From assembly GCA_038087875.1 (NCBI GenBank), contig CM075987.1, positions 16,060,001 through 16,120,000 of the forward strand: 60,000 nucleotides of DNA, given 5' to 3'. Positions 1-60,000 of this stretch are shown here, piece by piece. The notes under the pieces are model-generated. The model was not told where the DNA came from and made no database searches. It saw only the letters and a list, made by a program, of their open reading frames with translations. Within the stretch, counting starts at the first letter, position 1, and the number at the start of each line of letters is the position of its first letter. This DNA comes from Malacoraja senta. Taxonomy: Eukaryota. Made by a program: the position numbers and the translations under genes.

Positions 1-489
1 TGATATCCTGCCTGCTATTCACAAGTCGACCAACATCAGCTATCTGTCCATTATCATACATACTGTAGACCCTGACCATGGGGAATTGCCTGCTATGTGT
101 CCGCTATTACTGCTGTGCTCTATGTGTTGGCTGCAAGGTTCTTTGACCTAGATATGTTTAAAAAACGTTTTCTTTTTTTTTGTCCATGTCCTGTTCGCCA
201 TTTTCAAACCTTTTTCCTAAAAGACACCTTTTTTGAACAATAGCATAACATTTGTAGATATTTCAAATTTGAAATTAAATTGGATAATGCAGGAAGCACG
301 CAGATCTGTGCAGAAGAAAAACAGTATTCAAAGGTCAATAGTATAAATATTTCTAACCTGGCATGCTCCTGCAGTCAGTTTTTTCTACATGGAACAGATC
401 CTTGATATAATACAGGCAGCCACCCAGTGGCTCCGAGTTTGTGGGAATAGTAGTTTCCTCTGGATATTTCAGACTACTGGGCTAGTTTA

Positions 490-810
490 GTTTAGTAGTG
501 TAGTTTATTGTCATGTGTACTGAGGTACAGTGAAAAACTTTTTGTTGCGTGCTATCTAGTCAGCGGAAAGAATATATATGATTACAATCAAGTCGTCCAC
601 AGTGTACAGATACAGGATAAAGGGAATAACGTTTAATGCAAGATAAAGTTCAATAAAGTCAAATTAAAAATAGTCCAAGGGTCTCCACTGAGGTTGATGG
701 TTAGGTCAGGACTACTCTCTAGCTGGTGATAGGTTGGTTCATTTGTCTGATAACAGCTGAGAAGAAACTGTCCGTGAATCTTGAGGAATGCATTTTCACA
801 CTTCTTGTCA
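490..810 (-). mobile_element. Rex1/Babar-type LINE 3' end fragment (3'UTR and microsatellite tail)
   Basis: (TTTAG)n tail followed by TTTATTGTCA (minus-strand TGACAATAAA); related copies at about 25700-25945 and 51270-51545. Confidence 0.45.
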
Positions 811-1467
811 ACATTTGCTTGTAGTACCTCATCTTTGTCTCCCTATTTTTGGGCCTCGACAGCAAGGATCAGCTCATAATTGATTCACAATGACCATCAA
901 CGCCCAACACCATTTCATGCTCGGAGATAAGCATGCACATTTCAGTAAAAACCACCGTGATCAGGAGCAGCTGATTCTACTCCTCCTTGATTGAAGGACC
1001 ATTGAGAGAAATTGTAAACAGAAAACCTGTATTTCTAGGACACTTGCGTGCAAATGGTAACTGGAGTGTTACTGGACTGGTGAGTTACAGTTTCGATGTA
1101 ATGATTTAGAAACTTAGATTCCACGCTAGTCCCGCATCTGGAGAGTTTAAATTGAATTTAAATAGATCCAAACGTAGGCAACTGCTGGATTTATGTTCAA
1201 ATCCAGTTAGGCTCAGTTGCAACCTCCTTGTCTGGCTCCTGTGTGAATTGAATAAAATACTTTATTGTTACGTGACAAGTCCGTGCACCACTTAAAAGAT
1301 ATCAAACACAGGCGTCCACATGGAGAGCATCACACCTACACATGCCTTGGAAGGTCCCGTCCTCCTGTGGTGATTTCAGACCCACAAGCAATGTTCACTA
1401 TTCTCTGAAATCCCCAGAAAGCTACTCTGTTCATGGGGTAATTAGAGAGAGGTATTAAATGCAGGTA

Positions 1468-1610
1468 AGTCACAAATGCTGGAATAACTCAGCGGGTCAG
1501 GCAGCATCCCAGGAGAACATGGATAGGTGACATTTCGGGTCGGGACCCTTCTTCAAACTGATTGTGGGTGGGAGCTTGGTAAACTAGGCCCTGCAGTTCC
1601 TTGCTTTTGC
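1468..1610 (-). mobile_element. Short Penelope pseudo-LTR-derived repeat
   Basis: Matches the reverse complement of the 3' segment of the Penelope element at 8520-8650 (GAAGAAGGGTCCCGACCCGAAATGTCACC...GATGCTGCCTGACCCGCTGAG). Confidence 0.65.
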
Positions 1611-2814
1611 TAATAAATGCAGGTAATGTTCAATAGAAAGCACTCAGGGTGACTCAAATCCTGGTGCATCCAGTTAAGATGCACTATCATTCTAATATAG
1701 GAACATTTCAACAGAGTTGATTTAAAGTTTCTGGTCGGTATGGTTCAGCAACATGGGCGGTGAGAGTTAAAACAAAATCACATGCTGATTCAATTCTAAA
1801 GCAGGGCAGTGATCTGATATCCCAAAGCTGTCTTGACAGACCTGCTGTGTAAGTCCAGTGTTCGCTATTGTTCTTGACATTCTTCATAGAGACTAAAGGA
1901 TCTGTTCTTGTGCCATCACCTTGTTGCAGTGCGACCTCTGATTTTATTTCCCTGGCTCCCCCGCGGCTCTGATTCCCTGGAGGAGTTCATTACTGAGGTT
2001 GCCCCCAAAAGATCCCTGGTGTGCAGTTAGCTGCAAGCATTATGCCTGAAAAAGCAACAATAATTCTCCCTCTCGCCAACCACCTCCTCCTAGCGTGGTG
2101 CAGCTACAGTCTTCAGTTGCCATGGTGACAGCCGGCTAAAAGGGTTGTGACACATTTCCATGTCACCTCCTGACGAGATGCAAACGCCAAGTTGAACAAA
2201 GCAACATCAAGGCCGCCGTCTACTCCTGGAGGTTTCCGAGCAATATCTGACAGAAGGAATAAATTACCAAGAACTCTCTTTACATTTGACCTATGGTTCG
2301 GTTTGATTGAAGACATCTTGATTACATCCAAGTCCTGCAGCTTTCAGTCATGGGAAGCAGAGGGTGGAAGGCAGATAAGGTCTTTGGTTAACAAGGTTTA
2401 AAAAAAAATCAAAAGATTGTTAATTCCTGACGTGATAGGAACCACATGTGTTTATACTGCAAGCAGAAAACTATCATTGCTTTTAAGCCAATGTTTGTGG
2501 AAACAAATTCTCAGAGCCCATCGACTGAAACGGGTCTGGATTTTGCTCTTCTTTAGTTCCCCGTGGCAGTGAGACTTGCACAGATAGTTGTCAGCTGGGA
2601 TCTTGTTCCTGAGACAGGTCGTAGGGTCAAGTCCCATCTCAGAAATGTGAGCACTATACCTGGGAGTCTGATGAAAGGCTATCAACATGAGGCATTAACT
2701 ATTGTTTCACTCTGACATCAACACATATATTGTCTGCTGTGTGGGTACTTATAATATTTTCTGTTTCTGCTTGACCTTTCCACGATCCCCATGGCATTTT
2801 GCTGTTGCACAGTA

Positions 2815-3060
2815 GAGGTTGCTCATGCGAAACGCAAAGTGCTGGAGGAAGTCTGCGGGTCAGGAAGCATGTGTGGAGGGAATGGACAGACGACATTTCA
2901 AATCGGGATTCTTCTTCAGACTGATTGTCCAGATCTGATTTACAGACCCGACCCAAAACATTGTCAGTCCATTCCCTCCACGGATGCTGCCTGACCCACT
3001 GACATCCTCCGGCACTTTGTGTATGATCAGGATTCCATTATCTGCAGTCTCTTGTGTCTT
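2815..3060. mobile_element. Decayed inverted pair of Penelope pLTR-derived short repeats
   Basis: Minus-strand half at about 2825-2925 and plus-strand half at about 2940-3055 are imperfect reverse complements. Confidence 0.55.
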
Positions 3061-3659
3061 CATTTTAAAACTGAACACAGTCCAATCTTACTCAAACAAT
3101 TTGATTTGATCCAGCCACTTTGGAAGCCACCTCGGATCCGAACTAAACGTCAATATGTTTTCATGGTAGAACACTGACAGACTTAATGCATTTTTAACCC
3201 AGAGCAGAGTACTGGAATTCCAAGTATCCACCAAGATGAATAATGTATAGAATTTCCATCGAGCAGGACAGCGTGGAGGCACTGTCACGCAGTTATTTAA
3301 TCTTTTCTTGGAGAAGTGATCCACATTTTTTTGGCTATTTGGATTGCCAGAGGTTTTAATAAACTTTGGGTGTAAGATCAAATGCTTAAGCCTTGAGTGC
3401 CTGCCAGTTTCAAGTCAAGTCAAGTGAGTTTATTGTCATGTGTCCCTGGTAGGACAGTTTCAAATTCCCTTCAAGGATTCTGGAGAATGTTGGCAATTTG
3501 GGGGCATTTTGGTATCATTTTCCGCACCAAGCTTACTGTTTTTCACAAAAAAATGTACACTTGCAATTTTAATAAGTTTCTCTGAGACTTTTTTCCCCCA
3601 ATTGTCAGCTGTTAGTTTCCTCCAATTTTGATTTTTTGCAATTCCCTGATTTCTTTTAA

Positions 3660-3920
3660 TCCACCATTGGTGGACATCCTCCCAGCCATTCACAGTACCA
3701 GGCTTTGGAATTCTGTCCGGTACTCTGCACCGCAACATCTCACCAAAGGTTATTTGGCAGCAACTCTCAGACTCGCAACTAGCATCTAGAAGGACAAGAG
3801 CAGCATCTATACGAGGACACCCATATCCAGCCCACACGCCATCATTGGCTGGGTGTGTCCCGCCAGTCCCAAAATCGTGGAAATGCCTAATTAAGAGCAC
3901 TGCCAGAGCTCTTTCTCCAC
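3660..3920 (+). mobile_element. Ancient LINE 3' remnant, clade uncertain
   Basis: Resembles, from memory, a common old elasmobranch LINE 3' segment (TAGAAGGACAAGAGCAGCA...); possibly related pieces near 43530-43790 and 58050-58340. Confidence 0.3.
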
Positions 3921-3929
3921 AGGGTCAAC

Positions 3930-4641
3930 AGGGGAGTGTTGCAGAGCAAAGGGATCTAGGAGTGCAGGTACATAGTTCCTTGAAAGTGGCACTACAAGTG
4001 CATAGGATGGTCAAGAAGGCTTTTGGTACATTGGCCTTCATCAGTCAGGGTATTGAGTATAGAATTTGGGATGTTATGTTACAGTTGTACAAGACATTAG
4101 TGAGGCCGCATCTGGAGGATTGTGTTCCGTTTTAGTCACCCTGCTATTGTTAAACTGGAATGTGTGCGGAGAAGATTTATAAGGATGTTGCAAGGGCTTG
4201 AGGCCCTGAGCTATAGTGAGAGGTTGGGCAGGCTGGGACTTTATTCCTTGGAGCGCAGGAGAATGAGGGATGATTTTATAGAGATGTATCAAATCATGAT
4301 GGGAATAGATTGGGTAAATGCATTGAGTCTTTTACCCAAAATAGGAGAACCAAGAACCAGAGTGCAGATGTTTAAGGCGAGAGGGGACAGATTTTATAGG
4401 AACCTGAGGAGCAATTTTTTTACACAGAGGATGGTGGGTATATGTAATGATCTGTCAGAGGAGGTAGTTGAGGCAGGTATTATAACAACATTTATAAGAC
4501 TATATGACATTTTGACAGATAGATGGATAGGAAATGTTTAGAGGGATATATGCGAAACGCGGGCTAGGTGTAGATGGGGCATCCTGGTCAGTGTGGGCAA
4601 GTTGGGCCGAAAGGCCTGTTTCTGAACTGTATGACTCTATG
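3930..4641 (+). mobile_element. CR1/HER1-like LINE, 5'-truncated (ORF2 C-terminus and 3'UTR)
   Basis: Frameshifted peptides QRDLGVQVHSSLKVA...LYKTLVRPHLEDC and LSYSERLGRLGLYSLERRRMR...NFFTQRMV; (CTATGA)-type tail. Confidence 0.9.
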
Positions 4642-4889
4642 AACCGTCATGGCCGTATGGGTGGCAATAATGCTATGTGTAAAGAGAAAGGGAAGAGCTA
4701 ACACTACTTGGTCTAACACTAACAATAATGTGCGGTCAAGGCAAGAATGTGATAATAGTTTCACTTTTTTTTAAATTTTGTAAATATTTTTTATTATTGG
4801 GGAAAAAAATTTGAGGAACTCTCACCAAATGTTTTGAAAGGCAAATGTCTTCGAATTAGTCTGGAGGCTTTTGGATCAGTAACAGTCGG

Positions 4890-5100
4890 TGATGCACAAG
4901 AAACTGCAGGTGCCGAAATCTTGAGCGAAAGACAAAGTGCTGAAACTCAGCAGGTGAAGCTGCATCGATGGAGGGAGTGGACAGACAATGGTTCAGGTCT
5001 GTACTGTCCTTCACACTGATGGAGAAGTGGGGGAGAAACCTGGAAAAGAGAAGTGGGGCTGTGGTAAAGCCCAGCAAGTAATAGGTGGATACAGGTGAGG
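4890..5100 (-). mobile_element. Decayed Penelope pLTR-derived fragment
   Basis: AACTGCAGGTGCCGAAATC...AAACTCAG...GCATCGATGGAGGGAG matches the reverse complement of the shared pLTR 3' segment. Confidence 0.5.
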
Positions 5101-5464
5101 GATTGGAATACTTCATTGTCACATGTAACCAGGCACAGTGACATTCTTTGCTGCATACCCAATGTATAGGGGGGTTGCACGTAAGGTCATCGGGTCAACA
5201 GGTCAAAGGGCGTGACGCAAGGAGTAGCTCAATCCTTCTGGAGTACACGGCAGCTTCCGGCATGCACTAGTAACACGGGAAACACATACGTTCTTACCTG
5301 TTAGAAACCAGCAAAATCTTCAATTTCTGCGCTGTAAAATATTGTGGAAATATGGGGTGGCCGTGAGAGAAAATCACCAAAATCATTGCTGCTCACTGAC
5401 TTGCGAAAGACCAGCGTGCCAGCCGATTGAGAGTCACCCTCCAGTCTGAAGCCGAGCACCAAGG

Positions 5465-5741
5465 TGCAAGGGTAAGCTATTTAGAACGGAGATGAGGAAA
5501 CACTTTTTCACACAGAAAGTTGTGAGTCTGTGGAATTCTCTGCCTCAGAGGGCGGTGGAGGCCGGTTCTCTGAATACTTTCAAGAGAGAGCTAGATAGGG
5601 CTCTTGAAGATAGCGGAGTCAGGGGATATGGGGAGAAGGCAGGAACGGGGTACTGATTGGGGATGATCAGCCATGATCACATTGAATGGCGGTGCTGGCT
5701 CGAAGGGCCGAATGGCTTACTCCTGCACTTATTGTCTATTG
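5465..5741 (+). mobile_element. CR1 LINE 3' end
   Basis: Near-identical to 18870-19020 plus 19404-19530 and to the reverse complement of 54912-55190; (CTATTGT) tail. Confidence 0.85.
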
Positions 5742-5859
5742 AGACCACGGCGCCTCGATAAAGCCCTCCGGCCAGGTTCCCACTCTACAGCCGCGGGCCG
5801 GCGGGAAGCCTTCTGGCCTTGCGGTCCGTCGAGAAGCCTTGCGACCATTGTTTGCGAGA

Positions 5860-6235
5860 TGGGTGGAGTAAGTGATAAAGATGGGAGGTGAAAAGGAGCC
5901 AAAAGGAGAGCAGCTAAAAAAAAGACGTGAAATATAAAGCTGGAGGGAGAGATCTTGGAGGAATTGGACAGGAGGAGGTGTAAGAAAGGAGGTAGAAGAA
6001 AAATATGGGACCTGGGGATGGGAGATGAGCAAAGAAACGGAGGAGGGGAAAAGAATGGTGTGTCTGGGGTGGTCGAAGATAGTGGTAGAAATAGGGTGGG
6101 AGCAGGAGAAAGAGAGGTGGGGTAGGGGGTTATTACTGGAAACTAGAAGACTCAATGTTGATAGTGTGGGTCGTAATATAGCTAAGAGGAATATGAGCTG
6201 TTCTTCTAGTTTGCGTGTGAGCTCGTTTGCATGTG
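5860..6235 (-). mobile_element. Decayed Penelope-like fragment (GIY-YIG C-terminus and purine-skewed UTR)
   Basis: Peptide RKLEEQLIFLLAILRP aligns with RKLEEMHLIFRLGSLHP of the intact copy. Confidence 0.6.
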
Positions 6236-6864
6236 GGGATGGATTTGCATCAGTATTCCTCACTGGGCTGCCATTACTCTCAGCAACTTTTAACTGCTTG
6301 CATCCTTACACCGTGAACATTGTTCAATGTCCAAGGCCCAGGTCCCCCCCCCTCACCCACCACACCTACCCTGTGCCAATCTGAGAATCAGTGTGCCAAA
6401 AAGACGCATGATATTTGCCGACCAGTCAGTGATCCCAATCAAAATAATAAAACCTTGAGTTTAAAAAAATATCCAATAGGGTTACTAACTCGCCAAAGAG
6501 TGAGACAGGAGTCTGCCATGGTCACTGGAGAATTTAAATCATTTGACTAAATTTGACTCCGGAACAGCATCTTCCCCAACCTCATCATGGACAGGAGAGT
6601 TTTTCTCTGGAATTGTTCTGCTACAATGCTGAGAAACTATATTCTGCACTCTGGTATTTTTCCATTCGCTTTACCTGTTGTACTTGGGTTTGACTTGATT
6701 GTGTTTATGTATAGTATTATTTGATTTGGTTGGATAGCACGCAAACAAAAGCTTGTCACGGTGTCTTGGTAATAATAAACCCAAACCTAAATCAAACCAA
6801 ACAAAAAGGTGGCACCATAACTAAATAGTGACTGTTTCGTCAAAACCAAATCTGGTTCAGTAAT

Positions 6865-6959
6865 AGGTAGACAAAAGTGCTGGAGAAACTCAGCAGGTGA
6901 GACAGCATCTATTGAGCGAAGGAAATAGGTAATGTTTCGGGCCGAAACCCTTCTTCAGG
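6865..6959 (-). mobile_element. Short Penelope pLTR derivative with about 13-bp TSD
   Basis: Flanked by CTGGTTCAGT(A/G)AT at 6852-6864 and 6960-6972; 5' end lies at the CTGAAGA motif. Confidence 0.75.
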
Positions 6960-7059
6960 CTGGTTCAGTGATGTTCTCTGGGGCAGGAAAGCTGTCACAT
7001 TACACAAAAATGCTGGAGAAACTCAGCGGGTGCAGCAGCATCTATGGAGCGAAGGAAAT

Positions 7060-7095
7060 AGGTAACGTTTCGGGCCGAAACCCTTCTTCAGACTG
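7060..7095 (-). ncRNA. Minimal hammerhead ribozyme-like motif
   Basis: Reverse complement reads CAGT-CTGAAGA-A-GGGT-TTCG-GCCC-GAAA-CG-TT-ACCT. Confidence 0.6.
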
Positions 7096-7207
7096 ATAGG
7101 GGGTGGGGAGAAGAAAGGAAAAAAGGAAAAGGAGGAGGAGGAGCCCGAGGGTTGGGGGAGGGGAGGAGACAACCAGATGGCTGATGAAGGGGAGGGGACA
7201 GCCAGGG

Positions 7208-7898
7208 CTAGCAGAATTGGGAGAATTCAACGTTCAGGCCACCAGGGTGTAGACTGCCCAAGCGGAATATGAGGTGCATTTCCTCCAATTTACGGTGTTG
7301 CTCGCTGTGGCCATGGAGGAGACCCAGGACAGAGAGGTCAGATACGGAATGGGAGGGGGAGTTGAAGTGCTGAGCCACCGGGAGTTCAGGTTGGTTATTG
7401 CGGACCGACCGGAGGTGTTCGGCGAAACGATCGCCAAGCCTCCGCTTGGTCTCACCGATGTAGATCAGCTGGCATCTAGAGCAGCGAATGCAATAGATGA
7501 GGTTGGAGGAGATGCAGGTGAACCTCTGTCGCACCTGGAACGACTGCTTGGGTCCTGGAATGGAGTGGAGGGGGGAAGTGAAGGGACAAGTGTTGCATCT
7601 CTTGCGGTTGCAAGGGAAAGTACCAGGGGAGGGGGTGGTATGGGAGGGAAGGGAAGAATTGACAAGGGAGTTACGGAGGGAGCGGTCTTTGCAGAAAGCA
7701 GACATAGGGGGAGATGGGAAGATGTGGCGAGTGGTGGGGTCACGTTGGAGGTGGCGAAACTGACGGAGGATCACTTGTTGTATGTGACGGCTGGTGGGGT
7801 GAAAGGTGAGGACTAGGGGGACTCTGCCTTTGTTGTGAGTGGGGGGATGGGGAGAGAGAGCAGTGTTGCGGGGTATGGCAGAGACCCTGGTGCGAGCC
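7208..7898 (-). pseudogene. Penelope ORF C-terminal fragment: thumb/linker, CNRKRCNTC Cys motif and GIY-YIG endonuclease
   Basis: RVPLVLTFHP...PGTFPCNRKRCNTC...NLIYCIRCSRCQLIYIGETKRRLGDRFAEH...VAQHF...RKLEEMHLIFRLGSLHPGGLN; RT domain absent. Confidence 0.9.
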
Positions 7899-8405
7899 TC
7901 TCCCCCTATGTCTGCTTTCCGCAAAGACCGCTCCCTCCGTAACTCCCTTGTCAATTCTTCCCTTCCCTCCCATACCACCCCCTCCCCTGGTACTTTCCCT
8001 TGCAACCGCAAGAGATGCAACACTTGTCCCTTCACTTCCCCCCTCCACTCCATTCCAGGACCCAAGCAGTCGTTCCAGGTGCGACAGAGGTTCACCTGCA
8101 TCTCCTCCAACCTCATCTATTGCATTCGCTGCTCTAGATGCCAGCTGATCTACATCGGTGAGACCAAGCGGAGGCTTGGCGATCGTTTCGCCGAACACCT
8201 CCGGTCGGTCCGCAATAACCAACCTGAACTCCCGGTGGCTCAGCACTTCAACTCCCCCTCCCATTCCGTATCTGACCTCTCTGTCCTGGGTCTCCTCCAT
8301 GGCCACAGCGAGCAACACCGTAAATTGGAGGAAATGCACCTCATATTCCGCTTGGGCAGTCTACACCCTGGTGGCCTGAACGTTGAATTCTCCCAATTCT
8401 GCTAG
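7899..8405 (+). pseudogene. Penelope GIY-YIG endonuclease fragment (inverted duplicate)
   Basis: Same peptide as the minus-strand copy except AFRKDR versus AFCKDR. Confidence 0.9.
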
Positions 8406-8517
8406 CCCTGGCTGTCCCCTCCCCTTCATCAGCCATCTGGTTGTCTCCTCCCCTCCCCCAACCCTCGGGCTCCTCCTCCTCCTTTTCCTTTTTTCCTTTC
8501 TTCTCCCCACCCCCTAT

Positions 8518-8553
8518 CAGTCTGAAGAAGGGTTTCGGCCCGAAACGTTACCT
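8518..8553 (+). ncRNA. Minimal hammerhead ribozyme-like motif in Penelope pLTR
   Basis: CTGAAGA core (8522-8528), extra A, stem II GGGT/GCCC with TTCG loop, GAAA (8542-8545), palindromic ACGT minimal stem III; hammerheads are an established feature of Penelope pLTRs. Confidence 0.6.
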
Positions 8554-9399
8554 ATTTCCTTCGCTCCATAGATGCTGCTGCACCCGCTGAGTTTCTCCAG
8601 CATTTTTGTGTACCTTCGATTTTCCAGCATCTGCAGTTCCTTCTTTAACAACAAGCTGTCACATTAATCTGATTTGATCATAATGTGGCTCCACCTTCAG
8701 AAATGTCTTAGCCAGCCACCCAGATCCAGGGCAGTTAGATACCCAGGGTAACAAATGCCCATCTTAACAGTCACACCCACATCCAGAGGCTAAATAACAA
8801 AAATGACAATGCTTTTTACCCCCTCCACTTTTCAGTGGAAATCCTCTTAACAAAATATGCTTCAAGTGCCTATTTGAAATCACATCCATCATTATTCAGT
8901 AACCATGGAAATAAGACACTTGCTATGATCTAATGCAATTACATTCTATGCTTCCCATTTTACCAGGCAATACACAAAATGATTAAACTCCACAGCCTTA
9001 CATCGGGAGCACCAGGATTGGGATCACATGCTTATGACACATTAGCCATGCAATTAGCCACATCGATTTTCTGAATTGGCTACAGATGGCTGATTGTTAA
9101 AGGGTTTAGACTAATCCAATGCTGCCTGCGATGCCTTCCATTGTCTTAATAGTTACTGGCACTCACTGTTTGCCATAACACGAAGCCTGAGAAGGGTCTC
9201 GACCTGAAACGGCACCCATTCCTTCTCTCCAGAGATGCTGCCTGCCCTGCTGAGTTCAGAGGGTACTGATGTTCCCGACGCGGTGTTCTGCATTACTGAG
9301 AGTTATTCTTCTCGGGGGCTTCCTCGAGATTGAGGGTGACTTGCTGATGAGGTGAACGTGGAAACCGGAGACTCTATCGTGGATGGGAATGGGAACGGA

Positions 9400-9760
9400 T
9401 ATCTCCCGGAGCAGGTGGCTGGGCCTCAACAAGGCCAGCAGCAGAATCAAGGTAGACAAAAGTGCTGGAGAAACTCAACGGGTGCAGCAGCATCTATGGA
9501 GCGAAGGAAATAGGCAATGTTTCGGCCCGAAATGTTGCCTATTTCCTTCGCTCCATAGATGCTGCTGCACCCGCTGAGTTTCTCCAGCACTTTTGTCTAC
9601 CTTCGATTTTCCAGCATCTGCAGTTCCTTCTTAAACAGCAGAATCAAGGACCAGCCTCACCACGGTCACTCCCTCTTCACTTCTCTCCCATCAGGCAAGA
9701 GGTACAGAAGTTTGAAAACGCATATCTCCAGATTCAGGGACAGTTTCTTCCCAGCTATTA
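9400..9760 (+). mobile_element. Rex1/Babar LINE ORF 3' fragment interrupted by a Penelope-derived hairpin
   Basis: Peptide RIKDQPHHGHSLFTSLPSGKRYRSLKTHISRFRDSFFP, homologous to 44928-45305. Confidence 0.7.
9453..9635. mobile_element. Palindromic Penelope pLTR-derived mini-element with 14-bp TSD
   Basis: About 75-bp arms fold back at TTTCGGCCCGAAA; TSD CAGCAGAATCAAGG at 9439-9452 and 9636-9649. Confidence 0.85.
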
Positions 9761-10103
9761 TGGAGAAGGGTGTCGACCAGAAACATCACCCATTCCTTCT
9801 CTCCAGAGATGCTGCCTGTCCCGCTGAGTTTACTCCGGCATTTAGTGTCTATCTTCGGTTTAAACCAGCATCTGCAGTTCCTTCCCACACATGAATAATG
9901 ATGATTGGCCTTGGAACCAATAAATATTTGGGCAGGATATGGTTGAATGAGAGAACGACTACATGTACTCTAGTGAGAGAACAGCTCCTGGTATAGAACT
10001 AAGTCACACTTCCAGGGCTATTTGAATGCCCATGAGTGCCCCAAATTAATTTATTAGAGCGGGTCAGAGGATTAGATTACACCTATGAACCGTGTCCATG
10101 CAA

Positions 10104-10197
10104 GTCTGAAGAAGGGTTTCGGCCCGAAACGTTACCTATTTCCTTCGCTCCATAGATGCTGCTGCACCCGCTGAGTTTCTCCAGCATTTTTATGTAC
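10104..10197 (+). mobile_element. Short Penelope pLTR derivative with intact hammerhead-like motif
   Basis: Nearly identical to 8520-8613. Confidence 0.8.
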
Positions 10198-10689
10198 AAA
10201 CAAGAACCTTATAATGGAATGAAATGTTTATTTTAAGGATTAAAAAGGGGGAGGGGAGAGCATTACCTTGTACGGTCAATTAAGGCATGGGTTTGACAAT
10301 TCCCCTCCCCACGGGAAAACTGTGACGCTTTTGTACGGCGTCAACCAACGTGGGATTATTGTGTATTGTTGAAACGAAAGAGGAGCGAGAGAAGGGAGAT
10401 GATGTGATGGTCTGAGGGGTTGAGACGGGGGGGGAGAAGGAGAAGGAGAAGGAGAAGGTGCCTCGTGAAGCGGAGGGTACAGAATCGAGCGGTGAAACAT
10501 TAAAGAAAGCGCTTCTGTACCTGATCAGCCGACAACCTGCGAGAGAGGGGGGGATAACAAGGGGGGGACCGAGCAACAATCTTTGCTCAAACTGCTACTC
10601 ATTTGTACTACAGATTATCATTCCTTTGCATTTCTCTCTGTGCTGGAATATCTCAAATGAATTCGTTTATTTTCTCATCCATTTTTAAT

Positions 10690-11060
10690 CGCCTCCTCGT
10701 TTTAATGGTTTCCCAAATTGTTCCCGAAGGCTGGATTTCTCCTCGGTTGTCAAGCTGAAATTGTAGGTTTTATTTCGCCGCTCTTAAAGCGACCGTGCAC
10801 TCGCCGGAGGTAACCCGTGGATTTAACGCCGTGGGTGCTCGCTTCATTCCTGTATGATAGAGGCGATTTCACCCAGGATGGGACGAGCCGGCAAGACGGA
10901 GCCGGAGAAGACCGTGTAGACCCAACCCCGCGGCCCATCGTCCCCAACACAACCCGTAGCTTGGCATCGTTCGGCGCTGGGGAGACTGAGGGCTGTACGG
11001 GGGGACCCTGGGGAGACTATGGTTCGGAGATGATGAGGTGGAATGCCCAGGTAAGGTGTT
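10690..11060 (+). promoter_or_regulatory. CpG-island-like promoter and 5'UTR of a first exon
   Basis: Non-repetitive, GC- and CpG-rich stretch ending in a strong donor CAG|GTAAGG at 11050/11051. Confidence 0.65.
11030..11050 (+). CDS. RALGDS: Candidate short first coding exon (MMRWNAQ), phase 0; tentatively Ral guanine nucleotide dissociation stimulator
   Basis: GAGATGATG start, CAG|GTAAGG donor, CpG island context; parallels the short MMVDCQ first exon of mammalian RALGDS as recalled from memory, not verified by search. Confidence 0.4.
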
Positions 11061-11219
11061 TCCCAGTTCCTGCTGCATTCAGGAGCTGTACATTACAACC
11101 ATGTTGGCGGGGGCTTGTGTTTACAGTTGTATCTGTGCTGGCTTTCGTGTGGGTTTCCTCATCTCCGGATGGCTGTTCCTTTTATTGCTTCCAAAATGAA
11201 TCTATGTAATTATTATTAA

Positions 11220-11330
11220 TATGCATATGGTAGAAATATGTATATATGCACACCATATGCATATTAATTATATATTATACACGCATACACACACACACAC
11301 ATACATATAATATATTGTACATATTTTGCA
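11220..11330. repeat. AT/CA-rich microsatellite and low-complexity tract
   Basis: (TA)n and (CA)n runs. Confidence 0.7.
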
Positions 11331-11687
11331 AATAGATGGATGCATACGAGCTAACAACTCGAGTGTTTTGTTTCTCCACGATGTGCGGTCAGTGACACAA
11401 CCCTCCGGGGTTGGTTTTCGGTTCAATCTCTGTCGTGCATGAAGAGCAAAGTCAACGCTGAGTGAGTGTTTGTTGCTTGGTGTCGCCCACTCCGTGTCGT
11501 GAGGCCAGCTTGTACATGATGTCATGGCAGTCGGCACAATAGCGCCGGTTTCATTTGTAAAGCACCGGCTGTTTTTAAAACTCGAGAGTACGGCTTCTGT
11601 GACAGTGAAGTGATGGTGTTGGTCCTGAATGCACTCCTGTTGGAGTTTAATCCCAAGTCTGTCCATACTGTGGACAGGGCGACCCTA

Positions 11688-11970
11688 TAGTAGAGAGCTG
11701 CCGCCTCACAGCGCCGGAGATCTGGGTTCGATCCTGATCTCGGAGTTTGCCTGTGTGGAGTTTGTACTTTTCCGGGTGACCTTGTGGGTTTCTTCCCACG
11801 TCCCAAAGATGTGGGGGTTTGTAAATTAATTGGTTCTGCAAAGCTGCCGCGGGAGCTTTACTGAATGGATTTGGAATGGAATGGAATAACACAGAACTAA
11901 TGCGAGTGGGTGATCGATGGTCGGCAAACACTCAATGGGACCTTTCTGTTTCCATACTGTATCTCTACAC
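11688..11970 (+). mobile_element. HE1/V-SINE-like tRNA-derived SINE
   Basis: GCCTCACAGCGCC...GGGTTCGATCC (B box)...TGTGTGGAGTTTG...GTGGGTTTC V-domain-like core; CR1-like tail (CCTTTCTGTTTCCATACTGTATCTCTA). Confidence 0.8.
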
Positions 11971-12477
11971 AAAACGGTTTACATAATGTAAACACTGACG
12001 CTGGGAGTTTAGCCCCATTGGTCCCTACTGGTTGTCCTACTGCAATCAAATTATACCATACGATACTTGACTTGAGTACGGTGTGATCGATACTGCACCA
12101 ATCACGTACTGTACATCGATACTGTACCAATCACATTCTCTGCACTCTAGGGATGAAGGCATTTATTCTGAATTTCTTGTTTTATTGTATTGACATTCTC
12201 TGGCACTTTCTGGTGAAAGCTATTTTAATTTCAAAAAGAGTGTACCCTAATTTTGTAGCCACGTGTAATGAGTGCCCTGTTGTTATCTATGTGGAAATTC
12301 ACTCGCCATGAATCTGGTTACTCTGCAAGTTTATTTCTTCATGGGCCTTCTCTGTGTCATCAGCCCAGAAAATGTGCTGCTGTCAAAATTGCAAAGATTA
12401 AATATAAATGAAAGTGGGCCCAGCCCCAATACTGTGGACTACTTTTCCACCATCTGCATAGTTGGCCCTTCCACTTA

Positions 12478-13391
12478 AGGGCCTGTCCCCACGATGCAAG
12501 TTTACCCAAGAGCTCTCCCGTGTTTAAAAAAAATCGAACTCGTGGTAGTCTACGAACTCCTACGACCTTCCACGAATATGTTCACGAGCTCCCACGAGTA
12601 AAAAGTAACAATTGTTTTCATCACGAGTATTTTTTTTACTCGTGGACATTTTTCAGTGTTGAAAAAACGTCATAGAAACATAGAAAATAGGTGCAGGAGT
12701 AGGCCATTCGGCCCTTCGAGCCTGCACCGCCATTCAATATGATCATGGCTGATCATCCAACTCAGTATCCCATCCCTGCCTTCTCTCCATACCCCCTGAT
12801 CCCTTTAGCCACAAGGGCCACATCTAACTCCCTCTTAAATATAGCCAATGAACTGGCCTCAACTACCTTCTGTGGCAGAAAATTCCACAGATTCACCACA
12901 CTCTCTGTAAAAAATGCTGTTCTCATCTCGGTCCTAAAAGACTTCCCTCTTATCCTTAAACTGTGACCCCTAGTTGTGGACTTCCCCAACATCGGGAATA
13001 ATCTTCCTGCATCTAGCCTGTCCAACCCCTTAAGAATTTTGTGAGTTTCTATAAGATCCCCCCTCAATCTTCTAAATTCTAGCGTGTACAAGCCGAGTCT
13101 ATCCAATCTTTCTTCATATGAAAGTCCTGCCATCCCAGGAATCAGTCTGGTGAACCTTCTCTGTATTCCCTCTATGGCAAGAATGTCTTTCCTCAGATTA
13201 GGAGACCAAAAGGAGACCAAAATTCATGAGTAAAACAATTCTCGTGATGAAACAAATGGTTACTTTTTACTCGTAGGAGCTCGTGAACATATTCGTGGGT
13301 GGTCGTAGGAGTTTGTAAAATACCACAAGTTTGATTTTTTTTTTTAACTCGGGAGAGCTCTTGGGTAAACTCACATCGTGGGACAGGGCCT
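12478..13391. mobile_element. PIF/Harbinger-type MITE with long inverted arms, interrupted by a CR1 fragment
   Basis: TIR AGGGCCTGTCCC...GGGACAGGGCCT; TTA on both flanks; interior related to 48744-49070. Confidence 0.8.
12671..13220 (-). mobile_element. CR1 LINE 3' fragment nested in a MITE
   Basis: Open ORF2 C-terminus FWSPNLRKDILAIEGIQRRFTRLIPGM...TRGHSLRIRG...WNFLP; (TTTCTATG)n tail. Confidence 0.93.
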
Positions 13392-14078
13392 TTACTTTCT
13401 GCTTTGTCTTAACCTATCTTTTTTGCCTTTTCTGTCCTTTTAGAAATTCCGCATGTAATTTAGCAGTTTGTTTTTATGCCGGTGATGGGCTGCATGTAAG
13501 ATTTTCCATTGCATCTCTACCTTATTTTGTGTATATGACAATAAACGCAACTTGCTTGTTCCCTACTCTGACCTTCAGGAGATTATCTGGCATCGTATCA
13601 AAGATTTTAAAACTCCATATTAATTTCATCATCTGACATACTTTTGTATGCTCCCTCTGTGAGAAAAAAATAACAAGGTTGAACAAACACGTCTTTCCAT
13701 TTTGAAATCCACATGAACTATTCAATGTTGTTCTAGTAAGGAGACCTTTGTTGTTAAGGTGTTGGGTCCACCTTGCGTTTGGTATTTTATCTCCTCCTTA
13801 AATATCCATCTGTGTTCATTGATCCTGAATATCCACCTTTCTCCAACAATTAAAAAGATGTGTAACTTTGTATCTGGTGTCAATTCTGATGTCAGATGCA
13901 AATGCACCTAATCAGCTCTCCTGATTAAAACTCAAACTGAACCCAAGTTGTTATTTCCTATTTATTCAATTTCATTGTGTGTTAAGCAAATTCCTTGATT
14001 CAAATCCATTAACTATTTGTTCTTCCTCTAACCTTTTGAAGTGTTTTTCCTTTGTTCTTGATGGGTCTTGGGCATGTT

Positions 14079-14215
14079 CATAAGGTCATAATCCATAGGA
14101 GCAGAATTAGGCCATTCGGTCCATCAATTCTACTCTGTCATTCAATCATGGCTGATCTATCTCTCCCTCCTAACCCCATTCTCCTGCCTTCTCCCCATAA
14201 CCTATGACACCTGTC
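14079..14215 (-). mobile_element. CR1 3'UTR stub
   Basis: CATAAGGTCATA tail and GCCATTCGG...CAATCATGGCTGATC 3'UTR motif. Confidence 0.7.
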
Positions 14216-14296
14216 AGGTGTTGACCATCAATGTTGACCATCAGATATTAGCCTGGTGGACTGGCAGTTTGTTTAGATATATGCCCTAGTTTGGGT

Positions 14297-15510
14297 CAAA
14301 GATCCTATAGCGGAGCAAGATAGACCACTCCTGCTAAATGCAATGGGCTGACGTGTAGTACACAACGGAGAGGAACGTGGGCCTTTTTTTCATCCATTTC
14401 AGTAACCCGGCCCAACTTTGTAAATCCCTCTCGGCGTTAAGGGGGAACAGTTTGTGTGTGTGATATAGGGTTAGATTCATAATTCTGTTCATTCATAATT
14501 CTGTTAAATTTTGTTGAAGATTAATATGTTAACAAATTATGATTCTGTTAATTGTCTTTTTTAAAGTTTTTTTTAAAGCTTTTTTTTAAATGGTTCATGT
14601 GCTGTGTGTGAGTTGATTTTTGTATTACTCTTGCACTCTGTAATTCATCTAATCACACTGTTCACAACTGCGGTATTTGGAAAATAATAGCAATATGAAG
14701 ATTCCAGTTGCTCTGCTCTTGGAATCTTGGAATATTCCTTAATGTTCCTTAATGTTTTTTTGTGTCTATGGAATTGTTTTTCAACAAAATGGGTCTGGTC
14801 TTCCCAATAGCCAGAGAGTGATCTGTCTGTAATGGTGGGATTATCTAAATGAAGTATTTAACAAAATAAAATTTGTTTTGAGCTAGATTAAAAAACGATG
14901 TATAACTTAAGGATGCTTTTATTCCGCGACCATACAACTGATTAGATTGTGTAGGAAAGAACACGCATACACACATATATGTTTAAGAAGGAACTGCAGA
15001 TGATGGAAAATCGAACCCGCACCCGCTGAGTTTCTCCAGCACTTTTGTCTACACACATATATGAATGTGATAGAGATGTATATAATCATATAACACACAC
15101 ACATTTATATTTCTCCAGATTTGTATATACAATGATAAACTTTATTTCGGACACAAGGGGCAACATGACATAATACATTGCAATCTCCCCGCAACTTTAC
15201 CCTGGCGTCCCAGCCATGCTGATCCAGGCCAGACTTCGCACACACTGTGGAAGGAACATAGGCATCTTTTTGCTTTTTATTGAGAGGCAGAAAGAAAATG
15301 AGGAGAGGATTTTTACCAAAGATTTTTCATTTTTACGAGGATGTTTCCATAACCGGCTTCTGTGTCCGCACTAGTATCTTTGCTCCGCTATGGCGGACAA
15401 AGATGGCGGAGACGGAAGCCGGTTACGGAAATTGGGCTGAAATTTACCCATGAATCTGCCCATGACCGCACTACGTCGGGTGGACTATCTTGCTTGCTAT
15501 AGGATCTTTG
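14297..15510. mobile_element. Non-autonomous DNA transposon (P-element-like or hAT) with 8-bp TSD
   Basis: About 30-bp TIR CAAAGATCCTATAGC..AGCAAGATAG(A/T)CCAC; TSD GTTTGGGT (14289-14296) and GTTTGAGT (15511-15518). Confidence 0.75.
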
Positions 15511-15782
15511 GTTTGAGTAAGCAGAGTCCAGAAGGTAAATAGAGATTTGATAAATAAGAGGGTGAAGGGTTACTGTGAGTGGATGGGAATGTGAAGTTGA
15601 GTTTACATTCAGAATCATATTAAATGAGAGAGGAAGCTTGAGGGGGTGGGTAACCTGTTCCTAATTCATGTCATTCTGTTTATGTAGTTCAAGGACTCTT
15701 GTTACAGGTGACGTGTGAGTCATCATTGAAAGGTGTGGTCGCAAGTTCCCCAAGGAATAATGAACAATAGATTAACAGAAGT

Positions 15783-15930
15783 CGAACAAAATGTGTCGGA
15801 GGAACTGCAGATGCTGGTTTACTCCGAAGATAGACACAAAATGCTGGTGAAACCATCAGAAGAAGGGTCTCGACCCGAAACATCACCATTCCTTCTGTGT
15901 TCCGCTCAGTTACTCGAGTACTATGTGTCT
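15783..15930. mobile_element. Inverted Penelope pLTR-derived mini-element with 12-bp TSD
   Basis: TSD ATTAACAGAAGT at 15771-15782 and 15931-15942. Confidence 0.7.
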
Positions 15931-16460
15931 ATTAACAGAAGTACAAGTTTAGGGTCTTGATGTGGACTTCATTAAGCCAAGAGCAGGCCAATGGAGATTT
16001 TTAAATAGCCCTCTCTCAGAAAGCCTGGACAATTTGCAAAAGACATGTCTGAGCACTATGGTTTAAATTAATCTTGGGAATACTTCATCCCGATGCAGGA
16101 GATCAAGCAGCCAACACTGCTGCTGTAATTCCATTCTCTGCCTCACAGTGGGCATTTGTGCCTTTCATGTCAAAGCAGCATTGTCAGCCCAGAGCGATCT
16201 GAGGGGCCAAGGCCTACAGTGTGAAACTGGACCAAAAGAATCAAATCTGCAATTGGACAGGAGGCCAGGTTGTTCTTCAGCTCTTCATGACCCCCCTCCC
16301 AATGTTTAAATGTCAGATTGAGCTGACTATTCACACTCCTAGCACAGAAAGTGACCAGCACATGTCATTGCCTGGGCATATAACCCCTCTACCCACCCCC
16401 CATTTAAAATTATTGAATGGTGCTATGAATTTGACTATAAAGGAAGCATCACTGATTGTA

Positions 16461-16550
16461 TCACGAAGGGTCTCGACCCGAAACGTCACCTTTTCCTTTG
16501 CTCCATAGATGCTGCCTCACCCGGTGAGTTTCTCCAGCATTTTTATCTAC
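16461..16550 (+). mobile_element. Short Penelope pLTR derivative with 14-bp TSD
   Basis: TSD CATCACTGATTGTA at 16447-16460 and 16551-16564; GAAGGGTCTCGACCCGAAACGTCACC motif. Confidence 0.8.
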
Positions 16551-16789
16551 CATCACTGATTGTAAAGTACTTTTGGATGCTTCGAGGTGGCGAAAGATGC
16601 CATAACATTACAAGCAATTCCCAGTACATAATGATGTACAGTGGTCACTCAGTGATATAGTGAGATAATGAAATTATTCAATTAGTTCTCCTTTGCCCTA
16701 TTTAGCACCAGGAACTGCCACACAATGCTTCCTGAAAGAGGAAGCATGGCTGCCATGTGTTTCCCACATCAGCTAGACGTCTTGATATC

Positions 16790-17060
16790 CTTCAGCCTCT
16801 CACAGCGACAGACACCCGGGTACGATCTTGACCTCTTGATCGCACATTCTCCCTGTGACCGGCTAGGTTTCCTCAGGGTGCTCCCGTTTCCTCCCACATC
16901 CCTAAGATGTGTGGATTTATACGTTTATTGGTCTCTGTAAAAGCCCCCTAGTGTGTAGGAAAAAGATGCGAAACTGGGATAACATAGAAGGGGTGATGGA
17001 TGGTCAGCGTGGACTCAGTGAGCCAAAGAGCCTGTTTCCATGCTGTATCTTTCAATTCAA
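16790..17060 (+). mobile_element. HE1/V-SINE-like SINE
   Basis: Homologous to 11688-11970; ends CCTGTTTCCATGCTGTATCTTTCAATTCAAT. Confidence 0.7.
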
Positions 17061-17429
17061 TCAATTCTGTTATTTGCTTTCTTTTGGGAAACCTCTGCTG
17101 CTTCCTGAGTGGTGTCCAGCTGTGGGTTCTAGGCCGTCACTTGGCAATGCTGAGCATACACGTCCCAACAATCTCCAGCTCATCCGTTTCACTGCTGGAC
17201 AGGAGGTTCTTCCTTTGTTACCTCTAGGTTTGAGGTTCTTCTTCGCCAGAAATTTCTGCTTATTTTGGAAGGTCTCAAGCTTCTTCGTCAATCTCCTTGC
17301 CAGCTTTCCCCACTCCGAGTCAATTAAAAAAAAACTTACCAAGGGTATTGCTGTTTATAGTAGCTTCAACGTTTATGGTAGCCTAGTCCTTTATGTTGAG
17401 AGGCAAATCTTTTATTTTTCGAAAGTAAA

Positions 17430-17720
17430 ATGGACAGCATAGTGACACAACCCATGGAGCTACCTCTTGGCTCCAATGGCCTAGGTTCATTCATGATGTC
17501 CAGCATTGTCTGTGTGAAGTTTGCATGTTGTGTCCACGTGGGTTTCCTCCACATCCCAAGATGTGGGGCTTTGATCTGGTAATTTGCCTATTACGAGTTA
17601 TCAAATGTAATATAGTTGATGAGAATGTGGGACTTGTTTAGGATTAGTGTAAATAGGTGGTTAATGATCAGTGCAAAGAGCCGCCTTATGTTGCGTCACC
17701 CCGTGACTATCTCTATGAGA
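17430..17720 (+). mobile_element. Decayed HE1/V-SINE-like SINE
   Basis: TGTCTGTGTGAAGTTTGCATGTT...GTGGGTTTCCTCC core. Confidence 0.55.
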
Positions 17721-18618
17721 AAGCAGCACTGGAATAGGCTCACTGATAGCATGTTACTGCTTAATTACAGTTTGCCAGCTTGGAGCAGATTCAAACCGGT
17801 TCCTATTGTCTTAAAAGGTGCAATTTAAGGAGCACATCTGTTGTTCGTGGTGTGTTTTGATAATGAGATTAAACATGCAAGCTTCCAACTGGTGCATCAG
17901 CAGTTTTTAGTTGCAGTCACTGATAGCTATTGAAGGTGAGAAGGGAAAGATGTAATGGGAAGCTGATGGGCAACTTTTTCGGAGTGGTGAGTTTATTAAA
18001 CTAGCTTCCAGAGGAAGTAATTGAGGCAGATACAAGAACAACATTTAAAATACAATTGGATGGGTATCAAAGGTTCAAAAGTATACGGGCCAAATGCAGG
18101 CAAATGGGCATCTTGGTGAGCATGAACGAGTTGGGCTGAAGGGCCTGTTTCGTAAGATTCTTTGACTCATTCCCAAGAAAATCAACATGCTAATTGTGAA
18201 CAGGAAGCTTTAGTAGCTGCTGTCAACTGCTGGCCAAAGAACCATGGGGTGATGGTGGGGATTTTTATCTGGTATTGCATCATATCAGCTGGAACTGAGT
18301 GAGGCTCCCTTCCAATCTTCCACTCCGATAAGGTCAAGGACAGTCTGCTGCTGGGAATGCGCCAGAGGAGTCTTATCACCGGAACATCACCAGGGGCTCG
18401 GCAGCAAGGAAAGTTGCTCGGGTGGAGAGTCGACAGTTTCCTGGGGACGCACAACTTCCCAGGAACGTCACAGAGGGTGTGGGCAGTTCACAGGAGTGCC
18501 ACTGGGTGGGGGTAAGGGTCAGCAAGATCCTGTCAACACCGCCAAGAGGTCACCCATTATTGGGCGGCGACAGAATCCTGGATTACAGATGAGGAAAGTC
18601 CATCTGAAGAAGAATTTA

Positions 18619-19530
18619 ATTTGAGGAAGGACATTCTTGCTATTGAGGGAGTGCAGCGTAGGTTTATAAGGTTAATTCCCGGGATGGCGGGACTGTCATA
18701 TGCTGAGAGAATGGAGCAGCTGGGCTTGTACACTCTGGAGTTTAGAAGGATGAGAGGGGATCTCATTGAAACATACAAGATTGTTAAGGGTTTGGACACG
18801 CTAGAGGCAGGAAACATGTTCCCGATGTTGGGGGAGTTCAGAACCAGGGGCCACAGTTTAAGAATAAGGGGTAAGCCATTTAGAACGGAGATGAGGAAAC
18901 ACTTTTTCTCACAGAGAGTGGTGAGTCTGTGGAATTCTCTGCCTCAGAGGGCGGTGGAGACAGGTTCTCTGGATGCTTTCAAGAGAGAGCTAGATAGGGC
19001 TCTTAAAAATAGTGGAGTCATAGATACATAGATACATAGAAAATAGGTGCAGGAGTAGGCCATTCGGCCCTTCGAGCCTGCACCGCCATTCAATATGATC
19101 ATGGCTGATCATCCAACTCAGTATCCCGTACCTGCCTTCTCTCCATATCCCCTGATCCCTTTAGCCACAAGGGCCACATCTAACTCCCTCTTAAATATAG
19201 CCAATGAACTGGCGTCAACTACCCTCTGTGGCAGAGAGTTCCAGAGATTCACCACTCTCTGTGTGAAAAAGTTTTTCCTCATCTCGGTCTTAAAGGATTT
19301 CCCCCTTATCCTTAAGCTGTGACCCCTTGTCCTGGACTTCCCCAACATCGGGAACAATCTTCCTGCATCTAGCCTGTCCAACCCCATAAGAATTTTGTAC
19401 GTTTCAGGGGATATGGGGAGAAGGCAGGAACGGGGTACTGATTGGGGATGATTAGCCATGATCACATTGAATGGCAGTGCTGGCTCGAAGGGCCGAATGG
19501 CCTACTCCTGCACCTATTGTCTATTGTCTA
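18619..19530 (+). mobile_element. CR1 LINE 3' fragment split by a nested antisense CR1
   Basis: ORF2 peptide RKDILAIEGVQRRFIRLIPGM...DRALKNSGV breaks at 19020 and resumes at about 19404 (TCAGGGGATATGGGGAG). Confidence 0.9.
19021..19403 (-). mobile_element. CR1 LINE 3' fragment nested in opposite orientation
   Basis: Very similar to 12671-13045; CATAGATACATAGA tail; ORF2 peptide ETYKILMGLDRLDAGRLFP. Confidence 0.9.
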
Positions 19531-19958
19531 ATCTGGCAAAAGAAACCAAGCAATCGACTGAAATTCTCAGTCTCCTTCTCCCAGGAAAATCGCACATTGC
19601 TGCAATGTGCTTTTTTCCTGGGAAAAGGAGACTGAGAATTTCAGTCGATGCAACAGTCAACCACAAGGACTTTCACTGCACATGTTGTCGATCCAAAGCC
19701 CTTCCATGACTTTGAAGTCATGGCCAATGACCCCAAGATCTGCAGCTCCTGATCCTGATCTCTAGCTCCTCGAAGCCAGAATTTGTTGCCTTTAATTCTG
19801 GTCTCTTCCTTCTCCAACCACCCCCATTACCAATCTCCGCCTCCTTCCCGCACTTCTGAATGCCTGTCCACACTCAGCTGTCTTCCTCCCAACCCTTCAC
19901 ATGGTGAAAAGTTAGTAATCGACTGTCCAAGAATGTTGTACATTGAATAGCTCTGTTA

Positions 19959-20336
19959 AGGGCCTGTCCCACGGGCATGCGACTCCATGCGGCAAGCGCG
20001 ACCTAACCGCAAGCGGGTGCCGTGCGGGGGCTGCGCGGAGGTCGAGCGATCCCCGTATTGGGCCGGTCCCACCAGCATGCGGCTGCATGCGGCAACGCTA
20101 CCAAACCGGAAGCGGGGGCCGCGCGGAGGTCGGGGGGCCGCGCGGAGGTCGAGTGCCGTCAAGATGGTGCGTACGGCGTCGAGGTGGTGCGCACGGCCTC
20201 GATGCGGCTGCGGGGCGGCAGGCCGTTGCCGCACAGAATTTTTGAACCATGTCAGTTTTTCGGAGCCCCGCGCGATGTCGGGACCAACTCCGCACAACTC
20301 CATGCGGCTCCCGCGATCGAAGTGGGACCGGCCCCT
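19959..20336. mobile_element. GC-rich PIF/Harbinger-type MITE
   Basis: TTA-AGGGCCTGTCCCAC...GTGGGACCGGCCCCT-TTA. Confidence 0.8.
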
Positions 20337-20427
20337 TTACTTCTCAGTACAGTAGACAATCACAATATTATTAATTGGAACTGATCCAAAATCTATATTC
20401 TCTTGTATCTGCATTCCACTGGACTAA

Positions 20428-21006
20428 AGGCTCTGTCTTACGGTGTTGCGGTCATCGGCGGTGAAGCGCGGCTTCGCCTGTAGAGTGGACTGCACGGCGA
20501 CGGCGAGAGCGCCGAGCCTATGCCACGGGAGCGCCACACAGATGCTGCGTGGGGGCCGAGTGATTTAAATACGGCTGGTCCCACGTGCTTGCGGTAAGTT
20601 AAAAAAAGAGCGTGCCGACTGCGATGACGTCATTTTGGATCTGCGAGGCTGTGGCGGCGGCCGTCCTGATCGCGGCGCTGTAGCGGTGCCTGTGGCGGCG
20701 GCCGTGCCACACGTGCCTCACTGGCGGAGGCTGTGGCGGTGCAAGTTCGACGCATGGCGCTCGAGCCGCACTGGCGGTGGCTGTGGCGGCGGCCGTGCCG
20801 CACACGTGCCTCACTGGCGGAGGCTGTCCGGTAGGGACATACTTTTGAACAGTGTTGGTTTTATTTTAGCACCGTGCGGTGTTGGGAACAACGCCGCACG
20901 GCCCCGGAATTGTGCGTTTGACCGAGTGCGCGGTCTATGGCGGCCCAGGAGCGGTAGATTCTTCCCGTTTCGCCGCCAATGACCGCAGACTCGTGAGACA
21001 GGACTT
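20428..21006. mobile_element. GC-rich PIF/Harbinger-type MITE with internal direct repeats
   Basis: TAA-AGGCTCTGTCTTACG...CGTGAGACAGGACTT-TAA; internal repeats of CTGTGGCGGCGGCCGTGCC..CACGTGCCTCACTGGCGGAGGCTGT. Confidence 0.65.
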
Positions 21007-22204
21007 TAAGTGAAGAGCTAATCAACATTCAGTGTATTGTGGGCTCCATGATGTAACATATGCTTATTATAATACATTGTGATTACTGTGTTTAACAGAT
21101 AGTAACATATGTTTTTATTATGTTATTACTTACCCCATGTAAACACAATAAAGGTTTCGTAACATTACCGTGCACTATTTTACAAAATGGCACAGGCCAT
21201 ACACACTGTAGAGTCTATACTTGCTTTTGGAACAACCCCATTCCCCCACATTTCCCTACAACGTTCTTCTCTTTTATAAGCACATCAATACCCAACCCCC
21301 TGCCGATTCTCCTGCCAGCCTCCACCAATATGGGCGATTTACACCAACTAATTAATCTACTGACCAGCATGCATTTGGGATGTGGGAGGAAACCAGATCA
21401 ACTGGAAGAGAGGTAGAAGCACTAGAAGAATGTGTAAACCGGAGGTCATGAACAATCTTAGCATTATTTATAATGTTTTACAAACTATATTGAGAACAGC
21501 ACTGCTAAAGGCTGATACAGATTAGTATCTGTAACCCAGGCATGTCAGGAAAACAACAGGAAATGCTGGAGACACTCAGTAGGGTCAAGCAGCAATGTGG
21601 AAAGAAAAACCGAGTTAATGATTGAGGTTGAAGATCCTTCCCCTGATGAGAAGGTCAAATCCCTCTCTTCCTGCATATGCTGCTTGATCAGCTGAGTGTA
21701 TCCAACATTTTATGTTTTCGTTCAGCTTTACAGCGCCTGCAGTTTTTATGTCTGAATAACACTCCCAGATTTGTGCAGACCTGCTTGTAAAGTTCTGCAT
21801 TATTCCGCTGAACACATGTTATTTCAAGCAGCTGCAATGAAACACGTCCAGAGGTCCCACCTCCCTGCCACAAATAGTTGCTGATCATGTCGGCCTCATC
21901 GTGTCAGGACACATCTGTGTCTGGGTCGTGTGTGTGTGCTCTTGCGGTTTAAATCGGCACCAAACGCTGCTGAGTTCCAGCCCTGGTATCTGCTCTCCTT
22001 AATACTATGGCAATCCAACGATTCAGCCTCTCCCAACCCAATAGCATTCGCAGATCATGCATTCTTCCATTCTGGCTTATAGTATGTCCTCGTCTGTCAA
22101 CACTTAACTCTGGAATTCCTTCCCCAAACTTTTCTTCTCCAAATTGTTTCTCAGAACCAATGCTGTGGTCATATGACATGGTCAGTGATCCTATGAAATA
22201 TCAT

Positions 22205-22590
22205 AAAGTCTGAGTTGTATTGCATGTAAACAGGCCCTTCAGCCAGACTTGCCCACGCTAACCAACATGCCTCATCTACACTAGTTCCACCTGCCTGCGC
22301 TTGGCCCATATCCCGCTAAACCTATCCTATCCATGTATCTGTCCAAATGTTTTTTATACGTTGTGATAATACTTGTCTCAACTACCTCCTCCGGCAGCTC
22401 GTTCCATCTCTAACTCTTTAGGGAGTTAGATTTAGCTCTTGGGGCTAAGGGAATCAAGGGATATGGGGAGGGAAAAGGCAAAACGGGGTACTGATTTTGG
22501 ATGATCAGCCATGATCACATTGAATGGCGGTGCAGGCTCGAAGGGCCGAACGGTCTACTCCTACACCTACTTTCTAAGTTTCTATATACC
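22205..22590. mobile_element. Two abutting CR1 3' stubs in opposite orientation
   Basis: Minus stub at about 22205-22410 and plus stub at about 22412-22590, both with CR1 3'UTR motifs. Confidence 0.7.
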
Positions 22591-23177
22591 TTCCATCTTG
22601 GGACAAGTTATAATAAAGGTGTAGATAAATGTAAGTTTTTGCCCAAAGTTGGAGAGTGTCAGATTAACAGGTGATGACTCTGAACCTTGTATCTGCGCAT
22701 GTACAATATTGAGGAGCTGAATGCCTTGCAGCTCCTTACACAACCCGTTCAGCCACGTCTCCCAGAAATGCCTTGGGCTGTTCTAAGTAAACTGAGCTGC
22801 TTTGCGGTACGGTGATTGTTGGAGCCAAGTGTCTTGTGCTTTGGTGCAGCAACTTCAGCGTTGACAGTACAAACCATCATCTTCTAATTCACAACCCTGC
22901 GTTGTGCAATGAAAACAACCATGGTGCATGTTTCTCCTCTGAATTTTCCCGTTGCTATGTTGAAATCAAAACATGTTTGACCAACCTCTGCTTCAACTTG
23001 CCCTTCCTTGGAACTCAGCTACTCATCAGCCCAAGGATTTTTCCTCCCATCTGAAAGGTTTTGAAATGCAAGCTGGGTGTTGGCGAGCAGCTGTGTTTAC
23101 TCCACTGTGGTTTTGTTCAGTGCAGCTCGCCTTCTGCCCACTAGATGGAGTCCTTGACTCAATCCCAAACCAGCAAA

Positions 23178-23862
23178 GGTAGACAAAAATGCTGGAGAAA
23201 CTCAGCGGGTGAGGCAGCATCTATGGGGCGAAGGAATAGGTGGCGTTTCGGGTCGAGACCCATCTTCAGACTGATGTGGGGGCGGGAAGAAGAAAGGAAG
23301 AGGCTGGGAGACAGTAGGCTGTGGGAGAGCTGGGAAGGAGGGAGAGAGCAAGGACTACCTGAAATTGGAGATGTCAATATTCATACTGCTGGAGTGTAAA
23401 CTACCCAAGCGAAATATGAGGTGCTGATCCTCCAATTTGCGGTGGGACTCAATCTGGCCATGGAGGAGGCCCAGGGCAGAAAGGTCGGATTCGGAATGGG
23501 AGGGCGAGTTGAAGTGCTGAGCCACCGGGAGATCAATGCTAACTGGTTATTGCGAACTGTGCGGTGGTGTTGGGCGAAGTGATCGCCAAGCGTGCGCTTG
23601 GTCTCACCGATGCAGGGCAGTTGACACCTAGAGCGGTGGATGCAATAGATGAGGTTGGAGGAGGTGCAGGTGAACCTCTGCCTCACCTGGAAAGACTGCT
23701 TGGGTCCTTGGATGGAGTCGAGGGGGGAGGTAAAGCGTCAAGTGTAGCATTTCCTGCGGTTGCACGGGAAAGTACCAGAGGAGGGGGTGGTTTGGGTGGG
23801 AAGGGACGAATTGACCAAGGAGTTACGGAGGGAGCGGTCTCTGCGGAACCACTGCTCCACTG
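23178..23862 (-). mobile_element. Penelope-like element 3' fragment (GIY-YIG and pLTR) with 13-bp TSD
   Basis: RQRFTCTSSNLIYCIHRSRCQLPCIGETKR; TSD CCAAACCAGCAAA at 23165-23177 and 23863-23875. Confidence 0.88.
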
Positions 23863-24409
23863 CCAAACCAGCAAATTTCAGACTATACATTTACTTGCAC
23901 CACTCAGAATTGTGGAGGCGTCAGACTTCTCCCAACCCAGAATAATGCCATTTTGCACACATTCTGGGCTGTTCTAGCTGAGATACTTCTCGTTTTTTGG
24001 CGGACGCTTCATTCTTGTTTTTGGAAGCAAAACCTTCTCCAAATGACATCAATAGAGGTGCAATGCGTAAACTTCATCCATAGTGAGATTTTCAATCTCA
24101 GAGGAGTGAAAAATGACAGTTCTTATTTACTCACAGAATAATCTGTTCTTTGTAAATCCTATTTTCCCAATAACTGAGACTTTATAGGGATCAATGTCAA
24201 ATGTTTCTTTGTCCTCATTAAAATCTGTGGTCTGCTGTGTCCTCAAACACAGGCTCTCACATGACTGCACTGCTTGTCAAGAGAGCTCAAGGTCATGGTG
24301 ACTCTCAGCAAACCTAACCTCAGGATCAATCCTGGATGCTATTGACCAACACTTCCTCCACACTGCTATGTTGGGGATGTTGCTTAATCTTTGGACTTGA
24401 GATGAGGAG

Positions 24410-24800
24410 ACTTTCGCTTGGGTAGTTTATACCCCATGAACAACACTTCATATTTTGCATGGGTAGTTTACACCCCATTGGCCCAGCGCAAATTCGAGGA
24501 ACAGCACCTCATATTTCGCTTGGATAGTTTACACCCTAGCGGTATGAACATTGACCTCTAACTTCAGATAGCCCGTGCTTTCTCTCTCCATCCCCTTCCC
24601 CGTTCTCCCACTAGTCTTACTGCTTCCGACTACACTCTATCTTTGTACCGCCCCCTCCCCTGACATCAGTTTGAAGAAGGGTCTCGACCCGAAACATCGC
24701 CCATTCCTTCTCTCCAGAGATGCTGCCTGTCCCGCTGAGTTACTCCAGCATTTTGTGTCTACTTTTGATTTAAACCAGCATCTGCAGTTCTTTCTTACAC
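24410..24800 (+). mobile_element. Penelope-like 3' fragment with triplicated 5' junction
   Basis: GAGGAACAGCACCTCATATTTCGCTTGG (EEQHLIFRL) followed by the pLTR segment with GAAGAAGGGTCTCGACCCGAAAC. Confidence 0.8.
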
Positions 24801-25944
24801 AGACTTTAACTACCTCCAGCTCGCGTCAATGGGCAGGGTGGGCAAATGCCAGTGTTACAGGCTGCACCAATGCACAGGCATTGAGAGACTGCAAACAAGC
24901 CATGTAATGACTGGCAGCCACCAGCTCAGGAGAATCTACCTACGGCCCTGGAGTCTATGCTTCCATATAACTAACTTTCCTCTGGAAACTGTTCATTGGA
25001 TATCTCACTGTAGATTAGATTGACATCTCACTGATGATTTTGCAAGTGCTCAACTCTTGCTTCACTGCAACATCCATTCATCAGTGGATGCGAAACGTCA
25101 CCTATTCCTTCTCTCCAGAGATGCTGCATGACCCGCTGAGTTGCTCCAGCATTTTGTGTCCATCTTAGATGATCATCTGGAGGACATGTTTCCCCTCACA
25201 ATTTCCCTTCAGGGACAAATAAAGTTCTATCGTATTGTACAGGATACTGAGTTGGATGATCAGCCATGATCATATTGAATGGCGGTGCAGGCTCGAAGGG
25301 CCAAATGGCCTACACCTGCACCTATTTTCTATGTTTCTATGTATGTGTTGGGTGGGACAAAACTGCTGTTTTGGCAGAAGGTCTCAGCTGGGCATTTGTC
25401 TTCTGGAAGGTGGCAAGGAGCATCTATCTCACCACACTGGGTTGGCAGGTAGCAGCCTTCTGATCAAGCCTAGGCCTGTAGAGCTCAGGTAACAATTTTG
25501 TCATTCCACTGCCGATACATATGACAATTTAGACACAAAGGGAAACTGTTGGAAGTGTAGGAAGGAACTGCAGATGCTGGTTTGCACCGAAGATAGACAC
25601 AAAATGCTGGAGCAACTCAGCAGGTCAGGCAGCATCTCTGGAGAAAAGGAATAGGTGATGTTTCTGGTCAAGACCCTTCTCCAGACCAATGTGATGGAAT
25701 TTAGTTTTAGTTTAGTTTAGTTTATTGTCACGTGAATCGAGGTACAGTGAAAAGCTTTTTTTGTTGCATGCTATCCAGTCAACAGAAAGACTATACATGA
25801 TAGTATAAGCCGGCAATCAAGCTGGCCAGTGTACAGATACAGGATAAAGGGAATAACATAGTGCAAGGTACGGTCTGATTAAAGATAGTACCTCTCCAAT
25901 GAGGTAGATGGTAGGTCAGGACCGCTCACTAATTGGTAATAGGA

Positions 25945-26400
25945 TGTAGAAACAAGGAACTGCATATGCTGGTTTATACCGAAGAGTCACAAAGTGCTGG
26001 AGTAGCTCAGAGGGTCAGACAGCATCTCTGGAGAACATGGGTAGGTAACGTTTCCAGTTGAGTCCCTTCTTCAAACCTTTAATTTTTGGGGAGGAGAATT
26101 GGGCAGTGCGGGACTGGGGAATGGGAAGGTTAGAGACTGTGGAAGGGAGATCGCCAGAGGCCATGAAATCAGAAACGGTTGGGGAGATGATGGCCTGGCG
26201 TTGGTCGCCAGAGGTCATGGTCAAGGGGTCAGTATGAGGAGGCCGGGCCTCAGCACGGTAAAGACCAGCCCGCCAGACTACAACAGCACGTCCCTTGTCA
26301 GCGGGTTTCATGACAATGTCAGGATTGCTACGGAGTGAGTGGAGGGCAGTGCATTGAGAGGGAGTGAGATTGGAGTGTCTGAGGTGAGTAGAGAAGACGA
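25945..26400 (-). mobile_element. Penelope-like fragment with N-terminal DKG motif fused to the pLTR 3' segment
   Basis: SNLTPSQCTALHSLRSNPDIVMKPADKGRAVVVW; the PADKG motif upstream of the RT core is characteristic of Penelope elements. Confidence 0.8.
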
Positions 26401-27389
26401 TGAAACACTCTTGCTTCTTAGAGTGTTCTTGCTTCACTCTTGCTTCGAATAAACACTGCGGTGTTTTAACCTGGTAGAGTTGCTGCCTCACCAGGTAGCG
26501 CCAGAGAGCCAGGTGTCAGAGGTTGTGGGGAGAAGGCAGGGGAATGGGGTTAGGAGGGAGAGATAGATCAGCCATGATTGAATGATGGAGTAGACTTGGG
26601 CCGAATGGCCTAATTCTACTCCTATTCCTTATGACCTTATGACATCCATAAATTGCAACCTTCAATATATTGGTTTATAATTATACGTGTACCAATATAC
26701 CGTGCTTACCTGCAATTAGTGGGGAGGGTGTTGTGGGTGGTCTATAGCATCTCCATCTCAAGAGTGGCTGACTGAAAAAGCAGACTCCCAAATGCACTCG
26801 GCATGCCTCTATCAATCTGTAACAGAAGAGCTGATTGATCAAGGGATATTCCTGCACATAACCCTCTTTAAAGAGGCACCTGTAATGAATGGACATTTGG
26901 TAGGCCTACTAATTAAATACATTCCGTTCCCAGTGTCACATCAGCTTTTACCCGAGTTCCTGCAATACGTCAGTGAGCAGCTGAGTTGTACCCACTGGAT
27001 TTCATCTCTGGTCACGACCCGAATCAGGGGAGATATTAAACAGGGAACTGTCTGTCTGTTGGAATAATTGTAAACAATCTCATCGTTCTGCTTGGGGTCG
27101 AATCAGATGTCAATACCAAAAGCTCTTCCTTTCAAACAGATAGATCATCGGTCCTTTCAGTTGCTTGTGGGATCCTTCTGGGCAAAGGTTGACCTGTGAG
27201 TTTGTGTTTGACTGGACTTTTAAATTCCTGAGCTGTGAGTCACTTTGGGAAGTCCTGGGATATAAATGATACAACTTAAACACATATTTCCTCTGCCCTT
27301 CCCTCGCTCCTTTCATCTTCTTTTCTCCACCACAATCACTTTACCTTAGTTTTCCTTTCAACTGTCCTAACGGAATGTAACCCCTTATA

Positions 27390-28560
27390 TCCAGAGGGCT
27401 GGAAAATAAAGCAAGCCCTGGTTGGACCACATCATGGAGTACTATAGCTAGTTTGGACCTCAGAAAGGATGTATATACTGGTCTTGGGTGAGATCAGCAG
27501 AGACTGGTTGTAATGTTTCTGATAACAGAGTTAAGGAAGTAGTTACAGGAATTTTAGAAAATCATAAAATCTAATCATGAAGAATAAATGTGGTTTTATG
27601 AAAGAGAAAACTAGTTTGCAAACGTATCTGTTTCTTTAGCATGTGTTGAACAAGGTGGATAAAATGGAGTCAGTTGATATTCCTCTTTACTCATGTTGCT
27701 TATTGCCAGAAATTGTTTGAAAAGTTGCCACATAAAGGCTTACTACACAGGTAAGAGCTTGGGGCACAGGGTGTAATGTATTACTATGGCAGGAGGATTG
27801 GCAATAACTAGGAATAAATTCCAGATAAACAAGTCTTAAACTGGTGGGAGCTGTCACATCAACTATTTATAATTTACATTAATGACTTGGATTAAGAAGT
27901 GGAGTGTAATCTAGCCTTGCACTGATAATACAAAGACAGGTGGGAATGCACATTGTGTGGAGAACACAGAGACTGCACAGATACAGATACAAGTGCACAA
28001 AAATGTGATCTGAGATTAATTTGAGAATCTGAGGTTTGGACGGAAGAATAGAAAACCAGAATGAAAGTTAACCTTATTGAAACACACAATTCTGAACGTG
28101 CTTTAGTGGGTGAATGCTTATTGGATGTTAACTCTCAGGGAGGAATCTAAACCTGGGACATGGTTTCAGAGTAAGGTGGAGACATGAGAAACTGCAGATG
28201 CTGGAATCTTGAGCAAATAACCAATGTGCTGGAGGAACTTATTGGGCGGGCAGCATCTGTATCACCGCCTCCACGGATGCTGGCTGACCTGCTGAGTTCC
28301 TCCAGTCCTTTTTACTTTTAGAATACGGTGTTGTCCATTTAACACTGAGATGAGGAGGACTTTCCTCCCTTGTGTTTGAGTCCTTGCAGATCTCTTCCTG
28401 CCACATAAAACAATGGAGGCTGAATCATACTGAAGGCTGAGGGACATTTTTGGTTTATGGAGGAAATGAGTTGTGATGGGGAATGTGAAGGAAAGTCAAG
28501 CTGAGACCAAAATTAGCTATAATCTTATTGAATGGTAGACCATGCTGGAGCCATTTGATT
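27390..28560 (+). mobile_element. Highly decayed CR1 LINE fragments
   Basis: Degenerate similarity to CR1 ORF2 and 3'UTR; interrupted at about 28180-28315 by a pLTR-derived inverted stub. Confidence 0.45.
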
Positions 28561-31500
28561 TTTTTTCTTCTCCTATTCTTATGTTCTTCTGCTTCATGGA
28601 ATAGGTTACCTAAATTGGGGTTCTGGTCCTGGGAATTCTGGAGTTTGATGGAACAGATGGAATTCTAGGCTTTGATGGAACAGATGGAAATAAACCTTTT
28701 GGGCAAATTGGAAAATCTAGGGCAACTTGGTATCAAAGCTGAGCCACTGGGAAGGAAAAGTAGGAAGAAACATTGTGGAATTGTCTCCTACAAAAACCAT
28801 TAAGTTAGTGCTTCATCAACATATATAACTCCCAGATTGATAGTCAGCTGTGTTGTGCTGTTCAGTGAAATGCTTCCAAGTCAATTTAATGGAATTGGGA
28901 TTCACATCAGCAAATATGTAATTGAGCGTTGAGGAAGCCTCAAAGAATTGAATGGCCTCAACCCGTTTCTAGAACATAAAACATACTGTCGAATTAGTTG
29001 TTCTGCACATAGTTCATATACAGTTCCTATATTAACCCTGCCTGCAGCAGACATTCCAATAGCACTATTCATAGTACAATGGGATGACCTAATTTATAAG
29101 GCATCTATAATATAGTAAAATGTCCAGAGGCAGTTTCCAGAAGCATTATCAGACAGAAATTGATCCCATGCCAAAGAAACATTAGGGCAGGTGACCAAAG
29201 AGAGATTTTTTAAAGTATGTCTCAAAGGGGGAGAGAGAAATATTTAAACAGGAAATTTCAGTTTGGGACCAAAGCAGCTCTTTCTCTCCATTCATCTCCA
29301 CACATATCGCTGCTATTCAAGTATGAAAAGCACAAGCAGAAAATTCCCAATAGATCAGGCAACACGTGGAAGAAGAACCAAGTTAATATTTCAGTCAAAG
29401 ACAAATGTCCATTAAAAGCCAACTGACTCCCACAGTTATCCTGATTTTGCTTCCTTCTGTAAAGACTTTATTCCATTACAGTTACAAGGAGAGATTGTAT
29501 AAACTGGGTTCATAGAAGTTTGAGTGGTGTCCTTGGAGCGATTTACAAAATTAAGAGGGTTATACAAAGGATAGATCGTCAGAATCTTTCTTTTCCCCCA
29601 AAGGAGAATCTTAAACTAGAAGACACAGGTTTAAGTTCAGAGGAGAAATTGAATATTGAATTTCACAATTTTGGATAACTCCCTTTCCCTGTTTATATCA
29701 GAACTAGTCAGTTCTGCTGCATTTCATCCACTTGTAATATTGCCTTCGTTTTTCTCTCTCCAGCAGCATCAATTGGTTTGCTGGACAATTCTTGTGGCTC
29801 TGTATTTCACAGCTTTCACATTCCTTTATTTGCATTCTTTCTAATCCTCATTTCCTAGCCTTTACCTTCCTTTGCTCGTGTTCTCTCCCTCTCTCCCTCT
29901 CCCTTCATTAATGCATCAACCAGGTGACTTCACCTACAGTTTATCCCCGTGACAATCCCTGTTTTGGTGATATATCCTTTGTCCTATCCATTCCTCTCCC
30001 ACACTCTCATGATATTCTCTATTTTTCCGGTTCTTCTAAACAGTCCTTGACCTTGTATGTTAACTTTATTTCTCTTTCCATGCATAATGCTTGAATGTTG
30101 TGTGTTTTTGGCATTTTCTGGTGTTTTAGATTTCAGATTTCCAGCAGCTGCAGCTTTTTAATTTTTAATGATCACAAGTGTCTGATGCCTTGAAATTGTA
30201 ACTTCACCAGACACGGCACCCTCTGGGGATGTGAGGGTGCGATTATGCATTGTACATCCTGTAGCAACACTAGCTGAACTCTGCTGTGCTAAGACTCCCA
30301 CCCTTCTAATTATCAGTCTGTGTATGTGTGCTGTACTTTGTTTATCTTCTATACAATTCTGGGCTGAACCTATTGCTTGGAGCTAGGTGTGGGGAAGTAT
30401 GTAATTACTATTTCTGTGCAACGTGATCTAGGTTGTCCTGAGTCCCCAAGGTACAGCTTGGCCTCTGAAGAGTCTGTCAGAATTCCAAGTGAAAGAACAG
30501 TCATCAAACTTGCGTCGGGTCGGGGCAATCTGCGTCAGCTTCTGAGCAAATCTCAAGTGTGTTGATTTTGCCCCAAGCAAGTCTCAGAAGGGTGGCTTTA
30601 GGGACAGATGGCTGTTTATCATTGTGTGTGGCCAAGATCAACAAACTATCTTAAAGACATTCTTTTAAAAAAAATATTACTGTACGAATGGTTCCCACCA
30701 TTACTTTCTCCCTGCCCACCCCCCCCCCCCCACCCACCAGAAAGGAACAGACGGTTGAGAAATTATATTTAAGTGTGAGCCTGGACAACAAATTTGATAA
30801 CATATTTGACAATGAAGCCCCATTCATGTGTAATCGGCCACATTGGGAGTTGGGGAATGTTCAGTGGGGACTTGGGGAGAAAGATGTCAATTATGTTTTC
30901 ATCAATCTGAACGTTCAGATCAGTCTGAAGAAGGATCCCGACCCAAAACATCATCTGTCGATTTCCCTCCAAAGATGATGCTGACCACTGAGTTCTTCTA
31001 CCGGTTTGTTTTTTGCTCGATTACAGCATCTGCAGTCTTCTGTCTCCACTGTGAAATCTCCTCAAGTACGCCCACTTTGAAGAAGTTTGCGTCCTCTATC
31101 GGATGGGAGTTCTGTACGATGCTCTCTCACTGCTCCCCCTGTATGACTCCTACATCAGTCTGAAGAAGGGTCTTGATCCGTGGTACTAGTTTAAAATTGA
31201 GCACCGAGGTTTTTCTAAGCCTCTTGTCAATCTTTATATTTGTTTCCTATTTTGTGCAGCCTTTGTTTGCCAAGTTCATTCCCTCCCTTCTCACACTAAC
31301 TGGGGGAGGCCACATACCTGGCAGTGCATGGCATTAGGGAAAGAATGACCTGTTGTTACAGTACCAAACTATGATTGCACGTATGGAAAATGTTTGTAAC
31401 CTCATCTCATAAGCAGGCTGATAAATACTTGTTTTATCTGAGAAATGTATAGGCCTTCAGGAAGATTCAAAACACTAGTGGATAATCAGTCTTTTCCAAG

Positions 31501-31919
31501 GGTAGGAGAGTCTAATGTGAGAAGGCATGGGTTTAAGGTGAAAGATTAAAAAGGGACGTGTGGTGCAGCTTTTTCACAGAGGGGTTTGGCATATGGAGCA
31601 AGTTGCCATAGGAAGTCGGAAAGGCAGGAACAAATCTGTTTAAAAAGCGTTTGGACACTTGTAATGATAGGAAGGGTATAGATGGGGAACGGGCCAAATG
31701 CAAGCAAATGGAATTAGCTCAAGTAGGCACTTAGGCCAGCATGGACTGTTTCCATGCTGTAAAACTGTATAACATGCTCTCCCTTCCAACTGCACAAAGC
31801 TCTGCTATTCCTCCCCATGTTCTCACACTACTCTTTCCCATGATCTTGGATGACCCCCAGCCAACATAACCTCCCACCATTTCACCACTCAACTATTTTT
31901 GACTCCACACTGTCCTCAT

Positions 31920-32650
31920 CTACAGAGCTGCTGTAGAGACAGTTGGCAGCTTCACGTTCCCAGGCATACATACCACCAGCTACCTAATCTGGTCCCTTTA
32001 CACTGATGCAGTTAATCAAGTTCAAGAAAGCGCTTCAGTATATCTACTTGCTGAGAAGATTCTGCATGTCCACAAGGATGCTCTCAAACTTTTACAGCTG
32101 CACAATATGAAGTATTCTTACAGGATGCATCTCGGCCTTGTATAGCAGCTGTTCTGTTTTGGACGGCCTGAACCTGCAGAGTGATGAACACAACCTAGTC
32201 CATCACAGGGTTATCACTTCCTTCCATCCAATCCATCTTTGTGGTAAGTTGCATCAGGAAGGCTGGGAGTATCGTCAATGATTCTTGCCAAACTGGCCAT
32301 TCCTTTTTTTTCCCCTCTTTTTCCTTACGCGGGAAAATACAGCAACTTGAAGCCTGGATGTCCAGACTTAAGAACATCATCTTCCCTACTTGAACCAATC
32401 GCCTCTTTCTCACCCCCTTGCTGGGGGTGCTGCCATGTACTGTCTCTTAAATACTTCATTCAGTTATTTTGTTATTGCACTAGTTTTGCAATACTTCAGA
32501 TTGCACTCAAATCTTTGCACCATTTTCTGCTTTGCATTTGTCATTTTATTTATCTATCATTATCATCTAAACTGAGTACTCCGCTTCACGTGAACAAGGA
32601 ATTTAATTGCACCATCATTTATATGACAATAAACTGATCTGAATCTGAAC
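31920..32650 (+). mobile_element. Decayed Rex1/Babar LINE 3' fragment
   Basis: Degenerate ORF 3' end; TGACAATAAAC-TGATCTGAATCTGAA tail. Confidence 0.6.
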
Positions 32651-32674
32651 TAACCCAGATGGCAGGAATGCGTG

Positions 32675-33590
32675 ACTATGATGCAAAATTAGGTGGAGAG
32701 GCAGGTAGTGTAGAGAAAGCAGGGACTCTGCAGAAGCACTTGGACAGGTTGGGAGAGTGAGCAGAGAAGTGGCAGATGGAATATAGTGTAGCGAAGTGTG
32801 GAGTCATGCAGTTTGGTAGTAGGAATAAAGGCGTAGACTATTTTCTAAACCATTTCTAGAGAATCCAGAAAGTGGAGGCAAAGGGACTTGGGAGCGCTGG
32901 TGTAGGATTCTCAAAAAGTTAATTTGCAAGTCGAATCGGGAGTAAGGAAGGCAAATGCAATGCTTGCATTTATTTCAAGAGGGTTAGAGTACAAAAACAG
33001 GGATTTAATGCTGAGGCTCTAAGGTGCTGGTTAGGCTGCATTTGGAGTATTATGAGCGATTTTGGGCACGAAAAGGATGTACAGGCTCTGGAGAGGGTTC
33101 AGAGGTGTACAAAAATGATCCCAAGAATGAGTGGGTTAACATATGATGAGCGTTTGACGACACTGGGCCTGTACTCGCTGGAGTTTAGAAGAATGAGGGG
33201 GACCTCATTGAAACTTACCGAATAATAAAAGGCTTGGATAGAGTGGATGTGGAGAGGTTATTTCCGCTAGTGGGAGAGTCTAGGACGAGGTCATAGCCTC
33301 AGAATTAAAGGACGTTTCTTTAAGAAGGAGATGAGGAGGAATTTATTTAGTCAGAGGGTGGTGAATCTGTGGAATTCTTTGCCACAGAAGGCTGTGGAGG
33401 CCAAGTCAATGGATATTTTTTAAGGCAGAGAGATAGATTCTTGATTAGTGCGGGTGTCAGGGGTTATGGGGAGAAGGCAGGAGAATGGGGTTAGAAGGGA
33501 GAGTTAGATCACCCATGTTTGAATGGTGGAGTAGATTTGATGGGCTGAATGGCCTATTTCTGCTCCTATCCCTTATGACCTTATGACTTG
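32675..33590 (+). mobile_element. CR1 LINE 3' fragment (frameshifted)
   Basis: ...GCAGAGAAGTGGCAGATGGAAT...GAGTTTAGAAGAATGAGGGGG...; (CCTTATGA)n tail. Confidence 0.88.
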
Positions 33591-34077
33591 ATTTTTGTCG
33601 CCCTTTCCAAAGTGTCCTACAGCCACTTAGAGTGTAATCACACTTTTATTGTTGGAAACATAGAACCCAATTTCTGCACTGCAACTTCTCACAAACAGGC
33701 ATGTGATAACAGGCTGATCATCTTTTTTAAATTATGTTGATTAATAGTAATACAGTAAATAACTTGAGATAAACCACTGGCTTTAAAATGACTGCTTACG
33801 ATCTTCAATGTTCAAAGAGGTTCTTGTCCAAAAGCACCTAATCGAAAGCCAGTTCCTCCAACAAAGGAGCACCCTCAACAGTGTGGTGGATTTTCTAACT
33901 GCAAACCCTGCAGTAGGATATTAGCACTGAATCTCTCGCTCCTTAGCCAGCAGACCACCACTGGTGAAAGATGGAAGCTGAGGCAAAAGGGAATCCTGTT
34001 AGTGACCAGCTCACCTTCTATATCTGGAGGGTTATATCGGAACACCACTGTATTTCTGACACACAGTGCTGGAGTAA

Positions 34078-34409
34078 TGGCCCTGTCCCACGATGCGAGT
34101 TCATTCAAGAGCTCTCCTGAGTTTACAAAAAAAAATCAAACTCGTGGTAAGCACGGAGAATGAACGTAGCGGGTACGTCGGAGCTCGGGGACGTCTCTTA
34201 GCGGCTCGTAACGCTAACGGCAGGTACTCGGGAAGACTCGCTAATGGAAGGCAAGCTCGGGAAGACTCGTGAAGATTTCTCAACATGTTGAAAAATGTCC
34301 ACGAGAGCCCCGAGTACCGACGAGCGGCCATTACCGTAAATCTCCGAGTTCGAATCAGGGCAAACTCGGGAGAACTCTTTGAATGAACTTGTACAGTGGG
34401 ACAGGGCTT
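34078..34409. mobile_element. PIF/Harbinger-type MITE nested in a Penelope-derived stub
   Basis: TAA-TGGCCCTGTCCCAC...GTGGGACAGGGCTT-TTA; splits GCTGGAG-TWA-CTC of the host repeat. Confidence 0.8.
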
Positions 34410-35019
34410 TTACTCGGTGGGTCAGGCCGCATCTCTGGAGGACATGGATGGGCGACATTTCCCAAGAGTTTGAAGAGTCAGAGTCTGAAGATGGATCCCA
34501 ACCCAAAACGTCGCCTATCCATGTCATCCAAAGGTGCTGCCAGACCCGCAACCACTCCAGCCCTTTGTGTTCTACGCAAACTTCCAGCATTTGCAGTTCC
34601 TTGTGGCTCTGTAATTCTGAACATATTTTATTATTTCCTGTTTAAACTTAAGGAGGAAGCGAACAAGTTGTGGATTCTCCCACAAAGCATCTGTGCAAAC
34701 CTGTTCACCCGCAGATATGTGCGACAAATCAGAACACAGGGAATGGAGGAATCCAACAGAAACAGACTAACCTAATTTATGAAAAATACCAATAAGAATT
34801 CAAGAAGATGAGGATAGGATAAACATGGGAGTGACTGGAATAAATGAGCAAGAACAAAATAATCAGGTGTGAAGATAGAATGCATATACGCATTGATGAA
34901 ATTATAAACAATGATGGCTGCAGCTTAACATGATTCGTAATACAAACAAACCATGAAGCAAAACCGATAACATTCAAAATAAATTAAAGACAAAATAACA
35001 ACCTTGCGCCAATATTGCG

Positions 35020-35245
35020 GCGGTATTGCTTCATTTGTCTGCGTGTGTTTTATCGTGTTCTCCCCGTGACTACGTGGGTTTTCTCCGGGTGCGCCCACAC
35101 TCCAAATACGTATGGGTTTGCAGGTTAATTGGCTTGGTAATAATTGTAAATTGTCCCTAGTGCGTGTAGGGTAGTATTAGTGGTCTGTGCTGATTCGGTC
35201 GGCCGAAGGGCCTGTTTCCGCGCTGTATCTCGAAACTAAACTAAC
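35020..35245 (+). mobile_element. HE1/V-SINE-like SINE (partial; second body fragment at about 35385-35460)
   Basis: TTCTCCCCGTGACTACGTGGGTTTTCTCCGGGTG core; GGCCGAAGGGCCTGTTTCCGCGCTGTATCT tail. Confidence 0.7.
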
Positions 35246-36278
35246 GTGGGGTGAAGAAACTGGGTAATGGGGGTGGGAGTGGACACAATGTGAGAGGCTA
35301 AGAAGCTTCACCCCCTCACCTCATGTGGCTATTGCCACATTACATACTCAGCCCTGATGCATGGTCTCAACCCAAAACGTTGAGCACTCCAAATACGTAC
35401 AGGTTTGTAGGCTAATTGGCATCGGTAAAATTTGTAAATTGTCTCTAGAATGTGTAGGGTAGAGCTGGAAACACCTGGGGGCGTGAAATTCCACCCATCC
35501 GTAAATGGGGCTGGTCAGATAAAGATATTAGCACGCCACACATAGCATGAGACAGCAAAGAAGAAAAGGATGGGGTGTGAATTGGGGGGGAGGTGTGTGG
35601 AGCTGGCGGTCTGTGGAACTGATGTCCTGTGCTGGATGTTGTTTCTGTAGATAAGAAATATAAGAAGAAATGGAACATTCTGTTCCTCCAGTTTATGCTT
35701 TTTAACCTTATTGTTTGGTTTTTCCATTGAACAGGGTCATTACAGTGCTTGAAGTAAACCGTATGAAGGTACTGCAAATCTCTTGTAACAACCAACACTT
35801 GAAATATTATCTGTATAGTTGGGATTGTATCTTTACCCCAAACACTCTCATTTTATGAGCAGACATTGTTAATGAATTAACTTTGTTGTTGAGATGGTTT
35901 AATTGATTGTCAGAGGTTTGTACTTTGTGGGAGGCCACACCCAAATACAAGAGTTATATATTATTCTCATGTCCTTGATATGATGAGGACCAATGGATAT
36001 CAATCATATTAATGGCATGTCATTATGGGTTGGTCTCTGAAATATAAATCCTGTGAAATGTGTTTACCATGTATAAAGGAAAGTATGTTGGTTTCTGATG
36101 TGATGATTCACATCAACAATATTCAAAGCTCAAAATGTGCCAAGGAGAGTGAGTCATTGCAAATTGTTTGAAGTGCTCAGCTATGGAAAAAAAAAACGAG
36201 ACTGCCTGCAAACCTGTAATTTTGCAAAATATAAGATATCTTTGCTGACAGTTCAGCCGATCCAGTAGAAATCTTTTC

Positions 36279-36367
36279 GAAGGGTTTCGGCCAGAAACGT
36301 TGCCTTTTTCCTTCGCTCCATAGATGCTGCCGCACCAGCTGAGTTTCTCCAGCACTTTTGTCTACCT
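36279..36367 (+). mobile_element. Short Penelope pLTR derivative with 11-bp TSD
   Basis: TSD GAAATCTTTTC at 36268-36278 and 36368-36378. Confidence 0.8.
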
Positions 36368-37624
36368 GAAATCTTTTCTAATGTGGATTTCGGAGTGAGA
36401 ATTATCTGACACCACTTTGGGCAAAGGTATGCCATTGCCACTTGCATTGACAGGCCTTAGCTCAATTTCTGGCCTGTCCCAAGGACATTTATCTTACCCA
36501 GAAAGGGAACATCTATGTTTTCATGATTCACACCACCAGATGCATCCATTGGCAGGCCACATTAAGGACACAAGATTTCCTTCCCTTCACGACATGGTGA
36601 ATCTGTTTTTTTTATAAAGACCCATTTTAATGAATAAATTGTCATGGTATTTGAGCACATTATTCCAGGTCATTATTTTCTGGTTAATCAGTTAATTAAC
36701 ATAAGAATTAACAGTAATCTGTAAATTTATTGCCTTCGCTTAGGTGATTACTGAGGTTCCTACCATTTATGCTATAAGGATGAGTGAATTAGACATTGAT
36801 TGCTCCAACAGGTGTGATGAGCTTTGGGGGCAAAGGCAAAAGTATTTTCATTGTTCTCGTTTGTCAGCTAATGTGGTCTTCAGATACACGCAACCCTTGG
36901 AAAAATTACAAATTTACTCTGCACCTTTAATGTGGTATAACATTCTAATGTGCTTCAAGTGGGTCGAATGATTAGGCGCAAAAGGAAACGGGAGGAAGGG
37001 AAGATGTATCATCTGGAATGAAGGCGTGGAATGATCTAGCAAGGTAAAGAGGATTAGAGAGAGTTTTTCAGATTAAAGATGAATTGGCTTGAGAGTAGGA
37101 TGGAAAGGAGCCAAGTAGTGAATTAGAGTTAGAAAAATTGGTAGGAATGAGGGGCCAGAAGAGAATGGAATAATAAACAAAGCTTTGAAATGGAGAATTT
37201 TGAAGATCGGCGAGATTGAAGCTGAGACATGCTCTGGGTGATGGGAATTTCCTGCAGCCAATAATATGGGCGGCAGCCCAAGGCTGACTGAATTGTACTA
37301 AAGACTTTCTCCCCATAATTAGAAACCTCCACTGAGACAGCAGTTGACAACTCATAACATTTTGAGAATTAAACCATGTGTGAGTTGGTTGACATGCTTT
37401 GACAATCCTCATGACAGAATCTCTTTCTCTGTAAATAAACTGCTTTGTGAAGGACGCACTTGTTCCTTTCTCAGTTGAAGGACAGGTCCTCAGAATATTA
37501 GATTAAGTTTACTTTTCATATGTCTGTCTCCCTTTGAACCTCTCCCTCCATGTTCTGAATATATCAGTCATTATACTCTTCCTCTTCTCCCCATCTCATT
37601 AACTTTCAGCAGAGTGTCAGCATT

Positions 37625-37915
37625 GACCCTGAAGTCAGAGGTGAGGTAAGAGCTCAACATTGATTTCCATCACCGTCTCCTCTGACGCTGGCTGTCTTTT
37701 CGATAAAATAGGTCAAAATTACATCTGCTTGCCTCGGGTGGAAAAAAAATACCATGATATGATATGAGCAAAAGATTGCCCTGGCCCATATTTATCTTTC
37801 AGTCATTCATATGCTCTTTATGGGAGCTTGCTGTTTGCAAAATGGTTGTTCAAAAGTATTACTTGGGCTGTGAGGCAACCCAGGATGTACTGAGGTTGTA
37901 TAAGCAACTGTAGAG
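37625..37915 (+). mobile_element. Ancient Deu-domain (SacSINE1-like) SINE relic
   Basis: Degenerate match to the Deu-SINE consensus as recalled (…CCTGGCCCATATTTATC…TGGGAGCTTGCTGTTTGCAAAATGG…). Confidence 0.45.
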
Positions 37916-40130
37916 CTTCTATCATTGTGGTCCCAGGAGCAGGCACTGGGGCGCATTTAACATGGAAGTCGTGACCCCACAAAATAATAAGGATCTGAAG
38001 GCCAATGAGAGGAGCAGAAGGTGCTTCCCCCGAGCTCCACCAAATGACACTGGACTGACCATAGATCTCTTCGATGTTGGGAAGATCAGGAGTCTTGATG
38101 AACCAGGCAATGTCCAACACTTTCTGCAGCCTCCTTCATCTTAACAAGAAACTAATACCTATTGATCCGCTCCACCATTGTCCCGTCAATGAAAACACAT
38201 GCATCCGCCCTCAGCTTTCCCTTCCTCAAGTCAACAATCAGCTCCTTGGTCTTGGCTAATATTGAAAACAAGACTGTTCTGACACCACTCAAGTTCTGGG
38301 AGCAGAATTGGGCCATTTGTCCCATCAAGTCTACTCCGCTATTCAATCATGGCTGATCTACTTCCCCATTTGCCTGCCTTCTCCCCATAACCCCCGACAA
38401 CCTTACTAATCAAGAATCTGTCAATCTCCACCTTAAAATTATCAATTGACTTGGCATCCACAGCCATCTGTGGTAATGTATTTATTCCACAGATTCACCA
38501 CCCCCTGACTAAAGAGCACTCAACCAGATTATCGATCTCCAATCTGCGCACTGACTCGTTGATACCTGTTATTCATCTAATGACGGTAGTATCATGGGCG
38601 AATTTACAAATGGAGTTGGAGCTAAGTCTAGCTACATAATCATAGGTAGAGAGAGAGTAGAGCTAGCTACTGAGAATACAGCCCTGAGGTGCGCTTGTGA
38701 TGAGAGTCAGTTAGAAAGAGGTGTTAATGCCAATCCGTACTGATTAACGTCTGCCAATGCGGAAATAGAGGCTCCAGTTACATAAGAAGGAGCAGAGACT
38801 CTGTTTCTAATTTCAACAATGAGTTTGGAAAGAATGATGGTGTTGTATGTGTTGCTGTTGTCCAAGTGGTCCAATGGATAGCAGTGAGTTTGCTGTTGAT
38901 TTGTTGTGGTGAATTGAAGTTGGTCCAAGTCGCTCTGATGCAAGAATTGATTTGTGCCATAAGCGACCTCTCGAAACATTTCATGACAATGGACCTGAAT
39001 GCAGTAGTCATTGAAGCGTGTCACTTTGCTTTTCTTGGGCACTGGAATGATGGATGTCCTTTTTAAGCAGATGGAGGCCTCGGATCATAGTTGTGAGTGT
39101 TTGAAGATGTATGTGAAAACACTAGCCAATTGATTCATGCACGGTTTGAGAAAGCAGTCAGGTACGATTGCTTTCCGAGGGTTCAGCCTCAAGAAAGATC
39201 TTCTGACACGAGCCTTGGCTACAGATCACAGGATCATCTGTGGTTCTGGGTACCCATGAAGGTACATCATTGTTCTCCCTTTTAAAGAAAGTGGATAGGC
39301 ATTGAGCTTGTCCGGGAGTGATGCGTCACTGTCACTTGGGCTATTGGGTTTTGCGTTTTAGGAAATGATGGCATATAAGCCCTGCCACAGTTGCCGAGCA
39401 TCTGTCTGTGCCTCAAGTTTAGTCTGGAAGAGTTCTTTTGCATTTTTGATGGCCTGGAGGGCGTACCTTCTTGTATGATTCTGGATCGCCTAACTTGACT
39501 GGCATAGATCTGGTCCTCAGTAGATTGTGGATTACCTGGTTCATCCAAGGCTTCTGGTTGGGAAACATTCCAATGTTCTTGGTAGGAATGCATTCCTCCA
39601 CATATTTCGTTATGAAGTCATTAGCAACCGTGGTGTTTTTATTTAGGTCCATTACCAAGTCCTTGTATGTTTATCCAGTCTACCAAGTGAAAACGGATGT
39701 AAAGTCATTTTTTTCCACTCCCTGAGCAGCTCTGTGCCATCCTCTTTGCCAGATCTGTGTTCTTCAGTCGTTGCCTATATGTAGGAAGGAGGAACCCAGC
39801 CAAATGTGATTTTCTGAAGTATGGTCTTGGGATGGAGCAACAAGCTTCTGTGATGGTGCAGTAACAGTGGTCAATGTTTGATCCTCTGGTCTGCAGCAGA
39901 TGTGCTGAGAATAGTTTGGAAGTGTTTTCATGCTAGACTTGTTGAAGTCCCCAGCAATGATGGAGAACGCTTTCTGGTGTTTGTTGACCACAATGTATGG
40001 TTCCTCAAATGGTAGCAGAATGTCTGCCTGGGGCAGGATGTAGACTGCAATTGCAACAATGGAGGTGAATTCCCTTGGGAGATAGAAGGATGGCACTTTA
40101 CTGCTAGATGTTCCAGTTACAGGAAGCAAG
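37915..40130 (-). mobile_element. Long decayed Rex1/Babar LINE (APE and RT fragments)
   Basis: Fragments FYLPREFTSIVAIAVYILPQAD...IIAGDFN (APE), FPNQKPWMN, IVMKCFERSLMAQI, KTKELIVDLRK. Confidence 0.85.
38295..38510 (-). mobile_element. CR1 3' stub nested in the Rex1/Babar element
   Basis: CAATCATGGCTGATC...CCTGCCTTCTCCCCATAACCCC...CCACAGATTCACCAC. Confidence 0.75.
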
Positions 40131-43073
40131 AGTTGAATAATGTGTCTGTATTATTTGTTGTAATTATAAGTATCCATGCTGATATGCTATGGGGACATCC
40201 TGGGGGCATAGAGGGCATTTTTAAATATTAATCAGCAAGTTTGGTAAATTACTTATAATACATTACAGGGACTTTACAGAATCTCTGTATTTTTTTTTAA
40301 TAATATTTTTATTAGAGGCAGGTACATATCATATTGAAAACATTTCATGTATATCATTCCTACATTACTAATATCGATTGATATTAACTCTGCTTCTAGT
40401 ATTTTTTTATTTTTGTTATATAGGTAGAGAATAAAAGAAGGGGAAAAAAACATGATAAAGAAGAATGGAGTAAATGACTAAAAGTACAACATTGGAGATA
40501 AATTCATAAATTTTAAAATATAACTTTTCATCTAATCCTTAATTGGAGTTTCAGTCAGGTTCTCGTAGAATCTCTCTATTTGCATGAGCACAACAAGGAG
40601 CTTCTGTGCTTTTAAGTTGTGCTCATCCTATGAAAGTAACAAGATATATTGTGAAATCTTTGTACACTGTCTTTAGCAGTTTTTTGTTATGTGTACACAT
40701 GTCTTTAATATAATGATTATAGGCTTGGATGCAAAACAAATTCATCAGTATTATGATCCAAATGGTAGAGTCAATCTGCACACAGCAATTGCGCAAACAC
40801 ATGTGATAATTGAGGGATGAACTTTGATTAACAAGTCTTCTTTGGTATCTTTTATGTTCACTCAGAAGGGCAGACAATGCTTTAATATCTAATCAAAAGA
40901 AACAGCATCTCTGACATTGTAACATTCCTCATTGCCACCCAAGGGATTTTAGTTGATATGTTTCTGGAATTGGACTCTTACCCCCAGCTCTTGGAATTGC
41001 ATCCACTGAACCAAGACTGACACACAAAACTCAGAATCAGATCTATGTGCCAGGCAAATTATCGTGTATGTTTTTCAGGAATTGGGTATTTTTGTGAAAA
41101 AGTTGGGTCATGAGTATCTGTTTCTTTGCTTAAATGAGCTTTGGTAATGAAAGTGATTGGCCCTGCAGCTTTAGCTATCAAATTTCTTGGCAAGAGGCTT
41201 AATACCATTTTCAGTGGGGCACTTGTGTTCTCCACTGCAACAGCTGAGGAATGCTGACCTTTAACTTGAACTTTATCAGCCTGCAAAAAGGAAACGAGGG
41301 AACAAGCTGACATTTGTCATAAACAATTACGCTTCCTTTGACATGCCGATCAAAACCATGTGTTAACTGAATTAAATTGGCTTGTTCATTGACAAAAATC
41401 TATGGTAACAATCCTTGCTGGAATCCATGGTATTTTAAAAGGACTGCATTTCTCTATTGGGTTGTATGTCTGGTTTTTGGAATAGATGGCTCCAAAAAGC
41501 ACATTGTTTAACCACTAACCGTTATGCATATTGTAATTATTTATTGTCTCTCACAATACCCAGTCTTATGTGGCAATTCTCACGTGCTTCTAGTTAGCAT
41601 ATGAATTGCTAGTGGTGAATGGAGAGCCTGGCTACCTCACTCAAGCCCAACAGTCCAGGTTTGATTTTTGAATTGAGTGTGTACTCTGACAAAGCATTTG
41701 GGATTTGGACAGAGCATGCTATGCTCTCCCAGTTCAGTCTGTTTTCCGGATCAGGATGATTTAAATTTAATATTAGGTGTTTGTTTTGACCTCAACTGAG
41801 TGGTTAAGATCTTTCGGAAAAATCTGAGGTGGCTGCGACTCCTTCCCTATGGACGAGAGCCTTGCACATAAATAGTACTTTTCATAACCTCAGGACATGC
41901 ATGATATTTTAAAGAGAAGGCAGAAGGAGTGATAGAGGTTTCAATGTTTTGATTGGTAAATGTAGAGCTGTCTAGATGGGATTAATAGAAAGGACCCAGG
42001 CAATATCTAGATTTACGTTGATTAGTAGAAAAAATAGCCGAGTGTTGAGAAAAAAATATCACTCAACAAGTGGTGGGTATATGTAGCTCATTGACTGAAA
42101 TGGTGGTGGAAGCAGAAATCCTCCCAATATTATAAATGAATCTTGGAATCGCTTGCAGAGCAATAATCTACTGGGCGATAGACCAAGAGCTGGGAAGTGA
42201 GATCCGTATAAAGTCTGTTTCTGAAAAAAAGTTTATTTGGGGATTTTTAAAAACCAGTATAGATGTATTGGGCTGAAAGGCCACTTCCTGGGCTGTACAT
42301 TTCTATGAATCTATCACTTCGGGAGTCTAAAACTAGGGAACATGAACACAAGAACACGATTAATATGTCTAATGGGGCGATTGGGAAACATCTTACCTCT
42401 GGAGTGATGAAAATAGGGAGCTAACCACTTCAATGAATAGATGAGGTGACTAGAGGGGAAAAGGGTATTGGTTTAATATTGTCACATTGGAAAAACGATG
42501 TCAAATCATACTATGTATGAGATCAATCATACCGTACAAAAGTACAACAGGTAGTGTAAAGACAAAAAAAAGCAGAATGCAGAATATAGTGTTACAATAT
42601 TGTAGCATTACAGTTACAGAGAAACAATTATATGGTCAAGGGATGCTTTAGAGGAACTTAAATTAAAAAAAATAGCTATGCTAAATGGCCTATTTTTGTT
42701 AAGCTAATTTAATTCAATAATCCTGGTAACCTGAGAATCTGAATTGGTAGATTACACTAAATCTGTGAGGATATTTCCTTAGATGGGGGGGTTAGAGAGC
42801 CAGAGGGAATGATCACCAAATAAAGGTTTGGCCATTTAGGACTCCGGACTCAAATGATGAGGAAGTGACCTGTGAATATCCTGGAATTCTCTATCCCCAT
42901 AGATCTGCGAAAGATGTGTCATTGAGAGTACTGGAACGTTTTGAGCCCAAAGATTAGATTTCCCATTATCATACTGAATAGCAGTCGGCTTGAGGGATCA
43001 AATGTCTTACTGCTGCTCTTTTCCAAGATAGATCCCCAAGAAGTCGCCATGAATAAAAATAAAAGGAGGCTAA

Positions 43074-43503
43074 AGGGCCTGTCCCACTTGGGCGACATTT
43101 TCGGCGACAGCCTGACAAGAGGTTGTCGCAGCGTGGTCGGGGCGTGACGCGGGGTGACGCGCGGTGTCTCCCTGCCGCCCCTGGATTTTGGAATGTTCAA
43201 AATCTTCAGGCGACATCTGGGTGTCTTATCATGTCATGCGCCCTGTCACACGCTGACGTACGGTGTCCTGCGGGTGACGCCCAGTGACGCTGATGTTAAA
43301 TAAACAATTTATTTCTTAAAAAGTTATTGGTCCTTAAATTTATTGTAGATAAATTCATTTCCAATGTGATTATTATACTTCGGTCTAACCTTCTCGTGTT
43401 GTGAAGGCGGGTGACCCGGAGTGTCGTACAACTTAGGGCGACTATGGGCGTCAGTCGCTGACGTTCGCAGTCGCCGAAGAAATCGCAAAGTGGGACAGGC
43501 CCT
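43074..43503. mobile_element. PIF/Harbinger-type MITE
   Basis: TAA-AGGGCCTGTCCCACTT...AAGTGGGACAGGCCCT-TAA; perfect 16-bp TIR and TSD. Confidence 0.88.
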
Positions 43504-44044
43504 TAAGTAAACGTTGTGTGTTCCAGAGGCCCGTGATGCATGGTGCCACACTATGTGTTAACCAATCTCTCTTTACAAATGCTGATAAACCTGCTATGAC
43601 TGTCAGCATTTTCTGTCCATTGACCATGTTCTTTCAACTGGGCTTTGTTGTCCACCCTGATCCCAGTTACTGCCGGTGCCAATCCATTGCACTACTGTCT
43701 GGAGTATAAACACTCCTGACCATTGAAGCTTTTTTCCAGCCCAGTGAAGACTCGAAGACATCTTGTCAATACTGGATCGAAAATGTCTTGCAGTCAGGGT
43801 GAATTAGATCAAAGAGATGTACTGCTGTATGTATCTGCTGCTCATCCACATTAAATCTGAATCTGTGCTTGGCTAAATTTATCCAAAGAGTATTTGTTAA
43901 TCATACTTTTATTTCTGAATTTACCGAATATCATATTGAAAATATCAATCTATCTGCATTAATGTTGTCGACAATAAATCAGAGCATTTGTTCATTCTCC
44001 GGCAACTGCCAAGTTCATATTGCTGTTATTCTGGATCTTTTCAT

Positions 44045-44530
44045 GTAGTCATACAGGGCAGAAACAGGCCCTTCAGCCCAACACATCCATGACAACCAAG
44101 TTGCCCCATCTAAGCTAGTTTCATTTGCGTGCATTTGGCCAATATCCCTCTAAACCTTTTCTATCCATGTACCTGCCCAAGCATCTTTTTTTTTTTTAAA
44201 TTTGTTATAGTGCCTGGCTCAACTACTTCCATTGGCAGCTCATTCCATGTACCCACCACCATCAGAGTGAAAAGGTTGCCCCTCAGCATCCTATTAAACT
44301 TGCCCCTCTCATCTTAAACCTATGTCCTCTGTTTTTTGATTCCTCTACCCTGGGTAAAAGACTGTCAATTCTCCCTTTCTATTCCCCCCATGAATTTATA
44401 CACATCTAAAAGATCACTCCTCTGCCTCCTCACTCCAAGGAATAGTCCTTGCCTGCCCAGCCTTTCCCTGCAGTTCTGGCCCTTGGGTCCTCGCAACAGT
44501 CTCATAAATCTCCACACTCTTTCCAGCTTT
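44045..44530 (-). mobile_element. CR1/HER1-like LINE 3' fragment
   Basis: Reverse-complement similarity to 4150-4641. Confidence 0.75.
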
Positions 44531-44658
44531 TCTTTCATTTACTTTGCAAAATATCACAGTTGTTGGGCATCTGATGAAACAAGGAAAATGCTGGAAATGC
44601 TCACATTTTGACAAAGTTATCTGTTTTGAAGGAGTTTCCCCCTTTACTGATGCTGTCT

Positions 44659-45305
44659 GTAATAGTAATAGTAATAGTAATTTTATTGTCAATTCAAATA
44701 ATGTAACAAGTAGTTACACAGAGGATTGAAATTGCGTTTCCCCATACTCCAATGTGCAAGTAATATTTATAAAACAGACAGACAGTGTACCAATAAAAAT
44801 AGACAATGGACAAATACATTATATAAAATATTCATTAATAAAAGATGCAATATAGAAAAGTGCAAGTAGCATACTGCAGACATTGGGTTAAAGTTAATTT
44901 GACAGTCAGTTGGTCTTTGTGTAATGTTCATGGAATTTTCTTGAGTGTGTTGAGTAGTCTGATGGCCTGAGGGAAAAAGCTGTTTTTGAATCTTGTGGTT
45001 TTGCTCCGCATGCTGCGGTAGCGCTTGCCGGATGGTAGGAGGGTGAACAGTTTGTGTGCTGGTAGGGTGGTGTCTTTGATGATGTTGGTTGCTCTCTTGC
45101 GACAGCGAGATGGGTATAAGTCTTGAATTGCTGGTTGGGGTGATCTAGTGATCTTCTCCGCTGTCCTCACCACTCTCTGTAGGGCCTTCTGGTCAGCAGC
45201 AGAGCAACTGCCATACCAGACTGAGAGACTGCTGGTAAGAATGCTCTCAATGGCACCCCTGTAAAAAGTTGTGAGGGCAGAAGGGGGGAGGTCGGCTCTT
45301 CTCAT
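44659..45305 (-). mobile_element. Rex1/Babar LINE 3' fragment with open ORF end
   Basis: LTTFYRGAIESILTSSLSVWYGSC...LFTLLPSGKRYRSMRSKTTRFKNSFFPQAIRLLN; TGACAATAAA plus (TTACTA)n tail. Confidence 0.9.
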
Positions 45306-45952
45306 CCCCTCATGACTAGCTGAGATTGTCCACTATTTATGACAAATACATTGATGCTCCTCCGCTCATCCCAACATTATAGTCAGAATTAGGCTTACCA
45401 AGAAAGCCCTGGAAATAATTAACCTGGGGATTCCTAGGCAGGATTACCTTGGGAATGATGGTCACCATTCACTGGGAATATTTATACATAACATCTCAGT
45501 AGGAAGCCATTATGTATATCCTGCATTTCTATTGTAATCATTCCTGTAACCTCTTCTTTTAGTTATACTTATTCCAAATCAGAATTTAAATTTAGGGAAA
45601 GGGAAGGTACACTAAACACCCAATGTGTGAAGCAGGTGCTGCAATTGGTCAGTTAATCCCCCCTGTCATATTAAAATCTACCTCAATAAAGTTTTTGTAA
45701 AGACCAGCCCATTGACTCATCTGCCTGGCGCTCATTAACATGCTTAGAATGGTGATGCACTGAGATATAACATCAGACAAGAAACCACTGTTCAGTTCAA
45801 TTCGAGCCAAATACTACATACAATGTGAGCCATTGTATTCTGGGTTGTAATAAAGGCTATTTTGCTGGTTTCCTGGAAGCTCAGTAATCTTCCCCAATCA
45901 ATGAATAAACTGATCCAAGACAAGTTCTGGTTCTATTTGTGTGTTGGGTTGC

Positions 45953-45981
45953 GGGGGGGGGGGGGGGGGGGGGGGGAGGGG
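45953..45981 (+). repeat. Poly-G tract (G24)
   Basis: 24 consecutive G at 45953-45976 followed by AGGGG. Confidence 0.9.
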
Positions 45982-47029
45982 AGTCTACAGGGCTCGCTGG
46001 AATGTTCTGAAGCTAATTTTTACTTTTTGTTTTGGAATGATGGACACATTGTACATTTCTAGTATTTTGTTTTGGATGTTTAACTATTCAAATAAAAATA
46101 TTTTCAGAGCTATGAGGAACATGCAGTAAACAGATTCATTTATTTGCTCTTACAAAGAGATGATACAGGCATGGTAGGTTAAATTCCCCTCAGTGCAGTA
46201 TATTAGTGATCTTAAATTGCCTTTCATTTTATTCCATTTTCTGGTGTAAGCTGAGCAACATATATGTGGCTTGGGTGATAGCTAAAATTGGCCTCAGCAC
46301 TCTTAGATTATAACACGCTAGATTATTCACTCTATTGTCAATTGGGTTGAGTGGAAATGGTCCACAAAATAGAATGGCTAACAACAGCCAGGTCAATTCT
46401 TGTCTGCATCCATTGGGTAAGGTGATGGAAGGTGCCATACTTAGACAAATGACCATCTTGAAGTCACTATGATGAATGTGTGGGCCACAAACTGGTTTGA
46501 GAATCAATTAAATGTCAGTGATATCACAGTTCATTTTCTCCTTCAAGTTAAACAGCTATCTGAGCATGTCCTCCCAGTGTCAAACTCACTGAAACCTGGC
46601 CCAAAACCTCTCCCCCTGCTTTTTCACTGCATTCCCAAACTGGAATGCTGCCTTGAACCATGGAAATGTTAAAGCAAATCCTATTGTCACTCAATAGACT
46701 CTTTTTAGTAGCAATGAATGGTTGGGTAATGGGGAATATGAGTTCCGCCTGATCTTCTGCTCATCTCCGACCACCGCAAGTATTGGGATCTATTATTGTC
46801 TATCCACCAAGATCAATAATACAATATAGACCAAGGGATCTCTACAATCTACCAAATACCACAACCTAGCTCCTCGAAAGGAAGAAAGCTAGAGAAGCCA
46901 CAAGAGACAGCTGCTCTCAGCCATTCCACAGAGGGCCCGTCAGCCTTTGGCCAGCTATAGTAGAACACTGGGGGAAAACTCGGGTAATTTCAGTATAATT
47001 TACATTTCCAAATCTTCTGAGCACACTCT

Positions 47030-47320
47030 GCCAGCACTCAGTGCAGTGTTGAGAGCAGCACTGTCAGAGGTGTCTTCTAAGGAGACCTGAATTGGAGGCA
47101 GTCCAAACATCAGGTGTGTATACAAATCCAATGCCACTATTCTGAAGAAAAGCTGAGGTGTTCGCAGTATCTTGTCCCTGTAGCAACGATCCTCGAAAAC
47201 CGACCGTGTGCAGGATATTGCTACCACCTTCTTGCATTGGAACAATGACCCCATCCAATACCACTCAATGAAATTCCTTGGGATAGCACGAGGCGATGAA
47301 AGACGTTATAAATATGCAGT
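47030..47320 (+). mobile_element. Ancient Deu-domain (SacSINE1-like) SINE relic
   Basis: CAGTGCAGTGTTGAGAGCAGCACTGTCAGAGGTGTC...AATCCAATGCCACTATTCTGAAGAAAAGC matches the Deu-domain consensus as recalled; typical tail GAAAGACGTTATAAATATGCA. Confidence 0.55.
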
Positions 47321-47359
47321 TAGCTGATATTTATTTTGGTAGCTACACTTGTGGGCAGT

Positions 47360-47716
47360 GTCCACGCGTCAGTTTACACAAATTGAATTGATCCGATGTT
47401 TGAGCCACAGAGAGACATAAAGGGATGAGGCCGGTGGCGACTCCACGGCAGCGGTAAACTCTTTATTTGACCAGCATCTGACAATAAAATGCAAATGCGG
47501 GAGCGTGTTGCCGCATGTTGTGGGAGCTGCTGAGGATATCTCGAGGGCCGCAGTGAGAGGAAGGAAGGAAGGAAGCTTTGTTACAGCGTCCGCCACATCT
47601 CGGTGAGAAATAAGAGCGAGGGGAGGGGGAGTTTCCTATCTTGTCCCGTCGAGCTTGTACTCGAGTGCGTGGCGAATACAGCATGTGAAAGGTTCACTCT
47701 TCACAACACCGGCCAA
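47360..47716 (+). promoter_or_regulatory. CpG-enriched internal promoter and 5'UTR
   Basis: Unique CpG-rich stretch immediately upstream of an ATG-initiated exon with a consensus donor; contains octamer ATGCAAAT and (GGAA)n. Confidence 0.55.
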
Positions 47717-47800
47717 ATGGAGACCAAATCGCTGTTTAATCTTCAAAAAGCACTCGCACAGCCCGTGAAAGTCTGCATGTTTGATCTGGTGGACGATGCG
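47717..47800 (+). CDS. RALGDS: Candidate alternative first coding exon (METKSLFNLQKALAQPVKVCMFDLVDDA), phase 0; tentatively RALGDS
   Basis: Good Kozak context CAAATGG, 28 open codons, donor GCG|GTAAGT; peptide recalled as resembling an alternative RALGDS N-terminus of non-mammalian vertebrates (unverified). Confidence 0.5.
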
Positions 47801-48743
47801 GTAAGTCAGATGTTAAGATCTGCCCTTTGGTACTGGGTTAAAACTGGCCACCCGCTGTCTCAGCACCGCCTAGTACAGACCTGCCGCGGGGTGGGTGATG
47901 AGGGCAGGCTCGGAGCAATTCGTCTTTCGAGATTATTTACTGATTGCTGCGGATCGGCGGGGAGTACCGGGGAAAAAAGTGAGCTAAACAACACATACAA
48001 TAGATTGTGCTGAACAACAGTTTGTTTACCATTTGCTCGCTTCGGTGGGCCACATGGTAGTTTGCATTGAAGGCATTACCAAAAGAGCATTTGCATAATA
48101 AAACCAAATAACAATGCAGGCACTGGTTATATGGAATTGAATACAAAATGCAGGAAATACACAGTAGGTCAAAATGCAGGAAATACACAGTAGCTCTTTC
48201 TTTCCACTGACATTATCTGACCTACTCAGTATTTACAGTATCTTTTATTTAAGATGTTATTTGTCCCGTCCGCCTGTCTATCTTATTTAAGGATTGTCTC
48301 ATCTGGGGTCAAGGTGGAACTATGGTGACACCACAGCAAAAGTTATTCATCATGATTATACTCTTTTTAACTTTGATCATACTGTCAGGTGCCCTGGGCA
48401 TTTATTATTTTAAACGTGCTTCTAAAATGAGCTACTGTGAGTTTTTGAACAAATGGAGAGGATGTTAAAGAGATTTAAATGTGGATCTGCTTGCTGCCTG
48501 CACTTTTCAACATTGAATCATTGTCACCTTAGCAGTTCAGGAGAGAGCAAGTGTTATCTTCACCTCCCCTTTACACACCCATTCCTGAAGGAGGTAGGGG
48601 CCACTCGGACATGTGGCAAAGATAACAAGGGATCTTGGTGTTTAAACATCTCACTACTGACAGCTCCATGAGAATGGAATCTTTCTCCCTGGTCCCTGGA
48701 ATTTAGAAACTGAGGGAGATTTGTGGTTCACACAGTTCTGTTA

Positions 48744-49070
48744 AGGGCCTGTCCCACTGTACGAGGCAATTCAAGAGTTCTCCCCTGATTCAAGCTCATG
48801 TAATGTACGTAGCGGGTACGTAGGAGCTCGTGGATGTCACGTAGCGGCTCATACGAGTAACGGTAGGTACTCGGGAAATCCGGTAAACTCGTGACGTTTT
48901 TTCAACACTGAAAAATGTCCACGAGTAAAAATAAAATACTCGTGATGAAAAAAATGGTTACTTTTTACTCGTACGAGCCCCTGCGTACCCGCTACGTACA
49001 TTACACGAGCTTGAATCAGGGGCGAACTCGGGAGAACTCTTGAATTACCTCGTACAGTGGGACAGGCCCT
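48744..49070. mobile_element. PIF/Harbinger-type MITE with long inverted arms
   Basis: TTA-AGGGCCTGTCCCACTGTACGAGG...CCTCGTACAGTGGGACAGGCCCT; related to 12478-13391 and 34078-34409; right TSD not intact. Confidence 0.85.
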
Positions 49071-52000
49071 TCTTCCAGACATGACACTGGGAGGTGGTTC
49101 GGCATTCCCTTTCCTAAACCTTGCCAACTCTCCCAGTTGCAAACCTATCTCTTGAATCAAGTTTTTTGATCACCTGCATATATAGCTTACACACATGCAT
49201 GCAAAAAAACGTGCACGCAAGCAAACATGCAAAACCGGTTCTCCCAGCAGATTACAGTCAAAGATCTGAAGTAAAATTTGGGTTAACGAGAGTCAAGAGT
49301 CAAGAGAGTTTTATTGTCATGTGTCCCAGATACGACAATTAAATTCTTATTGTCAAATTCTTAGTCAAAGATCTGAAGTAAAATTTTGGTTAACACACTC
49401 TCACTCTGGGCAGAAACCTTTAGGGAATAACTCTGTGTTAAAGGTGAAACATCAGCACATGCATACAGTTGCTTTAGAATGATTTAAAACAACAAAACAC
49501 CATCAGGTTATTATAGAAGTTACAAGAAACTTCTAATGTTGGAATCTGAAGCAAAAAAAACCAAAGTAGACAGAGGAAACTAGCAGGTCAGGCAGCCTAT
49601 GTGGAGGAAAATAGATCATCCCTTTCCCTCCATAGATGCTGCCAGGCTCACTGAGTACCACCATTAATTTGCTTTTTGCAAAGGATTATAGAAGTTTACC
49701 TCATAAAAGGTGCTGTTTAACCTATGAGTCCATGCCAAATGATAACTGGAAATGTATTCATGGCATTGTTTCTGTGATTCTTGCAATGGAGATCTTACTG
49801 TAATTCCATGGAAAGTGGTCTTCAAAAACAAGAACGAGGTACAGCATCAACAATAAATCCTTTGATCTCTCCGCGTTTACCTAAAGGCTCCAAAGCAGTG
49901 ATCAGGTATTGATACCTTTCTCTTCCAATGCTCATTCCTTGAAGAACAAACCCTGGAAGGATTTGCAGGCTGCTCAACACCAATTATACTTCCCATTGAA
50001 TGGCAACATCTTGATGCAATCGGTAAGGTGGTTACTCCTGTGGAGAAGGATTTTATGGAAGTCACACAATTTTTCCAATGAGAAGCATTCTTCACCAGAA
50101 CAAAATGCAAATATTCTGCCAAATATTAATCTACAATTAAACTTTGTTGCTTCAAACTCCACAACACAGATCTGTTATTTTGAGCCACAATCTAAAGTCA
50201 CTGGTATTAAAACAATTATGTGAGTTGTAGTTTCACTAGTCAGCTTGCTCTCTGAACTTTCATTGTTTTCTCCAGCAAATGTTCTCCAGCTAACTCTTTC
50301 TGATAAAATAAAAATAAATTCCAGTGTATCTTCTCGACAGTGATCATGTGGTTTTGTGTATTCTTTTGTAAAAATCCATCCAATTTTCGTCCCACACATG
50401 GAGTATTGTGTTCAGTTTTGGTCAACACGTTATATGAAAGATGCCATTAAGCTGGGAACACTGCACAAGAGAGAAGATTTGCAAACAGAGAAGATTTGCG
50501 AGGATGTTGCCAGGACTCAAAGGCCAGAACTATAGTGAAAGGAGAGGTGGGGGTGGGACAAAGTCTAGCAACCAAGCCTCCCTCACCCATAGATGGGCAC
50601 AAAGAGCTGGAGTAACTCAGCGGGTCTGGAGAAATCTCTGGAGAAAAAAGATGCGAGACGTTTCGGGTCTGGACCCTTCTTCAGTGTCTATCCTCAGTAT
50701 ATACCAGTACCTACAGTTCCTTTCTACACATCCCCACACCTATATCCACCTCTCACTAACCAGTTGAGCCAGGTGCAGGAAAATGAGCACAGCATTAATG
50801 GGGCATCTTGGTCAACGTGTATGAAATGAGCTGCAGCTTTTGCTTTGTGCTGAGTGACTCTAAATGAGCTTCTCCCATCTCCTCATTTCCCGTCTCCTCC
50901 CTCTGCTGGGTGCTGTAAACTGCTTTTCACAACTGTTGCATGCAGTTGATGCCTCTTTGTGCAGTGGCTCAGAAAAACAACCTGCGCAAGTGAAGCTTAG
51001 TCATTCAGGAACATTGGTGCGTGTTGTTTCAAAGCATTTTAAATGGGGGTGGTTGGCATGCAATTTGAAAAGATGCTTGAGATTTCCCTGCAAAGGAGGT
51101 GAATGGTAAAGGGGAAACATTTCAATACGAGCTTTGAAAGTACGAGGAAAAAGCAGATGGTTTTGATTTCTGTGTTTTTCTTTGGATACGCAAGTTTATT
51201 CAAATACACAATCAACTTTATTCTGTCTAATACGTGTCCTTTCCCCACAGTGCATGAGAGCTCTTGCGATGGTTTAGATTTATTATTGCCACGCATTACG
51301 AGGTACAGTGAAAGGTTTTGTTTTGCATGCTATCCAAACAAATCAGATATACCGTACATGAATACAACCAAGTCAATCTCGAATACAATCGTTAAAGCTA
51401 AGAGGAAGATACAGAGTGCAGAATATAGTTCTCAGCATTGTAGCACATCAGTTCCATTGACAATTACCAATGTCCTCAATGGGGTTGAGGTGAATCAGAC
51501 AGTGCCCGAGTTTATGGAAGGACCATTCAGAAGCCTGATAATGGAGCTCGAGAGCAGGCATAGATTGTCTTCTATGGATCATATAGTGGTGGGAAAGGCA
51601 GGTAATTGTTAATATAAAATGTCATTGTGCTCTTTGTTCCCCAGACAACATATCAGGTGAGGAACAGGTTGTAGAATAGGCATTTTATATGGATCCTTAT
51701 AAAAGAAAGGAAAAGAGAGAGAGAATGGTCACCATTTGTAATAAGCAGAAATCATTTCATTCTGAGTGTTAGGTTTGCACTCTGTTATCAAGGGGATTTT
51801 TCATTTACATTTTGTATTAGTCCACGTGGGTTTTATTTTCCAGTCTAACTACACTACACCTGTTATGACTGCACTGTGGTAATAGTGATATCGAAAGCTG
51901 CTTTGGGCACCACATTCTAAATTTATGCAATTTTTTTTCCCCTCCGCATTCTTCTGAAGAAATTATTATTTATGTCAGTTTTATTTTCCATTTGTAAGGG

Positions 52001-52582
52001 AAAGGCCGGTAAAAAGATGAACATCAATATTGAAGATGAGAGTAGGGCAGTCGAATGGATGAATGGGAGGAAGACTGGTAGTCTACAGACGTAGTAGGAT
52101 AATCGGGCAGACAGGAAAATGAGAAAAGTAGTTTGTTAAAAGAGTGTAATAAAAGGTTGGACTGTAACAATTTGTAATGTTAACTGTTGGGGGGGGGAGA
52201 AGTCCCTAGAGTGTAAATGGTAGAGAAGATTGATTTAAGAACGAAGGTGAGGAACATAGAGTACTCCGTATCGATAAGCGACATTGAAAAAAACGTTTGT
52301 AGCCCCTGAACAGTGGGAGATGTCCACAGACACAGCTTGTCAGGGGCTTAGAAGAAGAGGAATTTCTTACCCTGGAGTGCAGTAAATCTTCGGAATTCTT
52401 TACTCCAGAGGGATGTGATGCTCAGTCAATATGTATTTTCAAAGGTGGGATCAATAGAGTTTAGGACGATGAAAGGTTATAGTGCAATTGAAGCCAAAGA
52501 TCAGTGCAGTTGTGAATGACAGAGTAAGCTCAAGAAGCGGTCTGATTAACACCCACTCTTGTGCAGCAACAGAATATAACTA

Positions 52583-54118
52583 CAGTGCCTCCATAATGTT
52601 TTGGACAAAGACCCATCATTTATTTATTTGCCTCTGTACTCCACAATTTGAGATTTGTAATAGAAAAAAATCACATGTGGTTAAAGTGCACATTGTCGGA
52701 TTTTAATAAAGGCCATTTTTATACATTTTGGTTTCAACCATGTAGAAATTACAGCAGTGTTTATACATAGCCACCCAATTTCAGGGCACCATAATGTTTG
52801 GGACATAGCAATGTCATGTAAATGAAAGTAATCATGTTTAGTATTTTGTTGCACCTTTGCATGCAATGACTGCTTGAAGTCTGCGATTCATGGACATCAC
52901 CAGTTGCTGGGTGTCTTCTCTGGTGATGCTCTGCCAAGCCTCTATTGCAGCCATCTTTAGCTTATGCTTGTTTTGGGGACTAGTCCCCTTCAGTTTTCTC
53001 TTCAGCATATAAAAGGCATGTTCAATTGGGTTCAGATCGGGTGATTGACTTGGCCACTCAAGAATTGACCATTTTTTAGCTTTGAAAAACTCCTTTGTTG
53101 CTTTAACAGTATGTTTTGGATCATTGTCTTGCTGTAGAATGAACCGCCAGCCAATGAGTTTTGAGCCATTTGTTTGAACTTGAGCAGATAGGATGTGTCT
53201 ATACACTTCAGAATTCATTATGCTACTACCATCAGCAGTTGTATCATCAATGAAGATAAGTGAGCCAGTACCTTCAGCAGCCATACATGCCCAGGCCATA
53301 ACACCCCCACCACCGTGTTTCACAGATGAGGTGGTACGCTTTGGATCTTGGGCAGTTCCTTCTCTCCTCCATACTTTGTTCTTACCATCACTCCGATATA
53401 AGTTAATCTTCGTCTCATCTGGCCACAAGACCTTTTTCCAGAACTCTGGTTGCTCTTTTAAGTACTTCTTGGCAAACTGTAACCTGGTCATCCTATTTTT
53501 GCGGCTAACCAGTGGTTTGCATCTTGCAGTGTAGCCTCTGTATTTCTGTTCATGAAGTCTTCTGTGGACAGTGGTCATTGATAAATCCACCCCTGACTCC
53601 TGAAGAGCGTTTCTGATCTGTCGGACAGGTGTTTGGGGATTTTTCTTTATTATAGAGAGAATTCTTCTGTCATCAGCTGTGGAGGTCTTCCTTGGCCTGC
53701 CAGTCCCTTTGCGATTAGTAAGCTCACCAGTGCTCTTTTTCTTCTTAATGATGTTCCAAACAGTTGATTTTGGTAAGCCTAAGGTTTGGCTGATGTCTCG
53801 AACAGTTTTATTCTTGTTTCTCATTCTCATAATGGCTTCTTTGACTTTCTTTGGCACAACTTTGGTCCTCAAGTTGATAAACAGCAATAAAAGTTCCCAA
53901 AGGTGATGAAAAGACTGGAGGAAAGACTAGGTGCCGAGAGCTCTCTTATACCTGCATTAAGGAGGCATTTCAACACACCTGAGTTAATACAAACACCTGT
54001 GAAACCATGTGTCCCAAACATTATGATGCCCTGAAATGGGGGGGATTACGTATAAACACAGCTGTAATTTCTACATGGTGAAACCAAAATGTATAAAAAT
54101 ATCCTTTAATAAAATCTG
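52583..54118 (-). mobile_element. Tc1-family transposon (IR/DR type) with truncated 5' TIR
   Basis: TA-CAGTG terminus at 52581-52587; about 225-bp TIR with direct repeats CCATAATGTTT(T/G)GGACA at 52591 and 52789; opposite TIR present only as 54009-54118. Confidence 0.93.
52838..53872 (-). CDS. Tc1 DD34E transposase (uninterrupted frame; likely start codon reads TTG)
   Basis: Paired-like HTH, GRPRK linker, WPDETK / QQDNDPKH / SPDLNPIE with 34 residues between the second D and E. Confidence 0.92.
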   Translation of the reverse strand: MRTKVVPKKVKEAIMRMRNKNKTVRDISQTLGLPKSTVWNIIKKKKSTGELTNRKGTGRPRKTSTADDRRILSIIKKNPQTPVRQIRNALQESGVDLSMTTVHRRLHEQKYRGYTARCKPLVSRKNRMTRLQFAKKYLKEQPEFWKKVLWPDETKINLYRSDGKNKVWRREGTAQDPKRTTSSVKHGGGGVMAWACMAAEGTGSLIFIDDTTADGSSIMNSEVYRHILSAQVQTNGSKLIGWRFILQQDNDPKHTVKATKEFFKAKKWSILEWPSQSPDLNPIEHAFYMLKRKLKGTSPQNKHKLKMAAIEAWQSITREDTQQLVMSMNRRLQAVIACKGATKY

Positions 54119-54911
54119 GCACCTAGCCAAATAATGTTTTGGCATGGATTAATTTGAAAGAGAACCTGAAAGGAGGTGACAGAAATTTAGCGGACAAATT
54201 CCAGAGCTTGAGGCCCAGATGGCAGCAGTTACTATAGCGGCACTGAAAATGGGATGCAGAGTTGATCCCCTAGAGAAGGCTGATGCTGTAAATACGTTAT
54301 AAATAGCATGTTAAAGGCAGTGGCATTGTGAAGGGAAGGTGTGAGGAAGCTCTAAATAACAATTGTACTAAACAATTGTGACTAATGTCACACAAGCAGT
54401 CGACGAGTGGCAGCATAGTATTTTGCATATGACAGTCTGCAGCATCCGTGGCACTGCCTCTTGTGGGAGCAATAACTCATGTAAGTTAATCACACCGTTC
54501 ATCTAACTCATTTAGAACTTTTTTTTAGTGCATTACATCCCTCTGAAAATTAGCTTGATTAACTTCCAACCAAGATCTTTACAGGCAGTTATTTCTGATC
54601 TGACTTAGGTTCAGTGTTTTTCCAACTGGAGTACTTTCCACATGACAGCAACTCACCATGCAAATCTTTTATTCTCATTTCTTTCTGGTTTGTTTTCTGA
54701 TTCTCTTGAATCTTTGTCCTCTGGTTACTGACTCCCCTACTGCAGAAAAACTGTCTCCTCATAATGAGATGCATACCAATACCCATTATGATTTTAAAGA
54801 CTTGTATTAAATCATCTGTTAAATGCCCCGGGTCTGACCGGGTGAATCATAATGACTGTGATCTCCATTCACACCTTCAAACTGATGGAGTAGGAGGGAG
54901 AAAGCTTGCAA

Positions 54912-55330
54912 GACAATAGACAATAGACGCAGGAGTAGGCCATTTGGCCCTTCGAGCCAGCACCGCCATTCAATGTGATCATGGCTGATCATCCCCAATC
55001 AGTACCCCGTTCCTGCCTTCTCCCCATATCCCCTGACTCCGCTATCTTTAAGAGCCCTATCTGGCACTCTCTTGAAAGTATTCAGAGAACCTGCCTCCAC
55101 CGCCCTCTGAGGCAGAGAATTCCACAGACTCACAACTCTCTGTGAGAAAAGGTGTTTCCTCGTCTCCGTTCTAAATGGCTTACCCCTTATTCTTAAACTG
55201 TGGCCCCTGGTTCTGGACTCCCCCAACATCGGGAACATGTTTTCCGCCCTTAACAGTCTTATATGTTTCGATAAGATTCCCTCTCATCCTTCTAAACTCC
55301 AGAGTGTGCAAGCCCAGCCGCTCCATTCTC
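54912..55330 (-). mobile_element. CR1 LINE 3' fragment
   Basis: MFPMLGESRTRGHSLRIRGKPFRTE...GYGEKAGTGY; (ACAATAG)n tail. Confidence 0.9.
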
Positions 55331-56139
55331 TGGTGGAGGTTGTGCAAAGCTTGGCAAGTGATAGGAGAATGCAGGTGAAAGGGTCGATTGGCAGATGGGT
55401 GGAGTAAGTGTCAAATGTTAGAGGTAAAAAGGAGACATGAGGTTGTCAGAAAAAATCGAAGATGAGTGAAATGTAGAGCTGGAGGGAGAGATACAGGTGG
55501 AAGGATATTGGTAGAAATAAGGGAGATAAAAGGAAAATATTTGACACAGGGATGGGAGATGAGTGTATAGAGGAGCGGAAAGGAGCAGGGTGACTAGTGT
55601 GGCGGGTGAAATGTGCATGTACTGGAGTAGGGTGAAATTGGAAAATTCAAAGATAGCGACAGAGACTGGGTGGTAATAAATTGAGTCCACAAAAAATGAC
55701 TGCAGGTTATGGAATCTGATAAAAATGGAAGAATGGGGGCCAGATAAGGGAAGGATGGGCAGATTACTTTTCCATACCATGCTGGACTGGCATTGCTGTA
55801 ACAAGAGCAGCATAGTACAAGGATCAAGCACAAAGAATTGGACAGATTCTATTTAAACAATGTCATGTTTCATAGAAATAATGTGACTCATCCTAATAGC
55901 ACTGGGTTGTGGTGTTGAGCTGAGATTGCTTTTGAAACAAGATAGTTTACTAAAGAACCAAATTGCCACACCAATGCTTTTAACGAGCCAAAGAAATATT
56001 GATTTTGAAAACTGAATACAGTGGTAATTTCACTTTAATGGTACGCTAGATTGATAACTCTGATAAAGCTGTGTCATTAAGATAAAAACTGCCATCTCTG
56101 CTCAGTTATTACTGACAAACTAGCCTGGTTCTATCAAAA

Positions 56140-56705
56140 GTAATACAGCACAAAAATTGGCCCATCTGTCCAACTTGTTCCTACCGAGCAAGATCCCTGC
56201 CTAAGCTAGTCCTGATTGCCCCATATCCCTCTAAACCTTTCCTATTTATGTACGAGTCCACATTTCTTTTAAATGGTGTTATTGTACCTGCTTCAACCAT
56301 TTCTTCCTACAGCTCATTTCATAAATGTAAAACCCTCAGTGACAAAGTGGTCTCTCGCATTCCAATTAAATCTTTTCCCTCTCACTTTAAACCTTTGTCC
56401 TCTAATTCTTGATTCCCAACCTTTGGGGGGGAAAAAACTATGTGCATTCACCCTATCTATGCCCCACATGATATTATACATCTCTATCTGGCCACTCCTC
56501 AGTCTTCATCGCTTCAAGCAATAATGTCTTAGCTTGCACAACCTCCTCCTATAGCTCAGACCCTTTTCCTCGTGAATCCTTTCTGCACCTTTTCCAAATT
56601 AATGACATCTTTCGATAGTAGCTTGACCCCACTCAACAGAATACTCCAGTTGCAACCTCTCCAATGTTTTATACATCTGCAACATAACATCCCAACCTCT
56701 GTACT
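56140..56705 (-). mobile_element. Decayed CR1/HER1-like LINE 3' fragment
   Basis: Similar to 44045-44530. Confidence 0.65.
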
Positions 56706-56884
56706 GCACTGTTGGAAATTACATCTTTGAGCTGAGACATTAAAGCAAAGGATGGTTTGTATCTCTGGTGATCATAAAATATCCTATAATTTGATCTGAA
56801 TTATTTTTATACATTATGAAGAGCACTATATATACAGTGCTTGCTGTACACTATATATCAAATAGAACAGCTCACTTTATCTAT

Positions 56885-57190
56885 TATTACTTACTTAGAC
56901 TTAGTTCCTCCCGCACTGTTGAGTGCATTTGGGCAGCAAGCTTTCGCCATTCTGTTCGGTCACGTGCGACGTCTTCCACCCTCGATAGGTTTGCGCCCCG
57001 GGCTTCCAAATCCTTCTGGAATGTTCACCTCCTTGTGAGTTTTGGTCGGCCACTTTTCCTTCTTCCGTCAGGTTGCCATGTCATTGCTATCATAGTTGCA
57101 CGTTCTGGTGATATTCTGAGTACGTGTCCTGCAAATTTCATCCTGTGTACCTCTATGTCCTGGCTGAGAGGCTTTCTTGCAGTTTCCCGG
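56885..57190 (-). mobile_element. RTE-clade LINE 3' fragment
   Basis: LSQDIEVHRMKFAGHVLRISPERATMIAMTWQPDGRRKSGRPK is a typical RTE ORF C-terminus; (TAAG)n tail. Confidence 0.75.
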
Positions 57191-57724
57191 TAGATACAGA
57201 ATATACAGAATAGTATTCCATAGAGTGAACATTTTGCCAATTACATATATCACATCTTGAATAAATTGTTAAACGGAAGGGCGTGCCTTCAATATGCGAC
57301 AGGGGAAAGAGCATATTATACACATTATAAATAATGATATATGCTTTATGCATCGTTATATAATACATAACTACATCTTGCATATCTTCTTAATGAGTAT
57401 TTTGCGTTTCAAATCACACATATTCTGCTCAAGCTTCACTTCTGGGATTTGTGGCATTGAAATCTGTGATCGGGTTGCTGTTTTTGGAGCTGTCGTTTCA
57501 TAAATTCTATCCACATGCCCTGTGATTGCTTGTGGTCCTCAATTTAGGAGAGGGAACAAAAGAGAAAGAAACGCTTCTTAAACAGAATGTAATTTTCCTG
57601 CGATGAATCATGGTGTCCTGTGCAATAATGTGCATATGTTATTACAATGTTGTTATATCTGAGGCTGAGAATAAGATCCCTCATTAAAAAAAAAAGAATG
57701 CTGGCTGGTCCACTTTAACTTATC

Positions 57725-57848
57725 GAAGGGTCTCGACCCGAAACGTTGCCTATTTCCTTCGCTCCATAGATGCTGCCTCACCCGCTGAGTTTCTCCAGCA
57801 TTTTTGTCTACCTTCGATTTTCCAGCATCTGCAGTTCCTTCTTAAACA
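57725..57848 (+). mobile_element. Short Penelope pLTR derivative including the 3' extension
   Basis: GAAGGGTCTCGACCCGAAACGTTGCC...CTGCAGTTCCTTCTTAAACA. Confidence 0.8.
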
Positions 57849-58999
57849 ATGAATGAAAATGGTCTCTTTACTGTCAGGTCGTTAGAGATACAGTGAAATG
57901 CTTGTTCTGCACATGATCCATCAACTTATACTATAGTACACTAGATCCTCTCCTGAAACGGCACACAGAGTTGTCACGTTCTGGTGCTATTTTGCACCTT
58001 CCAAGTCTCTGAGAAATCGGACCTAAGCCTGAGGAGGCATGCAAATTTTTATATTTCTCACTTTTAAGCCCTGTGTTCTGGCGGCCCTGGATGAATGAAG
58101 TAGGGTTGGCCTGGCCCAGGATGATGCTGTCTGCTCCTTCCACTGCCATTCCATGCAGCTGCCATAGGCTGCACTCGATCCACTTGCTCATCTGGTTGCT
58201 TGGTGTAAGGCCTCTCATGGCTGTCTCTGCCACCACCATGTCTCGACACCACCATGAACATGCTCTCCAGCAGCCACTTCACACTTCTGTGCACCGTGGT
58301 CGACATAACCTGCTCCCTGAGCTGATCTTGGACATTTGAGGGTGCAGGAGATGAGTTAGAACCACTGACTTTCCTCCCTCACCTTCCACCACACAAATTC
58401 ATTTTGCAGTGATTTGCAATGCCCTGGCTGATGATATTCTTATAATACATTCATGCAGCATCCTTGGTAGAGTAAAGTTCCAGAGTGTAATTGGCACTTG
58501 TGAAGTTGAAAGATGATTACAAGTTTAATTATAGGCAAATCCCAATATTCCGACAGAGAAGTGTTATTGTCATGTCTCACTCCTTTGACGTCTGATTGCG
58601 AGACAGATACTAATTTCTGAAAATACTACACAAAGCTGACTAAAAGATGTCACTGAGCAAGAAGGGCATCACAGGCTTTAACAAGAGGTCTGATTCAAGC
58701 CCTCCATTTGGTGGAATACCTCTCTGTTTGATCACAGTGCCTTTTCTGAACAGCAGCTTGTGTAGGGTTGGAGCAGTCAGATGTTTTACAAGTGCATTGT
58801 GAAATGGAAGAGGAAAGGTATCAAAATTAGACTATAATTCCTGAAAATTCTCTCGGTTCTGATTCCGCTGATGATACTCTTTTCTGAGTCAGATGGTTGT
58901 GGGCTATAGGTTCCTCTCCGGACTCTAGTCCACAAAAGTCTGGAGAGGACTGGCCCTCCAGTGCTGAGTGACCACTGCACTATTGGAGGCGCAGTCTAA

Positions 59000-59587
59000 A
59001 GGGCCTGTCCCACTTACGTGACCTTTACAGGCGACTGCCGGCACCCGTGATAGGCCGCCGAAGTTTCCAACATGTTGAAAATTCAGCGGCGACCATGAAA
59101 GACGCTACGACTCTTTGGAGACCTCTCACGACCATAGTAGACATCTCACGACCATACAGACGACCCCTGGCGACATGTCGCGGGTGACCTCTCACGACCA
59201 TAGGAGACTGTAGATTGATGATGCATGTGAATCAATCACACTTAGCCAGCATCACTAACTCCACCCCATTATAACATTTATACTAACGTCCATTCCCAGC
59301 ACCGTTAGTTGAAGCAGCTAGGATGTACTGACAACACCTCATTTTGTAATGCTGCCAAGTTACTGTGCTGATTAAAGATGTGTGTAAATCTTATACAGTC
59401 TGAAGTGATTTACAGGAGACCTCATCACAACCGTGGTTGTGAGAGGTCTCCTATGGTCGTGAGAGGTCTCCAAAGAGTCGTAGCGTCTTTCTGGTCGCCG
59501 TTGACTTTTCAACATGTTTAAAATTTCAGCGACCTATCACGGGTGCCGGCAGTCGCCTGTAAAGGTCGCGAAAGTGGGACAGGCCCT
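59000..59587. mobile_element. PIF/Harbinger-type MITE with about 150-bp inverted arms
   Basis: TAA-AGGGCCTGTCCCACTT...AAGTGGGACAGGCCCT-TTA; subterminal repeats GACCTCTCACGACCATA. Confidence 0.88.
59209..59414 (+). mobile_element. Putative short solo LTR nested in a MITE
   Basis: TGTA...TACA termini; 6-bp direct repeat GGAGAC at 59203-59208 and 59415-59420; ATTAAA at 59371-59376. Confidence 0.55.
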
Positions 59588-60000
59588 TTAGAGATCAGCT
59601 ATGAAAAACTAACCATTTGTGCTCTCAGCTAGATGGAATATCCGATATTTGGTGTGATATCCGATATTTATCTCTCAATCAAATATCACAAACCAGGTTG
59701 TGTGTATATTATCATATTGCTGTTTTGTTTGGAGCGTTCTTAAATTTCTTGTCCTGCTTCTTGTGTTACTTTATTGCCACTGCAAATGCACTTTATTTAC
59801 TGTTAACATTTAAGGCTGTTTGAGGTTGCAAAAGATGCAACAACAAAAAAACAAGTGTTTCTTTTTATGGAATTCGGTATTTCGAATTTAGTTTGATTCT
59901 ATATGAAAGATCACACTGGATGTCATCGGGTTCATGTTTCCATGGTGTGGTGAGCACCGCGACTTTCTTTGCACGGATGTTTTTCTGGCCAGCTTCTTTC

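What the first reader, a model, noticed from the sequence alone, without database searches (positions are those of the whole stretch)
1528..57752. About 20 dispersed Penelope-derived mini-elements share a minimal hammerhead-ribozyme motif (retrozyme-like system)
Seen: the motif CTGAAGA-A-[stem II]-GAAA-CG-T(C/T) recurs, intact or decayed, at about 1528(-), 6930(-), 7060(-), 8521(+), 9187, 9764, 10105, 15858, 16465, 23240(-), 24670, 25655(-), 26043(-), 30923, 34484, 36279, 50655(-) and 57725. Stem II varies while keeping its pairing (GGGT-TTCG-GCCC, GGGT-CTCG-ACCC, GGGT-CCCG-ACCC), each with a YYCG tetraloop. Established: Penelope pLTRs carry minimal type I hammerheads with a palindromic stem III thought to act as dimers. 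Inference: this genome has amplified 90-200 bp non-coding, TSD-flanked elements built around the ribozyme motif and mobilised by a GIY-YIG Penelope partner. Caveats: stem I is only about 2 bp, there is an extra A after the core, and many stubs lack the CTGA, so activity is uncertain.
Basis: partly seen in the sequence, partly recalled or inferred. Interest (0 to 1): 0.75.

Follow-up and report, generated by a model that had tools for sequence, protein, structure and literature searches.

The report
Penelope-element stubs with minimal hammerheads
The repeated motif is the already described minimal hammerhead of Penelope-like retrotransposons, and most copies in this window are short, discrete insertion by-products of a very active Penelope family, not a new kind of ribozyme system.

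Summary
All 18 listed positions carry a copy. The 18-nt core has 19 window hits against 0.06 expected, and 72,927 exact hits in the 1.94-Gb genome.

The repeat belongs to a Penelope-like element (PLE):
- Long copies place the C-terminus of an RT + GIY-YIG ORF about 120 nt upstream of the motif.
- One full-length copy shows pseudo-LTRs 3,987 nt apart.
- 3' ends fall into two classes about 33 nt apart, the PLE "tail".
- Head-to-head inverted copies are common.

It matches no Rfam hammerhead model. Stem II shows no compensatory change. Helix I is 2+2 bp. Insertions do not pile up at the predicted cut site.

The possibly new detail is that about 40-65% of copies are discrete TSD-flanked units of 93-96 or 120-130 nt. 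Their 5' ends sit within a few nucleotides of the CUGA box. This fits run-off cDNA from the internal RT start to a fixed RNA 5' end.

"Retrozyme-like" is not met in the window. Rare 44-51-nt tandem arrays exist elsewhere in the genome.

Verdict: a new member of a known kind, of modest interest.

The parts
1467..1613 (-). Composite insertion. An inverted tail fragment is joined to a 5'-truncated copy with a decayed hammerhead (TTGAAGAA, GAAATG). It is flanked by an 11-nt TSD, ACCTGCATTTA, at 1456-1466 and 1614-1624.
2832..3053 (.). Old head-to-head pair: 2832-2928 on the minus strand and 2947-3053 on the plus strand, 72-76% like the queries.
4878..5057 (-). Old long-type copy (66% identity) with a pyrimidine-rich stretch and CATCAGT upstream of a decayed motif.
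6865..6959 (-). Discrete 95-nt short unit. It starts at C+CTGAAGAA and ends at GTCTACCT. The 13-nt TSD has 1 mismatch (6852-6864 and 6960-6972). G16.2 is mutated (GAAACAT).
7001..7900 (-). 900-nt 5'-truncated PLE copy forming the left arm of a head-to-head pair. It holds the ORF C-terminus with a GIY-YIG match, a CT-rich 3'UTR, an intact minimal hammerhead (CTGA...GTT at 7064-7091) and a short-form 3' end.
7899..8650 (+). Right arm of the same pair, 100% complementary to the left arm over 714 nt. The ORF end runs 7899-8402 with a GIY-YIG match. The intact minimal hammerhead is at 8522-8549, with the predicted cut between 8549 and 8550. The 3' end is the tail form. The whole complex 7001-8650 is flanked by a 12-nt TSD, AAGCTGTCACAT, at 6989-7000 and 8653-8664.
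9184..9256 (+). Short unit with its 5' end at CCTGAGAA. The 3' part is missing.
9438..9640 (.). Head-to-head palindrome joined inside stem II. The arms 9449-9525 and 9527-9603 are 96% complementary. The plus arm has the tail-form 3' end.
9761..9884 (+). Short unit with tail. The CUGA box is lost (GGAGAA) and C11.1 is A.
10103..10197 (+). 95-nt short unit starting at AGTCTGAAGAA. It is 99% identical to the ORF-bearing young copy and has an intact minimal hammerhead.
15792..15932 (.). Inverted tail fragment (15792-15859, minus strand) abutting a short unit (15856-15932, plus strand) that starts at ATCAGAAGAA.
16461..16550 (+). 90-nt short unit beginning TCACGAAGGGT, without a CUGA box. It is flanked by a 14-nt TSD, CATCACTGATTGTA.
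23176..23848 (-). Long 5'-truncated copy of a second subfamily, 80% identical. ORF residues 1086-1246 lie upstream. The motif has U16.1 changed to C (GAAACGCC).
24484..24818 (+). Long copy of a third subfamily, with an ORF C-terminal remnant at 24487-24558. The motif has T at position 3 and GAAACAT. The 3' end is the tail form.
25553..25686 (-). Short unit with tail and a decayed core (CTGGAGAA, ACCAGAAACA).
25950..26396 (-). Unit starting at the AGT 5' terminus (25950-26076), joined directly to a mid-ORF segment (26084-26396, ORF residues 622-728). This looks like a template-switch chimera.
30919..31100 (+). Old copy that starts at ATCAGT and runs past the tail into the 5'UTR and start of the ORF (equivalent to L021 1685-1886).
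34482..34602 (+). Old short unit with tail, starting at AGTCTGAAGAT. An inverted fragment lies just upstream at 34412-34461.
36279..36367 (+). 89-nt short unit beginning GAAGGGT, without a CUGA box. It is flanked by an 11-nt TSD, GAAATCTTTTC.
50598..50733 (.). Short unit on the minus strand (50598-50684) that starts at CTGAAGAA and keeps all core features. An inverted tail fragment (50684-50733) abuts it.
57725..57848 (+). Short unit with tail, beginning (T)CGAAGGGT, without a CUGA box.

Best explanation
**What it is (shown).** The repeats are insertion products of several subfamilies of an endonuclease-bearing Penelope-like retrotransposon (PLE). The family is very abundant in this 1.94-Gb genome, and its youngest copies differ by 0-2% and keep long open frames, which suggests recent activity. 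The shared motif is the minimal type I hammerhead (min-HHR) already described in PLE pseudo-LTRs. It reads CUGAAGA, one unpaired A, a 4-bp helix II with a YYCG loop, GAAA, a loop-less palindromic ACGU in place of helix III, then U-H.

**Layout of the unit (shown).** ORF (RT then GIY-YIG), about 115 nt of CT-rich 3'UTR ending in YCAG, the min-HHR, about 65 nt of conserved sequence, the first 3' end, about 33 nt of optional 'tail', the second 3' end, then the 5'UTR and the next ORF.

**How the short units arise (inferred).**
1. The PLE reverse transcriptase starts internally at either of the two sites, as shown in vitro for an Anolis PLE.
2. It copies back to a discrete RNA 5' end lying 0-14 nt upstream of helix II, mostly within 3 nt of C3.
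3. This yields TSD-flanked units of 93-96 or 120-130 nt.
4. Priming on both target strands gives the head-to-head pairs. Jumps from that same 5' end to other templates give the chimeras and the small tandem arrays.

**Role of the hammerhead (inferred).** It is most likely a weak, dimer- or protein-assisted processing signal of PLE transcripts. It is carried passively by the short units and is not needed for their insertion.
For: **Penelope identity**
- GIY-YIG matches lie in the two ORFs directly upstream of the motifs at 7064-7091(-) and 8522-8549(+).
- tblastn places the ORF C-terminus upstream of three subfamilies' motifs.
- The full-length copy L021 has one 1247-aa open frame with RVT_1 at residues 734-903 and GIY-YIG at 1151-1184. 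Its motifs lie 3,987 nt apart inside a 100% direct repeat.
- The RT-EN part finds 991 homologues, from animal sources where a source names the organism. Many carry both RVT_1 and GIY-YIG.

**Tail signature**
- 3' ends are bimodal: 41 loci at +78..+98, 32 non-self loci at +113..+134, and none at +99..+112.
- Contigs of four runs break at the same two places, L021 1784-1786 and 1819.
- This matches the optional 30-40 bp tail between two RT start sites (PMC11167929 main text; PMC8557442 passages).

**Inverted copies**
- A 714-nt perfect inverted repeat sits inside one 12-nt TSD.
- 14 of 87 sampled loci have their 5' boundary within -2..+14, in or near helix II. Several of them were read as head-to-head junctions.

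**Minimal-hammerhead features**
- The exact 28-mer CTGAAGAAGGGTTTCGGCCCGAAACGTT occurs 19,101 times.
- A second group, CAGTYTGAAGAAGGGTCYCGACCCGAAA, occurs 17,105 times. All 100 listed matches have C at position 3.

**Discrete 5' end**
- 34 of 87 sampled loci begin at -20..-6 from helix II.
- Nested exact counts fall from 19,101 (from CTGA) to 13,305 (+AGT), 11,325 (+CAGT) and 6,736 (+CCCCTATCAGT). That is a 41% loss over 4 nt, where 4-18% is expected from mutation at 1-5% divergence.
- In 20 unselected 'non-long' loci, 11 have TSDs of 8-21 nt. Zero to six odd nucleotides lie between the TSD and CTGA in eight of them. Two more carry a duplicated GAAGAAGGGT, and one has 24 extra nucleotides.
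- Head-to-head pairs abut as TTCTTCAG-N-CTGAAGAA.

**Hammerhead not needed for insertion**
- Units that lack the CUGA box were still inserted with clean TSDs (16461-16550 and 36279-36367).
- In the Anolis PLE, core mutants did not change insertion (PMC11167929).
Against: - The Pfam matches to RVT_1 and GIY-YIG are below the curated cut-offs: 26.4 vs 29.6 bits, and 19-22 vs 22.6 bits. No source names the homologues 'Penelope'.
- No Rfam hammerhead model matches, even at E <= 10 on 241 nt.
- Helix II shows no two-sided compensatory change. Its pairs 1-3 do not differ between subfamilies.
- The motif is no better conserved than the 60 nt downstream of it.
- Helix I is 2 bp, a 2x2 mismatch, then 2 bp. 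It is missing from units that start at CTGA.
- Predicted folds prefer other pairings. The short-unit RNA has a z-score of 0.45. The dimer MFE of -33.2 kcal/mol is an extended duplex, against -13.3 for the hammerhead-dimer pairing.
- Only 4 of 87 loci begin at +21..+24, next to the predicted cut site at +20, which is no more than background.
- The cause of the discrete 5' end is not shown. It could be a transcription start, an RNA cut or an RT stop.
- G-type units (GTTG) make up 51 of 63 non-long copies but only 17 of 37 long copies, Fisher p = 0.0007. I cross-tabulated this by hand from the listings, with the test. This is not expected if short and long copies came from one template pool in equal proportion.
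Confidence: 0.8

Rival explanations
1. The short units are a self-propagating, non-autonomous lineage (SINE-like or retrozyme-like). They are transcribed from their own copies through an internal promoter and borrow the PLE enzyme.
For: - The units have discrete 5' and 3' ends with TSDs.
- They carry everything downstream of the presumed RNA start, including the RT start region.
- G-type copies are enriched among non-long copies: 51 of 63 against 17 of 37, p = 0.0007.
- Two complex insertions, L064 and L065, have different TSDs and different 3'-end forms. Yet they share a derived 45-nt unit junction (CCTTAGGT) and a shared arm mutation. So a non-coding derivative has served as a template more than once.
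- D. virilis Penelope has a LINE-like internal promoter (PMC2377424, passages read).
- A 2026 preprint argues that animal retrozymes derive from PLE pseudo-LTRs (10.64898/2026.07.22.740005; abstract and part 1 of the Results read).
Against: - Short units exist for each PLE subfamily and mirror their long partner. For example, 10103-10197 is 99% identical to the ORF-bearing copy. This is what by-products of PLE mRNAs would look like.
- Head-to-tail dimers at short-unit spacing are rare: 62 pattern hits against 19,101 motifs.
- No RNA data could be obtained.
- Units that have lost the CUGA box at their 5' end come from different subfamilies, so they arose repeatedly rather than by descent.
Confidence: 0.3
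2. In this family the motif is not, or is no longer, a working ribozyme. It is kept because it overlaps another signal: a core promoter (TCAGTC initiator-like, with an ACGT element about 28 nt downstream) or the protein-binding and RT-recognition region of the PLE RNA.
For: - No Rfam hammerhead model matches.
- Helix I is very weak, and it is absent from units that start at CTGA.
- There is no excess of insertions starting at the predicted cut site: 4 of 87.
- The motif is no more conserved than the next 60 nt.
- Predicted folds disfavour the hammerhead pairing.
- The RNA 5' ends coincide with a YCAGT word that is kept in the long copies of every subfamily I read.
- In the Anolis PLE the RNA region needed for insertion lies just downstream of the hammerhead. 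That hammerhead cleaved only with protein, and no RNA-seq reads ended at its cut site (PMC11167929).
Against: - Six sequence features of the published minimal hammerhead are present together. They include features a promoter would not need: G10.1-C11.1, GAAA, the palindromic ACGU and the U-H.
- Among the least decayed copies the core is essentially invariant: 100 of 100 listed matches have C3, and 19,101 copies are identical over 28 nt.
- The same architecture recurs in PLEs of many phyla (PMC4209133).
- The Anolis motif does cleave, with a C3/G8 rescue (PMC11167929).
- The initiator and DPE resemblance is my own reading of the sequence and is untested.
Confidence: 0.2
3. The motif recurs by chance or through low-complexity sequence.
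For: None.
Against: - The window has 19 hits against 0.06 expected.
- The genome has 72,927 exact hits against 1 for the reversed control.
- Homology extends over 90-900 nt around the motif.
Confidence: 0.01

Closest known systems
Minimal hammerheads (min-HHR) in the pseudo-LTRs of Penelope-like elements (Cervera and de la Pena 2014, PMC4209133; whole text read)
   Same: [quoted passage not shown]
- GAAA, no helix III or loop 3 with a palindromic 15.2-16.2, and a short helix I.
- Location in the flanking repeats of an RT + GIY-YIG element.
- Most genomic copies are single motifs, which the paper ascribes to truncated PLEs.
- Nearby pairs on opposite strands.
   Different: - Helix II here has 4 bp, against the 7-8 bp reported for the Schistosoma families.
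- Helix I is only 2+2 bp.
- The copy number is far higher: 72,927 exact core hits here, against about 4,000-9,000 motifs reported for coelacanth and Xenopus.
- The paper does not describe a fixed 5' end of the single motifs at the CUGA box.
Poseidon PLE of Anolis carolinensis, PAc (Frangieh et al. 2024, PMC11167929; main text read)
   Same: - The hammerhead lies about 90-120 nt upstream of two adjacent internal RT start sites. These define the optional 30-40 bp tail.
- Both target strands are cut and extended, which fits the head-to-head pairs seen here.
- Insertion does not depend on the hammerhead.
   Different: - In PAc the ORF starts at helix II. Here the first ATG lies about 155 nt downstream of helix II, beyond the tail.
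- Nothing was tested biochemically here.
Animal non-LTR retrozymes (de la Pena et al. 2020, PMC7229834, passages read; Li et al. 2026 preprint, abstract and part 1 of the Results read)
   Same: - Non-coding, hammerhead-bearing and probably mobilised by PLEs.
- Elsewhere in this genome there are small tandem arrays of 3.8-8 units, each unit carrying the motif.
   Different: - Retrozymes carry canonical type I hammerheads with loop-loop contacts. They form tandem repeats of about 150-450 bp and give circular RNAs.
- The window copies are minimal hammerheads in dispersed monomers or inverted pairs.
- The arrays found here have 44-51-nt units and are the 5' part of single TSD-flanked insertions.
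Penelope of Drosophila virilis (Schostak et al. 2008, PMC2377424, passages read; Cervera 2014)
   Same: - A splice-acceptor-like pyrimidine tract plus CAG abuts the 5' edge of helix I, as at the end of the 75-bp Penelope intron.
- An initiator-like word lies near the 5' end of the transcripts.
   Different: In D. virilis the mapped transcription start lies 46 bp upstream of the intron, not at the hammerhead. No splicing or start site was mapped here.

Membership tests
PLE minimal hammerhead (min-HHR) | Core box C3-U4-G5-A6-N7-G8-A9 | tested here: met
   CTGAAGA is present in 6 window copies and in 33 of 55 sampled copies. The 28-mer containing it occurs 19,101 times exactly. All 100 listed matches of a second group have C3.
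PLE minimal hammerhead (min-HHR) | One unpaired nucleotide between A9 and G10.1 | tested here: met
   An A (rarely a T) lies between CTGAAGA and GGGT in all copies with a complete box.
PLE minimal hammerhead (min-HHR) | Helix II closed by G10.1-C11.1, kept through compensatory change | tested here: inconclusive
   G-C is at the closing pair in 34 of 55 copies. Pairs 1-3 do not differ between subfamilies. Pair 4 alternates U-A (42) and U.G (11). There is no reliable two-sided change. The C11.1-to-A variant occurs 1,711 times, against 38,024 for C or G. I could not tell whether that variant is a subfamily or decay.
PLE minimal hammerhead (min-HHR) | G12-A13-A14 followed by A15.1, then palindromic 15.2-16.2 without loop 3, then U16.1-H17 | tested here: met
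   The sequence is GAAACGTY. In the 55 copies, GAAA is present in 42, the palindrome in 32, the U in 53 and the H in 54. The losses are mostly at the CpG.
PLE minimal hammerhead (min-HHR) | Helix I of about 4-5 bp | tested here: not met
   Read from the sequence, AUCAGU against ACCUAU gives 2 bp, a 2x2 mismatch, then 2 bp. Units that start at CTGA have no 5' strand at all. The paper reports a 2-bp helix I for D. virilis.
PLE minimal hammerhead (min-HHR) | Lies in the flanking repeats of an RT + GIY-YIG element | tested here: met
   In L021 the motifs are at 1691-1718 and 5678-5705, inside a direct repeat that flanks the ORF. In the window the ORF ends lie upstream of the motifs.
PLE minimal hammerhead (min-HHR) | Self-cleavage, as a dimer or with protein | not testable with these tools
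   There is no biochemistry. The genomic footprint is negative: 4 of 87 loci start next to the cut site.
Rfam hammerhead families | Match to a curated covariance model | tested here: not met
   No match at gathering score in 60 kb. No hammerhead match at E <= 10 in 8440-8680. This is expected for a motif without helix III.
Penelope-like elements (endonuclease-bearing) | A single ORF with a reverse transcriptase followed by a C-terminal GIY-YIG endonuclease | tested here: met
   The L021 ORF has RVT_1 at 734-903 (E 6.6e-6) and GIY-YIG at 1151-1184 (E 1.6e-3), both below Pfam cut-offs. There are 991 homologues, many with both domains precomputed.
Penelope-like elements (endonuclease-bearing) | Partial tandem copies forming pseudo-LTRs | tested here: met
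   L021 1372-1671 equals 5359-5658 at 100% identity, 3,987 nt apart.
Penelope-like elements (endonuclease-bearing) | Optional 30-40 bp tail (two alternative 3' ends) | tested here: met
   3' ends are bimodal, about 33 nt apart, with none in between: 41 and 32 loci. Contig break points are at L021 1784-1786 and 1819 in four runs.
Penelope-like elements (endonuclease-bearing) | An adjacent inverted 5'-truncated copy, and TSDs of variable length | tested here: met
   The head-to-head pair 7001-8650 lies within one 12-nt TSD. TSDs range from 8 to 21 nt.
Animal non-LTR retrozymes | Canonical type I hammerhead with helix I/II loop contacts | tested here: not met
   Helix I has no loop and is 2+2 bp. 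No Rfam type I match.
Animal non-LTR retrozymes | Tandem repeats of about 150-450 bp | tested here: not met
   There are no tandem copies in the window. Genome-wide there are 62 head-to-tail pattern hits. Most are arrays of 44-51-nt units.
Animal non-LTR retrozymes | Expressed as linear and circular RNA | not testable with these tools
   No run on record as RNA was listed, and only contigs were available.

The most novel reading that the evidence does not exclude
The 93-130-nt unit is a self-contained mobile element in its own right. Its RNA begins at the first nucleotides of the hammerhead core. The 'hammerhead' box would double as a start-site or enzyme-recognition signal. Extrapolating from the sample, this minimal unit has multiplied to several hundred thousand copies, with side lineages of 44-51-nt tandem-hammerhead arrays. 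Those arrays would be the smallest retrozyme-like repeats known. If so, PLE hammerheads mark the 5' edge of the template RNA rather than a cleavage site used for mobilisation.
Probability: 0.25. Interest if true: 0.6.

Novelty: new member of a known kind. Interest (0 to 1): 0.35.

Why it matters
The function of the hammerheads carried by Penelope-like elements is still unsettled in the papers I read. They cleave poorly, and insertion does not need them.

This genome offers an unusually large natural data set: tens of thousands of near-identical copies and open reading frames of up to 1,247 aa. In it, the ends of the inserted copies can be read as a record of the template RNA.
- That record shows no use of hammerhead-cleaved RNA.
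- It shows a sharp template 5' end at the hammerhead's own 5' edge.
- It shows two RT start sites that match the in-vitro work on the Anolis element.

This makes the question 'what is the PLE hammerhead for?' testable with simple RNA-end mapping in this species. As a finding about the window itself, it is an ordinary, already described kind of repeat.

Tried and rejected
- **RNA evidence.** The look-up of sequencing runs listed no holder on record as RNA. The four runs laid were contigs only, so RNA starts, ends and strand could not be read. Their depth figures are not copy numbers, and I did not use them as such.
- **A full-length old PLE between the motifs at 30923 and 34484 (3.56 kb apart).** Rejected. 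tblastn with the L021 ORF finds nothing there at E < 1e-3.
- **A subfamily with U at position 3**, seen in 4 window and sample copies. Rejected as decay, since 0 of 100 listed genome matches have it.
- **The C11.1-to-A variant as proof that a dead hammerhead still spreads.** Inconclusive. It has 1,711 copies, against about 1 in 100 listed for the G variant.
- **A preferred 5' truncation near L021 5040-5053** among loci L010-L020. Set aside, because those loci were chosen by their match to the window's own junction.
- **An HDV-like or other 5'-cleaving ribozyme as the cause of the 5' end.** No Rfam match. No convincing pairing on inspection. The fold z-score is 0.45.
- **A canonical intron ending at CAG|T.** The few skipping contigs end at AGT but lack GT..AG ends.
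- **One search was wasted.** Leading N in a pattern is ignored, so it repeated.
- **Literal search of four motif strings in the paper library:** 0 papers.
- **Earlier notes of this scan for this genome:** none.
- **Supplements not opened.** I did not open the supplementary figures of PMC4209133, which hold the per-species motif alignments. Those of the preprint are closed. A cartilaginous-fish or other close match to this exact motif could be in them.

Full report
**1. The observation**

The core GGGTYYCGRCCCGAAACG, with up to 3 mismatches, occurs 19 times in the window against 0.06 expected. The complete CTGAAGA...GAAAC form occurs 6 times against 0.21 expected.

The 18th, at 26043(-), appears with up to 4 substitutions and by BLAST. 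One of the 19 hits, at 35362, belongs to another repeat.

BLAST with six window copies finds 35 loci or fragments in the window. In the window's own genome (1.94 Gb, 6,182 contigs) the degenerate 18-mer occurs 72,927 times exactly, against once for the reversed control.

In an unselected 260 kb (the window plus twenty 10-kb stretches of contig C1) there are 87 non-self loci. Extrapolated, that is several hundred thousand copies genome-wide. This is a rough figure.

**2. What the repeat is**

*In the window.* Positions 7001-7714 and 7899-8612 form a 714-nt, 100% complementary inverted repeat. Each arm holds, in order:
- the end of an ORF with a GIY-YIG match (E 1.7e-4 and 3.1e-4, just under the Pfam cut-off);
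- about 115 nt of CT-rich sequence;
- the motif;
- about 65 nt more.

*In the genome.* The 188-aa ORF fragment gave 108,180 first-look candidates, of which 150 were scored. The listed matches are mostly 98% identical, with open frames of up to 1,247 aa.

*One full-length copy.* I fetched L021 only to read its domain order.
- It has a single 1,247-aa open frame.
- RVT_1 lies at residues 734-903 and GIY-YIG at 1151-1184. Both matches are below the curated cut-offs.
- It carries two copies of the motif 3,987 nt apart, inside a 100% direct repeat.

*Homologues.* The RT-EN part has 991 homologues at E <= 1e-5. They come from animal sources where a source names the organism, and many carry both domains. 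None is named 'Penelope' by its source.

*Other subfamilies.* tblastn puts ORF C-termini upstream of the motifs of two further subfamilies, at 23361-23848(-) and 24487-24558(+).

An RT followed by a GIY-YIG endonuclease in one ORF, plus pseudo-LTRs, defines endonuclease-bearing Penelope-like elements (PMC8557442, passages read).

**3. Two more PLE hallmarks are met**

*Two 3' ends.* Forty-one loci end at +78..+98 from the first G of helix II, and 32 non-self loci end at +113..+134. None ends at +99..+112. Contigs from four public runs, under four organism codes, diverge from L021 at 1784-1786 and at 1819. This is the optional 30-40 bp 'tail'. Frangieh et al. traced it to two adjacent internal RT start sites (PMC11167929, main text read).

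*Inverted copies.* The head-to-head pair 7001-8650 is a single insertion flanked by AAGCTGTCACAT, at 6989-7000 and 8653-8664. Its left arm has a short-form end and its right arm a tail-form end. Further inverted pairs lie at 9438-9640 (joined inside helix II), 2832-3053, 15792-15932, 21556-21747, 28187-28317, 49524-49671 and 50598-50733. The Anolis enzyme cuts and extends both target strands, which would produce exactly such pairs.

**4. The motif against the published minimal hammerhead**

Cervera and de la Pena (PMC4209133, whole text read) defined a min-HHR without helix III. [quoted passage not shown]

The window motif reads CUGAAGA-A-GGGU(YYCG)RCCC-GAAA-CG-U-Y and has all of these.

*Tests that fail or give nothing:*
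- No Rfam hammerhead model matches, either at gathering score or at E <= 10 on 241 nt.
- Among 55 sampled copies, helix II pairs 1-3 are the same G-C in all subfamilies. Departures are one-sided breaks. Only pair 4 alternates, U-A 42 and U.G 11.
- Column identity between distant copies is no higher in the motif than in the next 60 nt. It drops sharply at -12 and at +83. Positions 0-21 of that profile are inflated because they were used to find the copies.
- Helix I is 2 bp, a 2x2 mismatch, then 2 bp.
- The 98-nt unit RNA folds no better than shuffles, z = 0.45.
- A dimer prefers an extended duplex, -33.2 kcal/mol against -13.3 for the hammerhead-dimer pairing.

*In favour of constraint:* the least decayed copies have an essentially invariant core. 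There are 19,101 identical 28-mers. A second group has 17,105 copies, and all 100 listed have C3.

Only 9 of the 55 sampled copies, 4 of them in the window, keep every feature.

**5. The short units are discrete**

*Sample.* 34 of the 87 loci begin at -20..-6, 20 extend further upstream, 14 begin at -2..+14, in or near helix II, and 19 begin at +21 or beyond.

*Genome-wide nested counts for the youngest family:*

| Exact pattern | Count |
|---|---|
| from CTGA | 19,101 |
| + AGT | 13,305 |
| + CAGT | 11,325 |
| + CCCCTATCAGT | 6,736 |

Forty-one percent are lost over the 4 nt before CTGA. Mutation at 1-5% divergence would remove 4-18%.

*Twenty unselected loci.* I fetched the first 20 sites that lacked the long-type upstream sequence.
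- 11 have TSDs of 8-21 nt.
- The gap between the TSD and CTGA is 0 nt in L047, L054 and L056; 1 nt in L050; 4 nt in L046 and L055; and 6 nt in L043 and L061.
- L049 and L058 have a duplicated GAAGAAGGGT. L051 has 24 extra nt.
- The rest are 4 head-to-head junctions, one partial tandem, 3 long or truncated variants and one without a visible TSD.
- Measured from C3, the units are 93-96 nt (short form) or 120-130 nt (tail form).

*Window examples:*
- 6865-6959(-), with a 13-nt TSD carrying 1 mismatch;
- 16461-16550, with a 14-nt TSD;
- 36279-36367, with an 11-nt TSD;
- 10103-10197, with no TSD seen.

*Joins from the same terminus.* The terminus is also where copies join other sequence. It meets a mid-ORF segment at 26084-26396, inverted tails and internal sites in contigs (joints ending at 1685-1689).

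I infer a fixed 5' end of the template RNA, with RT run-off and template switching there. Its cause is not shown.

Every long copy I read has a pyrimidine tract and YCAGT at this point. That resembles both an initiator and a 3' splice site. In D. virilis Penelope the 5'UTR intron ends at helix I (PMC4209133), and the promoter is internal and LINE-like (PMC2377424, passages read).

**6. The hammerhead and mobilisation**

Only 4 of the 87 loci begin at +21..+24, beside the predicted cut at +20. So cDNAs of cleaved RNA have left no visible trace.

Units without a CUGA box were inserted normally (16461-16550, 36279-36367, 57725-57848).

This agrees with the Anolis work. There, core mutants did not change insertion, cleavage needed the protein, and no RNA-seq reads ended at the cut site (PMC11167929).

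**7. By-product or own lineage?**

*For by-products.* Each subfamily has both long and short copies of matching sequence, for example 10103-10197 at 99%.

*For some independence.*
- Among the first 100 sites of the young family, G-type copies (GTTG) are 17 of 37 long and 51 of 63 non-long, Fisher p = 0.0007. I cross-tabulated this by hand from the listings, with the test.
- Non-coding derivatives have been copied repeatedly (section 8).

I leave this open at about 30% for a self-propagating lineage.

**8. Outside the window**

A search for head-to-tail dimers gave only 62 hits. Most are arrays of 44-51-nt units that run from (A)GTCTGAAGAA to 12-22 nt past the cut site.

Five arrays were read (L063-L067).
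- They have 3.8-8 units.
- Each array is the 5' part of one complex insertion: the tandem units and a normal 3' end, with an inverted arm upstream in L064-L067.
- TSDs were seen for L064, L065 and L066.
- L064 and L065 share the unit junction and an arm mutation, but differ in TSD and in both end forms. They are therefore separate insertions of one lineage.

These arrays are the nearest thing to retrozymes in this genome. Even so, their units are far shorter than the 150-450 bp of described animal retrozymes (PMC7229834). The 2026 preprint gives 51-972 bp for family consensus lengths and includes one cartilaginous fish (abstract and part 1 of the Results read).

**9. Verdict**

The Penelope origin and the match to the published minimal hammerhead are supported. 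'Retrozyme-like' and 'covarying stem II' are not.

The kind of element is known, so this is a new member of a known kind. The sharply defined 5' end at the hammerhead's edge, the scale of amplification and the mini-arrays are details I did not find in the papers read, or by a literal motif search. They would be worth an RNA-end experiment.

Noticed in passing
window 52841-53926 (-): An intact 362-aa open frame of a Tc1/mariner-type transposase. Matches are HTH_Tnp_Tc3_2 at E 1.2e-19 and DDE_3 at E 1.1e-11.
   Followed up: no
window 35362-35500 (+); also L038 about 5934 and L057: Another dispersed repeat shares a ...CCAAAGACGTACAGGTTTGTAGGYTAATTGG... stretch. Its start resembles the hammerhead helix II region by chance, and it gave one false hit.
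   Followed up: partly
L063-L067 (G000 contigs C15, C6, C22, C3, C1640): Tandem arrays of 3.8-8 units of 44-45 nt. Each unit is a minimal hammerhead plus about 14 nt. In L064-L067 the array lies inside a complex insertion with an inverted arm, with TSDs seen for L064-L066. Arrays with the same unit junction occur on several contigs.
   Followed up: partly
L021 2421-3077: The N-terminal half of the PLE ORF holds in-frame tandem repeats of 42, 27 and 78 nt. The 608-aa RT-EN query found relatives mostly 700-950 aa long, within a search window of 685-2,183 aa, so these repeats probably account for the long 1,247-aa frame.
   Followed up: no
window 25950-26396 (-): A hammerhead unit is joined at its AGT 5' terminus directly to a mid-ORF segment (residues 622-728, 52% identity). 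This may be a template-switch chimera or an internally deleted element.
   Followed up: partly
L021 5827-6090: Six 33-nt tandem repeats (CCATGTGGAGGGCTGGCGCCTCCTC...) lie just downstream of the full-length PLE copy, in a 222-aa open frame.
   Followed up: no
L021 1372-2400, laid with runs X1, X2, X5, X19: Contigs from four differently coded organisms hold the short-unit region at 90% likeness or more. The G-type and GTCTACC variants are the majority in all four, at 83-98% and 60-96%. The A-type ORF-bearing copy in the window therefore looks like a younger variant.
   Followed up: partly
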